From assembly GCA_965215195.1 (NCBI GenBank), contig CBDCDC010000001.1, positions 128,001-192,000 on the forward strand: 64,000 nt of DNA. Reading direction: 5' to 3'. Below the pieces are notes generated by a model, which saw nothing but the letters and a program-made list of their open reading frames with translations, did no database searches and was not told where the DNA came from. The DNA comes from Candidatus Latescibacterota bacterium. Its GTDB lineage: Bacteria > Latescibacterota > UBA2968 > UBA8231. Both the position numbers and the translations under genes were made by a program. Shown here piece by piece: positions 1 to 64,000 of this stretch. Numbering within the stretch: the stretch's first letter is position 1; each line of letters begins with the position of its first letter.

Positions 1-1099
<1,099 letters not shown>

Positions 1100-1138
1100 G
1101 ACTTTGTGTAGCGCACAAGGGGAGGGGAACGGAAACGG

Positions 1139-1169
1139 AAAATATACTATACGGATGTGCAGCGGGCAA
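1139..1169 (-). promoter_or_regulatory. sigma70-like promoter of uvrA (TTGCCC-N17-TATATT) with a LexA-box-like 16-mer in the spacer
   Basis: Minus strand reads TTGCCC GCTGCACATCCGTATAG TATATT; CTGCACATCCGTATAG is one mismatch from CTG-N10-CAG. Confidence 0.6.
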
Positions 1170-1216
1170 AAGTAGTGCTTGGTCCTGCCTTCGTGCGCCC
1201 CGTGCCGCAGCGTCCA

Positions 1217-2068
1217 TCACTCAGACCGCAGGCGGTCCAGTTGTTCGCGCAGGCGTCGTGCTTCCTCTTCGGCGGCGAAGCGGGCTGTGCGCTCGGCGGT
1301 GCGCTCACTTTCGGCGGTGAGGCGGGCTGCGCGTTCAGCGATGCGCTCACTTTCGGCGGCGAGGCGGGCTGTGCGTTCAGCGGCGCGCTCACTTTCGGCG
1401 GCGAGGCGGGCTGTGCGTTCGGCGGCGCACTCACTTTCGGCGGCGAGGCGGCCCTCGGCTTCGTCGTCGTGGGTCAGCAGGTAGCGTTGGGCGGCTGGAT
1501 CGTACCAACGGAGCCGACCGTATTCCCAGCAGAGATCTAGCGCCAGTACGCCGCTGTGGCCCCAGTGCCTATCAGAGTTGCTCCGGGTAATGGGGATGGG
1601 GTGGTACAGGCCGTCGATTAAGCGGTCGCCGGCCAAGTGCGCTTGGTGGTACTCGCCGCCTGTTGGATCAAACCGCCAGTATTCCGGGACGCCATACGTG
1701 GCGTAGCCAGTGCGTTTGCTTGTGTCGTCGCGCTGCCCTGTCGTGTGTGACGCGATTTCCAAAACGAAGTCCGGGGGCTTGCCTTGGTACTCGATGGCGT
1801 AGCCGCGTTGGGCGAGGAGGGCGTCCCGGTCAATGTCGAAGGCGATAAGCAGGTCGGGAACCAGTAGTCCCTCCCGCTGGCCGGTAGTCCAGCCGATGGG
1901 GGCTTCGCTAATGACGATGGTGGTGTCGGGCGCACCCAAGTAGCGGATAAGGGCCGGCAGATAGCCGGGGCTGTGGAGATAGAGGGCATTCTGCATGTCG
2001 TCCCTCGGCGGATAGGCTGGGAAGGAGTTGAGCGGCGACGGCAGGGGGGTAATCGGTTCGGTAGGCAT
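1217..2068 (-). CDS. Uma2/DUF820-family PD-(D/E)xK endonuclease with C-terminal coiled-coil repeats
   Basis: VPDLLIAF...PPDFVLEIAS...GVPEYWRFDP motifs and an E/R/A-rich tail. Confidence 0.9.
   Translation of the reverse strand: MPTEPITPLPSPLNSFPAYPPRDDMQNALYLHSPGYLPALIRYLGAPDTTIVISEAPIGWTTGQREGLLVPDLLIAFDIDRDALLAQRGYAIEYQGKPPDFVLEIASHTTGQRDDTSKRTGYATYGVPEYWRFDPTGGEYHQAHLAGDRLIDGLYHPIPITRSNSDRHWGHSGVLALDLCWEYGRLRWYDPAAQRYLLTHDDEAEGRLAAESECAAERTARLAAESERAAERTARLAAESERIAERAARLTAESERTAERTARFAAEEEARRLREQLDRLRSE
1268..1452. repeat. Coding tandem repeat, 42-bp unit, about 4.4 copies (14 aa, RLAAESERAAERTA)
   Basis: ctcactttcggcgg recurs at 1304, 1346, 1388 and 1430. Confidence 0.95.
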
Positions 2069-2119
2069 CGCGGGCCTCGGGGGAAGGGCGCTAAGACTTG
2101 TAGCGCGTAAGGGGAATCA

Positions 2120-2150
2120 AAAATATACTATACGGATGTGCAGCAGGCAA
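2120..2150 (-). repeat. Second copy of the uvrA promoter block (31 bp, 1 mismatch) upstream of the Uma2 gene
   Basis: aaaatatactatacggatgtgcagc(g/a)ggcaa at 1139-1169 and 2120-2150; tgtagcgcNNaagggga is also shared at 1107 and 2099. Confidence 0.9.
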
Positions 2151-2188
2151 GCGGTGGAGCGTGGGGGTTTTAGCGATGCGTTGAGCTT

Positions 2189-2350
2189 CTAATCGTCGTC
2201 CGAGTCGCCGATTGCAAAGTGAGTCTCGAGGCCGAGGAGGAAACTTCAGATGGGTGAGGAACCATTCTGTCCCGGCACCGCGTTCTGAGTTCCCGACGTG
2301 ATCGGCGGCGTTCAGATGGCGGTGAATTTTTTTAACTTCCGCTCCGTGCT
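2189..2350 (-). pseudogene. Possible frameshifted C-terminal remnant of a GIY-YIG/T5orf172-like protein
   Basis: Across frameshifts the minus strand reads ERKLKK/IHRHLNAADHVGNSERGAGTEWFLTH; H-R..G-x-EWF is typical of T5orf172 C-termini. Confidence 0.3.
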
Positions 2351-2384
2351 AGCGGGAATGCCCTGCCAGACTTCCCTCAGCGTA

Positions 2385-3164
2385 TCAGCCATTTTCCGTG
2401 AATATGTTTTGACGATGATAATGGAGAAAGGCCTCATCTGGCCGAAATTTATCAGGTAACTCTATCAACTTTCCATCATAGCTTTTCAAAGCAGTCGCAA
2501 CAAAATCATCACTCACCCTAAATTCCTTCTTTGACACCCGAACAGTCATATCCTCATTTATCGTGATCATGCCAAGATCAAACGCCTTGTCGTGGAGGAC
2601 GGACAAGGCCAACCCATTCCTTGGGTTGAGTCTATTCGCTGAATCAATACGCCACGGCACAATATGGCTGGCTACTAAGAGTTGCGGAATGGAAAGACCA
2701 GTGATACAGCACCTATAGTTATAGGCACTCAGCACTGAGTTCCTAAAAAAACTCTGGCCCATCCGTGCTTTGTTTTGAACGATCTTCTCCGTGCCACTGT
2801 AATTTTGATATTCAGGTGCGCTTTCGTCGTCCGAATCAGACGACTCGCTGTCTCGCAGAATAGAATTTATAGCACCTGCTGAATCTATCGCAAAGTCTTC
2901 CCAATTATCTTTCATCTCTTTCCACATTTTTCTATCCGCAGTAGATGCACCTGGCAACCCTTTGCGGCCAGTCGAGGTTATCGCCGGATCAAGACTCGCT
3001 ATATTCGATAATTTCATTGCCAGGGCAGACGGCGTTCTCCCAATGAGTTCAGCGAATTTAATGATTTTTGGATTTCGCGCATGGAATTTGCCGAATGGCA
3101 TTTGACAGTACAGTCCGAATGCTACGAGCAACTCCTGTCGCTTCCATCCTCTCCCACTAGACAT
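2385..3164 (-). CDS. HNH endonuclease (putative restriction endonuclease)
   Basis: RMGQSFFRNSVLSAYNYRCCITG...LVASHIVPW...NGLALSVLHDKAFD; clearly lower GC than its flanks. Confidence 0.9.
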   Translation of the reverse strand: MSSGRGWKRQELLVAFGLYCQMPFGKFHARNPKIIKFAELIGRTPSALAMKLSNIASLDPAITSTGRKGLPGASTADRKMWKEMKDNWEDFAIDSAGAINSILRDSESSDSDDESAPEYQNYSGTEKIVQNKARMGQSFFRNSVLSAYNYRCCITGLSIPQLLVASHIVPWRIDSANRLNPRNGLALSVLHDKAFDLGMITINEDMTVRVSKKEFRVSDDFVATALKSYDGKLIELPDKFRPDEAFLHYHRQNIFTENG

Positions 3165-3291
3165 TGCGATCTCCTTGGACTTTGGCTTCTGCTACGTTAG
3201 CGTCCACTTGTGCTGCGGCGGAGCCGATGGCAAGGCCCTACGTGAAATATACGAACCGCTAAACCCCGTCAAGCACGCTCCGCGCCCTCGC

Positions 3292-3320
3292 TTGACGCCC
3301 CGTTTTCACCTGCCTATACT
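3292..3320 (+). promoter_or_regulatory. sigma70 promoter TTGACG-N17-TATACT
   Basis: Near-consensus boxes upstream of the GAGGAG RBS and ATG 3377. Confidence 0.65.
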
Positions 3321-3376
3321 AGCCCCTCGGTAATCCAGTAAAATCAATTGTTTATCACCCAAGAGGAGTTGCTAAA

Positions 3377-4177
3377 ATGATTCATTTAGGGGCCAATTCA
3401 GTGCTCTTTGCAGGATTCGATCTGGAAACGGCGATGCGCCATATTCACCTCGCTGGCTACGACGGCGTCGAGCTTTCGGCCATCAAGGGCATGTGCGAAC
3501 ACTTGCAGTTGGACAACTGGCAGGCGCAGGCCAACCAAATCAAAGAGCTAGCGGAAGAATACGAGCTAAAATTGCTGGCTATGGAAGAAGCCGCGCTCGA
3601 CGAAGAGCGCCTGATGCTGGCGTTTGCGGCGGGCGCTGAAATTGGCATTCCCGTCGTCAACGTCGGCCCGGGGGGCCAAAGCGATGTGGAGGAAAATTTC
3701 GACCGGCAGGTCGCGCTGCTGGCCAAAATGGCCGATAGGGCGCACGAACACGGGGTGACCCTGTGCGCCAAGGCGCACGTGGGGCAGTGCATCTACGATA
3801 CGCCGACCACGTTGCGGGCGATGGAGCGGATCGACTCGCCGGGGTTTGGGGTGGATATGGATCCGAGCCACATCCATCGGGCGGGGGAGAATGCGGTAGA
3901 GGCCCTAGCGGCGGTTATCTCGCGAGTCAAGCACGTGCATATTCGGGATTGCGCCGTGGCAGAAGGCGGGCCGGGTGCGCCGGAGTTGCAAGCGTGTGGG
4001 CGGGGCAATATCGATTTGTTCGGGTACGTCAAGGTGTTGCACGAATCGGGACTAGACGTGGCGGCCAGCTTGGAAGTGATTGGCGCCAAGGAGTACAGCT
4101 TGGGACAGGTGGCGACGATTGCAGCGGAGAGCCGGGGGTATTTGAACGCCTGTTTGCGAGCTTGCGGTGCCCGTTAA
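3377..4177 (+). CDS. Sugar phosphate isomerase/epimerase (xylose-isomerase-like TIM barrel)
   Basis: GYDGVEL, DMDPSH, HVHIRD, GRGNID and SLE motifs. Confidence 0.85.
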   Translation: MIHLGANSVLFAGFDLETAMRHIHLAGYDGVELSAIKGMCEHLQLDNWQAQANQIKELAEEYELKLLAMEEAALDEERLMLAFAAGAEIGIPVVNVGPGGQSDVEENFDRQVALLAKMADRAHEHGVTLCAKAHVGQCIYDTPTTLRAMERIDSPGFGVDMDPSHIHRAGENAVEALAAVISRVKHVHIRDCAVAEGGPGAPELQACGRGNIDLFGYVKVLHESGLDVAASLEVIGAKEYSLGQVATIAAESRGYLNACLRACGAR

Positions 4178-4754
4178 ACGCGCCTTCGTCGCCGTCCAGC
4201 TACCGGCCGGGCTGGGCGAGCTGAGCGATGCGCTGCGACCGTTGTGGCCGGTGCGCGGTGTGGCTTGGGTGCGGCCGGAGAATCTCCATTTGACGCTGCG
4301 CTTTCTCGGGGCGGCCGAGGACGCACAAATCGCCGCGCTGAGGCAGGGACTGACGGCGCTTGCCGCCCGGCACGAGGGGTTTACTGCGGCTATACGGCAA
4401 AGCGGCTGCTTTCCCAATCGCCGCCGACCGAAGCTCATTTGGGCCGGCGTGGCGGACGCGGACGGACGATTGGGCGCGTTGCAACGGGATGTTGAAGCAG
4501 TGGTGTGCGCTGCTGGTTGGGCGCCGGAGGAACGGGCCTTCCGCCCGCACGTGACGCTGGGTCGGGTGCGGCCGGGGGTGCGGCCGCCAAGCAGCAAGTG
4601 GAGCGGCGACCTGCCGCGGTTGCAGGTTCCGGTGGAGGCAGTGGAACTCATCGAAAGCATCCTCAAGCCAACCGGGGCTGTGCATCGGCCCCTGCACCGA
4701 GCCGAGCTTGCAAAAGACAGTGATCAGTCCCCGTCCCCACTACCCTTGGGTTGA
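4167..4754 (+). CDS. thpR: RNA 2',3'-cyclic phosphodiesterase (2H family)
   Basis: RAFVAV N-terminus and two HxT motifs (NLHLTL, PHVTL). Confidence 0.9.
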   Translation: MPVKRAFVAVQLPAGLGELSDALRPLWPVRGVAWVRPENLHLTLRFLGAAEDAQIAALRQGLTALAARHEGFTAAIRQSGCFPNRRRPKLIWAGVADADGRLGALQRDVEAVVCAAGWAPEERAFRPHVTLGRVRPGVRPPSSKWSGDLPRLQVPVEAVELIESILKPTGAVHRPLHRAELAKDSDQSPSPLPLG

Positions 4755-4761
4755 GACTAAC

Positions 4762-4884
4762 TAGAAGCTGTTTCAAAACTAGCGTCGGGCCGCATCATTC
4801 GCATGGAGCGTTTTTCATTGGGCGAGACGCCCTTGAGCCGACGCTTTTTTTCCTGCGTACCCCAGCGTTTTGGGACCACTTCTA
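4762..4884. mobile_element. Putative MITE-like element with imperfect 18-bp terminal inverted repeats
   Basis: TAGAAGCTGTTTCAAAAC (4762-4779) vs GTTTTGGGACCACTTCTA (4867-4884), 14/18 complementary; internal IR agcgtcgg/ccgacgct. Confidence 0.45.
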
Positions 4885-4908
4885 ACCACTAATTGTAAAG
4901 GAATTTCC

Positions 4909-5670
4909 ATGCCCGGCCGACCCTACATTCTCGCCGAGACCAATTGGCAGACCGTGGCGCAAACCCCTTACGAGGTGGCGATCCTCCCGTGGGGGGCTAC
5001 GGAAGCCCACAATTACCACCTGCCCTATTCGACCGACGTGGTGCAGTGCGACGAAATCGCCGCGGCCGCGGCCCGCATCGCTTGGGAGCAGCACGCCAAG
5101 GTCATCGTCTTGCCGACCGTGCCCTTTGGCGTCAACACCGGCCAACTCGACATCAAGCTGGACCTCAATCTCAATCCCTCAACTCAGTTCGCTGTCCTGC
5201 AGGACTTGGTCGAGGCGCTCGCCCATCAGGGCATTCCCAAACTGCTCATTGTAAACGGCCACGGCGGCAACGACTTCAAGCAGATGGTGCGGGAGCTTTT
5301 GCCGCGCTATGCGATTTTTATTTGCTGCACGGATTGGTACGGCATCGTCGATACGGGGCTTTTCGCGGCCGGCGGCGACCACGCCAACGAAATGGAAACC
5401 AGCCTCATGCAATACTTGCGGCCGGATTGGGTCTTGCCCCTGTCGGAGGCTGGCAGCGGTCGCGAGCACAAGTTTAAGCTCGCCGCGCTGCGGGAAGGCT
5501 GGGTCTGGACCCAGCGCGACTGGACGCAGGCGACCGACGACACCGGCATCGGCGACCCGCGCCAAGCCACCCCGGAAAAGGGCCGTCGCTGCTTGGAGCA
5601 AGTGGCCGCGCAACTCGCCGGATTTTTGGTCGAGCTAGCGGCCGCCGATCTAGACGACCTCTACGAATAG
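4909..5670 (+). CDS. Creatininase-family amidohydrolase
   Basis: GATEAHNYHLP...D, NGHGGN and DHANEMETS metal motifs; start set at MPGRPY. Confidence 0.9.
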   Translation: MPGRPYILAETNWQTVAQTPYEVAILPWGATEAHNYHLPYSTDVVQCDEIAAAAARIAWEQHAKVIVLPTVPFGVNTGQLDIKLDLNLNPSTQFAVLQDLVEALAHQGIPKLLIVNGHGGNDFKQMVRELLPRYAIFICCTDWYGIVDTGLFAAGGDHANEMETSLMQYLRPDWVLPLSEAGSGREHKFKLAALREGWVWTQRDWTQATDDTGIGDPRQATPEKGRRCLEQVAAQLAGFLVELAAADLDDLYE

Positions 5671-5674
5671 GGCC

Positions 5675-6733
5675 ATGCAGTTCTACGCTTTCGTCGCCCC
5701 CGGGCTAGAGGAGATCGCCCAACGAGAAATCGCCGCGCGCTTTGGGGGCCGGCCGCAGGGTCAGCAGCGCGGCGTAGTGTTCTTTGCGACGGACGCCCCG
5801 CCGCAAGCCTTGCTCGGGTTGGGGACGACCGAGGATGTATTCGCGCTGGTGGCTCGCGGTCCGGTGCCTGCGGCGCGCGAAGGCTTGGCGCAGGCCGGCG
5901 CACTCGTGGCCGAGTCGCCGCTTTTTGCGGACGCCGTGGGCGCGCAGCGCCGCGCTCGCCCCAAGCGGATCAAGCGCATCACCTACCGGATCGTGGCCCA
6001 GCGCCGCAGCGGGCAGCAGCACTATGCGCGCCAAGAGATGCGCCGCGCCTTGCAACGGGCCGTAGCGTGGCGCTTCCCGCGCTGGAAGTACGTGGCCGAG
6101 CACGCGCTGTTGGAGGTGTGGGGCTTGGAGGCCGCGGGCGAGCTGCTGTGCGGGGTGCGCCTTTCCGACGAGACCATGCGCCACCGCACCTACAAGGTCG
6201 CGCAAGTGGAGGCTTCGCTGCGGCCGACAGTGGCGCGGGCCTTAGTGATGCTATCCGAACCAGCGGACGGCGACGTCTTTCTCGACCCCATGTGCGGGGC
6301 CGGGACCATCCTCATCGAGCGGGGACTGTCCGGCCGCTACGCCCAGCTCTTGGGCGGCGACATTCACCCGGCCGCTGTGGCTGCTGTCCGCACGAACATC
6401 GGCCCGCGCTACAAGCCAATCGCCATCCGCCAATGGGATGCGCGGGATTTGCCCTTGGGCGACGGCAGCGTCGATCGGGTGGTGTGCAACCTGCCCTTTG
6501 GCAAAAAGATCGGCGAGCCGCAAGCGCTGCGCCCGCTCTACGAGGGCTTTGCCCGCGAGGTGACAAGAGTGCTAAAGGCCGGTGGAGTAGCCGTGTGCCT
6601 GACTAGCGAGCGCGCCCTGCTGGCCGAAGCATTCGGCGCGTGGCCGGATCTGTACATGGAGCGCGTGTATCCGGTTGAGGTGCTGGGGCAACGGGCGTTT
6701 TGTTGCAAATTGAAGAAACTCCCTGATCGTTAG
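5675..6733 (+). CDS. THUMP-domain RNA methyltransferase (Trm14/RlmL-like)
   Basis: PGLEEIA N-terminus, DPMCGAGT SAM motif, NLPFG motif. Confidence 0.85.
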   Translation: MQFYAFVAPGLEEIAQREIAARFGGRPQGQQRGVVFFATDAPPQALLGLGTTEDVFALVARGPVPAAREGLAQAGALVAESPLFADAVGAQRRARPKRIKRITYRIVAQRRSGQQHYARQEMRRALQRAVAWRFPRWKYVAEHALLEVWGLEAAGELLCGVRLSDETMRHRTYKVAQVEASLRPTVARALVMLSEPADGDVFLDPMCGAGTILIERGLSGRYAQLLGGDIHPAAVAAVRTNIGPRYKPIAIRQWDARDLPLGDGSVDRVVCNLPFGKKIGEPQALRPLYEGFAREVTRVLKAGGVAVCLTSERALLAEAFGAWPDLYMERVYPVEVLGQRAFCCKLKKLPDR

Positions 6734-6777
6734 ATCGGCGCATGAAACATTAACATTACAAACACGAGGAGATTGTC

Positions 6778-7566
6778 ATGGCTGATTTTACGGGCCAAGT
6801 AGTAATCGTAACCGGCGGTGCCAAGGGCATTGGCGCGGGGATTTCGCGGGCGTTCGCTGGCCAAGGGGCGCAGGTGGCAGCGTTGGACATAGACGCGGAG
6901 GCTGGCGCGGCCTTGGCCGCGGCAGAGGACCCGATCCGCTTTTTTGAGGCCGACGTGGCCAGCGACGCGGTCTGCGCCCAGACTGTGGGACAGATCATCG
7001 ACGATTGGGGCCGCATCGACGTGTTGTGCAACAACGTCGGCATCCAGCCCGTGCCCAGCTATCTGCCGGCCCACGAGCTGCCGGTGGAAATGTGGGACCG
7101 GATCATCGACGTCAACCTGAAGAGCTTCTTCCTCATGGCTAGGCACTGCCTGCCGCAGATGATGGAGCAGCGCAAGGGGGTCATCATCAACACGGCCAGC
7201 GTCCAGGGCTTGCAGTCGGCGTCAATGGTTTCGGCCTATGCCGCCAGCAAGGGCGGGATTATCTCGCTGACGCGGCAGCTCGCGCTCGACTACGCCCAGT
7301 ACGGGATTCGGGTTTTGGCGGTCAACCCAGGGGGCATTCAGACGCCGTTAGTCGATGAGGTGATCGAGGCATTCGGCCACGAGCGCGAGCAATTCTTCAA
7401 GGACTACGCCAAGATCCATCCGATTGGCCGCTACGGCCAGCCCGAGGACATTGCCAACGCCATGCTGTTCTTAGCCAGCGACAAGGCATCGTTTATGACC
7501 GGCGAAAACGTCTGCGTCGATGGCGGGCTGATGGCTAAGGGGGCGTGGGCTGAGGTCGAGGAGTGA
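6778..7566 (+). CDS. SDR-family oxidoreductase
   Basis: TGGAKGIG, NNVG, YAASK. Confidence 0.95.
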   Translation: MADFTGQVVIVTGGAKGIGAGISRAFAGQGAQVAALDIDAEAGAALAAAEDPIRFFEADVASDAVCAQTVGQIIDDWGRIDVLCNNVGIQPVPSYLPAHELPVEMWDRIIDVNLKSFFLMARHCLPQMMEQRKGVIINTASVQGLQSASMVSAYAASKGGIISLTRQLALDYAQYGIRVLAVNPGGIQTPLVDEVIEAFGHEREQFFKDYAKIHPIGRYGQPEDIANAMLFLASDKASFMTGENVCVDGGLMAKGAWAEVEE

Positions 7567-7580
7567 GAAAGCCGGGGGCG

Positions 7581-7727
7581 TTAGACTGCGACGACCCGCT
7601 GGTGCCCCTGGGCGTCTTCCGCTGGCGTAATGTGAATCTCGACATTGCGATTGAGCCGGTTCAGAAATGCAAACAGCCGTTCTACGCTGAAACGGTCAAA
7701 ATCCCCATTCTTCAGGCGCGACACGTC
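7581..7727 (-). pseudogene. 5'-truncated XRE/HTH (HigA-like) antitoxin fragment
   Basis: Minus strand DVSRLKNGDFDRFSVERLFAFLNRLNRNVEIHITP...*; an in-frame TAG lies directly upstream and there is no start. Confidence 0.6.
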
Positions 7728-7781
7728 CTATGACTGATCACGGCGCAGAAGTCAACGCTTTTTCAGTTCAGAGGAACTGAT

Positions 7782-10700
7782 ATGCCCGGCCAATTGTTCA
7801 CCCATTATTTTTTGACCGACGGCATAAAGGCTACGGCTGAGTGGCAAGCGTCTCTCGCCCAGCCGGAGGCGTTTGCCGCGTTCAGAGATGGCGTTGCCCG
7901 GCAGCACGATGCTCTCAGCCGTTCCCAAGATCCCAACGAAGCTGTCACCGAGCAGGACTTGATCCGTCCGGTTTTGGAGTTGCTCGGCTGGGCTGATTAT
8001 TTGCCGCAGCAGGGCGTAGCGCGCAACGAGGATATTCCCGACCATCTGCTTTTCGCCGACGCCGACGCCAAGCAACGCGCCGCGGCCGAGCGCAATGCCG
8101 GAGATCGCTTTCGCTACGCGACAGTGGTCGAAGAGAGCAAGCGCTTTGGGCTTTCTCTTGACAGCCGGGACCAGAGCGACCGGGCGCAGCGTGGGACGCC
8201 GCACGGCCAAATTCTCCGATACTTGGCGACGGCTGAGATTGAGTCGGAGGGGCGCATTCGCTGGGGCATTCTCACCAATGGCGGCGTCTGGCGGCTCTAC
8301 GATTACTGCGCCCGGCCGCGTACCAGCGGCTATTTTGAAGCCGACCTGACCGCACTGCTCGCGCCCGGCAACGAAGACGAGCTCCGCGTCTTTCATTTGT
8401 TGTTCCGCCGCGAGTCCTTCGCGCTCCGGGACGGGGCCACGACCACGTTCCTCGAAGCGGCGTTGGCCGAGGGCCGCCGCTATGAGGAACAGGTCGCGCA
8501 GGACCTTTCGGGGGTGGTGTTTGAGCGCGTGTTTCCAAATCTCGTCAATGCGCTGGCCAAGGAGCGAGGAGGAAGCCTTGCCGAGAGCCGAGATGCGGCG
8601 CTGATCTTCCTCTATCGCTTGCTGTTTGTGCTCTACGCCGAAGACCGGGGCTTGCTGCCGGTCAACGATGCGCGGTACGACGACTATGGTTTGCGAAAGC
8701 GAGTGCGGGATGATGTCGCCCGGAGGATGGACCAGCAAGACACGTTTTCCAATCTGGCGACCAACTACTACGACCACCTGACGACCCTGTTCAAGCTCAT
8801 TGACAAGGGCGATGAGTCCATTGGTTTGCCACCCTACAACGGCGGGCTGTTCGCGACGGAAGCGGCTCCATTGCTTGAAAAGGTCCGCTTGGCTGACAAA
8901 GACATCGCGCCCATCATCCATGATCTGAGCCACGCAAAGGACCCGCAGGGCGTGCGCCGCTTCGTCAACTACCGCGACATGTCCGTGCAGCAGCTTGGCT
9001 CGATTTACGAGCGCCTGCTGGAGCGCGAGCCGGTGCGCGATGAGGGCAAAATTTCCATTCGTCCCAACCCGTATGCCCGCAAGGACAGCGGCAGTTTCTA
9101 TACCTCCCAAGAACTCGTCGATCTGATCGTCGAGCGGACCTTGAAGCCGCTGGCCGAAGAGCGGCTCAACGCCTTTAAGGAAAAAGCTGCCGCGCTCAAA
9201 AGCGCCCGCCGCTCCAAGGAGGAACGCCGGGCCGAGCTCGAGCAGTTCGACCCGGCCGAGGCTGTCTTGGACCTGAAGGTGCTGGACCCGGCCATGGGCA
9301 GCGGCCACTTCCTCGTCACGGCGGTGGACTTTCTGTCGGACTATATCGCCGAGTTAATCGAGCGCGTCCCCGCGGTTCCGAAATGGCTTGACGGCGAGTA
9401 CGCGTCGCCGCTGGTGGGGCGCGTGGCGGCGATTCGGGATGACATTCGCAAACGGGCCGCCGCATCGAACTGGGTCTTGGACGAGGCTCAGCTTACCGAC
9501 CAAGCCATTATCCGCCGCATGGTGCTCAAGCGCTGCATTTACGGGGTCGATAAGAATCGCCTGACGGTCGAGTTGGCCAAGGTGTCGCTGTGGCTGCACA
9601 GCTTTACGGTGGGCGCACCGCTGTCTTTCCTCGACCACCACTTGCGCTGCGGCGACTCGCTGGTCGGGCTGCGGGTGCGGGACGCCACGGATGAGTTGCA
9701 TCGGCTCGGCGGGATGTTTGCCGGTAGCGCCATTGCCGGGGCGGAGACGGCCACCGACGGGATGCAGCGCATCGAGGAGATGTCCGACGCCGACGTTTCC
9801 GAGGTGCAGGCGTCGGCCGCGCTGTTCGACGGGGTGGAGGAGACGACCGCCGACCTGCGCGGCTTGCTCGATTTTTTGTGCGGCTGGCGTTGGCGGATGG
9901 CGGGCATGAAGAAGAAAGAACGCGACGAATTTGAGGGGCCGCTGGTTGCGACGCTCGGCCAGCATACGGCGGATGCGTATCGGCTGCTGGCACGCGGGCC
10001 GGCGGAAATGGGCGTCTCCGAGGCCACGCGGTTTGCCGAATTGTGGCGCACGGCGCGAGCCATTGCCGACCGGGAGGGTTTCCTGCATTGGGAGGTGGCC
10101 TTTCCCGGGGTGTGGCATCGGTGGCAGGAAAGTCGTCCGCAAGGCGGCTTTGACGCGGTCATCGGCAATCCGCCGTGGGATCGCATCAAGCTGCAAGAGG
10201 TTGAGTGGTTTGCTACTCGCGCCCCGGAACTCGCTCTCGCACCGACAGCAGCGGCGCGGCGAAAGGGCATTCAGCGGCTGCGCGATCAGGGAGCACCCCT
10301 TGCGGCCGAGTTCGACGCGGCCAAGTCGCAGTCCGAAAGTCTGAGTCAAATGGTGCGCTCCGGTGGCGACTATCCGTTGCTCGGCGGCGGCGACATCAAT
10401 CTGTATTCGCTGTTCGTGGAAAGGGCCATGAGCCTGATTAAGCCCGATGGCTTTGTCGGCTTGCTGACGCCGTCGGGCATTTACGCGGACAAGACAGCGG
10501 CTAAGTTCTTCAAGGCCGTTTCCACCAAAGGCCGGGTGGGCGGTCTGTTTGATTTTGAGAACAAGAAAATTTTCTTCAAGGACATCCACGCTTCGTTCAA
10601 ATTCTGCGCTCTCATCTTAGGTGGCGAGGAGCGACGATTCAGAAAGACCAAGTGCGCCTTTTTCCTGCACGACACGAAAACGATCTATGACGAGGACCGC

Positions 10701-11792
10701 TGCTTTCCATTGGCACCGGACGACTTCGCCCGCGTGAATCCGAATACCGGCACCGCGCCCGTGTTCCGCAGCCGGCGAGACGCCGAGATCACTCGTGGAA
10801 TCTACGAACAGCATCCGGTGTTGGTGGATCGCTCCGGGGGCGAAGAGATGCGCGTGTGGCCGGTGAAATACGCTACGATGTTCCACATGGCGAATGATTC
10901 GCACCTCTTCAGGACTGCTGAACAGCTCGATGCGGCAGGTTTTTATCCCGTCGAGGGCAATCGCTGGAAGAAAGGTGAGGATCTCTATTTGCCGCTGTAC
11001 GAAGGCAAGATGGTGCAGGCATTCGACCATCGCGCCGCTAGCATCACCAACCGAGAAGGCAACTTGTTCCGACCGGGGCAGCCGGACAGAACCCTTGACG
11101 AAGAATACTGTGATCCGGCTTTCTCTCCTCGTCCGCGATATTGGGTCAGGCAGCAGGAGAGTGATGTTGTCCAGAGTTTGCACTGGCTCTTGGCGTTCAA
11201 AGACATTACGGCGTCAACCAATGTCCGCACCATGATCGCCGCTGTCGTTCCGCAAGTTGGATGTGGACACACATTGCCAGTCCTTGTTCCGGCCGAATGC
11301 GATTTCAACAGCGAGAGCGCGGCCGGCCTGCTGGCCAATCTCAACAGCTTCGTTTTCGATTATGTTGCACGTCAGAAAGTTCAGGCGACTCACCTCACTT
11401 GGTACATCGTCGAACAACTCCCGGTCATCGCCCCCGACGCTTACGACCGAAAATTCGGCTCTACAATCGCCCGCGACCTCGTCCGCGATCACGTCCTCCG
11501 CCTCACGTACACCGCCCACGACATGACCCCCTTCGCCCGCGACCTCGGCTACGACGGGCCGCCCTTCGTCTGGAACGAAGAGGAACGCCGCCACCTACGC
11601 GCCCGCCTCGACGCCCTCTATTTCCACCTCTACGGCCTGTCGCGGGACGACGCCGGGTACGTGCTCGACACCTTCCCAATCGTCCGCAAGGAAGACGAGG
11701 CCGCCTGCGGAAAATACCGCACCCGCGATATGACGCTGGCGTACATGAACGCGCTGGCGGCGGGGGATGCGGAAGCGGTGGTGGCGGTGTAG
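7782..11792 (+). CDS. Type IIG (Eco57I-like) restriction-modification fusion enzyme
   Basis: N-terminal PD..ExK (IPDHLLF..VEESKR), WGILTNG, YNGGLF, GSFYT, DPAMGSGHF, NPPW, C-terminal TRD. Confidence 0.92.
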   Translation: MPGQLFTHYFLTDGIKATAEWQASLAQPEAFAAFRDGVARQHDALSRSQDPNEAVTEQDLIRPVLELLGWADYLPQQGVARNEDIPDHLLFADADAKQRAAAERNAGDRFRYATVVEESKRFGLSLDSRDQSDRAQRGTPHGQILRYLATAEIESEGRIRWGILTNGGVWRLYDYCARPRTSGYFEADLTALLAPGNEDELRVFHLLFRRESFALRDGATTTFLEAALAEGRRYEEQVAQDLSGVVFERVFPNLVNALAKERGGSLAESRDAALIFLYRLLFVLYAEDRGLLPVNDARYDDYGLRKRVRDDVARRMDQQDTFSNLATNYYDHLTTLFKLIDKGDESIGLPPYNGGLFATEAAPLLEKVRLADKDIAPIIHDLSHAKDPQGVRRFVNYRDMSVQQLGSIYERLLEREPVRDEGKISIRPNPYARKDSGSFYTSQELVDLIVERTLKPLAEERLNAFKEKAAALKSARRSKEERRAELEQFDPAEAVLDLKVLDPAMGSGHFLVTAVDFLSDYIAELIERVPAVPKWLDGEYASPLVGRVAAIRDDIRKRAAASNWVLDEAQLTDQAIIRRMVLKRCIYGVDKNRLTVELAKVSLWLHSFTVGAPLSFLDHHLRCGDSLVGLRVRDATDELHRLGGMFAGSAIAGAETATDGMQRIEEMSDADVSEVQASAALFDGVEETTADLRGLLDFLCGWRWRMAGMKKKERDEFEGPLVATLGQHTADAYRLLARGPAEMGVSEATRFAELWRTARAIADREGFLHWEVAFPGVWHRWQESRPQGGFDAVIGNPPWDRIKLQEVEWFATRAPELALAPTAAARRKGIQRLRDQGAPLAAEFDAAKSQSESLSQMVRSGGDYPLLGGGDINLYSLFVERAMSLIKPDGFVGLLTPSGIYADKTAAKFFKAVSTKGRVGGLFDFENKKIFFKDIHASFKFCALILGGEERRFRKTKCAFFLHDTKTIYDEDRCFPLAPDDFARVNPNTGTAPVFRSRRDAEITRGIYEQHPVLVDRSGGEEMRVWPVKYATMFHMANDSHLFRTAEQLDAAGFYPVEGNRWKKGEDLYLPLYEGKMVQAFDHRAASITNREGNLFRPGQPDRTLDEEYCDPAFSPRPRYWVRQQESDVVQSLHWLLAFKDITASTNVRTMIAAVVPQVGCGHTLPVLVPAECDFNSESAAGLLANLNSFVFDYVARQKVQATHLTWYIVEQLPVIAPDAYDRKFGSTIARDLVRDHVLRLTYTAHDMTPFARDLGYDGPPFVWNEEERRHLRARLDALYFHLYGLSRDDAGYVLDTFPIVRKEDEAACGKYRTRDMTLAYMNALAAGDAEAVVAV

Positions 11793-11908
11793 ATTGGCGA
11801 CAGCGGCGGTGCTTAACAGGGTTTGAGTGATACGAGACGTTAAGCGTGACAGGCTTTCGGGGTGGGACAGTATCCATTTAACATTTGATGCAAAAGGAAG
11901 ATGGCTCA

Positions 11909-12170
11909 ATGAATACTACACAAGAGACAGAATTTGATTATCAAACGTATATGAAAGCACGAGGACCGAGCAAAATTAATCGTGGAACAAAGGCGCGTGA
12001 AAAACGACGCGAGGCCGCCAAAGCGCAGATTTCTCAAAAGCGGACCTATGCAGATTCCAAAGAGCCGTAAACAACTACGAAAAAGCGATTCGCCTTGAAT
12101 CGAAGGACGCTGTTCAGCCGGCGAAGAGCAGGAGACATCTTATGGACGAGGACTATGTAAAAGAGATTTG
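11909..12170 (+). pseudogene. Degenerate mosaic: short antitoxin-like N-terminus followed by an out-of-frame TPR-like fragment
   Basis: MNTTQETEFDYQTYMKARGPSKINRG... then, in another frame, AVNNYEKAIRLESKDA. Confidence 0.3.
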
Positions 12171-12241
12171 ACTTATTCCAAGATTCAGCGCTACACTCCG
12201 TCAGTTCAAAATTCTCGCCCGTGAAAGAAGGTACTAACGCC

Positions 12242-13384
12242 ATGTCCCAAGAACGACTCGACGACCGCCTGCATCTTCCAGACCTGTCGATAGAAGGGTT
12301 TCGGGGGATCAAGGAGCTTTCCATTGAGCGATTGGGCCGCGTGACCCTGCTAGCGGGCAAGAATAGCGTCGGCAAGACGACCGTTTTAGATGCCGTCCGA
12401 GTCTATGCGGCGTGCGGTAGCAATAACGTTTTGTCCGAACTACTGGAGAGCCGTGAAGAGATCTCTGCCGCTAGCGACGAAGATGGCGACAGTATAGAGG
12501 CACCTGATATTGCGGCCCTATTTCACGGACGGGATGCGTCGGGGCCCTGCATCTCGATCGGTCCAAAAAGCAACACAGATCAACTCCAGATTGAGTGGAC
12601 TACTCTGAGTGATGAACAGGCGTCTCGTCTCGAAAAAATTTTACCTCGCTCTATTACGAATGGTCATACTCAGGCATTAAGAATCGCATTTCAAGATGCT
12701 GAACAGGTCCTCCCATGGTTTCTCTCAATCTCAAAACTAGCTACGGACAAAAAGACATACCGATACGTACGGCATTTATTGGACGAAACCGAATCGCCAT
12801 CCCCAATAGTGTGTCATTCTTTGGGTCCGGATCTATTGAGCAACAACGAAATTGCACAGTTCTGGGACGCTATCGCACTGACGGATGATGAAGACCGAGC
12901 GGTGCAGGCTCTGAAACTAATCCTCGGCAACGAGGTGGATCGTGTGGCGGTGATCGGTGCCGACGGAGCACGTTACAGAAGGCGCGGTCGGCGCGTAGTC
13001 GTAAAGCTCCAGGGTCAAGCTCGTCCAGTCCCTTTGAAAAGTTTGGGCGATGGAGCACTGCGCCTATTCGGCGTTGCACTGGCGCAGGCCAATAGCCGGG
13101 ACGGTTTTCTACTCATCGACGAAGCCGAAAACGGCATTCACCATTCCGTGCAGCGCGATTTCTGGCGCATGGTTTTTAAGACTGCACACACAAACAACGC
13201 CCAAGTCATTGCGACGACGCACAGCTTTGACTGCGTACGCGGATTCGCACAAGCAGCAGTCGAGTACGAGGAGAGCGAAGGGGTGCTTGTGCGCATCGAA
13301 CGAAAAGATGAGGAGATGTGGGCGGTCGAGTACTCGGAAAGCGATCTCAGGATCGTCGCTGAACAACGTATTGAGGTGAGGTAG
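12242..13384 (+). CDS. ABC-type ATPase (AAA_15/AAA_21, AbiEii/OLD-like)
   Basis: IEGFRGI, Walker A GKNSVGKT, signature LGDG, Walker B LLIDEAENGIH, H-loop TTHS. Confidence 0.9.
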   Translation: MSQERLDDRLHLPDLSIEGFRGIKELSIERLGRVTLLAGKNSVGKTTVLDAVRVYAACGSNNVLSELLESREEISAASDEDGDSIEAPDIAALFHGRDASGPCISIGPKSNTDQLQIEWTTLSDEQASRLEKILPRSITNGHTQALRIAFQDAEQVLPWFLSISKLATDKKTYRYVRHLLDETESPSPIVCHSLGPDLLSNNEIAQFWDAIALTDDEDRAVQALKLILGNEVDRVAVIGADGARYRRRGRRVVVKLQGQARPVPLKSLGDGALRLFGVALAQANSRDGFLLIDEAENGIHHSVQRDFWRMVFKTAHTNNAQVIATTHSFDCVRGFAQAAVEYEESEGVLVRIERKDEEMWAVEYSESDLRIVAEQRIEVR

Positions 13385-13388
13385 TTGG

Positions 13389-14003
13389 ATGGATAATAAC
13401 GACCGCGTCCTCCTCGTTGAAGGACAAGACGACGAGCATGTTGTTCAACATCTTTGCCGCCGCAGCCAGCCAATATCGTCATTCCACATAGAGAATAAGC
13501 TCAACATTGATAATCTTCTTGACTCCATTAAACAGGAAGTCAGAGTTCCCAGCCGCAAAGCCGTCGGCATCCTCGTGGATGCGAATGACTGCTTGAATAG
13601 TCGCTGGCAGGCTGTAACCGATAGACTTGATCAGGCGGGTCTCGAGGTGCCTCATAGCCCTGAATTAGTTGGTACCATTATAGACGGCACTACCCGCACC
13701 CCTCGCGTCGGCATCTGGTTGATGCCCGACAACACATCGCCCGGCGAACTCGAAAATTTCGTCTCGAAGATGATTCCCGACGACGATCCGGTATGGCCAC
13801 GATCCCAGTGTTACATTGACGGTATTCCAAGGGACGACCGAAAGTTTATCGAGAAAAAGATAATGCGAGCCAAGGTCCACGCTTGGTTGGCGACGAGAAC
13901 GGAACCTAGGAAAATGGGGGCCGCCATTGGCGGACGAGATTTGCACGTGGATGGAACACTCAGCACAGCATTCGCTAATTGGCTACGGCAACTGTTCGAG
14001 TGA
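13389..14003 (+). CDS. DUF3226-like (TOPRIM-type) protein, partner of the ATPase
   Basis: LLVEGQDD, GILVDAN and GIWLMPDN..GELENF motifs; 4 bp after the ATPase. Confidence 0.8.
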   Translation: MDNNDRVLLVEGQDDEHVVQHLCRRSQPISSFHIENKLNIDNLLDSIKQEVRVPSRKAVGILVDANDCLNSRWQAVTDRLDQAGLEVPHSPELVGTIIDGTTRTPRVGIWLMPDNTSPGELENFVSKMIPDDDPVWPRSQCYIDGIPRDDRKFIEKKIMRAKVHAWLATRTEPRKMGAAIGGRDLHVDGTLSTAFANWLRQLFE

Positions 14004-14081
14004 ATCGACTAATCACTTAGAAACGACAGAGCGGTACACTCGCTCCATGCCCAAACATTCGCAAGGTGCAGCCGGTTCTGG

Positions 14082-15659
14082 TCAGTGAGAGATAGCCAAT
14101 TCAACGCCAGTCAGTATCACTGGCTCGCGGCGACCTTTCTGCCCCGCCACTAGCCGCACGACGATCTCGTTGATCCCCTGCCGCAAAAGAGAACCATCCA
14201 CTGCAAATTCCACGCTGATCCCTTCCATTTGTTGCTCGAGCGGACGGGTGGGATAGCTGGCCCAAAACAGCGGCACCACCTGCTGACGCGGCCAGCCATC
14301 GCCGCAGACTTGGGCTTGATCCCAAGGAAGGGCGCGGCCGTTGAGTTCGACTTCGAGACGGTCCTCCGGCGGCAGGTGCTCCAAGCGCAAGGCCAAGCCG
14401 CCGGTGGCGTCGGCCACTTCATCGGCGACGCGGATGCAAAGCGTCGGCCCCAAGCTCGGGCTTTCAGCGGGCAAGGGCACCGGAAGCGGCGTTGAGGGGT
14501 GGGCCAAGCGGAAGGCGGCGCTGTGGCCCTCCGTGGGGCTGAAGGACATGGTACCGCTGATTTCGTAGCACTTGTCGAGTTTTTTCAGGGTTTCGAGATC
14601 GGAAAACTCAGCAGCTGTCTGGCGGTTCCACTCGGGCGACATGGTGTAGAAGTTGTACAGATAAATGCCGTCGGCCCCGTCGGTGAGCCAGCGCAAGGCC
14701 AAGGCGCGGAGGAAGCGCCGGTCGCTGTGGCGGGTGGCCTCAATGCAGCCATAGACGCGGCAGGGGGTAGCGGCCGCAGCGCGGACGAATTCATCGACCG
14801 GGGTCTCAAACGAGATAAAGCCGCCGCCAACGACCGCGATATCGACGAGGCCGGTCTCGATCCATTCGGCAACGTCGAGGCCGATGCGCCGCGAGTCGGC
14901 CAAAGTCGGTGGGACGCGAACGGCCAGTTGCAATGGTTTGCCCCGTTGGGCACTGACCTCGTCGAGCCGCGCCTTGATCGTTTGCACCAGATCGGTCATC
15001 AGGTAGCTGTTGGCCGTGGCTTCGGCCATGCGGAAAAAGGCCGGATGGCGCATGAAGTCGAGCTCGATGCCATCCACGTCAAAGCGCTCAAAGACCTCGC
15101 AGGCAATGCGCCGCACGTGCTCGCGCACCTCGGCGTGGGCGTAGTCGAGGCCGGTGCGGATGCCCCACTCAACCGACTTTGCGGGGAAGTCCTCGCCGGG
15201 GCGGCCAATGAGCAGGTGGGGCTGCTGGCGGCGGAAGCGACCGTAGCCGGGATGGGTCGGGTCGATTACATAGTGGCTGTTCATGCGGATGCGCGGGAAA
15301 AAGGGAATCGCCGCCGCTCGGCACAGCCCGGCAAGCGCGGTCAACGGCCCGCCGCACTCGGCGATCAGGTTCTGTAGGTTGGCGGCGAGCCGCTCCTCAA
15401 CGCCGGGCGTGGCCGAGTGGACGAAGGAGGGGGCGGTCGCGTCGAGGCCGCTACTTGCGTCGCCGAATTTCTCGCCAATCTCCGTCTCGAACTGATAGAC
15501 CTCGTGATCGCCCGTGCTCCACCAAAACGCGCCGCCAGTGCCGGCATAGCCGTTGACGACTTTTTCCTTGAGGTCGGCGACCAAGACGTTTTCCTCGGCC
15601 GTGAAAATCCAGCCATCGTCGGTGAAAATGATGGGCGGTGCCTTGCGCTTGTGGGCCAT
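14082..15659 (-). CDS. Glycoside-hydrolase-like (GHL10-type TIM barrel) protein
   Basis: RMN..H, LDYAHAEVR, DVDGIELDFMRH, GADGIYLYNF. Confidence 0.6.
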   Translation of the reverse strand: MAHKRKAPPIIFTDDGWIFTAEENVLVADLKEKVVNGYAGTGGAFWWSTGDHEVYQFETEIGEKFGDASSGLDATAPSFVHSATPGVEERLAANLQNLIAECGGPLTALAGLCRAAAIPFFPRIRMNSHYVIDPTHPGYGRFRRQQPHLLIGRPGEDFPAKSVEWGIRTGLDYAHAEVREHVRRIACEVFERFDVDGIELDFMRHPAFFRMAEATANSYLMTDLVQTIKARLDEVSAQRGKPLQLAVRVPPTLADSRRIGLDVAEWIETGLVDIAVVGGGFISFETPVDEFVRAAAATPCRVYGCIEATRHSDRRFLRALALRWLTDGADGIYLYNFYTMSPEWNRQTAAEFSDLETLKKLDKCYEISGTMSFSPTEGHSAAFRLAHPSTPLPVPLPAESPSLGPTLCIRVADEVADATGGLALRLEHLPPEDRLEVELNGRALPWDQAQVCGDGWPRQQVVPLFWASYPTRPLEQQMEGISVEFAVDGSLLRQGINEIVVRLVAGQKGRREPVILTGVELAISH

Positions 15660-15725
15660 GTCTCCTCCTCGCTAGCAGTCTAAACAACGGGCGATATTCA
15701 GAGCTTATAAGACAGCTTCTAACCA

Positions 15726-16805
15726 CTAACCACTCTGTATATAGGCTTTGACGATATCGATGATTAACGCGACGTCGCAGCGGGCCTCTTCCAAAGGAGT
15801 ACGTGGCTGCGCACCCTCAGTAATGCAGGCGTGGAAGTGCTTCAGCTCGCGGACGAAGGGGCCTTCCCACGCAATGGCCGGGCGGTGGGTGATGGCCTCG
15901 CCGGCTTCGTCGAGGGTCTGAATCTCCAAGGTCGAGAGGATGCCCCGCGAAAAGCCGGTCGGGTAAGAGAGCAATACGCGGCGGTCGTCGCCGCAGACTT
16001 CGAGGGTCTCCTTAAAGTCGCGCACGTCCTTTAACTCGACCCAAGTGGCCGCACAGCGAGCGCCGTTTGGGTATGCGAGCATGGTGCTGACGCCCCAGCC
16101 GTCGTACCAGATTTCGCTGCTGGCGACCCTTTCGGGCACACCCATGAGGGTGCGCAGGCCGTAGAGGTCGTGGATCATGCTGCCGGAGAGGCAGCCAAAG
16201 GCAGCCCGCACGTCGGCCGGGACCTCGCCGATGGCCGCACGCACGGCCGCAGCACGTGCCGCGCTCGTCTGCGCGACGGCCGTAGCGGGTATGTCGTCGG
16301 CGCGGTGCAGGCGGAAGTGTGCCAGATGATGCGCGTTGCTGGTGTGCAGGTGGTGGATCTGGACGAAGCGGATCGCGGCCATGTCGGCGATTGCGCGAGC
16401 GGCCGCCTCAAAGGCCGGGTCGTACACCTTCATATAACCGGCCAAGCCAACCGTGCCAGCCGCCTGCCGGGCGGCAATGATCCGGTCGGCCTCTTGCAGC
16501 GAGAAGCAGATCGGCTTTTCAATGAAGACGTGTTTGCCGGCCTCAAAAGCGGCGACAGCGATCTCGGTCTTGGGGTCGGTATGGCACAAGAGCACGGCGT
16601 CGAGATCCGCGGCGAGCAGCGCGCGCCAGTCGCTGGTGTGGCGCGGCACGTGAAACTCTTGCGCCACGGTCTGCGCCAAGCGCGGCGAGAGGTCGCAAAC
16701 CATTTCTACGGAAAATAGGTTCTTGAGCGCGGTGAGGTTGGGCAGGTGCTGGACTTGGGCGACGGCACCACAGCCGACGACGCCGATGCGGATAGGGGCT
16801 TTCAT
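15726..16805 (-). CDS. Gfo/Idh/MocA oxidoreductase
   Basis: IRIGVVGCGAVA and GKHVFIEKP; start set at MKAPIR. Confidence 0.9.
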   Translation of the reverse strand: MKAPIRIGVVGCGAVAQVQHLPNLTALKNLFSVEMVCDLSPRLAQTVAQEFHVPRHTSDWRALLAADLDAVLLCHTDPKTEIAVAAFEAGKHVFIEKPICFSLQEADRIIAARQAAGTVGLAGYMKVYDPAFEAAARAIADMAAIRFVQIHHLHTSNAHHLAHFRLHRADDIPATAVAQTSAARAAAVRAAIGEVPADVRAAFGCLSGSMIHDLYGLRTLMGVPERVASSEIWYDGWGVSTMLAYPNGARCAATWVELKDVRDFKETLEVCGDDRRVLLSYPTGFSRGILSTLEIQTLDEAGEAITHRPAIAWEGPFVRELKHFHACITEGAQPRTPLEEARCDVALIIDIVKAYIQSG

Positions 16806-17061
16806 AAGCGGTGTTCTGTGGTTTGAGTGGAAAGGCGTGTTGGGTCTCGGGCGAAAAATAGCGCGGCCCCTCTCCTGCCACAAGGCAAAAGGCGTCTTGC
16901 GTACGACCGCGAAGAGCGGTGCCAAGCAGGATTGACCTTAGGTTTGGTCTTGGGCATTTTGTTGGAGCGGGACTAGCGCGACGTACCGACGAAACGTGGT
17001 CAGGAGCGGCAAGTCGGGCGCGGGACTTGGCAGACTTTACCCCAAACTGAGGCGAGTCAAC

Positions 17062-17274
17062 ATGAGTCAAATCTATACAGCCCTAATCCAACAACAAGAG
17101 GACTGGTGGATCGGATGGATCGCCGAGATTCCCGGAGTCAATTGTCAAGAGAGAACAAAGGAAGAACTGATTGATACCCTTAGAATCACGCTGGTAGAAG
17201 CCTTAGAATTCAACCGGCAAGATGCAATTAATACAGCAGAAGATGGATATCAGGAAATCGCCATCCAGACGTGA
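17062..17274 (+). CDS. hicB: HicB-family antitoxin
   Basis: YTALIQQQEDWWIGWIAEIPGVNCQERTKEEL. Confidence 0.85.
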   Translation: MSQIYTALIQQQEDWWIGWIAEIPGVNCQERTKEELIDTLRITLVEALEFNRQDAINTAEDGYQEIAIQT

Positions 17275-17432
17275 AACGAAAAGCATTACTCAGACACCTC
17301 AGAAGGTACAACTGTAGGTCGCAAACACTCGCAGTGCTGAATACCAAGAGTGCGGTGCCGAGGCATACTGAGATCGGCAATCAGCTTGCCAAGAAAATAT
17401 GTAAGGACTTAGGCATTCCTGTCCCCTCCTAG
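17271..17432 (+). pseudogene. hicA: HicA-family toxin, shortened (53 aa), with the catalytic His segment out of frame
   Basis: GTG start overlaps the hicB stop; MKRKALLRHLRRYNC...SAVPRHTEIGNQLAKKICKDLGIP; GRKHS is present only in the +1 frame. Confidence 0.75.
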
Positions 17433-17457
17433 CTCCCTCGCTGCCATTTCCATGCCT

Positions 17458-18102
17458 TTATCCCACCTTTCCGACGCGGGGCGTCAAGTCGTTCCACACA
17501 TCGGCTAGTGCGTAGGCCCGCTTAAAGCTCTGATACACGTCTTGCCACATGGCCTCGCGCAACTCGGTGGCTTGTGCTTGGTCGCCGGCCGCGAGGGCCG
17601 CTTTGAGTTGGTCGCTTCTTTCTGCTTGTGCGATCGCTAGGTCGCTGGCGGCCCAAGACAAGTCGTTAGCTGCGACCGTGAATTTGTCGATGAGTTCGTC
17701 AATGGGCGTGTCGGTATCCGTCTCCACGTCGTACGAGCTGGAGGGCTGGAAGCGGGTTGGGTGGCGGGTGCCGTCGGGGTCGCGGCCGGTGTGCGTGGGC
17801 TGGATGTGGGGCGTTACCGATAGGTACATGACCATGGGCTCGTCGCCAATGGCCCGCACCTGATGGATCTCGTCGGCGAGGGCAACGCAGAGTTGCCCCG
17901 CGCACAGCTCCTGTTCGCTGCCGGCGATGTAGAAGATGCAGCGGCCTTGCAGGATGAGGAAAATCTCGTGGCCGAGGTCGTGGCTGTGCAGGTCGGCCAC
18001 CGCGCCCGGCTGCATGCGGAGGAAGCGGGAGCGGATGTGGGGGGTGACGAGGAGGTTTTTGATGTGTTCCTCTTTGCGAAAGTCGAAAATTTCAAAGGCC
18101 AT
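17458..18102 (-). CDS. Cupin-domain protein
   Basis: HSHDLGHE...H cupin motifs; AGGAG RBS before MAFEIF. Confidence 0.8.
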   Translation of the reverse strand: MAFEIFDFRKEEHIKNLLVTPHIRSRFLRMQPGAVADLHSHDLGHEIFLILQGRCIFYIAGSEQELCAGQLCVALADEIHQVRAIGDEPMVMYLSVTPHIQPTHTGRDPDGTRHPTRFQPSSSYDVETDTDTPIDELIDKFTVAANDLSWAASDLAIAQAERSDQLKAALAAGDQAQATELREAMWQDVYQSFKRAYALADVWNDLTPRVGKVG

Positions 18103-18127
18103 GAGCAGGCTCCTTGCGAAGAGTGAG

Positions 18128-18496
18128 TTATCGAGTCCACTGCAATGTTTCGTTGGCAAGCGTTATGTCGCGTAGCGTCTGATGGATAGCGGCTAGTACA
18201 TCTGCACTGAAATGTTCCACGTCGATCATTTGGTCTCTAACGTTTGCAAAGAACGACTTCGGAATATGTGGGTTGTTCAGAGTTGAACCGCGTTGGTTGA
18301 GATAAATGGCTCGCAACTTGAGAATTTCGAGCATTTTCGCCGGTGTATAACCATCAGCATCATCCATTTCTAAGCGATATTTCTCTGCGCTCCATTGTCG
18401 ATCAAAGAATGCGTCCACCTCGGAACGGCCTTCTCCCTCTCGCAAGCCCAATAGCTGGCACAATTCCTTTTGTCGTCTATCGTCTTGGACAGCCAT
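18128..18496 (-). pseudogene. Probable type II restriction endonuclease with an internal in-frame deletion
   Basis: Coupled to the MTase by a TAATG overlap; only 122 aa; N-terminal QDD..GRSEVDA joined directly to C-terminal RGSTLNNPHIP, with no E-x-K core. Confidence 0.55.
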
Positions 18497-19620
18497 TAGG
18501 CCCCCAACGCGCTCGCTACAGATTTTGCGATAGCATAGCTCACCGGCGGGCAAACGGAATTGCCGATTTGTCCAAGGACTTGGTACACAGCACCTGCAAA
18601 GAGCCAATCTGCTGGAAAGCCTTGCAGGAGAGCACAGTCTTGGACGGAAAGCCTGAAATGGCCGTTTTCTGGGGGGAACATCGCGGCTTCCCCTCTCGAC
18701 TTTTGTACGCCGTTTGGCCAAATATGTAGCCGCTCCCAAACTTTTTGACTAGCCTTGCTGTTGAGAACACTCGTCGTCTTTCTCGGGCCAGTAAAACCAG
18801 AGCGGAGAGTCGGAGCGAAGCAATCGAATCCAATGTCGTCTAGGCCCAAAGCTGCCCTAGCACCCAGCGTACAGCGGCCCGATGAAAACAGACTGTCCTT
18901 GGGACAGTGCGTTGCCTGCGGGACCTCGAATTCACGGACTGCTTTGGACGAGCGAAACCCGACGAAAATAACTCGCTTCCTCACTTGGGGGACGCCAAAT
19001 GCAGAAGCGACGGCTTTGAACTTTGCGATGTGATAGCTTGGCTCTAACGGCACTAAAATTGCCTCGTTTACGTATTCACTGAATTTGGGAGCGAGCAGTC
19101 CCGGAACGTTTTCGGCTACGAAAGCATCGGGTTTGATGGCGAGCACCGCGTCGATAAAGGCCGGCCACATATCCCTAGTGTCCTTACTCCCACTCCGTCT
19201 TCCGGCAACGGAGAAGGGCTGGCATGGAGGGCCGCCGTGAATGAGATCGACGGCACCTGTATAGGCGGCCCAATTGACCTTTGTCACATCGCCGTATTGA
19301 CCAGAGAAAACCTTCCATTGGGGGCGGTTGCGCCGCAGCGTGGCACCGCAAATCTCCAAGGTGTCGAAACTGGCAACATGCTCAAAACCGGCCCGCTCAA
19401 AACCGAGGTCCAAGCCGCCACCCCCCGAAAACAGGGACAGCGCCCGCAAGCCCTGTTGCCGCTGTTGGGGCATTAGTTTATTTGGTGCCAAAACCGGCTT
19501 GCTAATGCGGCTTGGATCGCATGTAAGCTCACCGCGGATGGCCGCTTTTTTTCTCCGCCTAGATCGCGCAGAGATTTCCCGATACCAGTCTCTTTTTTCT
19601 TGTGATATGTCGTAGGGCAT
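18496..19620 (-). CDS. DNA (cytosine-5) methyltransferase
   Basis: LFSGGGG, GGPPCQPFS, ENV, QVRKR and QIGNSV motifs. Confidence 0.95.
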   Translation of the reverse strand: MPYDISQEKRDWYREISARSRRRKKAAIRGELTCDPSRISKPVLAPNKLMPQQRQQGLRALSLFSGGGGLDLGFERAGFEHVASFDTLEICGATLRRNRPQWKVFSGQYGDVTKVNWAAYTGAVDLIHGGPPCQPFSVAGRRSGSKDTRDMWPAFIDAVLAIKPDAFVAENVPGLLAPKFSEYVNEAILVPLEPSYHIAKFKAVASAFGVPQVRKRVIFVGFRSSKAVREFEVPQATHCPKDSLFSSGRCTLGARAALGLDDIGFDCFAPTLRSGFTGPRKTTSVLNSKASQKVWERLHIWPNGVQKSRGEAAMFPPENGHFRLSVQDCALLQGFPADWLFAGAVYQVLGQIGNSVCPPVSYAIAKSVASALGA

Positions 19621-19718
19621 ATCCCAATATACTCAAGTCCATTCGCGGCGGCTGTACTCGGCATAAATCGCCTCCACCGAGCTGAAGCGGATTGCGCGGC
19701 CGCAATGGCCGTGCGTAC

Positions 19719-21449
19719 TCACTTCGACTCCCGTCTAGCGATGCTGAATCCGGGATTCCGCCCAGGGACTCCCCTCTTATTGATAGTGCGACTGTCACTA
19801 TTGATCAACACGCCACGCTGGAGACTAAAGTCGGCCAACGGCACAAGTTGCGCTCGCATCAACGCTTCATTCAGGGCTGCCGCCTTGTCTTTGGCGCTGT
19901 CTGCATCCGCCAACCGGCGGTCCGCGACCCACCGCGGAACGAGCACAACCACTGGACCGGGAATCTCCGCCACGAGCGAGTCAATGCGCTGCGCCGTGTC
20001 AAGGGCCTTGAATGCCGCTACCCGTACCGGATAGCCACTAGAGGCCAGCGGCCGGGTGTCCAGATGGAGTTCCTGCGGGACGATCACCGTCGCGTCCGTA
20101 GCGACATGCTTCTTTATCCAAGCCACGGCTCGCACCCGACTTTCGCTGGCGACTTCCATTTGTATGGCGAACTTGCTGAGCGGCACGTTCAAGCCCAGCG
20201 CAAAGAGCCCCACAAAACCGACCACCCCAATGGCACTTTGAAGCCCGCCAACGTCTCTCCGGCGGATCCAAGCCACGCGCATCAACCGCCCATGAAGGAA
20301 GTAAATACCGCAAGTAATAAGTACTGCGACTAGGGGGAACACAGGCAATATATTGCGCGGGAAGTGGACTCGTTGCGCCGAGAGTAGCGCCAGCAAAGCC
20401 ACGGGGAATGAGATGAGGATAAGCGTCCGGCGCCAGTCTGAATAGGCGGCCGAAATCAGACCAATCAAACAGAGAATAAGGCCGGCGACCCCGAAGTCCC
20501 AAGCAAGGTGAGACGCATAGAAAACGAGTTGGTCTAGTCCGGGGTTGGCCTCAAAGCCCGGATGTCCGGTGGCATAATGGTACGCTTGTCTGGCGAGTCC
20601 GTTCACAAAATCCGGCAGAGCGATCACCGTGTATGGAGCGACTGCGAGGAACGACAGGCCAGCTATCGTTATGGCGATGCCCGTCGCTTGAAGCCGGTGA
20701 CCGCGCTCCATGAACAGATAGATTGCAAGCAGGACGGGCAAAAGGAGAAGGCCGCAGGGGTACTTGCTGCCGGCGGCCAAGCCGACACAGATTGCCGGTG
20801 TGCCAGCGATCTCGCGTAGGGCTGGGCAAGGACGGCGAGTGCCTTGCAGCACTGCGGCCATGCCCAGCGCGACGAAACACGTGCCGACGATATCGACGTT
20901 CAGATAACTATGGGACATATGAAAGAAGAAGTAGGAGAGGGCAAGCACGAGCGGCGCAAGTATCAAAGCACTGGGCCGCCCCAGCAGTTGATAGGCCACG
21001 ACTCCACTCGCCGCCATCGCCACGACCGACAAGAGCGCAAACAGCCACCGCGCTTTCTCAACAACGCCCGGAAGGGTATAGAATGGAAAAGACACGTCCC
21101 CAAGATTCTCCCTTATGTCGATCGCACGCTTTTCAAGCCCCAATTCGGGCGCGGCACTGATGAAACCGACGCTCATCGCTGCTACCGCAAGATATGTGGG
21201 GAGGGACGGGTAGGTGAAGGGAGCCGGATGATAATTCCCAGTCGTCAGAATGTTGGCCGCTGACCGCGCTACGTGTACTTCATCGACATGCTGCGGATAG
21301 GGTAGAGACGCAGCGATGTGCGCTGTGCGTATCCAGAAAGCCACCGCGCAGAGGGCGAGCAGCGCAAGAAGGCCGCCGCGCAATGCGAAGCGTTCTCTCA
21401 GGCGTTGCACAGCAGAGAGGACATACCTCCATAAATTATTTATAAACAT
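19719..21449 (-). CDS. GT-C (ArnT/PMT-like) membrane glycosyltransferase
   Basis: Multiple TM helices with HVDE, YPSL, GLAAGSKY and RNILP motifs; start uncertain. Confidence 0.75.
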   Translation of the reverse strand: MFINNLWRYVLSAVQRLRERFALRGGLLALLALCAVAFWIRTAHIAASLPYPQHVDEVHVARSAANILTTGNYHPAPFTYPSLPTYLAVAAMSVGFISAAPELGLEKRAIDIRENLGDVSFPFYTLPGVVEKARWLFALLSVVAMAASGVVAYQLLGRPSALILAPLVLALSYFFFHMSHSYLNVDIVGTCFVALGMAAVLQGTRRPCPALREIAGTPAICVGLAAGSKYPCGLLLLPVLLAIYLFMERGHRLQATGIAITIAGLSFLAVAPYTVIALPDFVNGLARQAYHYATGHPGFEANPGLDQLVFYASHLAWDFGVAGLILCLIGLISAAYSDWRRTLILISFPVALLALLSAQRVHFPRNILPVFPLVAVLITCGIYFLHGRLMRVAWIRRRDVGGLQSAIGVVGFVGLFALGLNVPLSKFAIQMEVASESRVRAVAWIKKHVATDATVIVPQELHLDTRPLASSGYPVRVAAFKALDTAQRIDSLVAEIPGPVVVLVPRWVADRRLADADSAKDKAAALNEALMRAQLVPLADFSLQRGVLINSDSRTINKRGVPGRNPGFSIARRESK

Positions 21450-21512
21450 GTATTTATAAGAAATATAGAAAGAGGATCAAGGTTGTTGTTGTGCCGTGCT
21501 CATCCCAGACCA

Positions 21513-22625
21513 CTAACCCCTTAACGCCTTTTTCAGTTGTGCGGCGAGGAGTTCCTCGTCGCCATCGGCCACCGTGGGCATGGACAAGTGAAGCTGGCTT
21601 GGGGCCGCTGAGAGCCAGACCGAGGGGTTGCCGTTGCGCAGGGTTTCTTCTATGGCGGCGGCCGTGCGGCCGAGGGCTTGTTCGTCCAAGGTCAAGATCA
21701 GGGACGCGCCATCGACTGCGCTCTGCACATGGGCCAGTGCGCCGAGGTGCTGGCGCACGGTCTCGGCGCGGCGGGCGTCGTTTCGGTTGCGGGCGTCGTG
21801 GTCCATGGCCAGCCAGCGGCGCAGGGCCACGACCACGCCGACGACCTCTTGGCGGTCGATCTTGAGCGGGCGGCCAACTCCCTCTAGATCGCGGGTCTCA
21901 AAGCAGGCGAAGCTGTGCAAGTGGGCCGCTTCGATTAAGTCGGCGCGGCCGCAGAGAATGCCCGAAGAGTTGGGCGCGCCCACGTACTTGGCACCATAGC
22001 CGACTAAGTCGGCCCCGGCCGCGATGTAGCGGGTCAAGCCGTCTAGGGGATAGACGCGGAAGGCCGCGTCCACGAAAACCGGGACGTCGCGGGCGTGGGC
22101 GATGTCAATGGCCGCGGCCAGCGGGACGATGGCGGCTAAGTTGTCGATGGCCGGGTAGAGCACGGCCGCGGTTTGGGGGCCGATGGCTGCGGCGAGTTCG
22201 TCGGCCGTAGTGCCTCGCTCGGTGCCCGCCTCCACGAGGGTGACGCCGGGCAGGCGCACCATGCGGTCGTATTTGTAGCGCTGGGCCTTTTGGATGACCA
22301 CTTGGTTGGGCATGTCGGTCGCATCGGGCAAGCGGGCCATTTTCTCCGGGTCTGCGCCGGTCGCGCAGGCGGCCGTGCCCAAGACCAAAGCAGCCGCGCA
22401 GCCAGGGGTAATCAGCGCGGCCTCGGCCCCGAGCAGGTCCGCGACGATCCGCCCGGTGCTCGCCAAGAAGGCGTCCATGTCAACGTAGTAGCGGCCGGCC
22501 AGTTCCATGGCGGCGGTGATGTCCGGGTGGGGGGACGACCCCCCTAAAAGGGTGCGCGGGCCGAGGGCGTTGATCACCGGCGTCACCCCCATATCCGCGT
22601 ACAGTGCGCGCGCTTCTTCACTCAT
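21513..22625 (-). CDS. SelA/DgaE-like PLP-dependent enzyme
   Basis: GVTPVINALG..T.LGGS, GCAAAL, VDAA, GAKYVGAP, GRPLKI. Confidence 0.8.
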   Translation of the reverse strand: MSEEARALYADMGVTPVINALGPRTLLGGSSPHPDITAAMELAGRYYVDMDAFLASTGRIVADLLGAEAALITPGCAAALVLGTAACATGADPEKMARLPDATDMPNQVVIQKAQRYKYDRMVRLPGVTLVEAGTERGTTADELAAAIGPQTAAVLYPAIDNLAAIVPLAAAIDIAHARDVPVFVDAAFRVYPLDGLTRYIAAGADLVGYGAKYVGAPNSSGILCGRADLIEAAHLHSFACFETRDLEGVGRPLKIDRQEVVGVVVALRRWLAMDHDARNRNDARRAETVRQHLGALAHVQSAVDGASLILTLDEQALGRTAAAIEETLRNGNPSVWLSAAPSQLHLSMPTVADGDEELLAAQLKKALRG

Positions 22626-24978
22626 AGGTTTTCTCTCCATACAGCCCCACCGGGCTAGGTACGTGGTTGGCGGGAACCAGCAACAAGGGCAAGCCATTGT
22701 GCTGGAGACGAAAGTGCAGGTAGTCGAGTTCCGGGGTGGGCTGCGCGGTGAGGCCCAACAGCCGCGGGCGCAAAAGCGCGGACGAAAACAGCTTGGGCCG
22801 GGGCCGCTCCATCAGCTCGACGGTCGCGTCCGCCGGCAGCCCGATCTTTTCCTTGGCGAGCGCGATGGCCACTTCGAGACCGCCGATCCGGTCGGCGAGG
22901 CCGAGCTGCACGGCGCGCTGGCCGCTCCAGACGCGGCCTTGGGCCATGACTTCGACCGAGTCCGGCGCGAGGTGGCGACTGCTGGCTACCTCGGCGACAA
23001 AGTCCGCGTACAGCGAGCGGATGGTGTGCTCCATGCGCGCACTTTCGTCTTCAGTGAAGGTGCGGTCTGGCAAGCGCAGGCCGAGCAGGGGCAGGGTCAT
23101 GCCAAACGGCAAATCCGCGTGGCGACCCACCTGTACGCGGCTCGTGCTCAAGCCGAGCTTTTCCTTGAGCCCTTTGTTATAAGCCCAGCCGGCAATGACC
23201 CCAATCGAGCCAGTGATGGTGTTGGGCGCGGTGACGATCGCATCGCCGGGCAGCGAGAGCATGTACCCGCCCGAAGCCGCGAGATAGCCCTGCGAGACGA
23301 CGACCGGCTTGTGCTCGCGGCATTGCAGCACGGCATCGGCCACGAGGGCCGAGGGCAGGATGTCGCCGCCCGGAGAATCGACGCGCAGCACCACCGCGTC
23401 CGCTTCCGCGCAGGCCGCGGCAATTTCGCCGACGAGCCGGCGCGCACCCATGCCGGCGTCCATGGCGCAGAGGCCGAGCGCATAGACGATGGCAATGCGC
23501 TTGCGCTGCCCCCAGCGCCGGTCGGCTAGCTGGGCGTACGAATCGGCCGCGACGACCTCGAAGCCTTCGACCATGCGGTCGATTTCGCTCCAGCGTCCGA
23601 GGCGATCCACTAAGCCGGCGTCGAGGGCTTCTTGCGGCAAAAAGAACGCGGTCTCTTCCACGAGACGGTCGAAGTGCTCGGGCGCAAGCGAGCGATCCGC
23701 GCTGATGTCGCCCCGGGCGAGGGCGTACCAGTCGTCGAGCAGGGCCGTTAGCTGCTCGCGCTCGCCTGCGGACATGTCGCGGCGGACGTATGCTTCGGTC
23801 GCGGACTTGTACGGGAAAAGCCGCCACTCGTCAAAGCCGATCCCGAGCTTGTCCAGCGCATCCTTGAAGTACGTGTGCCCCGCCACATAACCCTGCAAGC
23901 CGACCGCGCCAGCCGGGTCCAGCACCAAGTGATCGGCCACCGAAGCCCAGTGATAGCCGTGCATGTCAACGCGGTCGATGTACACCACGACCCGCTGCCC
24001 CCCGGCGCGGATCTGGCGCAGCTTCTCCCGCAGCTCCCAGCCGAGCGCCGGGCTAATCCGCAGGCCCGAAGCATTGATGGCAAGGCCCTCAATCGCTGGA
24101 TCGCGGCGTGCGCGTTCCAACAAAGCGATGAGCTCGAGCAGGCTCTGCGAGTCGTCGAAGAAAGCAAAGCGGCGGTGTTGCACCGGCCCGGATAACTCCA
24201 GCGACAGGTAGCGCGCCCGCGGCCGGAACAGGTTCCCTCGCTGTGCTCCGAGGCGCGCCGCATACGTCTGCAAGGCGCGTCCCCGCGTCTGCGCTTGGAA
24301 ATCGGCTGCGCCCAGCCCGAGGCGCAAGCCAACGCTCAGGGCGCGATCTGCGAACAAGCGCCCGGTCAGCGCCAGCCCCGGCACTAACTCGACAACGGCT
24401 CCGGTGCTCCAGAAATTGGCCCGGCCAACTTCCGTTTGATTCACCTGACGCCGGAGCAGCTCATCGCTGGTGCGGACGTAGGCCGCATACAAGGTTAGCC
24501 GCTCGTCGCTCCAAGGCCGCAGGGCTAGGTCGAAAGATCCTTCGCGGGCCGCTTCCGCAAAGGCAAAGGTGGCCCCCACAGAAAGGGCCGGCCCGGGCCG
24601 CCAAATCCCCCCGACAACAACGTGCCGCCCGCTTCCCCATCCCATGCCCACCCCGAGGCTGAAGTCGCGGTCGCCGGTGCTGAGTCCAGCCCGGTACTCG
24701 CGGGCGCGGCGGCCGTTTATTATCCCAAATCCCAAATGGGGCACGGCCGTGAAAAGGCCCCACGAATGGACGGTGCTGCTGTCCGACCAAGCGACCCCCT
24801 GTTCCAAACCCTCGACATAGCTGAGCAGCGCGGGATTGGCGTAGCCGTAGAGGCCGATGTCGAGCGCACCAGAAGGGGCGAGGGCGAATTCTCTGCGCTC
24901 GGCATAGGAGATAAACGGGGATTGGGCGTTTACCGCGCTTGCGGCGAGGAGGCAGCAGAGGAATTGGAACGAGCGCAT
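22618..24978 (-). CDS. sppA: Signal peptide peptidase SppA (S49) with an N-terminal beta-rich domain
   Basis: Signal peptide, ANPALL, LRVDSPGG, AASGGY, TITGSIGV, AQGRVWSG. Confidence 0.85.
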   Translation of the reverse strand: MRSFQFLCCLLAASAVNAQSPFISYAERREFALAPSGALDIGLYGYANPALLSYVEGLEQGVAWSDSSTVHSWGLFTAVPHLGFGIINGRRAREYRAGLSTGDRDFSLGVGMGWGSGRHVVVGGIWRPGPALSVGATFAFAEAAREGSFDLALRPWSDERLTLYAAYVRTSDELLRRQVNQTEVGRANFWSTGAVVELVPGLALTGRLFADRALSVGLRLGLGAADFQAQTRGRALQTYAARLGAQRGNLFRPRARYLSLELSGPVQHRRFAFFDDSQSLLELIALLERARRDPAIEGLAINASGLRISPALGWELREKLRQIRAGGQRVVVYIDRVDMHGYHWASVADHLVLDPAGAVGLQGYVAGHTYFKDALDKLGIGFDEWRLFPYKSATEAYVRRDMSAGEREQLTALLDDWYALARGDISADRSLAPEHFDRLVEETAFFLPQEALDAGLVDRLGRWSEIDRMVEGFEVVAADSYAQLADRRWGQRKRIAIVYALGLCAMDAGMGARRLVGEIAAACAEADAVVLRVDSPGGDILPSALVADAVLQCREHKPVVVSQGYLAASGGYMLSLPGDAIVTAPNTITGSIGVIAGWAYNKGLKEKLGLSTSRVQVGRHADLPFGMTLPLLGLRLPDRTFTEDESARMEHTIRSLYADFVAEVASSRHLAPDSVEVMAQGRVWSGQRAVQLGLADRIGGLEVAIALAKEKIGLPADATVELMERPRPKLFSSALLRPRLLGLTAQPTPELDYLHFRLQHNGLPLLLVPANHVPSPVGLYGEKTYE

Positions 24979-25085
24979 AGGCAATGTCGAAACCGTGTTA
25001 CCTTTCTTCCTGAGACGCCGTTCCGACATCTCAAGGTGCTTTGCGTCAGCTACTTCTTTGGTGGCGAGGCAACGATTGAAGATGC

Positions 25086-26273
25086 TTAGCCCCTCTCAAA
25101 TTCAGGCATGGTGCGCCGCATAAAGTCATCAAACAAGGGAACAGTAAACGCCAAGTAGCCGTGCGCCGGGCTGTAGATCATGCCCTTGTTGATGAGTTTC
25201 GCCCGGGTTGGCCCGATGCTGTTGATTTTTACCGACAAGCACTCTGCGATCTCACTGCCGCGTTGCGCTCCGCGGCCAAGTTCCGCCATGACGCGGAGAA
25301 ACCGCTTCTCCCTCGGAGTTAGGCGGCTAAAGCGAACTCGAAAAAAATTCTCGTCAAGACGCTTGGTTACGGTCGCGAAAGCGTCTTGCACGACCGCCAA
25401 GCTGATCGGCGAGACTTCGGCCCGGTTCCAAGCTTGATAACCCCATTCTTGGAGAAAGTAGGGATAGCCTTGAGTGAGACGGTATATTTCCCGGATAGCG
25501 GCTTCGTCGAACTCGACTCTGTATTGTTTGACGGGGTCTTGCAAGGCCCTGCTGGTATCCGACTCGGAAAGTGCGCCAACGTCGGGAAAACTGAATAACC
25601 GCTCAGCATACGATTTGGACTCGCCCGCTAAACCCGGCAGGATGGGGAGGCCGGCGCCCAGCAACACCAATGGCAGTTGGCGCTGCTGCATCCTGTGCAT
25701 GGACATGATGAGTGCGCCGAGTTCCTTTTTATTCAGATACTGTATCTCGTCGATCATGACAGCTAGGCAGGTCCCCTGTTCTGCCGCCGCTTCTGCCGCT
25801 GCCGCAAACAAATCAGGCAGGTCAATTTCGAGGTCGCCGCTGTCTGCGGTCCCCTTCTCCGCATCGATGTCCAGCCCCAATTCTATCCCTTCCATCCTGA
25901 TACTGATCGTCCCGAAAAAGCCTTTGAGAACCGCCAAAGCTTGACGCGCCTTGTGTCCCGCGCCTGCCAGCCGATCCAGTTTATACAGCAGTTGGCGCAA
26001 AGGAGGGGCCAGTAGCGCCCCTAACGGCTTTTGTTCGTGGGCTTCGACGAGAAGCGTACGATATCCGTCCGCTTGGGCGGTTCGTTCCATTTCGTTGAGC
26101 AAGACGGTTTTGCCCACGCCGCGCAATCCCGTCAGCAGGATGCTCTTTTCGGGCCGGCGTTGCTTGATTCGGCCTAGTAGAATGCGAGCTTGATCAAGCA
26201 CATCGTCTCTGCCGACGAGTTCAGGAGGGGGTGCTCCAGCACCGGGTGAAAAAGGGTTTTTTATGGGGTCCAT
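25086..26273 (-). CDS. Stand-alone AAA ATPase with C-terminal winged helix
   Basis: NPFSPGAG..LVGR, GLRGVGKT, IDEIQ, GYPYFLQ. Confidence 0.85.
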   Translation of the reverse strand: MDPIKNPFSPGAGAPPPELVGRDDVLDQARILLGRIKQRRPEKSILLTGLRGVGKTVLLNEMERTAQADGYRTLLVEAHEQKPLGALLAPPLRQLLYKLDRLAGAGHKARQALAVLKGFFGTISIRMEGIELGLDIDAEKGTADSGDLEIDLPDLFAAAAEAAAEQGTCLAVMIDEIQYLNKKELGALIMSMHRMQQRQLPLVLLGAGLPILPGLAGESKSYAERLFSFPDVGALSESDTSRALQDPVKQYRVEFDEAAIREIYRLTQGYPYFLQEWGYQAWNRAEVSPISLAVVQDAFATVTKRLDENFFRVRFSRLTPREKRFLRVMAELGRGAQRGSEIAECLSVKINSIGPTRAKLINKGMIYSPAHGYLAFTVPLFDDFMRRTMPEFERG

Positions 26274-26280
26274 GAACGCT

Positions 26281-26350
26281 GTTCTATCTATTTATACCTA
26301 TTTCTATCTATTTATACGTATCTATACCATATTATACCATATTATATCAC
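26281..26350. repeat. AT-rich ~10-bp tandem repeats upstream of the AAA ATPase gene
   Basis: gttctatcta tttataccta tttctatcta tttatacgta tctataccat attataccat attatatcac. Confidence 0.75.
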
Positions 26351-26395
26351 TAAACAAGTAGACTTTAGTAGATTTCCTGCTAACTAAGATGCCTC

Positions 26396-27019
26396 TTACG
26401 CTTCCTCGACAAACAAGCGCAAATCCCCTTTGCCCTTCCGCAACACCTCGGCTTGATCCCCCACCAACGACACCACGCTCGAAGCCTCCACCGGCAGCGG
26501 CCCGCACTCCAAGATCAAATCCACCTGCGGCCCTAACTCTTCCTCCAAGGCCCACGGCTCGGTCAGCACCTCTTGATCGGCGTAGTTGGCGCTGGTGCTC
26601 AGGATGGGTTGGCCGAGGGTGCGGACCAAGGCCAGCGGCACCGGGTGATCGGGAATTCGCAGGCCGACGGTCTTCTGTTTGGTTTGCAGGATGCGCGGCG
26701 TCTGGCGGGTGGCCGGCAGGACGAAGGTGTACGCGCCCGGCAGGCAGTGCTTGAGGATGCGGTAGGCGTAGTTGGAGACGCGGGCGTAGTCGCTGATGTG
26801 GGTCAGGTCGGCGCACACAAAGGACATGGGCTTTTTGCGGTCGCGGCCCTTGATGCGCTGCACGCGCTCAATCGCCTGCTTGTTGGTGATGTCGCAGCCG
26901 AGGCCGTAGATCGTATCGGTGGGATAGACGATGACGCCGCCTTGGCGCAGCACCTCGGCGGCGCGCTGAATGTGGCGGCCTTTGAGGCGGTCGGGATGGA
27001 CGGTCAGTACTTGGGTCAT
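26396..27019 (-). CDS. Sua5/YciO/YrdC (TsaC-like) protein
   Basis: YPTDTIYGLGC, KGR, PGAYT, STSAN. Confidence 0.92.
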   Translation of the reverse strand: MTQVLTVHPDRLKGRHIQRAAEVLRQGGVIVYPTDTIYGLGCDITNKQAIERVQRIKGRDRKKPMSFVCADLTHISDYARVSNYAYRILKHCLPGAYTFVLPATRQTPRILQTKQKTVGLRIPDHPVPLALVRTLGQPILSTSANYADQEVLTEPWALEEELGPQVDLILECGPLPVEASSVVSLVGDQAEVLRKGKGDLRLFVEEA

Positions 27020-27754
27020 CTAACGCTCCTCGTCGATTTTGGCGACCCACGCATCAACGACAGCCGCGATCATGGCGCGGCCGTGCTCGGCGTTGGCCGT
27101 GTAGCTGTTTTGCGCGTCGTCTTGCTGGCAGTACCAAGGCGGGTCGTCGCCGAGGCAGTCTTGCTCCACGAGCTCGGGGTGTGCGGCGAGCAGGAAGGAG
27201 GTCTCGTTGTACCCGGCGTGATCGCCCCCGGCCGGGGGACTTGATTCCGGGAGGATCATGGGCTGCACTTCGATGCGCCCGCCCCAAGCGCCGGCCCGGT
27301 CGAGCGCGTCGCGGTCGCCCCACCAGCCGCGTGGGTGCCCCGCGGCCAGCACCTGCTCAAACGCCAGCTCGGCCGCGGCCTTGCTAAAGGCCAAGGCGAG
27401 GGGCCCGCCCATGCCTTGGTGCATGATGATGACGTAGGTCTTGCGGAAGCCCATCTCGAGAAAGTTGCACAAGATGCTCTTGGCCAAGCGGCCAAAGGCG
27501 TCGTAGTCCGGGTCGATGGTCCCGTCGGCAGGGCCGCCGAGGGCATAGCCGGTGGGACCGTAGTCAAACGACGGGGCAATAACGCAAGCGGTGCGTGCGG
27601 CCACGCGGTCGCAGATCGCCTCGACGATGAGGGTGTCGTGGCCGATGGCCATGTGCGGGCCGTGGGTTTCGATGCAGCCGGCCGGCACCAGCAGGGGATG
27701 CCCTTGGGCCACCGCATCTGCAAGTTGGTCGGGACGCAGGTGCTTGAGGTACAT
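27020..27754 (-). CDS. Creatininase-family amidohydrolase (second, divergent paralog)
   Basis: GCIETHGPH..GHD, MHQG, DHAGYNETS; start set at MYLKHL. Confidence 0.85.
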   Translation of the reverse strand: MYLKHLRPDQLADAVAQGHPLLVPAGCIETHGPHMAIGHDTLIVEAICDRVAARTACVIAPSFDYGPTGYALGGPADGTIDPDYDAFGRLAKSILCNFLEMGFRKTYVIIMHQGMGGPLALAFSKAAAELAFEQVLAAGHPRGWWGDRDALDRAGAWGGRIEVQPMILPESSPPAGGDHAGYNETSFLLAAHPELVEQDCLGDDPPWYCQQDDAQNSYTANAEHGRAMIAAVVDAWVAKIDEER

Positions 27755-27833
27755 GGATAAGTTCCTTGTTGTGTGCGCGGAATTGGACATAATATAGGTC
27801 AGGAAGAGCACCTCAACATAGGATATTGAGCAG

Positions 27834-29735
27834 ATGGCGCACACTGTTATTGGCACGGCTGGGCACATTGACCACGGCAAAACCCTGTTGGTCAAGGCCC
27901 TGACCGGCATGGATACCGATCAGGCCCCGGAAGAGCGGGCGCGGGGGATTACCATTGAACTCGGCTTTGCCTTTTTGGGGGATCAAGCCACCATCATCGA
28001 CGTGCCCGGGCACGAGCGCTTCGTCAAGACCATGGTGGCCGGCGTCAGCACCATTGACGTGGCCATGCTGGTCATTGCCGCGGACGATGGGGTGATGCCG
28101 CAGTCGCGGGAGCATGTCGACGTGTTGCGGCTCTTGGGGGTCGAGCGCGGGGTGGTGGTGATCAACAAGGCCGACTTGGTAGAAGAGGAGTGGTTGGACT
28201 TGGTAGAGGAGGAGGTGCGGGAGTTTGTGCGCGGGACTTTTTTGGCGCAGGCCGACATATTTCGCGTCTCCGCGCTCAGCGGCGCGGGCATTGACCCGCT
28301 GCGGCAGCGGCTGTTGGCCATGGTCGAAGGCACTGTGGCCAAGCGCACGGACGCGCCGTTCCGCCTGCCGGTAGATCGGGCCTTTGGGGTCAAGGGCTTT
28401 GGCCTCGTCTGTACGGGCACGGTGCAGGCCGGGGCCTTGGCCGAGGGCGACCGCGTCGAGATCGCGCCCGAGGGTCGGTTGGCGCGCGTACGTCGCTTGC
28501 AACAGCACGGCGCAACAGTACAAGCGGTGCGGGCCGGCGACCGCGCCGCGATCAATTTGGCCGGCGTGGAGCAAGACCAAATCGTGCGCGGCCACTCGCT
28601 GGTCGCGCCCGGATTTTTCCGCCCCACTCAGATGCTAGACGCCCAAGTGCAGCTCCTCGCCTCAAGCCCCATGACTATGGCGTCGCGCACCCGCGTGCGC
28701 CTGCACTTGGGTACGCGGGAGATTATGGCGCGGGTCGTCCTCCCCGGTGGCAAGCCCTTGACGCCCGGGCAGGAGGGTTTCGCCCAGCTTCGCTTGGAGG
28801 CCCCGGTAGTTGCGGCGTGGAGCGACCGCTTTGTGCTGCGGCGGTACTCGCCGGCCCTGACCATTGGCGGCGGCCGCGTGCTCAACCCGCACCCGGCCAA
28901 ACACCGGCGCTTTGAGCCCGCGTTGCTGGCGCATTTGCAGGCGTTGGCCAGCGCCGATCTGCCCGAAGTAGTAGAGTGCTGGCTCGGCTACGCGGACGAC
29001 CGGCTCAAGAGCCAGCAGGCGCTGGCTGGCGAGATGGGCCTTGGCGTGGAGCGGTTGGCGCGCTGGACGGACGCGCTCGTAGCGGCTGGCCGCGCGGTGC
29101 GCGTGGTGTCCGAGGGGCAACCGCACGTTTTGCATTTGGACGTGTGCGAGCACTGGGGCGCGCAGATTGAGGCCGCGCTCGCCCGCTTTCACCGCGCCCA
29201 GCCGCTCAAGTTGGGATTGCCGCGCGAAGAACTGCGCAATTTGAGCGCGCGCTACATCCAGCCCGAATTGTTCGACTGCGTGTTGCGCTACTTGGAGGAA
29301 GCGGGGCGGATCGCGCTGGACGGGGCCGTAGTGAGGGCTGGGTCGCACCGCATTTGCTTCACCCCGGAGCAAGAGGTGCTGCGGGCGGCAGTGGAGGCGC
29401 GGCTCAACAGCGGGAATTTTGCCGACTTGCCTGCGATGGCCGAGCTAGCCCAAGCCCTCGACGCCCCACTGCCGCAGGTCGCGGACCTGGTCCAAGCACT
29501 GCAAGCACTGGGGGTAGTGGTCGCGTTGGAGGGGGGCTTGCTGATCCATTGCGAGGGGCTCGCCCGCGCACGGACGCTGCTGAGCGACTTTCTAGAGCGC
29601 GATGGCGAGATCGCAGTAGCCGAATTCCGCACGCTGATTGGCAGCAATCGCAAATGCGCCATGGCGCTTTTGGGCCACTTCGACGCCGAGGGCCTGACGG
29701 CGCGGCGGGGAGATGTGCGGGTTTGGGTGGGTTGA
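27834..29735 (+). CDS. selB: Selenocysteine-specific elongation factor
   Basis: [33 protein letters not shown]-terminal winged helix ([18 protein letters not shown]). Confidence 0.95.
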
Positions 29736-29747
29736 TCCTGCGGCCGA

Positions 29748-32186
29748 TTGGTGGAGTCTCAGGTACGCGTAGCAAGGGATAATACGGCTTTGAATGTTAT
29801 TTGGTTAGACGACCCTGCAAGCGGCAAGAGGGAACTGGTAGGCGGTAAAGCGGCTAACCTCAGCCAGCTACATAGCGGCGGACAAGTGCCGCTTGGTTTT
29901 TGTATCACCGCCAGTGCTACGGCGAAGGTGATGCCGCTGCGGAATGGTGCTGTGCTGCCTCCCGACCTTTATGCGGAGATCGAAACCGCGTACGCGGAAC
30001 TGGGTGCTCGCTGCAAAACCCCCGAGCCGGCCGTGGCGATCCGATCCTCGGCGGTGGCGGAGGATGGTGCGGTTCATTCCTTTGCCGGCCAATATCAGAC
30101 CCTATTAAATGTCGTGGGCGTGGCGGCCGTGGCGGCCGCGGTAGTTGAGTGCCTAGAGGCCGCGTACCAGCCCCATGTAGCTGCCTACCGCAAGCGCTCG
30201 GGAACCAGTGCAGACGAGGTGAATCTGGCCCTTCTCGTGCAGGAGTTCATCGCCGCAGACGCTTCGGCGGTCGCGTTTACCGCCAACCCGGTCACCAACG
30301 ACCCAAGCGAGATCGTCATCAATGCCTATTGGGGGTTGGGAGAAGGGCTGGTCGATGGCAGTTCGGTTCCCGACACGTACACCGTGGACAAACGGGAGTT
30401 GTGGATCAAGACGCGGAGCGTGGCCAAGAAAGAGCGGATGTGCGCCGCTGGATCTGCTGGCACGATTGCAATAGACGTGCCAGCAGCCAATCGTTGGCGG
30501 CCAACGCTAACCGACGATCAGGTCGCCGAGATCTGCCGTAGCGCGGTTGACTTAGAGACTCGGATGGGATGGCCCGTTGACTTGGAATGCGCTTTTAAGG
30601 ATGGAAAGCTGTATTTGCTCCAATGCCGCCCGGTGACCACCCTCGCGGGGCGCGAGGAAGATTGGTCGGTGGAATGGGACGATCCCCAAGATGCCGAATT
30701 GACGTGGCGCAGGGGCAACCTGCAAGCACCACTCGATCAGTCGTTTGAATGGTATTGGATGCAGGGTTGGGCGAAAGCGCGGCGAGAGACGGGCAGCGGC
30801 ACAATACCCATGCGCATCTATGTGAACGGCTACGCATACGAGGCGGAAAAACCCTTCAGGATCGGCAACCGCAAGGCGCAAGAGAACGCTCGCAAAAAAA
30901 CGGAGCGCGAGATACCTGAACTCTGGAGAAGTGAATGGCTACCCGGACTCAAGCGGAAGCGGGCTTATTTCCGCAGCTTGGACCTGTCGGCACTGCCCAA
31001 CGACGAGTTAGCCAGCGTACTGGTCGAAGCACTGCCTTGGTATTGCGAATGCGCGAGAATGCACGCGCATTTGGGCGGGACGGCGGTTGAGGCCGTTGGG
31101 CACTTGGTGCAGTGGTATGGCAAACGGTTCCCCGATGCCGCAGAAAGCGAACCCTACCGATTGGTGCAGGGTCAGTCAAATTTGAGCGTTGAGAAAGGAC
31201 ACCTCTTGTGGCAGTTGCAACAGCACCTTACTCCCGCCAACGAGGAGCTTCTAAGGGCTGCCTTGCAGTCGCGCAAGAAGCAGGGCCGATGGGACGGGCT
31301 TGAGGGGTCCTTCAAAGAGGTTTTCGACCGGTATTTAGCAACCTATTGGAAAGACTCGCCGGAATTTCTCGCCTCCTTGGTCCTCAAATACGCCGAGCAG
31401 GGCGTGGAAGACCCGCACGTGAAATTGCGCCAACTGGCGGCAGAGCGGGAGCAATTCACCGCGCAGGTGCGCTCGCTATTAAAAAAGCAGGAACGCGAGA
31501 TTTTCGAGGAGCTTTTGCAGGTAGCGCTGGCCAATTATCCGCTTACTGAGGACCACAACTACTGGGTCGATGGGATCGCCGCGCATTACATATTTCCGCT
31601 TTTCGATGAACTAGGCCGCCGAATGATCAAAGGCGGCATCCTCAGCAAGAAGCGGAGTGATATCAACTACTTGGAACTGAACGAAATCATCCTCTGGGGA
31701 TTCGGCGTACGTCAGCCGTTGCGCGCGCGAGTCGTCGAACGCCAACGGGAATTTAATCGACGGTTGCAACTGTCGCCGCCAGATTTCCTCGGTGCTTGCG
31801 AAGAGCCGCCGGTCAAAGAGGAAAATTACTTATTTTGGGGCCCCTCGACTCCATTCGCGGCACCAAAGGGAGAGGTGCGTGGAGTAGGGGCTTCTCCGGG
31901 GATTGTCAGGGGGCGTGCGCACGTGGCCGTGAATCTGGACAAGGCATTAGAACTACAGCCGGGAGAAATTTTGCTCTGTAGTACGACCAGTCCCCAGTGG
32001 ACGCCGCTTTTTGCCGTCGGAGCGGGATTAGTAAGCGACAAAGGTGGGGCGTTGTGTCATGGGGCGGTCGTCGCCCGGGAATATGGATTGCCAGCGGTGG
32101 TGGGAACCCTGATCGGGACTGAGAAAATCAAGACCGGCCAGTTGATCGAAGTCGATGGGCAAAGTGGGGTGATAAGGCTGTTGTGA
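29748..32186 (+). CDS. PEP-synthase-like dikinase with rifamycin-phosphotransferase-type domain order
   Basis: GGKAANL, RSSAVAEDG..SFAGQ, LQCRPVT; C-terminal His swivel domain HGAVVAREYGLPAVVG. Confidence 0.85.
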   Translation: MVESQVRVARDNTALNVIWLDDPASGKRELVGGKAANLSQLHSGGQVPLGFCITASATAKVMPLRNGAVLPPDLYAEIETAYAELGARCKTPEPAVAIRSSAVAEDGAVHSFAGQYQTLLNVVGVAAVAAAVVECLEAAYQPHVAAYRKRSGTSADEVNLALLVQEFIAADASAVAFTANPVTNDPSEIVINAYWGLGEGLVDGSSVPDTYTVDKRELWIKTRSVAKKERMCAAGSAGTIAIDVPAANRWRPTLTDDQVAEICRSAVDLETRMGWPVDLECAFKDGKLYLLQCRPVTTLAGREEDWSVEWDDPQDAELTWRRGNLQAPLDQSFEWYWMQGWAKARRETGSGTIPMRIYVNGYAYEAEKPFRIGNRKAQENARKKTEREIPELWRSEWLPGLKRKRAYFRSLDLSALPNDELASVLVEALPWYCECARMHAHLGGTAVEAVGHLVQWYGKRFPDAAESEPYRLVQGQSNLSVEKGHLLWQLQQHLTPANEELLRAALQSRKKQGRWDGLEGSFKEVFDRYLATYWKDSPEFLASLVLKYAEQGVEDPHVKLRQLAAEREQFTAQVRSLLKKQEREIFEELLQVALANYPLTEDHNYWVDGIAAHYIFPLFDELGRRMIKGGILSKKRSDINYLELNEIILWGFGVRQPLRARVVERQREFNRRLQLSPPDFLGACEEPPVKEENYLFWGPSTPFAAPKGEVRGVGASPGIVRGRAHVAVNLDKALELQPGEILLCSTTSPQWTPLFAVGAGLVSDKGGALCHGAVVAREYGLPAVVGTLIGTEKIKTGQLIEVDGQSGVIRLL

Positions 32187-32253
32187 TGCAAGTCTCGCAG
32201 GAATTGAGGCGCATGACCGGTAGCGAGACCTAACCGCAGTGGGTTGTGGGTGG

Positions 32254-33414
32254 TCAGTCGCGCAGCGGTCTAAGCTCTCGCACGAGCTGGGCGGCGGGTA
32301 GAGCGCGGATGTGCGGTGCCAGCGCGTAGCGGTCCGGCCCGGCGTGGACCACATCGAGGCGATCCAACCCCAAGGTCTCGACCGCCGAGCGCATGGAGGG
32401 CGTCTGGCGCGGGGCCTCGGTGCGCTTGACCTCAAAGCCGTAGCGTCGGTTGCCAGCGATGACGAGCAAATCGAGTTGGGCACCCGAGTGGGTGGACCAG
32501 TGAAAGCATTGCTCGGGGGGGGCGGCGAGCAGGTCGATGACTTGTTGCACGACGAATCCCTCCCAAGAGGCCCCCACCTTGGGATGCGAGACGACTTGCT
32601 CGCGGGTGGTCAGGCCCAGTAGGGCGTGCAGGACGCCCGAGTCGCCAATGTATATCTTCGGCGAGCGCACCTGTCGCTTGCCGATGTTTTCGTACCAAGG
32701 CTGGAGCTGCCGAACCACGAAGACCGAAGTCAGCAGATCGAGATAGCGCCGGACGGTGGTATGAGCGACGCCGAACGCCCGTCCAAACTCGTTGCCATTC
32801 CACAGTTGGCCGTGCCAGTGGGCGAGCATGGTCCAGAAGCGACGCAGGGTCGCCGATGGGACCAAGTTGCCGAACGCGGGGACGTCGCGTTCGAGGAAGG
32901 TGCGAATGAAGCTGTCGAGCCAGCGGCGGCTCGCCGGGGCCGATCGCGCCAGATAGGAAAGCGGAAAGCCGCCGCGCAGCCAGAGCCTTTCGAGGTCGCC
33001 GACCTCGCGCAGTCCAAAGCCATTGAGTTCGTGGAAGGCCACGCGCCCGGCCAGCGTCTCGGAGGTCTGCCGGAGCAGGTCGGGGGATGCGCTACCCAGC
33101 ACGAGAAACCGGGCTGGCGTCCGCGGCCGGTCCGCGAGGACGCGCAACAGCGGGAACACATCGGGGAGCCGGTGGATTTCGTCTAATACGACGAGTCCCC
33201 GGAGTGGTCGCAGTTCGAGGCCGGGATCGGCCAAGCGAGCGAGATCGGTCGGGTTCTCCAAGTCAAACCAAGTGGTAGGACCGCGGCGCGAGGCCACGAG
33301 CTGGCGAGCGAGGGTTGACTTGCCGACTTGCCGAGCACCCAAAAGTGCGACGACGGGAAACTCCTGCAAGAGCCGCCTCACTCGACGCAAGTGATGTTGG
33401 CGAGCAATCTGCAT
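32254..33414 (-). CDS. AAA_14 + DUF4143 ATP-binding protein
   Basis: GARQVGKST, LDEIH, LGSAS, RGGFP, SPKIY.DSG, GASWEG, FEVK; start set at MQIARQ. Confidence 0.9.
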   Translation of the reverse strand: MQIARQHHLRRVRRLLQEFPVVALLGARQVGKSTLARQLVASRRGPTTWFDLENPTDLARLADPGLELRPLRGLVVLDEIHRLPDVFPLLRVLADRPRTPARFLVLGSASPDLLRQTSETLAGRVAFHELNGFGLREVGDLERLWLRGGFPLSYLARSAPASRRWLDSFIRTFLERDVPAFGNLVPSATLRRFWTMLAHWHGQLWNGNEFGRAFGVAHTTVRRYLDLLTSVFVVRQLQPWYENIGKRQVRSPKIYIGDSGVLHALLGLTTREQVVSHPKVGASWEGFVVQQVIDLLAAPPEQCFHWSTHSGAQLDLLVIAGNRRYGFEVKRTEAPRQTPSMRSAVETLGLDRLDVVHAGPDRYALAPHIRALPAAQLVRELRPLRD

Positions 33415-33455
33415 ACCTTGAAATATGAGCGATTGCCGCACAGATTTCAAGGTAT
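33413..33455. promoter_or_regulatory. 12-bp perfect inverted repeat overlapping the start codon of the AAA/DUF4143 gene
   Basis: ataccttgaaat-N19-atttcaaggtat. Confidence 0.6.
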
Positions 33456-33539
33456 CCGTTGGGGGTCTTTCGGCTGGGACTTTGCAGAGTATATTGTGTT
33501 TGCGCGTTGTACTTGACTGTATCATGGAATGGAGAACGC

Positions 33540-36515
33540 TTGATACACTGTATCGCATTTAACAGGTGCCGCAGAATTCTTTTGTTCTTGCTATGCTCGG
33601 GATGCGCCACTGAGCCTGAACCCATAGCGCACCCTGAACCGCCAGAACCCCGACCCGTCTCAAATGCGGCCAGGGTGGAAACGACGGCCGTGTATTTCGA
33701 GGATGTGGGGCAAACTCTGGGGCTGGACTTTGAGAATGTGTCGGGTGGGCCCGAGCAAGGCTACATACTGGAGACTATATCGGCGGGCGTGGCTTTTTTC
33801 GATAGCGACGGGGACGGCTATCTGGACGTTTTTTTTGCCAACGGCACGCGCCTAAAAGGCGAGACAATCGGCAACCACAGCCGGCTCTATCGCAGCATTG
33901 AGGCAGCAACGGGCGAGCGCGTCTTCGCGGAGGTTAGTCAGCAGGCCGGCGTTGCGCACAGCGGCTGGGGTATGGGCTGTGCGGTGGGCGACTACGACAA
34001 CGATGGCGACGTGGACCTCTACGCTACGTACTGGGGCCCCAACCGGCTCTACCGCAACGAGGGGGACGGCCGCTTTAACCAAATCGCCGCTGTGGCCGGT
34101 GTAAATGACGAGGGCTGGGGCACGAGTGCCGCCTTCGGCGACCTAGACCAAGACGGCCTGCTGGATCTCTACGTGGTCAATTATCTGGCGTTTGATCTGG
34201 AAAATCCCCCGGTTGGCTGGAAAAAGTGCCTCTACAAGGGGCTCGAGAGCTTTTGTGGTCCTCAGGGGATGACAGCGCAAGCGGATCGCATGTACCGCAA
34301 TGTAGGCGGGGATCGCTTTGAGGACAGGACCGAGGCTCTAGGGGCCGATCGGCCGCTGCCGGGACTGGGCGTTGTTTTCGGGGATTACGACAACGATGGC
34401 GACGCCGATATCTATGTAGCCAATGACTCGGAAGTCAATGTCCTCTATCGGAATGACGGCAACTGGCAATGGGTCGATACCGCCATCCCGCTGGGGGTAG
34501 GCTTTAGCGAAAGTGGGCGGGCGCAAGCCGGCATGGGCGTCCACGGCGGCGACTACGACAACGATGGCGATCTCGATCTGTACGTGACCAATTTTTCGGA
34601 CGACGTCAATACGCTGTACCGGAATAGGGGAAACGGCGCATTTGTGGATGCCACATACGAAGTGGGGCTGGGCGGTGCAGTACTACCTTATCTGGGCTGG
34701 AGCACGGGTTTCTTCGACTACGACAACGATGGCTGGCAGGATGTATTTGTGGCCAACGGGCACGTCTATCCCCAGCTAAATCAATACGCGACCGGCCTGC
34801 GCTATGCCCAGCGCAATCTGCTCTATCAAAATAGACAGGGCCGCTTTGTAGAAATAGGGGGGCAAGCCGGTCCGGGGTGGCAACTCGAACAAGTGAGTCG
34901 GGGTGGGGCCGTAGGCGACTACGACAACGACGGCGATCCAGACTTGCTGGTGACCAACCTCAACGAGCGGCCGGCCTTGTTGCGCAACGACGGAGGTAAT
35001 GCCCATAACTGGCTGGGCTTGAAGCTGGTGGGCGTGCAAAGCAACAAGGATGCCATCGGCGCACGCGTACGGGTGTGGGCAGGGGGTCTGGTGCAAACCA
35101 AGGAAGTGCAGCGCGGGTACGGTTTTCAGAGTCAGCACGATGAGCGTCTGTTGTTTGGGCTGGGCCGGGCGACGAGTGTGGAGCGAGTGGAGATTCACTG
35201 GCCTTCGGGCCTAAAACAGGTAATCCGCAATCCTCTGCTGCGCCGCTATCTGACCGTCCGCGAAGGCAGCGACCAGATAGCGGCCGGGAATGAAGTGCCG
35301 ACGGTGGTGCCGGCTGTGAGCGCATCGGCTGCTCCGGTCAGCGCATCCAATGCCGTACCGCAGGTCACAGGGGCAGCGGATTGGGGGCCGGTAGATTTTC
35401 GCCGCTCCAGCGGGGACCTCTTCAAACAGGGCCGCTATCTCGAGGCGCGAGCTATGTTGCAAAAAGCCTTGGAACTGGATCCGGAGTATATCCCGGCCTA
35501 TATCAACTTGGGCTTGGTGCTCTCCTCCGGCTTGGGCGAATTTGCTGCGGCGCGTGAGGTGCTGGAACAGGCCGTGCAGATACAACCGACGCGGGCCGAT
35601 GCCCACCATTTGTTGGGCAAGGTCTATTTGCAGCAGGGTCGCCTGTCCGAGGCAATCAAGGCACTCGGACAGGCGATCCGGCTGCAACCACAGGCTTGGG
35701 AGTACGCCCACTGGTTGGGACTAGCCTACTTGCGGGCCGATAGCCTAGGGGCCGCTGCGGCCGCCTTTAGAAACGCGGCCCGGTGTGCGCCTTGGGCACC
35801 CAAACCGCATTTGCATCTAGCCCAGTTGTACGCCAGCAAGGGACAGCATGCACAGGCCGTCAAAGAGCAGGCCCTGTTTGAGCGTTTAAGTCCAGTGCAG
35901 AATCGGGTGGAACTCTACGAGAAAAAGGTCGCCGATTATCCAGAAAATGCCCGGGCGCATTCCCTGTTGGGATTGACCTATGTCGAACAGGGGCGCTTTG
36001 CGCTGGGATTGCAGTCTTTTGAACGCGCTATCGCAGTGGATCTTTCCTATGCCCCGGCCTTTCACGGCAAGGGGCGGGTGTTGTACCAGCGCAACCAAAT
36101 AGCGCAGGCCATCCGCGCCTACGAACGGGCCTGCCAACTAGATCCGCAGCTCTATGATGCCTTCAACGATCTCGGCCAAGCCTACCACCAGAGCGGTCGC
36201 TATGATCGGGCCGTGGCCGCATACCAGCGCGCCCTAGAGATCAAACCAGATCTGGCGTTAGTACACAGCAATCTGGGCATGGCCTATGCCATGCAGGGAA
36301 ATTTCAACGCAGCCACGGCATCGTTTAAGCGCAGTATTGAGCTTGAACCGGAGGAAGCGGATGCAAGGGATGCGCTGGCGCAAGTCTATGCGGCCCAGAA
36401 GAATTGGTCGCAAGCGCTAGCCCAGTGGGAAGCTGTATTGCGCTTGGTGCCCGACCACGCTGGCGCGGCCCAAGGGATCCGCCGGGCGCGTCAGCGGCTA
36501 GCAGGGCAACGCTAG
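33540..36515 (+). CDS. CRTAC1/ASPIC-UnbV FG-GAP-repeat lipoprotein fused to TPR repeats
   Basis: Lipobox LCSGC, repeated GDYDNDGD.D, AIGARVRV..FGLG..WPSG, C-terminal TPRs; TTG start after GGAGA. Confidence 0.88.
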   Translation: MIHCIAFNRCRRILLFLLCSGCATEPEPIAHPEPPEPRPVSNAARVETTAVYFEDVGQTLGLDFENVSGGPEQGYILETISAGVAFFDSDGDGYLDVFFANGTRLKGETIGNHSRLYRSIEAATGERVFAEVSQQAGVAHSGWGMGCAVGDYDNDGDVDLYATYWGPNRLYRNEGDGRFNQIAAVAGVNDEGWGTSAAFGDLDQDGLLDLYVVNYLAFDLENPPVGWKKCLYKGLESFCGPQGMTAQADRMYRNVGGDRFEDRTEALGADRPLPGLGVVFGDYDNDGDADIYVANDSEVNVLYRNDGNWQWVDTAIPLGVGFSESGRAQAGMGVHGGDYDNDGDLDLYVTNFSDDVNTLYRNRGNGAFVDATYEVGLGGAVLPYLGWSTGFFDYDNDGWQDVFVANGHVYPQLNQYATGLRYAQRNLLYQNRQGRFVEIGGQAGPGWQLEQVSRGGAVGDYDNDGDPDLLVTNLNERPALLRNDGGNAHNWLGLKLVGVQSNKDAIGARVRVWAGGLVQTKEVQRGYGFQSQHDERLLFGLGRATSVERVEIHWPSGLKQVIRNPLLRRYLTVREGSDQIAAGNEVPTVVPAVSASAAPVSASNAVPQVTGAADWGPVDFRRSSGDLFKQGRYLEARAMLQKALELDPEYIPAYINLGLVLSSGLGEFAAAREVLEQAVQIQPTRADAHHLLGKVYLQQGRLSEAIKALGQAIRLQPQAWEYAHWLGLAYLRADSLGAAAAAFRNAARCAPWAPKPHLHLAQLYASKGQHAQAVKEQALFERLSPVQNRVELYEKKVADYPENARAHSLLGLTYVEQGRFALGLQSFERAIAVDLSYAPAFHGKGRVLYQRNQIAQAIRAYERACQLDPQLYDAFNDLGQAYHQSGRYDRAVAAYQRALEIKPDLALVHSNLGMAYAMQGNFNAATASFKRSIELEPEEADARDALAQVYAAQKNWSQALAQWEAVLRLVPDHAGAAQGIRRARQRLAGQR

Positions 36516-36603
36516 GGCGAAGGCTACACTTGGGGATGCTGCTGCGCCGCACCTTCAGATGGTGATCTTTGGTGGGGGGGTGCCGCGGCGGTCCGATTCC
36601 AAA

Positions 36604-37020
36604 CTACTTTTTTCGCAGCTCTTCCGCAGCCAAGGGTATTTTTTCAATCCCCACGCGCTTGGCCACCTCAAAGAGATCTAGTAGGTACTTATGCGGGGTC
36701 TCCCGATCGGTCCGCACGACTAGCGTCAGGCTCCGGGTGCCTTCTTTTTCTCGCAACAGGACCTGCTCTAAGTTGTCCAAGGTCACGAGATGGCGGTTGA
36801 TCTCCATGCGGCCGTCCGCGGTGATCGATGCCACTAGTTTCTTCTCTTCGACGATCTGCGCTTGTTGCGCTTCGGGTAATAGGACTTGGAGGCTGTAGGG
36901 CTGCTTAAATACCGTAGTTACCATAAAGAAGATCAACAGCAAAAAGACGCAGTCGATCAATGGCGTCATATTCAATTCTTGTTCTTCGTACAGGGATTTG
37001 CGCCTAGGCATCGGACTCAT
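36604..37020 (-). CDS. exbD: ExbD/TolR-family protein
   Basis: NMTPLIDCVFLLLIFFMVTT TM segment with conserved Asp. Confidence 0.9.
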   Translation of the reverse strand: MSPMPRRKSLYEEQELNMTPLIDCVFLLLIFFMVTTVFKQPYSLQVLLPEAQQAQIVEEKKLVASITADGRMEINRHLVTLDNLEQVLLREKEGTRSLTLVVRTDRETPHKYLLDLFEVAKRVGIEKIPLAAEELRKK

Positions 37021-37433
37021 TCCTCCCGTTCCCGCACAAAAGCGATGCCCTCAACCCCAACCTCTTTGGCTTTATCCACCACGTACACGACGTGCTTCTG
37101 AGCGCACTCGCCGTCGGCCTGAATGATGATATTCTCGTTATTGGCCTCTTCCATGGCCGCGACCAGCCGGGCCGCCAACGCCGTCGGCATCACATCCTCG
37201 CCCTTGATTTGAATTTTGCCATCGCGGTCCAGCAAGACGTTGATATCTTTTTTCTTTTCTTCTGTGGCTTCGCTTTTGGCCGGCATGTCCACTTCCAGCC
37301 CTTTGGTGTGTATAAACACCGTGGTTACCATAAAGAAAATTAACAACAAAAAGACGCAGTCAATCAGTGGCGTCATATCTGGGCCGCCTTCTGCGAGAAA
37401 GCTCTCTGACCGCTGTTTTCGGTGTCTGGCCAT
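37017..37433 (-). CDS. exbD: ExbD/TolR-family protein (second)
   Basis: DMTPLIDCVFLLLIFFMVTT; IIQAD. Confidence 0.9.
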   Translation of the reverse strand: MARHRKQRSESFLAEGGPDMTPLIDCVFLLLIFFMVTTVFIHTKGLEVDMPAKSEATEEKKKDINVLLDRDGKIQIKGEDVMPTALAARLVAAMEEANNENIIIQADGECAQKHVVYVVDKAKEVGVEGIAFVREREE

Positions 37434-37456
37434 TGGGTTAACTCCCCCAGCAGGAC

Positions 37457-38203
37457 CTACTCTGTCGTTCCGTATTGTTGGCGCTGTCCCGTAGTGATCA
37501 GAGCGTTCGCAAAGGCATGTCCGTACATCTCGGCGTCTTCGAGCAAATTGTCCGCTCTACGTGCCAGATAGCGGTACAATACAATCGTCGGGATGGCGAC
37601 GATCAGCCCCGATGCCGTAGTGACCAAGGCTTGGGAAATCCCACCGGCAACGACTTTCGGGTCTCCTGCACCAGCTACGGCGATGGACTCAAAGGCGATG
37701 ATCATCCCCATAATGGTGCCGAGCAATCCCAACAGAGGGCTTATGTTGCCGATGGTATTCAGGATTGATAGGTTCTTGCCCAGATAGGCCCGAGCGGATT
37801 CCTCGGTCTGAATGACCAGCTCGTCTTTGAGGTCAGCAAGCTCCCGTTGCATCACCATAAATCTGCCCACCTCGCCACCGCCGGCCGCGTCAGTCAGGCG
37901 GATGATCTCCTCGTTCGTCTCTTTGAATTCCCGCTGTTCGATCATCAGGGTATCGTATCGTTTCAACAGCGAAGCAAATACGTAATTGAGCAGGCCCTTG
38001 CCTTGGTTGCACTCTTCCACGACCGCCTGCTCCCCGCCGTTGCGCAGCGCGGTTTCGAGCCTGTCCAGCTCATTTTGGGCCTCTTCAGGCGTGGGCAGTT
38101 GCTTGAAGATCCACAGGCGTTCAATAGAGTAGGCAATGGCTAGAATAGCACAGGCGATTAGGGGGACCATCATCGGACCGCCACTTTGAATTATATCCCA
38201 CAT
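37457..38203 (-). CDS. exbB: MotA/TolQ/ExbB proton channel
   Basis: PLLGLLGTIMGMIIAF; GGISQALVTTASGL. Confidence 0.92.
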   Translation of the reverse strand: MWDIIQSGGPMMVPLIACAILAIAYSIERLWIFKQLPTPEEAQNELDRLETALRNGGEQAVVEECNQGKGLLNYVFASLLKRYDTLMIEQREFKETNEEIIRLTDAAGGGEVGRFMVMQRELADLKDELVIQTEESARAYLGKNLSILNTIGNISPLLGLLGTIMGMIIAFESIAVAGAGDPKVVAGGISQALVTTASGLIVAIPTIVLYRYLARRADNLLEDAEMYGHAFANALITTGQRQQYGTTE

Positions 38204-38235
38204 TGCAATTGCTCCTTTTTGGCAAGAGAAGAGTT

Positions 38236-39171
38236 CTAGTCGTCTTCCTTGGCGTTTCTAGATAAGCGCTGCCCTATGCGCAAACCGGCATCAATGGCAC
38301 CGAATTTCTCAACGACCTCGGCCTTGCACAAGTGCGGCCCGATAATCTGATGCACCCTGACTAGAGCGATTCGCACCTCTTTATCATACAGCGGTAGGAC
38401 ATCGCCGTACTCGACGCGATCCAAAATACCGATGCCTAGATACACCTCGTCGGCTTCGACCGCTAGGACTTGGGCTTGCTCGCCGGAAAGGTCGATAGGG
38501 GGGCGCTCGGTCAGACTCGTAATAATTTGGCTGCTGAGGTCTCTGAAGGCGACATCGACCAGCTTGCCAAAGGCCAATTCAAAAAAACGCTCGGAACCGA
38601 AGTCAACCTTGAAGAGTTCGCGGAATACCCGATCCTGTTTGCGCGGTCGGCCGAACAGATCTAGGCCGTACGACTTTTCCGTGGAGTCTCTGAGCGTTTC
38701 AAAGGTATCGACTATTTCTCCGGTCGCTACTCTGATTAGCTGCACTTGGCTGAGGTGAACCACTGAATTGTAGGATTTATAGCCGGCCAGATTGGGATTT
38801 CCCACGGTCACGCGACGCATGCCCAGCTTCTCCACGACACCGGTAATGACCACGTCGGCACCCAAGTGCTGCCCCAGCCGCACGGCCCGGTCAATGCCGT
38901 AGTATTTTTTTAACTGTTTGTTCCGTTGAACGGCCTCAACCTCTTGCGTCGGAATGACAGAGACCGCAGCGTCGGCATCCAGATATCGACCTAGCAAATC
39001 GGGTACATCCCTAGATAAGTGCCATTCCGCCTGAAAACCGGCTCGGTCCTCAAAATCGAGCAGGGCAAGGCGCAGGGTCGGCAGCGGCCCTGCGGCCGCG
39101 ACCGCCACGTTGAGCGTTAGGGGGTCGGCCCCTGCCCAAATAGAAAAAAATAAAGTGGTTAGCGCACGCAA
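38236..39171 (-). CDS. Exported CsgG/TolB-N-like protein with a FlgT-C-like terminal domain
   Basis: LALLDFED..., AVRLGQHLGADVVITGVV; terminal VLAVEADEVYLGIG..GD. Confidence 0.55.
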   Translation of the reverse strand: MRALTTLFFSIWAGADPLTLNVAVAAAGPLPTLRLALLDFEDRAGFQAEWHLSRDVPDLLGRYLDADAAVSVIPTQEVEAVQRNKQLKKYYGIDRAVRLGQHLGADVVITGVVEKLGMRRVTVGNPNLAGYKSYNSVVHLSQVQLIRVATGEIVDTFETLRDSTEKSYGLDLFGRPRKQDRVFRELFKVDFGSERFFELAFGKLVDVAFRDLSSQIITSLTERPPIDLSGEQAQVLAVEADEVYLGIGILDRVEYGDVLPLYDKEVRIALVRVHQIIGPHLCKAEVVEKFGAIDAGLRIGQRLSRNAKEDD

Positions 39172-39179
39172 TGGGCCGG

Positions 39180-39938
39180 CTACCTGTCTGTTGCCTCCGC
39201 TTGCCGCACTTCCTCGGTTGCGATCTTTTGCTCGAACTCAAGGGCGATATCCACCGTTTCCAGCGGCTGTCCGGAGGCATCGAATTTTAGGACAAAATCT
39301 TTGAGCACTAAGCGCACTTGGCGGACTTCCTCGTTCAGTGGATCGAAGGCAATGAGCCCTGAATATTTCTCTCCTTTGAACACCTTTTGGTTTTCTATAT
39401 AGGCCGTGCTACGCGCATTGCCCATGCGCAGGTCAAAGCGATAAAATTCGTTGCCGCTCTGACCCCGAATGGCTCGGTAGTAGCGCTCAAAACTTTTGTG
39501 TGGAGAAAAAGACGGCAGACCATAGGAATGCAGGACCTCGCCCTGATTGGTGTAGAGCAACGCTTTGATCGGATCGAGCAAGACCTTGGCGTAAATATCG
39601 TTGATAACCGTGACGCGGAAAACCGTAAAGCGCTTGGGCCTGTAACCCAACAGCGGATCAATCCAATTGCCGTAGGTATAGGGATTTGTCGAGAATACCC
39701 CTTTGCTCGAATCCTCGGGCAACAGGGCATTCAATTGATCGTCCGTCATGGGTTCAACCTTGACGCGCAGCCCCTCTATGGCATATGCGGCCGCCCCGTC
39801 TTCGCCCACGATATACTGTTCCTCTTCACCTTGGGAAGAACGAGGTATCAGTTCGTTTTTGTACAGAATGGTCGGCGGAATAAAAAAGCTGCAACCGGAC
39901 GCGAATAACACTAGCATCATTCCCCAATACATGGCCAT
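39180..39938 (-). CDS. Hypothetical lipoprotein
   Basis: Lipobox FASGC; NPYTYG and YSGLIAF motifs. Confidence 0.7.
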   Translation of the reverse strand: MAMYWGMMLVLFASGCSFFIPPTILYKNELIPRSSQGEEEQYIVGEDGAAAYAIEGLRVKVEPMTDDQLNALLPEDSSKGVFSTNPYTYGNWIDPLLGYRPKRFTVFRVTVINDIYAKVLLDPIKALLYTNQGEVLHSYGLPSFSPHKSFERYYRAIRGQSGNEFYRFDLRMGNARSTAYIENQKVFKGEKYSGLIAFDPLNEEVRQVRLVLKDFVLKFDASGQPLETVDIALEFEQKIATEEVRQAEATDR

Positions 39939-39946
39939 TACCTCTC

Positions 39947-41182
39947 TTATTGGCCCCGTTGGCTAAAGAAATCGATCTGCTGCTGAGCAATAGATCCTTC
40001 CTGCGTCAGGGCAAAAATAACGGCGTTGATGCCAAATCTTAGCTGTGGTTCATTGCCGTAGTTGCGTGCCCAAGTATGGACGTATCCCTTGTCGGAGTAC
40101 ATGGCTACTAGGCGATCTTCTAGGAAAACACCCTCTAGGTAGTACGATTGCTCGGCGATGACTAAGTGATCAAGGCTACGCTGTTCGGAAAAGCTGGGAA
40201 TCTCCAACTCAGAGCCGACCGGCGGGCCGTCAAAATCGTAAAAAGTATGATACATCGGATGGTTGTTGGAAATGGGCCGCAGTTGGCCTTGCGCCCCCAA
40301 GGCACCGCGAAAGATGCGTCGCAAAGACGCCTCCCCCTGACTGAATTCTGTGGTGGGATTGGCATTGTCGACGAAGATGAACCCGCCCTGCCGCAAGTAT
40401 TTCCCCAGATTCTCTAGCTCGCGTTCCGTCAGTTCAAAGGCCTCTGTGGCGGTGATGTACACAAAAGGCGTCCGGAATAGTTCCTGAGAGTCGATAAATA
40501 AATGGGCGTCCACCCTAGCTGAGATGCCCGTCTGTTCGTTGAGGGCATCAACTAGGTTGGGGATGGCCTTGGCAGCGCTGTCAAACGTTGGCTTCAGGTC
40601 GTTGGCCCAAGCCGTACCCAGATAGACGAACCCCTTGACTTTGCGGCGGTCGGTCGGGTCTTGGATGATAAGACCCTTGTATTTGCCCGTATCCAGCGCG
40701 TTCAGATCGATCAATTCCTCGCGCATAGCAATGCGCTTCTCCGGATCTTTGGTGCCAGTGATCTTGGCGGCGAACAATTCAATGGAGCTGGTCTTCAGGT
40801 TGATTGGCACGTCTGGTTGCAGGGTGTACTCGAACGTCTGTACATTACCGAAAACACTGGAGCCTTTGAGGCGCGGACTCGCCGGCGTGGACAGCCGCGG
40901 CTTGAGTGCCGTGACCTGTTTGGTGAGGGCCCGTGGCCTGAGCTGTTGACGCTTGAGCGCAAAAGCCTTGGTGGCCCTAGGTTTGCGAATGATGAGTCGG
41001 GTCAACGCCGGTTCCGGCGCGGGCCGCTCCTCGGCACTCAATACCAAATAGACGAAGATCCCGGCTATCAGTCCCGCACCGATGAGTAAACCCCAGACTG
41101 TGTATTTGGGGGTTTCCCGCAGGAGGCGGTTAAAGTTTAGTTGATCGCTTGGCGCTTGAAAACGGCCTAGGTTTGAGACCAT
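39947..41182 (-). CDS. Membrane-anchored DUF4159-domain protein with a Pro/Lys/Arg-rich linker
   Basis: TM at about aa 27-50; PFVYIT..F..E.ENLGKYLRQGGFIFVD, HPMYHTFYDF, GINAVIFALT. Confidence 0.75.
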   Translation of the reverse strand: MVSNLGRFQAPSDQLNFNRLLRETPKYTVWGLLIGAGLIAGIFVYLVLSAEERPAPEPALTRLIIRKPRATKAFALKRQQLRPRALTKQVTALKPRLSTPASPRLKGSSVFGNVQTFEYTLQPDVPINLKTSSIELFAAKITGTKDPEKRIAMREELIDLNALDTGKYKGLIIQDPTDRRKVKGFVYLGTAWANDLKPTFDSAAKAIPNLVDALNEQTGISARVDAHLFIDSQELFRTPFVYITATEAFELTERELENLGKYLRQGGFIFVDNANPTTEFSQGEASLRRIFRGALGAQGQLRPISNNHPMYHTFYDFDGPPVGSELEIPSFSEQRSLDHLVIAEQSYYLEGVFLEDRLVAMYSDKGYVHTWARNYGNEPQLRFGINAVIFALTQEGSIAQQQIDFFSQRGQ

Positions 41183-41234
41183 ACTACGCAACTCCTGCTA
41201 AGTCCATGCTCGGAAGATGTGGTTGGGAGGCAGC

Positions 41235-41606
41235 CTAAAACACCGCCAACGTATCTACTGCTGAACGCGGTCCGAAAAACAGGCGGGCATCCACTGCCCA
41301 CACCTGAATCAGATACCAGACTCCCGGGCTCAGATCCAAGTTCGTCTCCTCGTAGGACCTTGCCCCCGCGTCTTCCAACGAGCGCGTTTTTACGACTCCA
41401 AGCGAGTCGGTGAAGCTAATGACAAAACCGGATACATTGGCTGCTGAATCCAAATGCCATGAAACCACAATCCTGCCTTCTGCGGCTACCGCCTCCACAC
41501 TAGTGGGCTGAGCAAGATATCCTCGGTGGTACTGCATAGGCAGTTCAGGGTCATTGCTGCACCCCCAGCTCAGCAGACCGAGTAAAAGATAAATTCGCGT
41601 TCCCAT
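41235..41606 (-). CDS. Fibronectin type III-like lipoprotein
   Basis: Lipobox LSWGC; IVVSW...L.PG..Y.IQVWAVD. Confidence 0.7.
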   Translation of the reverse strand: MGTRIYLLLGLLSWGCSNDPELPMQYHRGYLAQPTSVEAVAAEGRIVVSWHLDSAANVSGFVISFTDSLGVVKTRSLEDAGARSYEETNLDLSPGVWYLIQVWAVDARLFFGPRSAVDTLAVF

Positions 41607-41631
41607 ATCCAGTTTTTTCCTGAACCAGATG

Positions 41632-42174
41632 CTAAAACTGGGCAACCAGCAAAACGCCTAATGTTCTGGTCTGTGGCAATGGCGCGATCCGCATTCTCCG
41701 CTTCGCAGCGGGGGACGTCCCGTCCAACAGCAGGACATCGAGCAAATTGTAGCCGTAAATACCCACGGCTAAGACGCCAAATAGGCGGCGACGAATATGG
41801 GAGCTGTCCAGATCGGATTTTAAGTTACCGAGCCAGTGCCAGCTTTTTTCTGCTGCGTCAAAGGACCCCCCATTTTGCAGCGAAAGATAGCGTTCTTTTT
41901 CTAAGGCGAACAGATCGGCCTGCGTATTGTAATCGGCGTGCGAGGTGAGCCACCCCACTAGGGTGACGATACCGGTTGCCACCAATGCCGTGCCCTTGAT
42001 CCGCTGCCCGGCAGTTAGTTGTCCCAAACCTGGAAAGGCGACCGAAAGGGCGATGACCTGAGAATGGGATATATCATCTGTCCCTGCTTGGGCATGGAGG
42101 AGTTGGCTGGAGGCCAACATCAAGGTGCTACTCAAAATAATCAGGTGCCAGCGTTGTCTGAAGCGCATTTCCAT
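41632..42174 (-). CDS. Hypothetical exported/membrane protein (PGLGQ motif)
   Basis: Signal peptide; SVAFPGLGQ..G..KG; YGYNLLD; ends in F. Confidence 0.6.
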   Translation of the reverse strand: MEMRFRQRWHLIILSSTLMLASSQLLHAQAGTDDISHSQVIALSVAFPGLGQLTAGQRIKGTALVATGIVTLVGWLTSHADYNTQADLFALEKERYLSLQNGGSFDAAEKSWHWLGNLKSDLDSSHIRRRLFGVLAVGIYGYNLLDVLLLDGTSPAAKRRMRIAPLPQTRTLGVLLVAQF

Positions 42175-42193
42175 TGTTATACGACCTTCTACT

Positions 42194-45100
42194 TCAGAGC
42201 CGGGTGGAGACGATCCAATCCCGATGGGATTGGGCAAATAGAAAGGCGTCCCTCGTGGCGCGTTTATCCTCGAACAACTGAATCACTCGGTCGTACGCTT
42301 CTACGGCCTGACGCCATTTTCCCAGCCCCTCCAAGCAGACGCCCATGTTGCTCAGTGCGCCGACTTCGCTCTCGGTGCCGGGATAATTGTCGATCACATC
42401 CTGAAAAATCTCCACGGCCTGCTGATAGTACTGGGTCTCCTTGGTCGCTTCGGCCGAGTCCATCAGGGCGATGCCTTGTTCGTAGCGTTCATACGCGATT
42501 GCCTCCCTGAGTTCGGCGACTAGTCGAGGCACCTGAGACGCCACCGCGGCCTTGGGAAAACGTTCCTGGACGAGTAAATACAACTGCATCGCCTCTTGGT
42601 AGGCACCGCGATTATACGCGTAATCCCCGAAGGTGAAATGGACTGAAGCGGCAAATTCGCTCTGGGGATAACGCTCTAGCAGCATGCGGAATGCCTGCAT
42701 GGCCTGTTCGGCGCGATTGAGCTCGAGAAGGCACCAAGCCATATTGTACTGGGAGTCGTCGGCCGAAGGCTCGTCCGGGAATTCGCCGAGGAGACGCTGG
42801 TAATAGACGATGGCTTCTGCGTACTGACCTTGTTGGTAAAAGCTCTCCGCTAGGCCAAAAAGAATATCGGGCAATTCGCGCGCAGCGGGGTAATCTGCTA
42901 ATAGCTGTTGAAAAATTACCTGTGCTTGCCCGAATTCACGCAGGCTATAGTACGCATTGGCTAAATAAAAAGAAACCAATAGGGCCTTCTCCGAACTCCG
43001 CTCTGTGCCCTTTAATTGGGTGAATGTCTCTACGGCGCGGTCGAGCTCTCCCTGAGAGAAATAGTGTGTGCCGAGGGTCAACTGCATATCCTCGGCAAAG
43101 TGGGAATTCGGATAGGTGCTCAGCGCTTGGTTAAAAATCTCAACAGCTTCTGCGTTTTGTTCCAAGCGCAACAATGCGTCCCCTAAAATGAAATAGGCTT
43201 TCTCTTTAATGCCATTCGATCCAGAGGTGCTTTCGTCGGCAAAGTCTAGGGCCAGCAGTTGCCGGGCTGTATGCACCGTCTGCGGATAGTTGTCTTGGTC
43301 ATAGTAGAGATCCATCATGCGATTGAGCAGGTCCGCCTTTTCCTTCGGGCCATCGGCTTGGGCGATCATTTCATCTAACACTTGGACCGCATCCCCGCCC
43401 CGGTTCTGTTTGATATAAGAAAACGCTAGCGCATTCCGGGCAAAGCGGACTTTTTCTGCATCCTCCACATTTTCAATGATCCAGTGCATATCTTGCTCGC
43501 CTTGCCGGTGGTCCTCCACGGCAAAGGCGGCATTGCTGCGACTCAAGTGGATGGCCTCTACCAGCTTGCTGTCTAGCGACAGTCCCAAAGCCTCGGTAAA
43601 ATGAGTAATCGCCCGCCGATATTCCTCCTGTCCGCTATAGGCCTGCCCCAGCAGATAGTGGTAGCTACCAAGCTGTTTCTCATCCTCCACTTGGTCAAAA
43701 GCCGCTTCGAGGGCGGCGATGGCCTCAGAGTACTTGCCCTGTGTTAAAAAGACATGCCCTCCGCCTAGGCGTGCTTGGACGAAATAAGGCGACGCCGGGG
43801 CGACCCGCAGGAAGGCGACGCCGGCCCGCTCGAGCGCCCCTTCGGCTTGGCGCGAAAGAGCCAAGCGCATCAGGGCTTCGTTTGTGAACTCACTGTTGCC
43901 ATAAGTGCGCAACAACTGCTCGGTGCGCTCGGCCGCGGCGGCGTACTGGCCCTGTGCAAATAGCAATTCGGCCAGTTGTATCAGTGCTCGTTGGGTATAG
44001 ACTTCTTCTGTGTCCTCGTGGATAATCGCTTCGTACGCGGCGCGGGCACGTGCTACCGATGAAGCGGTGGCTAATGCCTGATGAGCTAGGGCGCGGTTGA
44101 ATTGGGCGTCTAGGACATAGGCTTCAGCAGCGTTGTACAAAGTGTCGTACTGGGCAATGGCGTACTCTAACTGATCGGTGGCCCCTGATCGATTGCCCGC
44201 CTCCAGATATTGTTGCCCCAACTGTTGATGGCTGCTACCGATTCGGTAGCGCACGCGGTCTTGGCTAAAACCTGCCACCCGTGCGATATCGCCGTATCCT
44301 TGAAGATAAATTCGGTATTCCTGAATCGCCTGCTCGTAAAGTCCTTGACTAAACAGGCGTTCGGCCAGGGCATATTGGATGCGCGCTTTTAGGGTGCGGT
44401 CCTGTGATTGATCGATGGCTTCGCGATAGGTCCGCAGCGCCGCATCTAGGTTGCCCTGTTCCCGATACAGGTCGGCCATGCGCAAATAGGCTTCTTCTAC
44501 CAGACTGCGCTCGGTGCTGAACAGGTCAATAACGCGGCGATAGGCTTGGAGCCCCTCGTCGAAACTGCCCAATTGGGCGTAACAGGTTCCGACGCGAATC
44601 ATTGCCTTAGCAGCCAGTTCTAGGGCTGTCTCATCCACCAGACCAGCCATCTTTTCCCGCTTCATCTGCAACAGCTCATCTTCGCTGAGCGCTTCGATGC
44701 GCTGGCGCTCCACTAAGCGGCGGTAGTAGCCGATAGCCCGCAGACAATCTCCCTGTTCCCGATGACACTCGCCAATTTGAAAGAGGCTGCGATCAGACTG
44801 GTAGCCGGTAGAAAACCTCACTAGCAGGGCCTCAAAAGATTGGATGGCGCGGTCATAGTTTTTGGTCTCGTAGTGAGCCCATCCCGTATTGTAGTAGGCA
44901 TTTGCGATTTGGGGACTATTGGGATAGTTGGAGATCATCTCCGCGGATGCGGCGATCACGGCAGGGTAGGCTTTAGCCGTAAAGGAAAGATCGATGAGTC
45001 GGCTATGGGCCCGAATCCGGAGCACCTGACTGGTAGCTGTTGCGATCACGTGGCGGAACTCAGCCACGGCCCGGGCAAAGGCACTGTCTGATAGGGCTTG

Positions 45101-45436
45101 GTATTCGGCCCTTTTTTCTGCGGTAGAGGTATCTTCCGCAAAGCGGGTATAGTCCTGATAGAGCTTTGAATGGGCATTGCCGATTTGATAGAACGCAGCC
45201 TCCCCGAGAGGGAAACGTTCCTCACCGACCGTCACCTCTATATTCTGTACATCTAGGGCCTTGCTTCGCACCCGGGTAACGGCCGTGTATTCTGCAATAG
45301 CTTGGTCATAGGCACCTTCGGCGTAGAACCGCTGGGCTTCTTGAAATGAGGCCACCAGTTCTTCTGCGCTCGGCGTACGAGCGGCAAAGTATGCTCCGGT
45401 TATAGTGAGCAAGCCTACGATTAGGGTCAGATTCAT
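42194..45436 (-). CDS. 1080 aa tetratricopeptide-repeat protein with an N-terminal signal/anchor
   Basis: Many TPR/BamD-like repeats (YP.S, A...G..Y). Confidence 0.88.
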   Translation of the reverse strand: MNLTLIVGLLTITGAYFAARTPSAEELVASFQEAQRFYAEGAYDQAIAEYTAVTRVRSKALDVQNIEVTVGEERFPLGEAAFYQIGNAHSKLYQDYTRFAEDTSTAEKRAEYQALSDSAFARAVAEFRHVIATATSQVLRIRAHSRLIDLSFTAKAYPAVIAASAEMISNYPNSPQIANAYYNTGWAHYETKNYDRAIQSFEALLVRFSTGYQSDRSLFQIGECHREQGDCLRAIGYYRRLVERQRIEALSEDELLQMKREKMAGLVDETALELAAKAMIRVGTCYAQLGSFDEGLQAYRRVIDLFSTERSLVEEAYLRMADLYREQGNLDAALRTYREAIDQSQDRTLKARIQYALAERLFSQGLYEQAIQEYRIYLQGYGDIARVAGFSQDRVRYRIGSSHQQLGQQYLEAGNRSGATDQLEYAIAQYDTLYNAAEAYVLDAQFNRALAHQALATASSVARARAAYEAIIHEDTEEVYTQRALIQLAELLFAQGQYAAAAERTEQLLRTYGNSEFTNEALMRLALSRQAEGALERAGVAFLRVAPASPYFVQARLGGGHVFLTQGKYSEAIAALEAAFDQVEDEKQLGSYHYLLGQAYSGQEEYRRAITHFTEALGLSLDSKLVEAIHLSRSNAAFAVEDHRQGEQDMHWIIENVEDAEKVRFARNALAFSYIKQNRGGDAVQVLDEMIAQADGPKEKADLLNRMMDLYYDQDNYPQTVHTARQLLALDFADESTSGSNGIKEKAYFILGDALLRLEQNAEAVEIFNQALSTYPNSHFAEDMQLTLGTHYFSQGELDRAVETFTQLKGTERSSEKALLVSFYLANAYYSLREFGQAQVIFQQLLADYPAARELPDILFGLAESFYQQGQYAEAIVYYQRLLGEFPDEPSADDSQYNMAWCLLELNRAEQAMQAFRMLLERYPQSEFAASVHFTFGDYAYNRGAYQEAMQLYLLVQERFPKAAVASQVPRLVAELREAIAYERYEQGIALMDSAEATKETQYYQQAVEIFQDVIDNYPGTESEVGALSNMGVCLEGLGKWRQAVEAYDRVIQLFEDKRATRDAFLFAQSHRDWIVSTRL

Positions 45437-45461
45437 AGCGCGTTCTCTCCCGAACTACCGA

Positions 45462-48400
45462 TCAGGTTTCATCTACGAATCCTAGGATCACATTAATAAA
45501 AGCGGAGGTAAAATCTTCGTTCTTTGTCTCACCTAGGGTCGGATCGTCGAGTTCCTTGAGGCGGCGACCAATGCCTGCGTTAGTGGAAATGATGTAACCG
45601 AAGTATTGGGAATTGTTCGTCATCATCAACACTGCGTCGTACTGTGCAAAATCGTTTATCGGCTGTATTTCGTCGGTCACCGAATAAGGCAAAGCCATGC
45701 CGATTCCTTGAATACCGAGCTGAAAACGCGTCCTCAGCGTAAGTTCGTACTGTAGTTTCAACATTGGGACGATATGGCGTTCCTGTGCCGTGGTCAGGTC
45801 ATCCGTTTTTTGCCACTCTTTCAGATAGCGAAACTTAAAACCGGAAAACAGACTGAGCCGGGGTCTTATCTGCCACAGGTAATCCGCCTTGTGGACCATG
45901 GTCAGACGCGACAAGCGGTTACCTTTCTGGAAGGTGCCGTCGTAGAGTTCGCCTTCGTGCTGAGAATTGATCTCGTACTTGACTTTGTTGTGGACCTTCA
46001 GGTTTTGCACGGCTTTCCAGCGGGCATCGACGAACATCCGCGTGAAGGTACTGTTCTTGAACAGCAGTGGATCGTCGCGCGGTTCCTCTAGGAAAGGGGA
46101 GATCTGTATATTGCGCTGCAGGCCGGCAAATTCGCGCTCGAGTTGCTGGGCAGGGGTGAGTACTTCATCGCTGTAGATGCTCAGGGGGTCGGCCACGCCA
46201 TCTTCCACCCGTTCTACCGACAGCACACCAAAGAATTGCCCTAGGGCAGGTATCTGTCGCTCGTATCCCAGATTGCCGTAGTAAAAATCGCTGGGATCAT
46301 TGGCCGCGATTTGCTCCGCGTCCATGACCCCCAATGTTATACGCGCCCTGCGCAGAGGCTTGAAGGTCCCGTACAGGTGGCGGCCCCGCAGCCCGGGATC
46401 GTAGGGGAGGTCCGGCTGGATATCGTTTTCGCGTACGTCGATAAAGTCGTTGTGGTTGAGATCGAGGCCGTAGTCGTAGATCTGGGGATCGGAATCGTAC
46501 ATGAGGAACGGCTCGAGGTAATCCGGCGTGCCATTGAAATTTCTGTTGGTATCGGGTATGCCGTCCCGGTCCTCATCAAGGCCGGGAAAGATGCCGTCGA
46601 TGTCGGATTGCCCTTGGAATATGGTCGGCCTATTGGTGTACCAACTGTCTGGATAGCGGTCGTTGTCGTCGTTGTCCTCGACCAAGCGGTGTAGGTACAC
46701 ATTATTGTAGGCGACCAAGCTGCCGAAGTTGTTTTCACTACGGCCTATATAGGTACGCAACTCCGTGTTGTAGAGTGAGCCCATGGAGAACAACTCGGCA
46801 CCCAAGCCCAAACGGTCGAAGTCGCGTTTAATCGTCAGGTAATAGGCATTGTCGGCGATGGTGGACCGGGCACCCGGAAACTGTTCGCGGTTAAGGGCAT
46901 TGACACTGAGTGCTTCGGAGGGTACGCGCGGGGCGGGCAGGCCGCTGGCATATTGGTAGAAACTGTTGCTGCGGCTGAACTCGCCGTTTATTTCAAAACC
47001 CTTTAGAACGCCGTACACATTGGCGCTATAGATGCTCAAGCCGGTAGGGGCACCCACCGTGACGCGCACGGTCCGCACCCGGCCGTTTTGCGGATTGCCC
47101 GGTGCCGTGGCTACAGTGCGGAAAAAAGTCGCATAATTGTAGCGGTCCCTATAGTTGGGATTGGGCGCATCCCCGGCCTCGCCTGATAGGTCGATCTCGG
47201 ACACTTCGACATGGTAGTCATTGGCCAACGCCAGTTCGATATTCACCGAAGTGATCTGTTCTTGGAACGGTTCCAGATCGACATAGAGGATGCCGTACTC
47301 ATCGCCATCGAACGCCTGCGGCAGATCCGCCAGCGTATGCAGCCCTAAAAACTGGCCTGTTGGATTGCGCGTGGGGTCGAATTCGCTCAGTTCGTGGGCG
47401 AATTCGGAGTTGACGCTGATCTCCTCGTCGGCGTTGAGCACGTGGTCGGCACCGTAGAGTTTGAAATCCCGATAAAATAGATGATCAATCCAGAAGGGGA
47501 ACTCGTACCCCCGATAGAATACATCGGTGTCAAAAGAGGCGTAGTTGATGTACGGATCGTAGGTATTCCATACTGCTCCCCGGTTGATTGCCTGATAATC
47601 ATTGTCCAGATCCGGCAAAGGCCGACGGTCGCCGCTGCGCAGCAGACCGGCCATATAGCTTTGACGCTCAGCACCACGTGCGCTCAAGCGGACAACGAAG
47701 GGTTCCGCTTCGGGCCTGTGAACGCCGTTGACGAACACCTTGACTCCATGCAGCATTGGACCCCCTCTGCCGTCCTGTGGTGACCCATCCGAAATGCGGA
47801 TGGCGACTAAGGCGGTTGAGCGTTGCACCGCACCCACTACGCCTTTAAGTGTCCGGTGTCCACTCTCCATGCGGGGTTCGAACTGGTGTGCGTTGATAAA
47901 GGTGGTGCCAAAATTGAGGAAGCCCAACTTGCGTTCGTAGTGCGTACCCAGCATCATGGTATTGACAATGAAAGTATTGTTGGGCACCAAGTTGGAGGCT
48001 ATGGCCGAGAACTTGTCCTGTTCTGTACCTACGTCGATTCTCAGGCCATCCACATTGGCCATTTTAAGTGTGAGCGGCGTGAACTTCGAGCGCAGCTCGT
48101 TGGCATAGATGGCCCGCGCCTGCCAAGCGTCGGTGCCGTCGGTGCCGACAATGACATAATTAAAAAGACTACCATAACTCGATCCAGGGGCTTGGCCATG
48201 AGAGAAACTCTCTTGCTGGGAACTGAAGCCACGCCGCACTCCCAACCCTTGGCGTTCCACCCAGCGGATGGACTCGGTTCCGTACAGGAGTGGATCGCCC
48301 AATGAATTGTAAAAGTTGCGCAGATTACTGGTCGTTGGAGGTTGTCTGGAGTAGTCTTCAAACCCGTAGTTCTGATAGTACTCCTGCCCGAACTGCCCCA

Positions 48401-48584
48401 TATAGGGCTGGTCCAAAAGCAGGCGCTGCGGACCCAGCCGGGGATGTTCGGGCGAGTCCTCAACCTCTTGGGCAAAAGCACCGGCATACAAGAATAACAG
48501 CAGCGCCTGCCCGCAGGCACCTACCAAGAGTATCTTTATCGCATTTAAGATATTTCTAAGCACCTTAAACATTATTTTGAGCAT
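45462..48584 (-). CDS. Large exported protein, paralog C (probable OM beta-protein with Ca-binding loops)
   Basis: Signal peptide; LVEDNDDNDRYPD, DGIFPGLDEDRDGIPD; alternating-hydrophobic C-terminal strands; start 48584 or 48572. Confidence 0.7.
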   Translation of the reverse strand: MLKIMFKVLRNILNAIKILLVGACGQALLLFLYAGAFAQEVEDSPEHPRLGPQRLLLDQPYMGQFGQEYYQNYGFEDYSRQPPTTSNLRNFYNSLGDPLLYGTESIRWVERQGLGVRRGFSSQQESFSHGQAPGSSYGSLFNYVIVGTDGTDAWQARAIYANELRSKFTPLTLKMANVDGLRIDVGTEQDKFSAIASNLVPNNTFIVNTMMLGTHYERKLGFLNFGTTFINAHQFEPRMESGHRTLKGVVGAVQRSTALVAIRISDGSPQDGRGGPMLHGVKVFVNGVHRPEAEPFVVRLSARGAERQSYMAGLLRSGDRRPLPDLDNDYQAINRGAVWNTYDPYINYASFDTDVFYRGYEFPFWIDHLFYRDFKLYGADHVLNADEEISVNSEFAHELSEFDPTRNPTGQFLGLHTLADLPQAFDGDEYGILYVDLEPFQEQITSVNIELALANDYHVEVSEIDLSGEAGDAPNPNYRDRYNYATFFRTVATAPGNPQNGRVRTVRVTVGAPTGLSIYSANVYGVLKGFEINGEFSRSNSFYQYASGLPAPRVPSEALSVNALNREQFPGARSTIADNAYYLTIKRDFDRLGLGAELFSMGSLYNTELRTYIGRSENNFGSLVAYNNVYLHRLVEDNDDNDRYPDSWYTNRPTIFQGQSDIDGIFPGLDEDRDGIPDTNRNFNGTPDYLEPFLMYDSDPQIYDYGLDLNHNDFIDVRENDIQPDLPYDPGLRGRHLYGTFKPLRRARITLGVMDAEQIAANDPSDFYYGNLGYERQIPALGQFFGVLSVERVEDGVADPLSIYSDEVLTPAQQLEREFAGLQRNIQISPFLEEPRDDPLLFKNSTFTRMFVDARWKAVQNLKVHNKVKYEINSQHEGELYDGTFQKGNRLSRLTMVHKADYLWQIRPRLSLFSGFKFRYLKEWQKTDDLTTAQERHIVPMLKLQYELTLRTRFQLGIQGIGMALPYSVTDEIQPINDFAQYDAVLMMTNNSQYFGYIISTNAGIGRRLKELDDPTLGETKNEDFTSAFINVILGFVDET

Positions 48585-48585
48585 C

Positions 48586-51375
48586 TCAATACAAAGGTCG
48601 CAGCCCGACAATCAAGCGCAGAAACAGCCGCGAGAAATCGATGCCTTGGGCACTGCGCTTCTGGTCTAGGAATGTCCGTACGCGTTTCTCATATCCTAGG
48701 TTGAGATTGAGCTGATAACCGACGTAGGTGGAATTGTTGCTCAACAGCACCAGATACACTGCGGAATCGAAATCCGCTTCTGGCGTCAATTCATTGCGGT
48801 ACTTGCTTGTGAAAAACGAAAAGCCTTGGGCCCCCAGTTTTATCGTCGTGCGGGCGGAAAGCGGATATTCCAGCCGCAAAATGGGATAGAGAAAATTCTC
48901 GTGAATCGGCAAGAGCGCGTTTGCGTCATCTTGCAAGCGTTGCCGCAGCCACTTGAACTGGGGAATTATCTGTAGTTTGCGCCACGGATTCCACTGATAG
49001 TCGGCTTTGCAGACCGTGGCCAGATCGGATATCCTGTTGTCCGGTTGCCGGGAAGTGCTTTGCTGAAAATTATTTTCGTATTTGAGTGTTAGTTCTACGT
49101 TCAGGTTAGGGATGCGGATCAAACGGGTCCGAATAAAAAACGTATTCACCCAGCTATCTTGCATCAGCAGCGGATCCTGTAGTAATTCGGCATCGCCCAG
49201 TGGGTTGAAAATTTCCTCGTCCGTCAGCGCTACAATGGGAATCACGTCGGGCTCGAAGTAGATAGGGTTACGCCTGAGGCCGAACACGTCATCGGCAATG
49301 TCATCCTGTACGCGTTTGAGCCGTTCTACTGTGTACAGATCCACCAGAAAGGGAATGCGACGCCGGTACTCGAGCTTGCCATAGGTGGATGTTGCCTGCC
49401 CCCCCCCGAAAGGCGCCCAAGTATTGTGATGGCCCAGCGTCACAGACATGGCTCTGATGAGAAAAAGGGTTGTGAAACCGTGGAAGCCGCGGCGGTCCGC
49501 ATCATACGGATAGTCCGGCTTTTCGTCATTCTCGCGCTCGTCGATCTTGCCGTTGTTATTGGTATCGTCTCCCCATTCGAAGGCGTCGGGATTGACTTTA
49601 TAGAGGAGGAAAGGCTCAAAGTAATCGGGGATCTGGTTGTTGTTCTCATTAATATCTGGACGGCCGTTCAAATCAGCGTCCAATCCCGGGAACACCCCAT
49701 CGGGATCTTCGATAAAGCGCCCCCCGGTCGCTAGATTTGTGGTCCGGCGGAGAAAGTACGAATCGGGAAACGGGTCCTTATCGTCGTTGTCGTCCACGGT
49801 ATTGAATTCGATTGTATAGGTCTGATCCGCTATGTTCGAGCCAATGAATGTGGGCAGGCGCGGTTCGTGATAGTTATTGGGGAATTGAAAAGGGCTGGTG
49901 AGAAAACCGGAATAACTCCTGAAGTCATCGTCCTGTACCGTTAGGGCGGTTGAGTAGCGGCTATCTACGTTAAACACCTCGCCACCGATAGTGAACCTGT
50001 CCCAAGCCCGGCGCAAAACGACAAACCAAGCTTGGCTTTGGTCTGATAAGGGATGGTTTTTGGTGCTGACTAGGGACGGATAGGCCCGGTGCGAGAAATT
50101 GCGCACGTATTCGGTATTCAGGGAGAAGCCCCGAATGTCCAAGTTGAGATGGGCGCTGGCAAGAGTGCGGCCTGTTTGGCGACCATAGTCCACCCGCACC
50201 CGTTTGAAGTCGTTTAGATTAGCCGGCCTACCGCGCGACTGGGCTGCGGTGTAGAAATAGGTCGCCGGATTCCTCGAGAGGCCGTCAAAAACTTCGGATA
50301 GCTCGATCGCGTAGTCGCCGGCCACGTCTAGGCTGGCGTATGTCTTGGTGACGATGACAGTGTCGCCGTTGTCCGCAAAAAAAGCCGGCACCTTGAACCA
50401 GAACAGCAAACTGCCTCGGCCTCGGGTTTGGTAGAAGCCCCGCGGTGTCGGTTCGACGTGGGGGTGATCGATGATAAGATCGTTACTAGTGTCGCGCGTT
50501 ATGGGCGGAATGATGGTCCGATCTTCGTGCTCCGTAACCGTCAGCGTCAGCGTTTCGGTGTCCAGCTTGTCGTAAGGACCCAACACGTGGGTAAACTGGC
50601 GTCCGTTGAGCGTTAGCACTGGTGCTGCCACCCGGACGCCGACATTATCTTCGGGCACCTGATCCGATACGCGCACCACTATCCACTCCGGCGGTTTGCC
50701 CGTAGTGGGTAGGGTACCTTTGAAGCTGTTTTCGCTAAGCTCCTTAAAACTGTCCGTGCGGTATTGGTTGACCCAGCTCAAGCCCATGTCCAGACCAGGT
50801 AATTGGGTGCGCACATCTCCCGACATTAGGTATGTACTCCAACGCGGCCGGAATTCAGAGCCTTCCGTGCCGTGAATTCTATGGTCGGCGTTGAGCACGG
50901 ATTCAAAAATAGGTTTATCCACTCGCGAGGTGGCTAGCACCACCGAGCCACCCTTGAAATGAGTGTCCAAACGGATCCCGTTCATCGCCGCTAGGTCCAA
51001 GGTCAGCGAAGTGTACTTGGTGCGGATCCGGTCGCCAATAATCAACTGTGAATTGGCACCTTTATACGAGTCGTTGGCTATCACTAGGCGATTGAGGTAG
51101 GCCTCATAGAGCCTCGGTTTGGCAATGATACTTCCGGCCGCCGGCCGGATGGTGCGGAACTCCTGTAGCTGAAACACGGTCGCCCCATTCAGCACGAACT
51201 GGCCCAAGGGGTCGAATTGGGGCGTGCGGTCCCGGCCGAAGATAAGGTTCTCGTAGCTGCGGTAACTTTCGTACGCATAGTTGATATAAGGCTCGCCGGG
51301 TCTGAATAATAGCTGTGCCTCGGCAGCGGCAGACCATATCACTCCTGCGAGGACCAATGTAGCCGACAATCTCAT
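48586..51375 (-). CDS. Large exported protein, paralog B
   Basis: Signal peptide (AEA); TVDDNDDKDPFPD, DGVFPGLD; same motif series as paralogs A and C. Confidence 0.75.
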   Translation of the reverse strand: MRLSATLVLAGVIWSAAAEAQLLFRPGEPYINYAYESYRSYENLIFGRDRTPQFDPLGQFVLNGATVFQLQEFRTIRPAAGSIIAKPRLYEAYLNRLVIANDSYKGANSQLIIGDRIRTKYTSLTLDLAAMNGIRLDTHFKGGSVVLATSRVDKPIFESVLNADHRIHGTEGSEFRPRWSTYLMSGDVRTQLPGLDMGLSWVNQYRTDSFKELSENSFKGTLPTTGKPPEWIVVRVSDQVPEDNVGVRVAAPVLTLNGRQFTHVLGPYDKLDTETLTLTVTEHEDRTIIPPITRDTSNDLIIDHPHVEPTPRGFYQTRGRGSLLFWFKVPAFFADNGDTVIVTKTYASLDVAGDYAIELSEVFDGLSRNPATYFYTAAQSRGRPANLNDFKRVRVDYGRQTGRTLASAHLNLDIRGFSLNTEYVRNFSHRAYPSLVSTKNHPLSDQSQAWFVVLRRAWDRFTIGGEVFNVDSRYSTALTVQDDDFRSYSGFLTSPFQFPNNYHEPRLPTFIGSNIADQTYTIEFNTVDDNDDKDPFPDSYFLRRTTNLATGGRFIEDPDGVFPGLDADLNGRPDINENNNQIPDYFEPFLLYKVNPDAFEWGDDTNNNGKIDERENDEKPDYPYDADRRGFHGFTTLFLIRAMSVTLGHHNTWAPFGGGQATSTYGKLEYRRRIPFLVDLYTVERLKRVQDDIADDVFGLRRNPIYFEPDVIPIVALTDEEIFNPLGDAELLQDPLLMQDSWVNTFFIRTRLIRIPNLNVELTLKYENNFQQSTSRQPDNRISDLATVCKADYQWNPWRKLQIIPQFKWLRQRLQDDANALLPIHENFLYPILRLEYPLSARTTIKLGAQGFSFFTSKYRNELTPEADFDSAVYLVLLSNNSTYVGYQLNLNLGYEKRVRTFLDQKRSAQGIDFSRLFLRLIVGLRPLY

Positions 51376-51390
51376 GTGATTCCACCCGTA

Positions 51391-54081
51391 TTAGCCAATG
51401 TAGACCCTAAAGAAATATTCTAGGAAACCGTCTTGGGGTCGGGTCGAGCCGGTGAATTTCTTAATCGTATGATATCCTCCCAACAGTAGAGTCAGGTCGT
51501 AGCCGCGGTAATTGCTCTTGTTCTGGAAAAATGCCGTGTAGGTCAGGCGCGTGAACTCACTCTCTGGACGGGCCGCATCGAGAAAACGCTCGCGCCAGAA
51601 AGGCAAGCCTTGGATTCCCGTTTTGAGGACGGTCTTAGCCGTCAACTGATAGTCCACGCGCAGAATGGGCATGAGCCAGCGGCTCTGGGTGTCCGGGATC
51701 TGGAGTTCGGACGACTTGTGTCGCTGGTAGATATGCTTGAACTGGGGGAGAATGCTGAAACGTCCCCGGGTTATGGTGTAGTCGACCTTGTTCACCATGG
51801 CAAAACGGGTCATCGTGCCCGGTTTGGTTGCTACGGGATCGGCTAGGATCTGTCCCTCTAGGTCGATATGGGTAAAGGAGATGATATTGCGCATGTTCAA
51901 CACCGGCAGAGTCGTCAGAGCCCACTCAAAAAAGCTCTGGTTGTTGAGGCTGTTCCTGTTTTCCAGCCGGTCCGGGCTTAAGGTGGTGTCGGAAGTGGGG
52001 ATAAAGGTCGTATTTTGGATGTTGTCCTTCACCCGCTTAATGCGGTGATTAAGGCGCACATAGCCCCAATTTTTCCAGTCGCGCTGGTACTGGGTTTCCA
52101 GATAGCGGGAGTGGTTGCGCGTACCCAGGACTGGCTGACGCACCCGGTACAGGCCCAGCCGTAGCTGCGTGCGCTCAGTAGGTTGTAGCGAGACAAAACC
52201 ATGAAAGCCGCGATGGTCCACTGGATATAGGTAGTCGGGCAGATTGTCGTTTTCGCGAAAATCGACTGTGCCGTTGTTGTCGAAATCATCTCCGAAAACC
52301 AAGTTGGGCAGTTCGGCATAGTAGCCTATAAAGGGTTGTGTTGCATCGGAACCCCGATCCAAGTCTAGGTTGAAATCGAGGATACCGTCGCCATTAGGAT
52401 CGAAGCCGGGGAACACGCCGTGGCCTTGGCCGCTGGCGCTCTTGTAGGGGGCCAATGGATCGTCGCGTTCTACCCGATCGGGCCAGTCGTCCAGATCGTC
52501 GTTATCCTCGACTAGTGCGAACGAATCGTAAAGTCGGCCGCCGACGGTAGGGCCTACCTTGGAAGAAAAAAACAAAGAGAAATCTGTGGTGTAGTCGTGC
52601 GGCACATCGAATAACTCAAAGCCTACCTCTGCCCGGTTGTATATAGGACGCAGCATATTGACATAATACATTGAACTTTCGCGCTTGTAGCGCTTGCCTC
52701 GAGCTGCGGGCACCTTAAAAAAGGTCGTGCTGCGGGCGAGTTCTCCCTCTAATTGAAAGCCCATAAAGGTGGCTGCAAAATTAAAACCGAGTAGCGAGAG
52801 GCCAGTGGGAAAACCGTAGTTAAAGCGGATTTGGCGCAAATTGCTGCGCTGGCCAGCTTGGCCGGTGGCGCGTGCCGCATTGTACCAGTCGTAGTAAAAA
52901 TCATCATCGCCCGGTGCCAATAGGGGTACCTGTACGGCTCCGACCACATCTAGGCTGTAGTCATTGGCCACGACGGCACTGAAATCGATCCGGCTCACCG
53001 TATCAGGCACGACGTATTCATAATAGATGACGTCCGTGTCGTGGGCACTAAGGGGGGTGGCTTGAGTGGCGGGGGCTACATCTTGGGTAATGCCGGCTAG
53101 CAGAGAACGAAAAAAAGGCGTATTGCTGGCATCGACCACTGCGTGCAGCCAGTCGCGATTGCGGCGCAAATAGCCGATTTCGTGTGGTTGCAACAGGATC
53201 GTGCTGCTCAGATCTGTAGTCACCGGAATGTGTTCGAGCAGATTACTGATCCGGCCCACCCGCACCGGCAGTACGGGGACATCGTTTACGAACATATCCA
53301 GTTGATGCACTTCGGCACCAGAGCCTTTGTGCGGCGCATCGTCGCTAATAAAAACGAATACCTTGCGCAAGCCGTCCTGCATTACCTGAGGCACGGTGCC
53401 TCTCAAGCTGTTGGTTTTGGCATTAGCTTCGGCGTCAAAGCGATGCACGTTGACATAGGTGGATCCTATCTTGAGGATATCGCCGATCTGGCTCTCCCAG
53501 TGCCCGCCGAACAGGCTCGTACCAAAAATCCGGCGTTGGGTTGCGTTTTGTTCGAGGGATCCTAAACCCGATGCAATCACCGGATCGGTGAGATGCGTGC
53601 CAATAATGCTGAAACGGCTCTTGCGGGAAGAGCCGTCCCAGCGAATGCCGTTGTAGCTAGGCAGATTCAAGGTCATCGGGGTGAAGAAGGTGCGGATATG
53701 GTCCCCAATTATCAAGCGGGTGGACCAGGAGCCGAAGCCCTCGTTGGCGATGATCAGCTTCTGGAAGAAGCGATCGTAGCGCGCATTGCGAGATTCAAAG
53801 CTGCCCCTAATCCCGGGTGCGTCCCGGCGAATTTCGCTGTAATCAACCACATTGACACCATCGATCAGCAGGTCGCCGAACAGGTCGAAGCGGCGATTCT
53901 CATCTTCTAGGTCATAGTCGCGATAGCCCGATGCACCGTAGTTTTCAAACAGCTCGTTGGCCCACAAGCGCCGGTAGTCCCGCGATAGAAATTGGCCCTC
54001 GACTAGATCGGCACCAACTGCTAGCAGGAGACAAAGAATGCTAAGGGCATAGCTGGGAGTGTGCATAAATGCACGTTTCAT
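51391..54081 (-). CDS. Large exported protein, paralog A
   Basis: Signal peptide; LVEDNDDLDDWPD, GVFPGFDPNGDG; ends YFFRVYIG; start 54081 or 54066. Confidence 0.75.
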   Translation of the reverse strand: MKRAFMHTPSYALSILCLLLAVGADLVEGQFLSRDYRRLWANELFENYGASGYRDYDLEDENRRFDLFGDLLIDGVNVVDYSEIRRDAPGIRGSFESRNARYDRFFQKLIIANEGFGSWSTRLIIGDHIRTFFTPMTLNLPSYNGIRWDGSSRKSRFSIIGTHLTDPVIASGLGSLEQNATQRRIFGTSLFGGHWESQIGDILKIGSTYVNVHRFDAEANAKTNSLRGTVPQVMQDGLRKVFVFISDDAPHKGSGAEVHQLDMFVNDVPVLPVRVGRISNLLEHIPVTTDLSSTILLQPHEIGYLRRNRDWLHAVVDASNTPFFRSLLAGITQDVAPATQATPLSAHDTDVIYYEYVVPDTVSRIDFSAVVANDYSLDVVGAVQVPLLAPGDDDFYYDWYNAARATGQAGQRSNLRQIRFNYGFPTGLSLLGFNFAATFMGFQLEGELARSTTFFKVPAARGKRYKRESSMYYVNMLRPIYNRAEVGFELFDVPHDYTTDFSLFFSSKVGPTVGGRLYDSFALVEDNDDLDDWPDRVERDDPLAPYKSASGQGHGVFPGFDPNGDGILDFNLDLDRGSDATQPFIGYYAELPNLVFGDDFDNNGTVDFRENDNLPDYLYPVDHRGFHGFVSLQPTERTQLRLGLYRVRQPVLGTRNHSRYLETQYQRDWKNWGYVRLNHRIKRVKDNIQNTTFIPTSDTTLSPDRLENRNSLNNQSFFEWALTTLPVLNMRNIISFTHIDLEGQILADPVATKPGTMTRFAMVNKVDYTITRGRFSILPQFKHIYQRHKSSELQIPDTQSRWLMPILRVDYQLTAKTVLKTGIQGLPFWRERFLDAARPESEFTRLTYTAFFQNKSNYRGYDLTLLLGGYHTIKKFTGSTRPQDGFLEYFFRVYIG

Positions 54082-54115
54082 AACGCGAATTACAATAGCC
54101 CCAAGACACAAGGCG

Positions 54116-54146
54116 AAAAATGATTACCCGAGCCATCTCGGGTGAA
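54116..54146 (-). terminator. Intergenic stem-loop (weak terminator or RNA-stability hairpin)
   Basis: acccgag-ccat-ctcgggt, followed on the minus strand by aatcattttt. Confidence 0.45.
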
Positions 54147-54181
54147 CAGTAAACGACCGCGAACGCTTTGACCTACGCGCT

Positions 54182-56323
54182 TCAGTAAGCCAACCCGATG
54201 ACGCCCGTGCCTACTTTTTTGTTGGGTTTTAGGTCTACGACAATGCGAAACACGTACAAGCCGGGCGGCAGTACTTCACCGTCATCTCCGCGTCCGTCCC
54301 AGCGACCGGGCAGATTGGCGTTGAGGCCATCTCTAGGTACATAATTCCCGGCATTGAGGGTGTGCATAGGGAGAGTACAGACCAAGTGGCCTCCCAGATC
54401 GTAGATTTCAAAGTGGACCTGGGCATCATGCACTCGTCCCAAAACAAAACCCAAAATGGCTTCGTCGTTGATGGTGTCGCCATTAGGCGTGAAGGTTGCA
54501 GGATGGGCCTTCACATTATCGAGAATAGCAATGTCGAAATCGGTTGCCGAGGCAGTGATGGAATACGCCAATCCAGTATTTGGATTGGTACCCTCGCGCT
54601 CTTGGACCCGCAGCGAGGAGACCGCATCGGGCGGAGAAAGCAATCCCTGGAAGGCGTGGCTAGCCGCTAGCAGCCGGGTAGTAAAGGGTATAACCAGTTC
54701 CGTAGTGCCGGTTTCAGAGGTAATAGGCGGGTCGAAAACCAACACTAGGGAATCGTTACTGGCCACTACATCGGCAATGCCGGCATCACCCAAGCCTTGG
54801 ACGGAGGGCTTGTCCAGACTGGCCGGCCACGGAGTTGTAATCGCCAAGCGTCCAATCCCGGCATCATCCGCTTTGATGTCTAGTTCGAGCGTATAGGTAA
54901 AAAGCGTATCCACGCCAATCGAAGCGCGTAGCGGCAAGATGGAAGCTGCTGCGCGAGAGGCCGGGGTGGGACCGCTGTCGTAGAAGACAACTAGGCTGTC
55001 TAGCACTGGCCCCTCCGTCAACGCTTGGGTCGCAAGGCGGGATTCGAATTGCAGGAAACGGCGCGGTTCAGGGACGTCCAGCAGTCTATCGAGGGCCGGT
55101 GCCCAGTCCGACCAGGCACTCCAGCTTTGGCCATCGTCGCCACTGCGAAAGCGCAGACTCATTTCCGCGTTGGACGGTACTTGGCCGAACCATTGGACTC
55201 GTTCAAAATTCTTCAGATCATCGGTGCCCAGATTTAGCTGGGGAGACCGGTAGATACCCTGCTGGTCCAGTCCTTGAACATAGACTTCCAGTTCACCCAC
55301 CCGCGGCGCAGCATTGCGATTGGAAAACTCGGTGATAGTCAGGCGCACGTGACGGGCGGAAATGGGCGGAAAGACCACTTCGCTCTCCTGAAATGTGGCA
55401 ATCTGATTATGCGATCCGACTTCTAGGAATCCGACCCCGTCCTTGCTCACTAGAATGCTATACCCGCGCAGCGAGAGATCTTCGTAACTGGTTCTACCCG
55501 AAGGGGGCTGTGTGATTACCCGCACCCGTTCAATGGAGAACAGGCGGCCCAGATCGGTTCCAACACTCTGTAAAAGCGCACCAGCTCCCTTGCGAAAATT
55601 CACCGAAGTGCTGAGGTTGCCGTCCACCATATTGGGCTCGGTCGACAGCGTATTGAAGGCCATATTCTGGCCGGCCAAATCGCGTAGTTGCAACCCGCCT
55701 TGATGGCCGGCCAAGCCACCGGCAAACCCTGCCATACTCTGATTCCTAGTCAGATCCAAATCCGCAAATTCGGCATAGATACCCGGAGCGAGATTGCCAG
55801 CCTGAACGGGTTGCCAATGCACGGCTCCGCCATTTTCCTCGTAATCTCCTAAATTTCTCTGGCGGAGGGTCATCCAATCCGCATCTTCCTCGTTGGGAAG
55901 CGGGGTGCCAGTCCAGAACCAAGGATTGACCCGACCCGTGGGCGAACTGACAAAGCGCTCTTCCCCCCCACTCAGCACACAGAACAGTCCGTACGGACTC
56001 TGCCTACCATCGTGTTGGACGATTACGGCTACGTGATTCACCCGGCGCTTAAAGGAAACTTCGTAGGATTGTGCCGCATCAGGCCCCTGAGCACTGCCCA
56101 CTAGATCGCCGTTGAGATAGAGGGTATAGTGGCCCCCGACGGCAATCTGGAGCTGGCCGTCCGTCTTACTTGCGAACTCGAAAAAACCGAGATAATACGT
56201 GGTCGTGGGCCAGCTAGAGATAGCGGCGCGCACGAGTTCTTGGGATGACAGGGTACTGCCGTACAGCAGTATCGCCAAGGCCATCAGAACCGCTGGCAGG
56301 CAAAAGGATTTATCGGTTTGCAC
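54182..56323 (-). CDS. Secreted protein with a discoidin/F5-8-like beta-sandwich and a C-terminal FlgD-Ig domain
   Basis: Signal peptide; DGNLST, DLG, ARHVRL..ELEVY; FTPNGD.IND..IYDLGG..WDGR...GLY. Confidence 0.75.
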   Translation of the reverse strand: MQTDKSFCLPAVLMALAILLYGSTLSSQELVRAAISSWPTTTYYLGFFEFASKTDGQLQIAVGGHYTLYLNGDLVGSAQGPDAAQSYEVSFKRRVNHVAVIVQHDGRQSPYGLFCVLSGGEERFVSSPTGRVNPWFWTGTPLPNEEDADWMTLRQRNLGDYEENGGAVHWQPVQAGNLAPGIYAEFADLDLTRNQSMAGFAGGLAGHQGGLQLRDLAGQNMAFNTLSTEPNMVDGNLSTSVNFRKGAGALLQSVGTDLGRLFSIERVRVITQPPSGRTSYEDLSLRGYSILVSKDGVGFLEVGSHNQIATFQESEVVFPPISARHVRLTITEFSNRNAAPRVGELEVYVQGLDQQGIYRSPQLNLGTDDLKNFERVQWFGQVPSNAEMSLRFRSGDDGQSWSAWSDWAPALDRLLDVPEPRRFLQFESRLATQALTEGPVLDSLVVFYDSGPTPASRAAASILPLRASIGVDTLFTYTLELDIKADDAGIGRLAITTPWPASLDKPSVQGLGDAGIADVVASNDSLVLVFDPPITSETGTTELVIPFTTRLLAASHAFQGLLSPPDAVSSLRVQEREGTNPNTGLAYSITASATDFDIAILDNVKAHPATFTPNGDTINDEAILGFVLGRVHDAQVHFEIYDLGGHLVCTLPMHTLNAGNYVPRDGLNANLPGRWDGRGDDGEVLPPGLYVFRIVVDLKPNKKVGTGVIGLAY

Positions 56324-56339
56324 CGTTGTTTACCTACAT

Positions 56340-56374
56340 AAAAAGTGCTGCCGGCTGGTACGCCGGCAGCACTT
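56340..56374 (-). terminator. Rho-independent terminator-like hairpin after the first operon gene
   Basis: Perfect 13-bp stem aagtgctgccggc/gccggcagcactt, 6-nt loop, T-run on the minus strand. Confidence 0.75.
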
Positions 56375-56389
56375 ACTTAGTCAGTTACT

Positions 56390-58291
56390 TTACTTGAGGA
56401 ATGTGACCTTTTTACTCAACTGCAGATTGGGTGCTTCAATCCGGTAGAGGTACACCCCAGTGGATACTTCTGTACCGCTGTCATCCTTGCCGTCCCACGT
56501 GACCGAGAATTTACCTGGACCCATAACCTGATTGGCCAACACGCGCACCAACTGGCCAGTCTGGCTGTAGACCTTGATCTGGATCGGTGCCTGCCAAGGC
56601 AGGTCGAAGCGAATCGTAGTCTCGGGGTTGAAGGGATTGGGGTACGCATTGCCCAGCGCAGGAGCGTTGGGTAATGCGGCACCTTCCAACGCTTCGATCG
56701 CAGTGCTGGCCGAGCCCAAAAGCACCTGCTTCTGATCATAAGGGAACTGGGCCACCGGATGGGTGGGCGGCACTGCGCCGCTATCCTCGGGCACCCATTC
56801 GTTAGAAGCTAGGGCATCGCCGAAACCGCCGATAATCATGTACACGCCGTCCCAGTCGGCACCCTCGTCGACCACGGCCACGTGCTGCGACCAAGTCAAC
56901 GGGGCCTGCTTGGGCTCGAACTTGAACAGACCGGAGCCGTCTTCACCCAGCATGGCACCAAAACTGGTGTTGTCCAAGCCGTTTTCACAGACCGAGACCC
57001 AGCCCCACTTATTGGCGAAAATCGAGTACTTGAAGTTGGGTGCTTCGGTGTGGCCGTAGAGCAGGTCGCCAAACGTGCCGTCTTCCGAATTGAAAGCGCG
57101 GGTATCGCCAAAGCCATCGCCGTTGCGGTTCATCCACATCAGATCGCCATCGTAGCTGTGGCGCACAATGCACGAGGTGTGGTGTGAGGTAGTGGTGATG
57201 CCTTCAGGAGGGGGCTCGCCATTGTAAAAGGCTGCCGTCTCCATAGGCCCCCCGACGCGGTCGGAGCCTGCATTATCGTAGATAAACAGGTCGGTCACGT
57301 CCCAAGTGTCCAGCTTGGCACCAGTCTCGACATCGTAGGATACGATCTGGGCCACCGTGCCGGTCACGCCGGCCGTGACGTAGGCGACGGTCTTGTCGGG
57401 ATTGGTAATGAGGGTGCGCTGTCCCGGGCTGCCGGGCAGTTCCTCAATGTTGATGATGCCGTCCTCAGCGCCGTTGTCAATGCCCCAGTCCTCCACCGGA
57501 GCTAGGCGATTGGAACTCCAGTCCACGGTCCAGCGCATGAGGCGGTTGGACTGGCCGATGCCGATGAACTCGGTCATATCGCTGTTGAGCGGCACACCGG
57601 ATAGCGGCACGCCACCGCCCGCGTCGGTGATGGCAGTCTGGTCGATCAGATCGAATCCCTCGAAGTTCTCGATCCAGTCGTTGTTCATATTGTTGTTGCG
57701 GGTATGATCGAAAACGCGGTTGTTGCCCGTGTCGATGATGAAGCGACCCGGAGTTCCCAGTTTGCGGAAGACGGCACCAGCTACCAGATGGGGCGCGGCT
57801 TCGTCGTCAAAGGCGGCCAAGAACAGCTTGTAGCTTCCTGCGGGCACCGCGTTGCCGTCGTTGTCGCGGCCGTTCCAAACGATGGCGTTGTCTCCTTCTT
57901 CAAAGCGCTGGCCGTTGGACTTGAACACGAGGGGATTGACCCCTTCGTACACGTGCCAGCCCGGATCGGGATGCTCGGGATCGTTATAGGGTCCCGGTCC
58001 TTCGCCCGCGATGGTCAGAGGGGGATTCGCGTCAGCATGGTAGATGATCAGCCAGACTGTGGCACCGCTACCCGAAAGGGTAAAAGGGATCTCCAAGTCC
58101 GAACCATCAAAAGCGTAGCTGGATACATCTGACAAGCCTTCGATCTCCAAGACCGTAGGACTGCCGCCGCTAGTCATATCGGACAGGCTGGTGACATCGG
58201 GATTACCAGCATGGACGAACTGGGCGTTGGCCGTTCCTGCTGCAAGCAGTAGGGATGCCGCCCCTATGGCAATACTTCTCAAGAAGTTCAT
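56390..58291 (-). CDS. Secreted protein with an N-terminal FlgD-Ig-like module and a C-terminal T9SS-typeA/FlgD-like domain
   Basis: Signal peptide (ANA); WNGRDNDGNAVPAGSY; YPNPFNPETTIRF...WDGKDDSG..STGVYLYRI...KKVTFLK. Confidence 0.8.
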   Translation of the reverse strand: MNFLRSIAIGAASLLLAAGTANAQFVHAGNPDVTSLSDMTSGGSPTVLEIEGLSDVSSYAFDGSDLEIPFTLSGSGATVWLIIYHADANPPLTIAGEGPGPYNDPEHPDPGWHVYEGVNPLVFKSNGQRFEEGDNAIVWNGRDNDGNAVPAGSYKLFLAAFDDEAAPHLVAGAVFRKLGTPGRFIIDTGNNRVFDHTRNNNMNNDWIENFEGFDLIDQTAITDAGGGVPLSGVPLNSDMTEFIGIGQSNRLMRWTVDWSSNRLAPVEDWGIDNGAEDGIINIEELPGSPGQRTLITNPDKTVAYVTAGVTGTVAQIVSYDVETGAKLDTWDVTDLFIYDNAGSDRVGGPMETAAFYNGEPPPEGITTTSHHTSCIVRHSYDGDLMWMNRNGDGFGDTRAFNSEDGTFGDLLYGHTEAPNFKYSIFANKWGWVSVCENGLDNTSFGAMLGEDGSGLFKFEPKQAPLTWSQHVAVVDEGADWDGVYMIIGGFGDALASNEWVPEDSGAVPPTHPVAQFPYDQKQVLLGSASTAIEALEGAALPNAPALGNAYPNPFNPETTIRFDLPWQAPIQIKVYSQTGQLVRVLANQVMGPGKFSVTWDGKDDSGTEVSTGVYLYRIEAPNLQLSKKVTFLK

Positions 58292-58404
58292 TTCTTCTCC
58301 TCGTCTCCTTCGTTTAGTTAAAGCGTGATTTTTCGTTAAGTAATTTTAGAAAGCAAAATTCAATACCTTAGCCTCCTTTCTTAAAATTCCGGGTGGTTTG
58401 CCGT

Positions 58405-58433
58405 ATGATAAGTTGATTTTTTTCAATTATCAA
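58405..58433 (-). promoter_or_regulatory. Operon promoter TTGATA-N17-TATCAT overlapped by a palindromic operator
   Basis: TGATAA-g-TTGA-N6-TCAA-TTATCA at 58406-58432 in an AT-rich intergenic region. Confidence 0.6.
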
Positions 58434-58529
58434 TGATTTTTTGCGCTCATTTGTTCTATCCTCCTTGAACGGAGGAATTGCCGAAGTATTCACGATGGTG
58501 AAACGACGGTTTGGTTCGCATCGCGGCCT

Positions 58530-60614
58530 TCACACTTCCACGTTCAACGCGCTGACCACGCCTGGTACGCCCATGCTATTCAAGGCGCGCATCTCCAGCA
58601 CGTTCAGTCCTTCGTGCAGCGACCAGTCGATCTGGGCCGGCCTCTCCTGCCATGATTGCCCATCGATCCGCACTTGGAAGGCCAGAAAACCGGGCGTTTC
58701 CGTGTCCAAGTAAATGCGCAACTGGCGTTCGCCAATAGCCTCGGCGACGTACCGCGTTTGATTGAGCGTTGGGTAGAAATCCGCCCGCCGGTTGGTATGC
58801 TGGGCAAAGTGGGGTAGCGGCGGGACTTGGTCGTCGGCCCAGTTGAGATAGCCGTTCCACGACCACACTTCGGTACCTTGGCTCACCGGCAGGGGCCGGG
58901 GCCGGCTGAACACGTCAAAGCGCGGCACGATGCGGAAGTGGCAAAACGAGCGGAATAAAAAGAGCGCACCCTCCGCAGTGGAATGTTGGTAGTCTCCATC
59001 GTAGAAGGCAATGGGCAGGTCTTTTACAAGCGCCTCCAAGTCTTGGTGAAAAAGATACGGGCGATCCCAGCGTTCGGGACGCTCCAGCCGTGCGGCCAGC
59101 ACTTGGTGGATTTCTTGGGTGTCTAGCGGCACCAAGGTTCGGGGGTCGTACCAGTAGTAATCGCGGGTGGCGTCTAAGTGCATCCACTTGCCGTAGTCAT
59201 TGGACCAGACCTCGGCGATTTCGTGGCCGGTCATACCCTCGCTGTGGAAATTGAGGTGGCGGGCGGGGATGCCCATGCTCAGACAGGCGGCCACCAGAAC
59301 CACATTGGGATACAGGCACATGTGGTCGCGCCGCCGCTGGTCGTACTGGTTCATCCGAATGGCGCCGTTCTCGTCCCGTTCAAGACAGACCCAAGCGAGC
59401 GGGTCCCACGGGAAATGGCTGCAGTCGCTCAAGGGGATGTGATACGCCCAGCGGTGCAGCCGCGCAATTTTATCGAATTCAGTCTGTGCCCCAGCCACTA
59501 CCGCGTCTAGTTCGCATTGCTGGCGCAAATCCCGCAGTGGCTGGGCGCGATAGTCTTCATACGGCATGGGGATAGACGGCCTTAGAATTTGGGCGTTCTT
59601 GGTGCTGACCAAACGGCCTGTAAACCGCTCCCCTTGCTGGAAGTCGGCGTTGATCTGGACGCTTTTGAGCACCGGGGATTGCAACCTGTCTGCGGCTAAA
59701 AAACCGACTTTCCACTGGAGATAGCGGCCTCTGACTGTTGCCGGTTGTCCGCCATAGACCTGCCAGTCGCTCCAGTGGTCTGGATCCCAGACGGGACGAG
59801 AGCCGGTTCGCAAGGCCCAATTGAGCCGGGTGCCGGCGGGGATATCCGCGTCCCAGTCGAGGGTTATGCGCTGCAGGCTACGCTCGCTTTTAACAGCGTC
59901 TTCCGGCTCGCCAGCCGCGTCGATCACCTTAGAGACCAGCTCGCCATTGCTGCGAAAGCGGTCAAGGGCCAGCCGCAGCACGTATTCCCCGCGTTCTTCT
60001 TCCCAAGTTTGGCCCCCATCGGCACTATGGCGGCTGGCGTAGGGAAGCGTTACTGGATCGACCATGCCTTTGTAAAAATCGCGGTAGTCCGCCACCATTA
60101 GCTGCCAGCCAGCCAAGCCCTCTACTGCGGCCACTTCAATCACATTTTCGCCTAGCCGCAGCGTCTCTGGCGGAATATCCACATAGTACCAGCGGCTCCA
60201 ACTCCACTGCCCCACCAGCAACTCCCAGTACTGGTTGGCATGGGGTGCGGCTTGGCGCGAAGGGGGACGCAGGACTGGGTGACCGTTTATTGTAAACTGG
60301 AGGGTGGATTGGTTGTCTTGGCGTTCCTTGGCTATAAACGCCAACTGGGTTCCAAGCACAGCCGGATCATCCAACTGTAGGGTTTTGCGGAACACTGTCT
60401 GGCCGCTCACCTCGACAAAAGGCTCGATGTCTTCTTGGTCTGAACGGCCCGAGCCGGGCGCGTCGTTGTCGATCACTTGGCCGCGAAACAAGCGGATGCC
60501 CTCGTCCGGCTGACCCATCCACAGATCCGTCGTTTTGGCGGCGCTAGTGTAGGCCTCTTCGGCTTTCGTAAAAATGGTAACGCGTTGCTCTTTGCGGGCA
60601 GTAGAGACCGTCAT
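58530..60614 (-). CDS. Transglutaminase-like (Cys-His-Asp) domain protein
   Basis: HMCLY...GIPAR...GHEIAEVWSNDYGKWMHLDAT. Confidence 0.75.
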   Translation of the reverse strand: MTVSTARKEQRVTIFTKAEEAYTSAAKTTDLWMGQPDEGIRLFRGQVIDNDAPGSGRSDQEDIEPFVEVSGQTVFRKTLQLDDPAVLGTQLAFIAKERQDNQSTLQFTINGHPVLRPPSRQAAPHANQYWELLVGQWSWSRWYYVDIPPETLRLGENVIEVAAVEGLAGWQLMVADYRDFYKGMVDPVTLPYASRHSADGGQTWEEERGEYVLRLALDRFRSNGELVSKVIDAAGEPEDAVKSERSLQRITLDWDADIPAGTRLNWALRTGSRPVWDPDHWSDWQVYGGQPATVRGRYLQWKVGFLAADRLQSPVLKSVQINADFQQGERFTGRLVSTKNAQILRPSIPMPYEDYRAQPLRDLRQQCELDAVVAGAQTEFDKIARLHRWAYHIPLSDCSHFPWDPLAWVCLERDENGAIRMNQYDQRRRDHMCLYPNVVLVAACLSMGIPARHLNFHSEGMTGHEIAEVWSNDYGKWMHLDATRDYYWYDPRTLVPLDTQEIHQVLAARLERPERWDRPYLFHQDLEALVKDLPIAFYDGDYQHSTAEGALFLFRSFCHFRIVPRFDVFSRPRPLPVSQGTEVWSWNGYLNWADDQVPPLPHFAQHTNRRADFYPTLNQTRYVAEAIGERQLRIYLDTETPGFLAFQVRIDGQSWQERPAQIDWSLHEGLNVLEMRALNSMGVPGVVSALNVEV

Positions 60615-60755
60615 TGCACTTCCTTCCGTCAATGGAGCTTACTGGCAGCAGAAAGTGATTTATAGTATATATGGCCTGACAGCACAAGAGGTTTTTCATC
60701 CTTTGCGTAGGTTGCGCATCCGATCCATCCTTGGCGCAAGCATTGGAGTTAGCGG

Positions 60756-62714
60756 ATGCAAGTTTTAAGAAAGAAAAATCAGGACGCGGCGGCAGCGGGT
60801 GTTACGGTGCGTTCTCTGCTAGTCGGGTCTTTGATGACGCTGGGCATCAGCACCATAGCACCCTACAGCAACATGATCCTGCGCGGCTCAAACTTTGCCC
60901 TCGATTTTAGTACGGCCGGCGCGATCTTTTTGTTTTTTCTCTTGGTGTTTTTTATTCAAACCGGGCTCAAGGCCCTGCATCCCCGCTTGAGCCTGCGGCG
61001 CGAGGAACTGGTGGTCATCTACATCATGGCCATCGTGGGCTGCGCCATCCCCAGTATGGGGCTCACCGAATACCTCCTGCCCATCACGAGCGGCGTGCTC
61101 TACTACGCTACCCCGGAAAACGAGTGGGCCGAGCTGATTCACCCTTTTGTACGCCCTTGGCTCGTACCGCAAGACTACGATGCAGCCCGGTATTTCTACG
61201 AAGGTCTGCCCGAGGGAATGCCCATACCGTGGTCCGCTTGGTTGGTGCCCCTGTTGGCTTGGATGCCTCTCATTCTGTGCGTGTACGTGGCCATGGTTTG
61301 CATTGCGGTCATCTTGCGGCGTCCTTGGATCCAAGACGAACGCCTGAATTTTCCGCTCATTCAAGTGCCCATCGCCATGATTGCCGAGGGCGGGCCAGCG
61401 GACAGACTCAGTCCCTTTTTCAAGAATCCGATTATGTGGGCGGGCTTTGCCATTCCCTTCGTCATCGGCTCCATCCGCGCCCTGCACAACTACTACGACT
61501 TTGTCCCGGACATCGTTCTGGTCACCAGCATCCCGCTTTTCCGCAATACCACCAACCTGCAGATCGCCCTGAGCTTCCCCATGGTGGGTTTCGCCTTTCT
61601 GGTCAATCTCGATATCGCTTTTAGTGTCTGGTTTTTTAATCTGGTCGGCCGCGTCCAAGAAGGCACCCTTGGCATTTTGGGGGTGGCGAGTACGGAAAAG
61701 CTCAATTTCGCCACCATCCCCATCTTCGCCCATCAGGGCATGGGTGCCATGATCGTGCTGGTATTCTTCAGCCTGTGGATGGCCCGCCGGCATCTGGTGC
61801 GGGTTTTCCGCAAGGCGTTCATGGGGCTCCCGGATGTCGATGATTCAGACGAGATGCTGTCCTACCGGGCCGCTGTTTGCGGCCTTATAGGCACGAGTCT
61901 TTTTATCGGGGTTTGGCTGGCACTGGCGGGTTTGGCGTGGTGGGTGGTGCCCATCTATTTATTCGCCATGTTCACGCTGTTCGTCGGCATTACCCGGGTT
62001 GTGGCCGAAGGCGGTATTGCCGCCACCCGGGCCCCGCTGATCGCCGCGGATTTTGTCACTTCGGGTCTGGGTTCTGCAGTGCTCGGAGGCCAGACCATCA
62101 CAGCGCTAAGTTTTACTTATGTTTGGGCCGCTGACATCCGCACCTTTGTCCTCGCGTCCTGCGCCAATGGCCTCAAATTGGCCGAAGAGTATTTGCGCGG
62201 GAGCAAACGGGCACTGTTTGCCGCCATCATGCTGGCCATCTGCATTAGTCTGGGGGCTTCTATTTGGATCGTACTCTATCTGAGCTATACCTACGGCGGC
62301 GTTAATCTAGAGCCTTGGTTTTTCATCAGCGGCCCCCAAGTGCCCTTCAAATTTGTGGCGCGCGAGTTCCACGCGCTAGACGGACCCGATCTGGTAGGCT
62401 GGATTTCGACCTTAGTCGGCGGCGGGGTCATGGCCCTGCTGATGGTCGCGCGTCAGCACCTGTTCTGGTGGCCCCTACACCCGCTCGGGTATGCCGTCAG
62501 CGCCAGCACCTATCTGACCAACTACATTTCTTTCAGCGTCTTTTTGGCTTGGCTCATCAAGGCCATCATTCTCAAGTACGGAGGCCCGGCCTATTTTCGG
62601 CAGGCCTGCCCTTTCTTTTTGGGATTGATTCTGGGCCAATTTTCCGTGGCCGGGGCGTGGCTGGCTATCGACTACTTTACGGGCATGACCGGCAACTCCA
62701 TTTACTGGGTATAG
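60756..62714 (+). CDS. Multi-pass membrane protein, DUF6785/DUF6784 (OPT-like peptide transporter) type
   Basis: Many TM helices; ERLNFPL, TRVVAEGG, WWPLHPLGY, KYGG..PFFLGLILG. Confidence 0.7.
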   Translation: MQVLRKKNQDAAAAGVTVRSLLVGSLMTLGISTIAPYSNMILRGSNFALDFSTAGAIFLFFLLVFFIQTGLKALHPRLSLRREELVVIYIMAIVGCAIPSMGLTEYLLPITSGVLYYATPENEWAELIHPFVRPWLVPQDYDAARYFYEGLPEGMPIPWSAWLVPLLAWMPLILCVYVAMVCIAVILRRPWIQDERLNFPLIQVPIAMIAEGGPADRLSPFFKNPIMWAGFAIPFVIGSIRALHNYYDFVPDIVLVTSIPLFRNTTNLQIALSFPMVGFAFLVNLDIAFSVWFFNLVGRVQEGTLGILGVASTEKLNFATIPIFAHQGMGAMIVLVFFSLWMARRHLVRVFRKAFMGLPDVDDSDEMLSYRAAVCGLIGTSLFIGVWLALAGLAWWVVPIYLFAMFTLFVGITRVVAEGGIAATRAPLIAADFVTSGLGSAVLGGQTITALSFTYVWAADIRTFVLASCANGLKLAEEYLRGSKRALFAAIMLAICISLGASIWIVLYLSYTYGGVNLEPWFFISGPQVPFKFVAREFHALDGPDLVGWISTLVGGGVMALLMVARQHLFWWPLHPLGYAVSASTYLTNYISFSVFLAWLIKAIILKYGGPAYFRQACPFFLGLILGQFSVAGAWLAIDYFTGMTGNSIYWV

Positions 62715-62718
62715 ACGC

Positions 62719-63444
62719 TCAGCCCTCGTCGTATCCCTTTACGGGCCGCGCCCAGATATTGCGATAGCGCACCAAGTCGCCGTGGTCTTGTAGGCGGAGC
62801 GGGCCGGTGGGGGGATGCGCTTCGTAGCGATAGACGCCGCGGTGGCCCGTGGGGCCTAAGACCTCGACGTGGTGGTGGACTAAGACGCCGTTGTGGGCCA
62901 AAGTGAGATAGGCCGGGCTGACTAGCTCGGTGCCGTTGAAGCGCGGGGCCTTCCAGAATATGTCGTAGGTTTGCCATTGGCCGGGCGGGCGGCAGGCGTT
63001 GACCAGCGGCGGGTACTCGCCATAGACAGCGGCTGTGGTGCCATCGGCATACGTGGGGTTGTCGTACCCGTCGAGGACTTGGATCTCGTATAGGCTCATG
63101 AGGAAGACGCCGCTGTTGCCGCGCCCTTGGCTGTCGCCTTGGATCGCGCTGGGGCAGGCGAATTCGAGGTGGTATTGGACGTCGCCAAAGTGCGCCGTGC
63201 TCACGATGTCGCCGGAACGAGGCACGACCTCCACGTAGCCGTCGGCCACCTGCCAAGGGGCGTCGCCGCCGTTGGTGCTCTGCCAGCCGTCGAGGTTGGT
63301 CCCATCGAAGAGGACGACCGCATCCGAGGGGGGGCTGTTGTCGCGGCCGGGGGTCACAACCGCTGGGGCGGGCCGCCGGTGATCGTGGACGCAATAGGGA
63401 GAGTTGGGTAGCAGGGGGGTATCGTCGTAGCCTGATTTGCCCAT
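62719..63444 (-). CDS. DUF1080 (3-keto-disaccharide hydrolase family) protein
   Basis: VLFDG..L.GW, GNSGVF, YEIQVLD, G.WQ.YDI, LQDHG..VRYRNIW. Confidence 0.9.
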   Translation of the reverse strand: MGKSGYDDTPLLPNSPYCVHDHRRPAPAVVTPGRDNSPPSDAVVLFDGTNLDGWQSTNGGDAPWQVADGYVEVVPRSGDIVSTAHFGDVQYHLEFACPSAIQGDSQGRGNSGVFLMSLYEIQVLDGYDNPTYADGTTAAVYGEYPPLVNACRPPGQWQTYDIFWKAPRFNGTELVSPAYLTLAHNGVLVHHHVEVLGPTGHRGVYRYEAHPPTGPLRLQDHGDLVRYRNIWARPVKGYDEG

Positions 63445-63574
63445 GTGGAAAAGCTCCTTGTTGGGGTGAGATAGGTTGGGATATAAAGGGAGCAGAACGC
63501 ACTCGCGTCAATAGCCCGTCCTCGAGCACCGCATTATCATTATAATATTGAATGCCATTCAACGAGAGGGCGTG

Positions 63575-64000
63575 ATGGTACGCACACCGATGTACAGAAT
63601 TGCACTAGTCGCGCTCGCGCTGTGCGCCGCGGCGGAAGCGCAAATATCGCTGTGGCAAATCGGCGGGGCCGGGCTGGCCTGGGACGAAAGCGACACCACG
63701 CGGGTCGTCATGGACATCAACGCCGATCGCATCCGGCCGGTGTATTTTGCCGCCGGCGACAACATGTTCCTAGCGGTAGCGGGTTGGTCCGAGCTGATCG
63801 CCCCGCGCGAATTAGGATACCTCGACGGGCATCAGCCGCGGCTGTGGTATGGCGACGGCACGAACGTCAACCAAACTTCGTACTACGACAGCCCGCTCTA
63901 CGTGGATGGGCTGCGGAGCACGTACAACACGGCCCGCGATGGCTGGTGGACCATCGACATCGGCGTACCCGTGCCAGCCACGCGCTTTGGGTTTGCCACG
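63575..64000 (+). CDS. Secreted hypothetical protein, 5' part (runs off the window)
   Basis: Open frame MVRTPMYRIALVALALCAAAEAQISLWQIGG...WWTIDIGVPVP; GAGAGG RBS; TATAAT at 63541. Confidence 0.7.
   Translation, partial: MVRTPMYRIALVALALCAAAEAQISLWQIGGAGLAWDESDTTRVVMDINADRIRPVYFAAGDNMFLAVAGWSELIAPRELGYLDGHQPRLWYGDGTNVNQTSYYDSPLYVDGLRSTYNTARDGWWTIDIGVPVPATRFGFAT

Follow-up and report, generated by a model that had tools for sequence, protein, structure and literature searches.

A conserved ExbB/ExbD-linked operon encoding predicted giant outer-membrane barrels: a putative envelope system of Latescibacterota-labelled bacteria

The 14 genes described here, located in a 64,000-nucleotide stretch of a Candidatus Latescibacterota genome (hereafter the window), may form the conserved core of a PMF-linked envelope system that is particular to the lineage of these Latescibacterota-labelled bacteria and would serve to capture glycans or other macromolecular nutrients and to take them up at the expense of energy, a reading that we favour tentatively. 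A motor with likeness to the Ton and Agl-Glt machineries would then possibly energise, for capture and uptake, surface platforms composed of giant barrels and lectins. The SprA-type T9SS of the genome would export g1 and g2, the lectin-like, type-B-tailed g2 would be held at the surface by its cognate barrel, by analogy with type-B cargo and PorP/SprF barrels in Bacteroidota, and the motor would pull or gate the barrels from the periplasm via g9 and/or the g10 family, with the 1080-aa periplasmic TPR protein (g6) as scaffold. The approximately 35 further barrel loci (satellite cassettes) could be substrate-specific versions of the system, which, if true, would be an analogue of Sus-like loci built from different parts. 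An open-access literature search found no description of this system, and its new elements include a barrel family of many copies, a G10-TonB_C fusion, and a conserved terminator-like hairpin after g1.

Organization and gene content of the operon

The 14 ORFs run from 58291 to 36604, all encoded by the minus strand; successive genes are never separated by more than 70 bp, and ORF coordinates indicate slight overlaps in four neighbouring pairs (Table 1). The preliminary description, made from the sequence alone, had placed these genes behind one promoter-like region; their co-orientation and close spacing stand, but a single promoter for the 14 genes is not established because a hairpin between g1 and g2 recurs in relatives. 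This hairpin, located in the 66-bp gap between the two genes, folds with -31.3 kcal/mol (z -4.0), and a hairpin of different sequence occupies the same position in five of the five relatives that have the gap (G122, G061, G111, G043, and G150). On this basis, g1 may form a unit with its own termination. Besides, the sigma-70-like site before g1 is weak evidence, since promoter-like sites were not enriched in the region (6 found against 7.0 expected). As for the flanking genes, a transglutaminase-core-like gene is also found upstream of the operon in G122, G111, and G061, while a paralog is contained in the second triple-barrel operon of the genome, and, in many relatives, the exbD genes are followed downstream by a convergent FG-GAP/ASPIC-UnbV + TPR gene.

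Domain scans confirmed the 14-gene inventory proposed earlier, from the FlgD-Ig/T9SS-like pair, the three paralogs, and the TPR protein to ExbB and the two ExbD proteins, and gave zero matches to Plug, TonB_C, TolB, Pal, SusC/D, Gld, and Por families among the 14 operon proteins; g10 and g11 matched no Pfam family. The T9SS type-A tail of g1 reached 31.8 bits with TIGR04183 (cut-off 23), and orthologs of this protein in relatives share 45-93% identity. The families of g7 and g8 have two copies each in the genome, those of g7 each being within a triple-barrel operon.

Table 1. Features of the operon and its surroundings (positions within the window).
Feature	Position	Strand	Description	Evidence
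Neighbour	33459..36515	+	1018 aa FG-GAP/ASPIC-UnbV + TPR protein, convergent	conserved neighbour
g14	36604..37020	-	ExbD/TolR paralog 2	ExbD 7.4e-29; 36% identical to g13
g13	37017..37433	-	ExbD/TolR paralog 1	ExbD 2e-28
g12	37457..38203	-	ExbB/TolQ-family stator subunit	MotA_ExbB 8.4e-29
g11	38236..39171	-	311 aa periplasmic, CsgG/LpoB/FlgT_C-like (lead only)	language-model look-alikes
g10	39180..39938	-	252 aa lipoprotein, G10 family	Cys16 nearly invariant
g9	39947..41191	-	414 aa, DUF4159 head	DUF4159 1.3e-29
g8	41235..41645	-	136 aa lipoprotein	lipobox; weak fn3 0.0047, below cut-off
g7	41632..42237	-	201 aa membrane protein	weak DUF5683, 7.1e-5, below cut-off
g6	42194..45436	-	1080 aa TPR, N-terminal signal or anchor	TPR domain match
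g5	45462..48611	-	1049 aa, giant-barrel (BIG) family paralog	E 1.2e-65 to g4
g4	48586..51375	-	929 aa, BIG family, modelled member	AF2 model
g3	51391..54111	-	906 aa, BIG family paralog	30% identical to g4
g2	54182..56323	-	713 aa, discoidin + type-B-like T9SS tail, G2 family	F5/8 type C 2.8e-8
Terminator-like hairpin, g1/g2 gap	56343..56374	-	13-bp GC-rich stem, then U-run	
g1	56390..58291	-	633 aa secreted, T9SS type-A C-terminal domain	FlgD_ig 2.1e-17
Sigma-70-like promoter match, 5' of g1	58405..58433	-	TTGATA-17-TATCAT	10/12
Upstream neighbour	58530..60632	-	700 aa transglutaminase-core-like protein	match 1.4e-5
Neighbour	60756..62714	+	DUF6785+DUF6784 polytopic membrane protein, divergent	match 2.1e-132

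Conservation across relatives

The synteny comparison suggested in the preliminary description found the complete g1-g14 order in six relatives (G122, G055, G111, G061, G043, and G150), while G114 and G090 carry a partial operon on contigs cut short and G079 keeps g1-g11 with exbB approximately 10 kb off on the opposite strand; all relatives compared are uncultured MAGs. The concern that these genes might occur elsewhere without exbBD was not borne out, as exbBD accompanies them in other genomes. In 41 of 80 loci taken around g9 homologues, ExbB is at most 9 kb away from the DUF4159 gene; these 80 loci fall into three paralog classes, with ExbB co-oriented downstream (22/28), directly after g9 (6/18), or divergent upstream of the TPR gene (13/34). 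In a survey of 150 genomes from the phylum, family f1 had the barrel family in 64/64 genomes, the g10 family in 64/64, and the g11 family in 61/64, and f2 (0/30) and f3 (0/18) had none of the three. Moreover, each genome has three or more paralogous forms of the module, and the barrel family accompanies every one. The distinct trans-envelope machine proposed earlier is not a stand-alone one but the conserved core of a set of approximately 38 loci per genome that share this barrel family and may serve import, export, or movement.

A family of predicted giant barrels

The g3, g4, and g5 proteins are mutually 27-30% identical, matched no Pfam or NCBIfam family, and are devoid of Plug, TonB-dependent receptor, SusC/D, and PorP/SprF domains. 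The AF2 model of g4 (pLDDT 74.9, pTM 0.74) is a barrel of approximately 24-26 long strands, with no plug aligned in structural comparisons, and is uncertain at residues 1-62 and 533-580, including the most conserved acidic (DNDD...) segment. Its nearest fold is Deinococcus SlpA (Z 14.9, 406 aligned, rmsd 8.5), and the pilus ushers PapC (Z 12.7) and FimD (Z 11.1), SprA (Z 11.8), MtrB, and LptD are also among its structural neighbours; these matches are generic large barrels with low TM-scores (~0.2). A beta-rich insert (~residues 229-345), which may resemble an usher plug, breaks into the barrel. From the model, g3-g5 are predicted to be giant, plug-less barrels in the outer membrane; their protein family is new and has approximately 52 copies in the genome. 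That these large proteins might be TonB-dependent receptors or SprA fragments, a possibility raised at the outset, was ruled out by the lack of Plug or receptor domains and by the plug-less model.

The usher and SprA matches of g4 and the insert that interrupts its barrel argue for a dedicated secretion or assembly pathway, in which each barrel would be the outer-membrane translocon or usher for the G2 proteins encoded next to it, the SurA-like chaperone and the G10 lipoprotein would escort them through the periplasm, and ExbBD would supply power as GldLM does for the T9SS. The SurA-like genes found beside barrels (27/34), the PPIase and TPR lipoprotein also contained in the SprA extended translocon (title of PDB 8gl8), and the 106 bits of g6 against PorW/SprE-type TPRs (below the cut-off of 250) are consistent with this alternative. 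However, proteins with such tails already have a SprA homologue, the fold matches are all of the generic kind described above, and the discoidin domains and membrane-permease neighbours are left unaccounted for, so that we regard such a pathway as improbable.

Surface proteins and barrel cassettes

The G2 family has about 123-125 members in the genome (123 called genes; 125 ORFs). Among 20 members scanned, CHU_C was found in 19, F5/8C in 12, and a catalytic domain in none; the type-B-like tail carries a TPNGDGxND motif, and that of g2 itself gave a weak FlgD_ig/CHU_C match. The genome has a SprA homologue (C1:253047-258179), while GldL and GldM were not found by models that were also silent on their controls. 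The stretches within 10 kb of a barrel gene make up 14.8% of the genome and contain 95 of 123 G2 genes, 14 of 18 G10 genes, 27 of 34 SurA-like PPIase genes, 12 of 16 fC genes, 14 of 42 DUF6785 membrane-protein genes, and 20 of 52 FG-GAP/ASPIC genes, the p-values of these enrichments being overstated because tandem paralogs were counted as independent; DUF4159 genes overall were not enriched (4/21). The barrel genes are spread over approximately 38 loci, which recurrently combine lectin-like type-B-tailed proteins with the small lipoprotein, the chaperone of SurA type, and further genes. An ABC sugar-type transporter and a DHDPS-family gene are found next to one cassette and an ECF sigma factor next to another, and no glycoside hydrolase or peptidase was present in the four cassettes scanned.

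It is more likely that G2 proteins sit on the barrels than that they pass through as cargo. The two lead proteins had been proposed as cargo or substrate-binding components; the type-B-like tail of g2, shared with its large family, favours a barrel-bound protein over cargo, and g1 may fall outside the unit if separately terminated. Three features are explained by surface display or secretion as well as, or better than, by uptake: most cassettes have a SurA-like chaperone, the tails are of type B, and G2 genes precede the barrel gene.

Motor and candidate force transducers

The best-scoring model of g12 was TolQ (83.5 bits, against 70-72 bits for ExbB) and that of g13 and g14 was TolR, all below equivalog cut-offs, and the TM aspartate of g13 lies within ...PLIDCVF.... 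The stator is of the ExbB/TolQ type with two different ExbD/TolR subunits. The g9 protein, with a cytoplasmic N-terminus, a single TM helix, and a conserved basic/Pro linker, is membrane-anchored in a TonB/TolA-like topology, but has a DUF4159 head (nearest PDB 4i66, E 3.9e-13); its orthologs share 69-96% identity and keep the linker. The His-bearing TM motif by which TonB and TolA dock on motors was found in 0 of 12 g9-type sequences, while a distant DUF4159 paralog adjoining ExbD carries S-x3-H.

The g10 fold is a beta-sandwich of the YcdA/YjhA/MPT63 type (best Z 8.2), and 19 of the 120 listed homologues, those of at least 360 aa, have a C-terminal tail. In the long G10 of the same genome (P0326, C2:2514739-2516085), encoded inside a TPR-DUF4159-G10-G2-barrel operon, this tail matches NF033768 with 65.7 bits (cut-off 40), and in relatives it matches TIGR01352 (tonB_Cterm) with up to 42.6 bits (cut-off 27.1). 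The fused TonB_C domain is of the AgmX/PglI (GltG/GltJ) type, the GltG/J matches covering just the TonB_C part (31-45 bits, cut-offs 450-650), and a long G10 occurs in 33 of 34 class-3 loci. The absence of a TonB-C domain noted in the preliminary description holds for the window operon, where hhalign revealed no hidden TonB_C domain in g7-g11, but the system is not wholly TonB-less because the g10-family lipoprotein of the sister operon carries this domain. The earlier CsgG/FlgT-like label of g11 is a lead that comes from language-model look-alikes (score 0.94), which carry LpoB or TolB_N domains, and from a non-significant FlgT match (E 0.57).

These parts could also be read as Tol-Pal-like envelope maintenance in a lineage without canonical Tol-Pal, with TolQ, two TolR, a TolA-like g9, a TolB_N/CsgG-like g11, g10 as Pal, and a CpoB-like TPR; barrels and surface proteins would then be passengers that happen to share the locus. 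The best matches of the stator genes, the YbgF/CpoB-type TPRs of g6 (TIGR02795, tol_pal_ybgF, 217 bits over seven stretches), the look-alikes of g11, and a genome without TolB or Pal above cut-off point in this direction, as does the occurrence of non-canonical transducers and Tol-like variants in FCB/PVC phyla (Williams-Jones et al., 2025, PMC12204202). Nevertheless, we find this highly doubtful: every Tol match is under its equivalog cut-off, the operon has no OmpA-like peptidoglycan-binding domain in the domain scan, 14 of 18 G10 genes lie beside barrels, and several paralogous forms per genome, always with barrels, are unexpected for a single housekeeping system.

Comparison with known systems

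The motor that energises the T9SS belongs to the same 5:2 stator class as that of the operon. The Myxococcus Agl-Glt/Nfs core complex (aglR, aglQ, aglS, gltD, gltE, gltG, and gltC), whose function is given as unknown in most bacteria, likewise combines one TolQ-like and two TolR-like proteins with a secreted TPR protein of more than 1000 aa, and joins lineage-specific outer-membrane modules to a conserved motor core (Luciano et al., 2011, PMC3169522); the GltG/GltJ-type TonB_C is here in the sister operon, on a lipoprotein instead of a TM-anchored FHA protein. Unlike Agl-Glt, the present system has no Glt/Agl equivalog at cut-off, its outer-membrane parts are ~900-aa barrels of a new family rather than the small GltA/B/H/K, and it has T9SS-type tails and approximately 38 loci per genome. 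As in T9SS type B, type-B-like C-terminal domains occur in cargo-like proteins (CHU_C in 19/20) encoded directly upstream of a gene for an outer-membrane barrel (Gorasia et al., 2022, PMC9143113), whereas the barrels here have no PorP_SprF match and are about three times larger, and the motor is ExbBD-type and encoded with the barrels, GldL/GldM being not found (controls silent).

These likenesses support the main rival to uptake, adhesin display or movement: a motor-driven surface system for gliding, adhesion, or surface transport, with barrels as mobile carriers of lectin-like type-B-tailed adhesins that the ExbBD motor would move or tension via periplasmic TPR, G10, and DUF4159 links, analogous to the Flavobacterium SprB-SprF pair on its track driven by GldLM, or to the Agl-Glt/Nfs machines of Myxococcus. 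It would draw on the core make-up, the TonB_C type, the tails of 19/20 G2 members, the resemblance of the G2-then-barrel order to type-B cargo and its cognate PorP/SprF barrel, and the internal track reported to drive outer-membrane proteins laterally in Bacteroidota (Liu et al., 2025, PMC12635249). Yet no window protein reaches an NCBIfam Glt/Agl equivalog cut-off, barrels of ~900 aa are far bigger than an anchor requires, their C-termini have no twin cysteines, GldL and GldM were not detected, and loci so numerous, some by ABC transporters or DUF6785 proteins, look more substrate-specific, which makes this alternative rather unlikely, though deserving serious weight.

[quoted passage not shown] They differ in that the g9 head is DUF4159 instead of an annotated vWA domain, its TM helix has no His or SHLS motif (0/12), and barrels, lectins, or cassettes do not figure in their description.

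The favoured uptake reading finds its closest parallel in Sus-like PULs, which share an ExbB/ExbD motor, an expanded family of ~900-1000 aa outer-membrane barrels, non-catalytic glycan-binding surface neighbours, and occasional ECF sigma and inner-membrane transporter genes. In contrast to Ton/SusC systems, the operon has no Plug, TonB-dependent receptor barrel domain, SusD, or TonB, its barrels are predicted to exceed 22 strands, and its surface proteins are T9SS-tailed instead of lipid-anchored, with a SurA-like chaperone in most cassettes. Uptake is not obviously short of a route in this genome because it also has an exbB-exbD-exbD-tonB cluster of the classical kind and 21 ordinary Plug-type receptors. 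In Fibrobacter succinogenes, an FCB-group bacterium with TPR proteins and an exbB-exbD-exbD cluster, the TPR proteins FSU_2397/2398 and the ExbB-ExbD-ExbD-TonB cluster FSU_2400-2403, which differs by including TonB, were upregulated on cellulose and were proposed to work in oligosaccharide import alongside multi-protein complexes at the surface and barrels yet to be identified (Raut et al., 2019, PMC6851124).

Gene content of the operon

The preliminary description had read the operon as a PMF-powered envelope machine of 14 genes with one ExbB, two ExbD proteins and no TonB-dependent receptor (TBDR). Pfam and NCBIfam scans of the 14 proteins, numbered g1 to g14 in the direction of transcription, agree with the gene content given there, the weakest labels being those of g7, g8 and g11. 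Since these scans returned no match to Plug, TBDR, SusD, TonB_C, TolB, Pal, Gld, Por or PorP/SprF models in any of the 14 proteins, the earlier gene description can be regarded as correct.

Table. Proteins encoded by the operon and their family matches
Gene	Length	Assignment	Match
g1	633 aa	FlgD-Ig-like T9SS type-A C-terminal domain	TIGR04183, 31.8 bits (cut-off 23)
g2	713 aa	discoidin (F5/8 type C) domain, weak FlgD_ig/CHU_C tail	CHU_C 19.1 bits (cut-off 27)
g3, g4, g5	906, 929, 1049 aa	without family; mutual identity 27-30%	
g6	1080 aa	YbgF/CpoB- and BamD-like TPR repeats	
g7		weak DUF5683	
g8		lipoprotein, weak fn3	
g9		single TM helix, conserved basic/Pro linker, DUF4159 head	
g10		lipoprotein, no family	
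g11		secreted protein, no family	
g12		ExbB/TolQ family	PF01618, 8.4e-29
g13, g14		ExbD/TolR paralogs, mutual identity 36%	PF02472, 2e-28 and 7.4e-29

As read from the sequence, g13 and g14 each keep the aspartate of the transmembrane (TM) helix, which we take to be the proton-binding residue, and g12-g14 all score below the cut-offs of the NCBIfam equivalogs for ExbB, ExbD, TolQ and TolR. The best scores of the motor proteins and of g6 are obtained against TolQ, TolR and YbgF, though below the cut-offs, and this speaks for a Tol-Pal-like maintenance system, as does the fact that canonical TolB and Pal were not found in the genome, where all scores of their models remained below cut-off. The likeness to Tol-Pal is nevertheless confined to CpoB/YbgF-type TPR matches, with TolA, the TolB beta-propeller and Pal (an OmpA-like lipoprotein) absent from the operon, and we consider such a role improbable.

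More telling for transcription than the sigma-70-like match is a strong terminator-like hairpin that follows g1. A hairpin with a U-run and an unrelated stem sequence occupies the same position in all five relatives having the g1-g2 gap (G122, G061, G111, G043 and G150), with z-scores of only -1.3 and -1.8 in two of them, and the g1-g2 spacing is only 5-8 bp in G055 and G079. The conserved position of this element suggests that g1 may form a unit of its own before g2-g14, with strong expression and partial termination, possibly expressed above the rest of the operon. The G+C content of window positions 36001-58000, the operon region, is 0.52-0.58, lower than in most of positions 1-36000 (0.58-0.67).

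Table. Coordinates of features in the window and elsewhere in its genome (G000; contigs C1 and C2)
Feature	Position	Strand	Description
14-gene operon	window 58291-36604	minus	gaps <=70 bp, four small overlaps
Sigma-70-like match	window 58433-58405		such matches not enriched in the region
Hairpin	window 56374-56343	minus	66-bp gap 3' of g1; 13-bp GC-rich stem, then U-run; -31.3 kcal/mol, z -4.0
Two g2-like (G2) genes	C1:191548-193569, 193449-195920 (window 63548-64000, off end)	plus	beyond the divergent DUF6785 gene
Triple-barrel operon	C2:3753744-3790452		window-like make-up, without own exbBD
Triple-barrel operon	C2:2510362-2532747		window-like make-up, without own exbBD
P0326	C2:2514739-2516085		long g10-like lipoprotein (G10)
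NF033768 match of P0326	C2:2515720-2515947		only match in the genome
Motor cluster	C2:1886094-1901638		TPR, ExbB, ExbD, G10
Motor cluster	C2:1629464-1648161		TPR, ExbB, ExbD, G10, DUF4159
Compact cluster (L062)	C2:1636574-1645063		CBM9-like, G10, TraF_2-like small barrel, 1081-aa TPR, ExbB, single ExbD, DUF4159 protein
DUF4159 paralog beside ExbD	C2:1636574		distant from g9; TM helix with S-x3-H
272-aa MotA/ExbB-family ORFs	C2:1025681-1025992, 4035946-4036257, 2895702-2896013		E ~3e-10; two adjoin barrel cassettes
DUF4159 arrays	C2:2144396-2173026, 2381538-2395177, 2769968-2781471		~450-aa DUF4159 proteins alternating with ~700-aa tail-bearing proteins, no barrels
PD40 ORF and g11 paralog	C2:1673161-1676682		394-aa ORF with TolB-like PD40 repeats; 398-aa CsgG/TolB_N-like g11 paralog

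Giant plug-less barrels

The three large proteins g3-g5 are new, plug-less giant barrels. They had no Pfam or NCBIfam match at E <= 0.1, PorP_SprF included, and an AlphaFold2 model of g4 built from a 35-sequence alignment (pLDDT 74.9, pTM 0.74) shows a beta-barrel of about 24-26 long strands with a beta-rich insert at residues ~229-345 and low confidence at 1-62, 489-503, 533-580 and 707-727. The N-terminal 60 residues of the barrel, considered as a possible site of a TonB box for binding by TonB_C, are conserved in places and modelled with low confidence, and the most conserved part of the family is residues 520-625, whose DNDD...PD...DG...D motifs appear calcium-binding-like. A profile search of 1.84 billion proteins retrieved 959 representative clusters, all unannotated.

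Comparison of the g4 model with solved folds (Foldseek, VIA-align) returned generic large barrels with TM-scores of ~0.2 and identified no family. The Deinococcus SlpA barrel was matched at E 3.5e-8 (Z 14.9, 406 residues aligned, rmsd 8.5), and two barrel homologues gave sub-threshold matches to the SlpA barrel Pfam model; other neighbours were MtrB, LptD, SprA (Z 11.8) and the barrel strands, only, of TonB-dependent transporters (TBDT). Fold similarity extends to PapC and FimD, two ushers (Z 12.7 and 11.1, respectively), but usher and PapD Pfam domains were unmatched. We regard a dedicated secretion or usher-like pathway as improbable.

The absence of a TBDR plug-barrel from the large proteins, noted in the preliminary description, was upheld, and by the domain scans and the g4 fold search these proteins are neither TBDRs nor SprA fragments. 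TBDT/SusC proteins carry a Plug (PF07715) in a 22-strand barrel (PF00593), neither of which matches g3-g5, and all 21 Plug matches of the genome lie outside these genes. The possibility that g3-g5 are diverged TBDRs was ruled out by the lack of a Plug domain and the different strand count.

Surface proteins with type IX secretion tails

The g2-like surface proteins (G2) are characterized by C-terminal tails of type IX secretion systems (T9SS) and lectin-like domains. Among 20 members scanned, 19 carry CHU_C, the type-B T9SS tail (E <= 0.01), 18 FlgD_ig and 12 F5/8 type C domains, with no catalytic domain in any; the G2 consensus contains a TPNGDGxND motif. Both kinds of T9SS cargo tail are thus represented in the system, type A in g1 and type B in G2. 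A 1969-aa SprA homologue is encoded 67 kb from the operon, the PorV-like proteins of the genome score below cut-off, and no T9SS core gene (SprA, PorV, GldK/L/M/N) lies within the operon. The GldL and GldM models had no match in the genome and were equally silent in control genomes, so that absence cannot be deduced from this result.

In Bacteroidota, according to the parts of Gorasia 2022 (PMC9143113) on type-B cargo, such proteins are retained at the surface by binding their cognate PorP/SprF barrel, and the corresponding parts of Liu 2025 (PMC12635249) describe SprF as dragged by a periplasmic track. The same layout is found here, with G2 genes followed by a barrel gene, whereas these barrels have no relation to PorP/SprF and are three times their size. 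The g1 and G2 proteins would be exported by the T9SS, and each G2 protein would, by analogy, be seated on its barrel.

Conservation across relatives

Regions around g11 orthologs in eleven genomes confirmed that the operon is a conserved unit. The full g1-g14 order is kept in six relatives (G122, G055, G111, G061, G043 and G150), and two more (G114 and G090) are colinear as far as their contigs, whose ends cut the locus, extend. In addition, G079 has g1-g11 and, on the opposite strand at a distance of about 10 kb, an exbB ortholog, and G148 and G060 have distant g11 paralogs only. Conservation is highest for g9 (69-96%), ExbB (70-93%) and g10 (61-94%). Chance adjacency of the 14 genes is ruled out by this synteny.

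Moreover, 80 loci centred on g9 homologues fell into three paralog classes, the assignment being heuristic and some loci cut by contig ends. An ExbB gene lies within 9 kb in 22 of 28 loci of class 1, the orthologs of the window (exbB co-oriented downstream in 20), in 6/18 of class 2 (45-48% identical to g9), typically directly after g9, and in 13/34 of class 3 (~43% identical), 12 of them divergent and upstream of the TPR gene. Since the motor is placed in three arrangements beside TPR, DUF4159, G10 (g10-like lipoprotein) and barrel genes, a functional link can be argued, and the co-occurrence with exbBD in other genomes on which the machine reading depends is borne out.

Homologues of the barrel system are all unnamed proteins of metagenome-assembled genomes labelled Latescibacterota or binned as Gemmatimonadota. 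In a 150-genome sample of the phylum, used descriptively because genomes that are related lack independence, the families of barrel, G10 and g11 followed an identical pattern at the level of taxonomic families. They occurred in 64/64, 64/64 and 61/64 genomes of one taxonomic family (f1), in none of four others (f2, f3, f4 and f8; 0/30, 0/18, 0/2 and 0/5 for all three) and in the remaining small families. With some 50 barrel genes per genome, and in a phylum widespread in marine waters and sediments, the barrel family probably shapes the contact of these bacteria with substrates or surfaces.

Several relatives also keep the neighbours of the window operon, namely an upstream gene for a 700-aa transglutaminase-core-like protein, a divergent DUF6785/6784 gene and a convergent downstream FG-GAP/ASPIC and TPR gene. 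In some relatives of the same lineage (loci L082 and L083), a g11-exbB-exbD-exbD block, 87-95% identical to that of the window, directly follows the 700-aa transglutaminase-like gene and adjoins a paralogous barrel operon ending in g10 and a g1-like gene; the motor block has been shuffled in this lineage yet kept within the system.

Barrel loci and cassettes across the genome

The window operon forms the core of a far more extensive set of related loci. Its genome (6.1 Mb in two contigs) contains 52-53 barrel genes, grouped in about 38 loci according to gene maps, together with 123-125 G2, 18-21 G10 and 21-22 DUF4159 genes. Genes of the ExbB type number four, and matches to the MotA/ExbB family nine overall. 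Satellite barrel loci recur as a cassette consisting, in order, of fC (~300 aa, no family), a G10 lipoprotein, three G2 proteins (~640, 690 and 780 aa), a barrel (~890 aa), a SurA-like double-PPIase (~580 aa), FG-GAP/ASPIC-UnbV and/or TPR proteins and often a polytopic DUF6785+DUF6784 membrane protein. The zone within 10 kb of a barrel gene, which makes up 14.8% of the genome and whose statistics are inflated by tandem paralogs, holds 95/123 G2, 14/18 G10, 27/34 SurA-like, 12/16 fC, 14/42 DUF6785 and 20/52 FG-GAP/ASPIC genes, and only 5/88 other tail-bearing proteins and 4/21 DUF4159 genes. Two further triple-barrel operons and two more motor clusters were located, and the compact cluster L062 possibly represents the motor module in its simplest form.

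One cassette adjoins a sugar-type ABC transporter and a DHDPS-family gene and another an ECF sigma factor. Scans of four cassettes showed neither glycoside hydrolases nor peptidases. As the purpose of the system we favour, tentatively and at somewhat less than even chances, that glycans or other polymers are captured and taken up in an energised manner. This preference is based on how large and numerous the barrels are, on the lectin domains and on the neighbouring genes for membrane permeases, an ABC transporter and a sigma factor, all of which follow a logic like that of Sus-like loci.

Candidate couplers between motor and barrels

The absence of TonB, as previously noted, stands for the window operon and does not extend to the genome, where a G10-TonB_C fusion occurs in a sister operon. 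Alignment of TonB_C tails with profiles of g7, g8, g9, g10 and g11 (hhalign, probabilities 0.1-0.2) revealed no hidden TonB_C in these five proteins. Among 120 listed G10 homologues, 19 are long (360-435 aa) and end in an additional TonB C-terminal domain, which is of the AgmX/PglI (GltG/GltJ) type. One such protein, P0326, scores 65.7 bits with NF033768 (cut-off 40); it is the G10 lipoprotein, not TM-anchored, that the third triple-barrel operon encodes. Another, P0313, scores 77.5 bits with NF033768, 42.6 with tonB_Cterm (cut-off 27.1) and 31.4 with Pfam TonB_C (cut-off 24.6). Long G10 proteins are found in 33/34 class-3 loci. On domain architecture, the fusion suggests that G10 acts where TonB_C does, at the periplasmic face of outer-membrane (OM) barrels, and it offers a concrete, testable handle on force transfer to the barrels.

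The g10 model (pLDDT 83.4) shows a beta-sandwich carrying a helical insert, and its structural matches are confined to generic lipoprotein sandwiches (Foldseek E >= 1.9e-3, Z <= 8.2). Profile searches of PDB sequences found nothing for g10 and only FlgT, at E 0.57, for g11, whose likeness to CsgG/LpoB/FlgT_C comes from language-model features only. A second candidate coupler is g9, which shares a three-part topology with TonB and TolA and whose linker is strongly conserved; the nearest solved structure to its DUF4159 head, 4i66, is itself without assigned function. We infer that G10, g9 or both would transmit the action of the motor to the barrels, and the TPR protein g6 may serve as scaffold.

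Comparison with known motor-driven systems

It is well established that a 5:2 stator can power an OM process via a periplasmic coupler; relative to the literature, novelty lies in the barrels, in the couplers and in the way the cassettes are organised. To our knowledge, ExbBD/TolQR-class motors serve few OM processes, namely TonB-dependent uptake, Tol-Pal, Agl-Glt gliding and spore-coat assembly, and such a motor would here be coupled to a new family of very large barrels, T9SS-tailed lectins and two non-TonB candidate couplers. The ExbB/ExbD stator is common to the Ton system, whereas TonB, with its S-x3-H TM helix, Pro-rich spacer and TonB_C, has no counterpart in the operon, g9 resembling it in topology only.

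The closest published gene order is, within the relevant sections of Williams-Jones et al. 2025 (PMC12204202), that of non-TonB globular-head transducers found in PVC/FCB phyla beside "TPR, tolQ-like, two heterologous tolR-like" genes, their function being unknown. The neighbourhood and three-part topology match these vWA-headed transducers, whereas the head here is DUF4159 (Pfam) and the TM-helix His is absent from all 12 g9-type sequences. No description of the barrel family, the cassettes, or DUF4159 or DUF6785/6784 in such a context was found in the main text of open-access papers.

By domain content, the operon also shares with the Agl-Glt core complex, as outlined in the parts of Luciano 2011 (PMC3169522) on its make-up, one TolQ-like, two TolR-like and a large TPR protein in one cluster (g12, g13, g14 and g6). 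Together with the type-B tails and the GltG/J-type TonB_C domain, this favours an adhesin system that is driven by the motor, comparable to SprB-SprF or Agl-Glt. In contrast to Agl-Glt, no GltG-type TM protein with an AgmX/PglI TonB_C is encoded in the window, and NCBIfam Glt models gave no match at E <= 0.1 on g1-g5 and g7-g11 or at E <= 0.001 on g6 and g12-g14. We regard an adhesin function as possible but rather unlikely, and as the main rival of uptake.

The favoured reading, energised polymer uptake, can be extended to the phylum, and in this wider form it stands at a considerable, if less than even, chance. Latescibacterota would then have their own OM nutrient-acquisition paradigm, parallel to the TonB-dependent/Sus one, with dozens of substrate-specific cassettes per genome, each combining a plug-less giant barrel with a small lipoprotein and with three lectin-like proteins that the T9SS delivers, all energised by a shared TonB-less ExbB-ExbD-ExbD motor through new couplers, a DUF4159-headed anchor and a lipoprotein able to carry a TonB C-terminal domain.

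Additional observations

The two G2 genes past the divergent DUF6785 gene indicate that the locus extends beyond the window. Three 272-aa MotA/ExbB-family ORFs were recorded elsewhere in the genome, and the barrel-less arrays in three C2 regions may represent a second DUF4159-linked system. Besides, the adjacent PD40 ORF and g11 paralog may form a split TolB-like pair.
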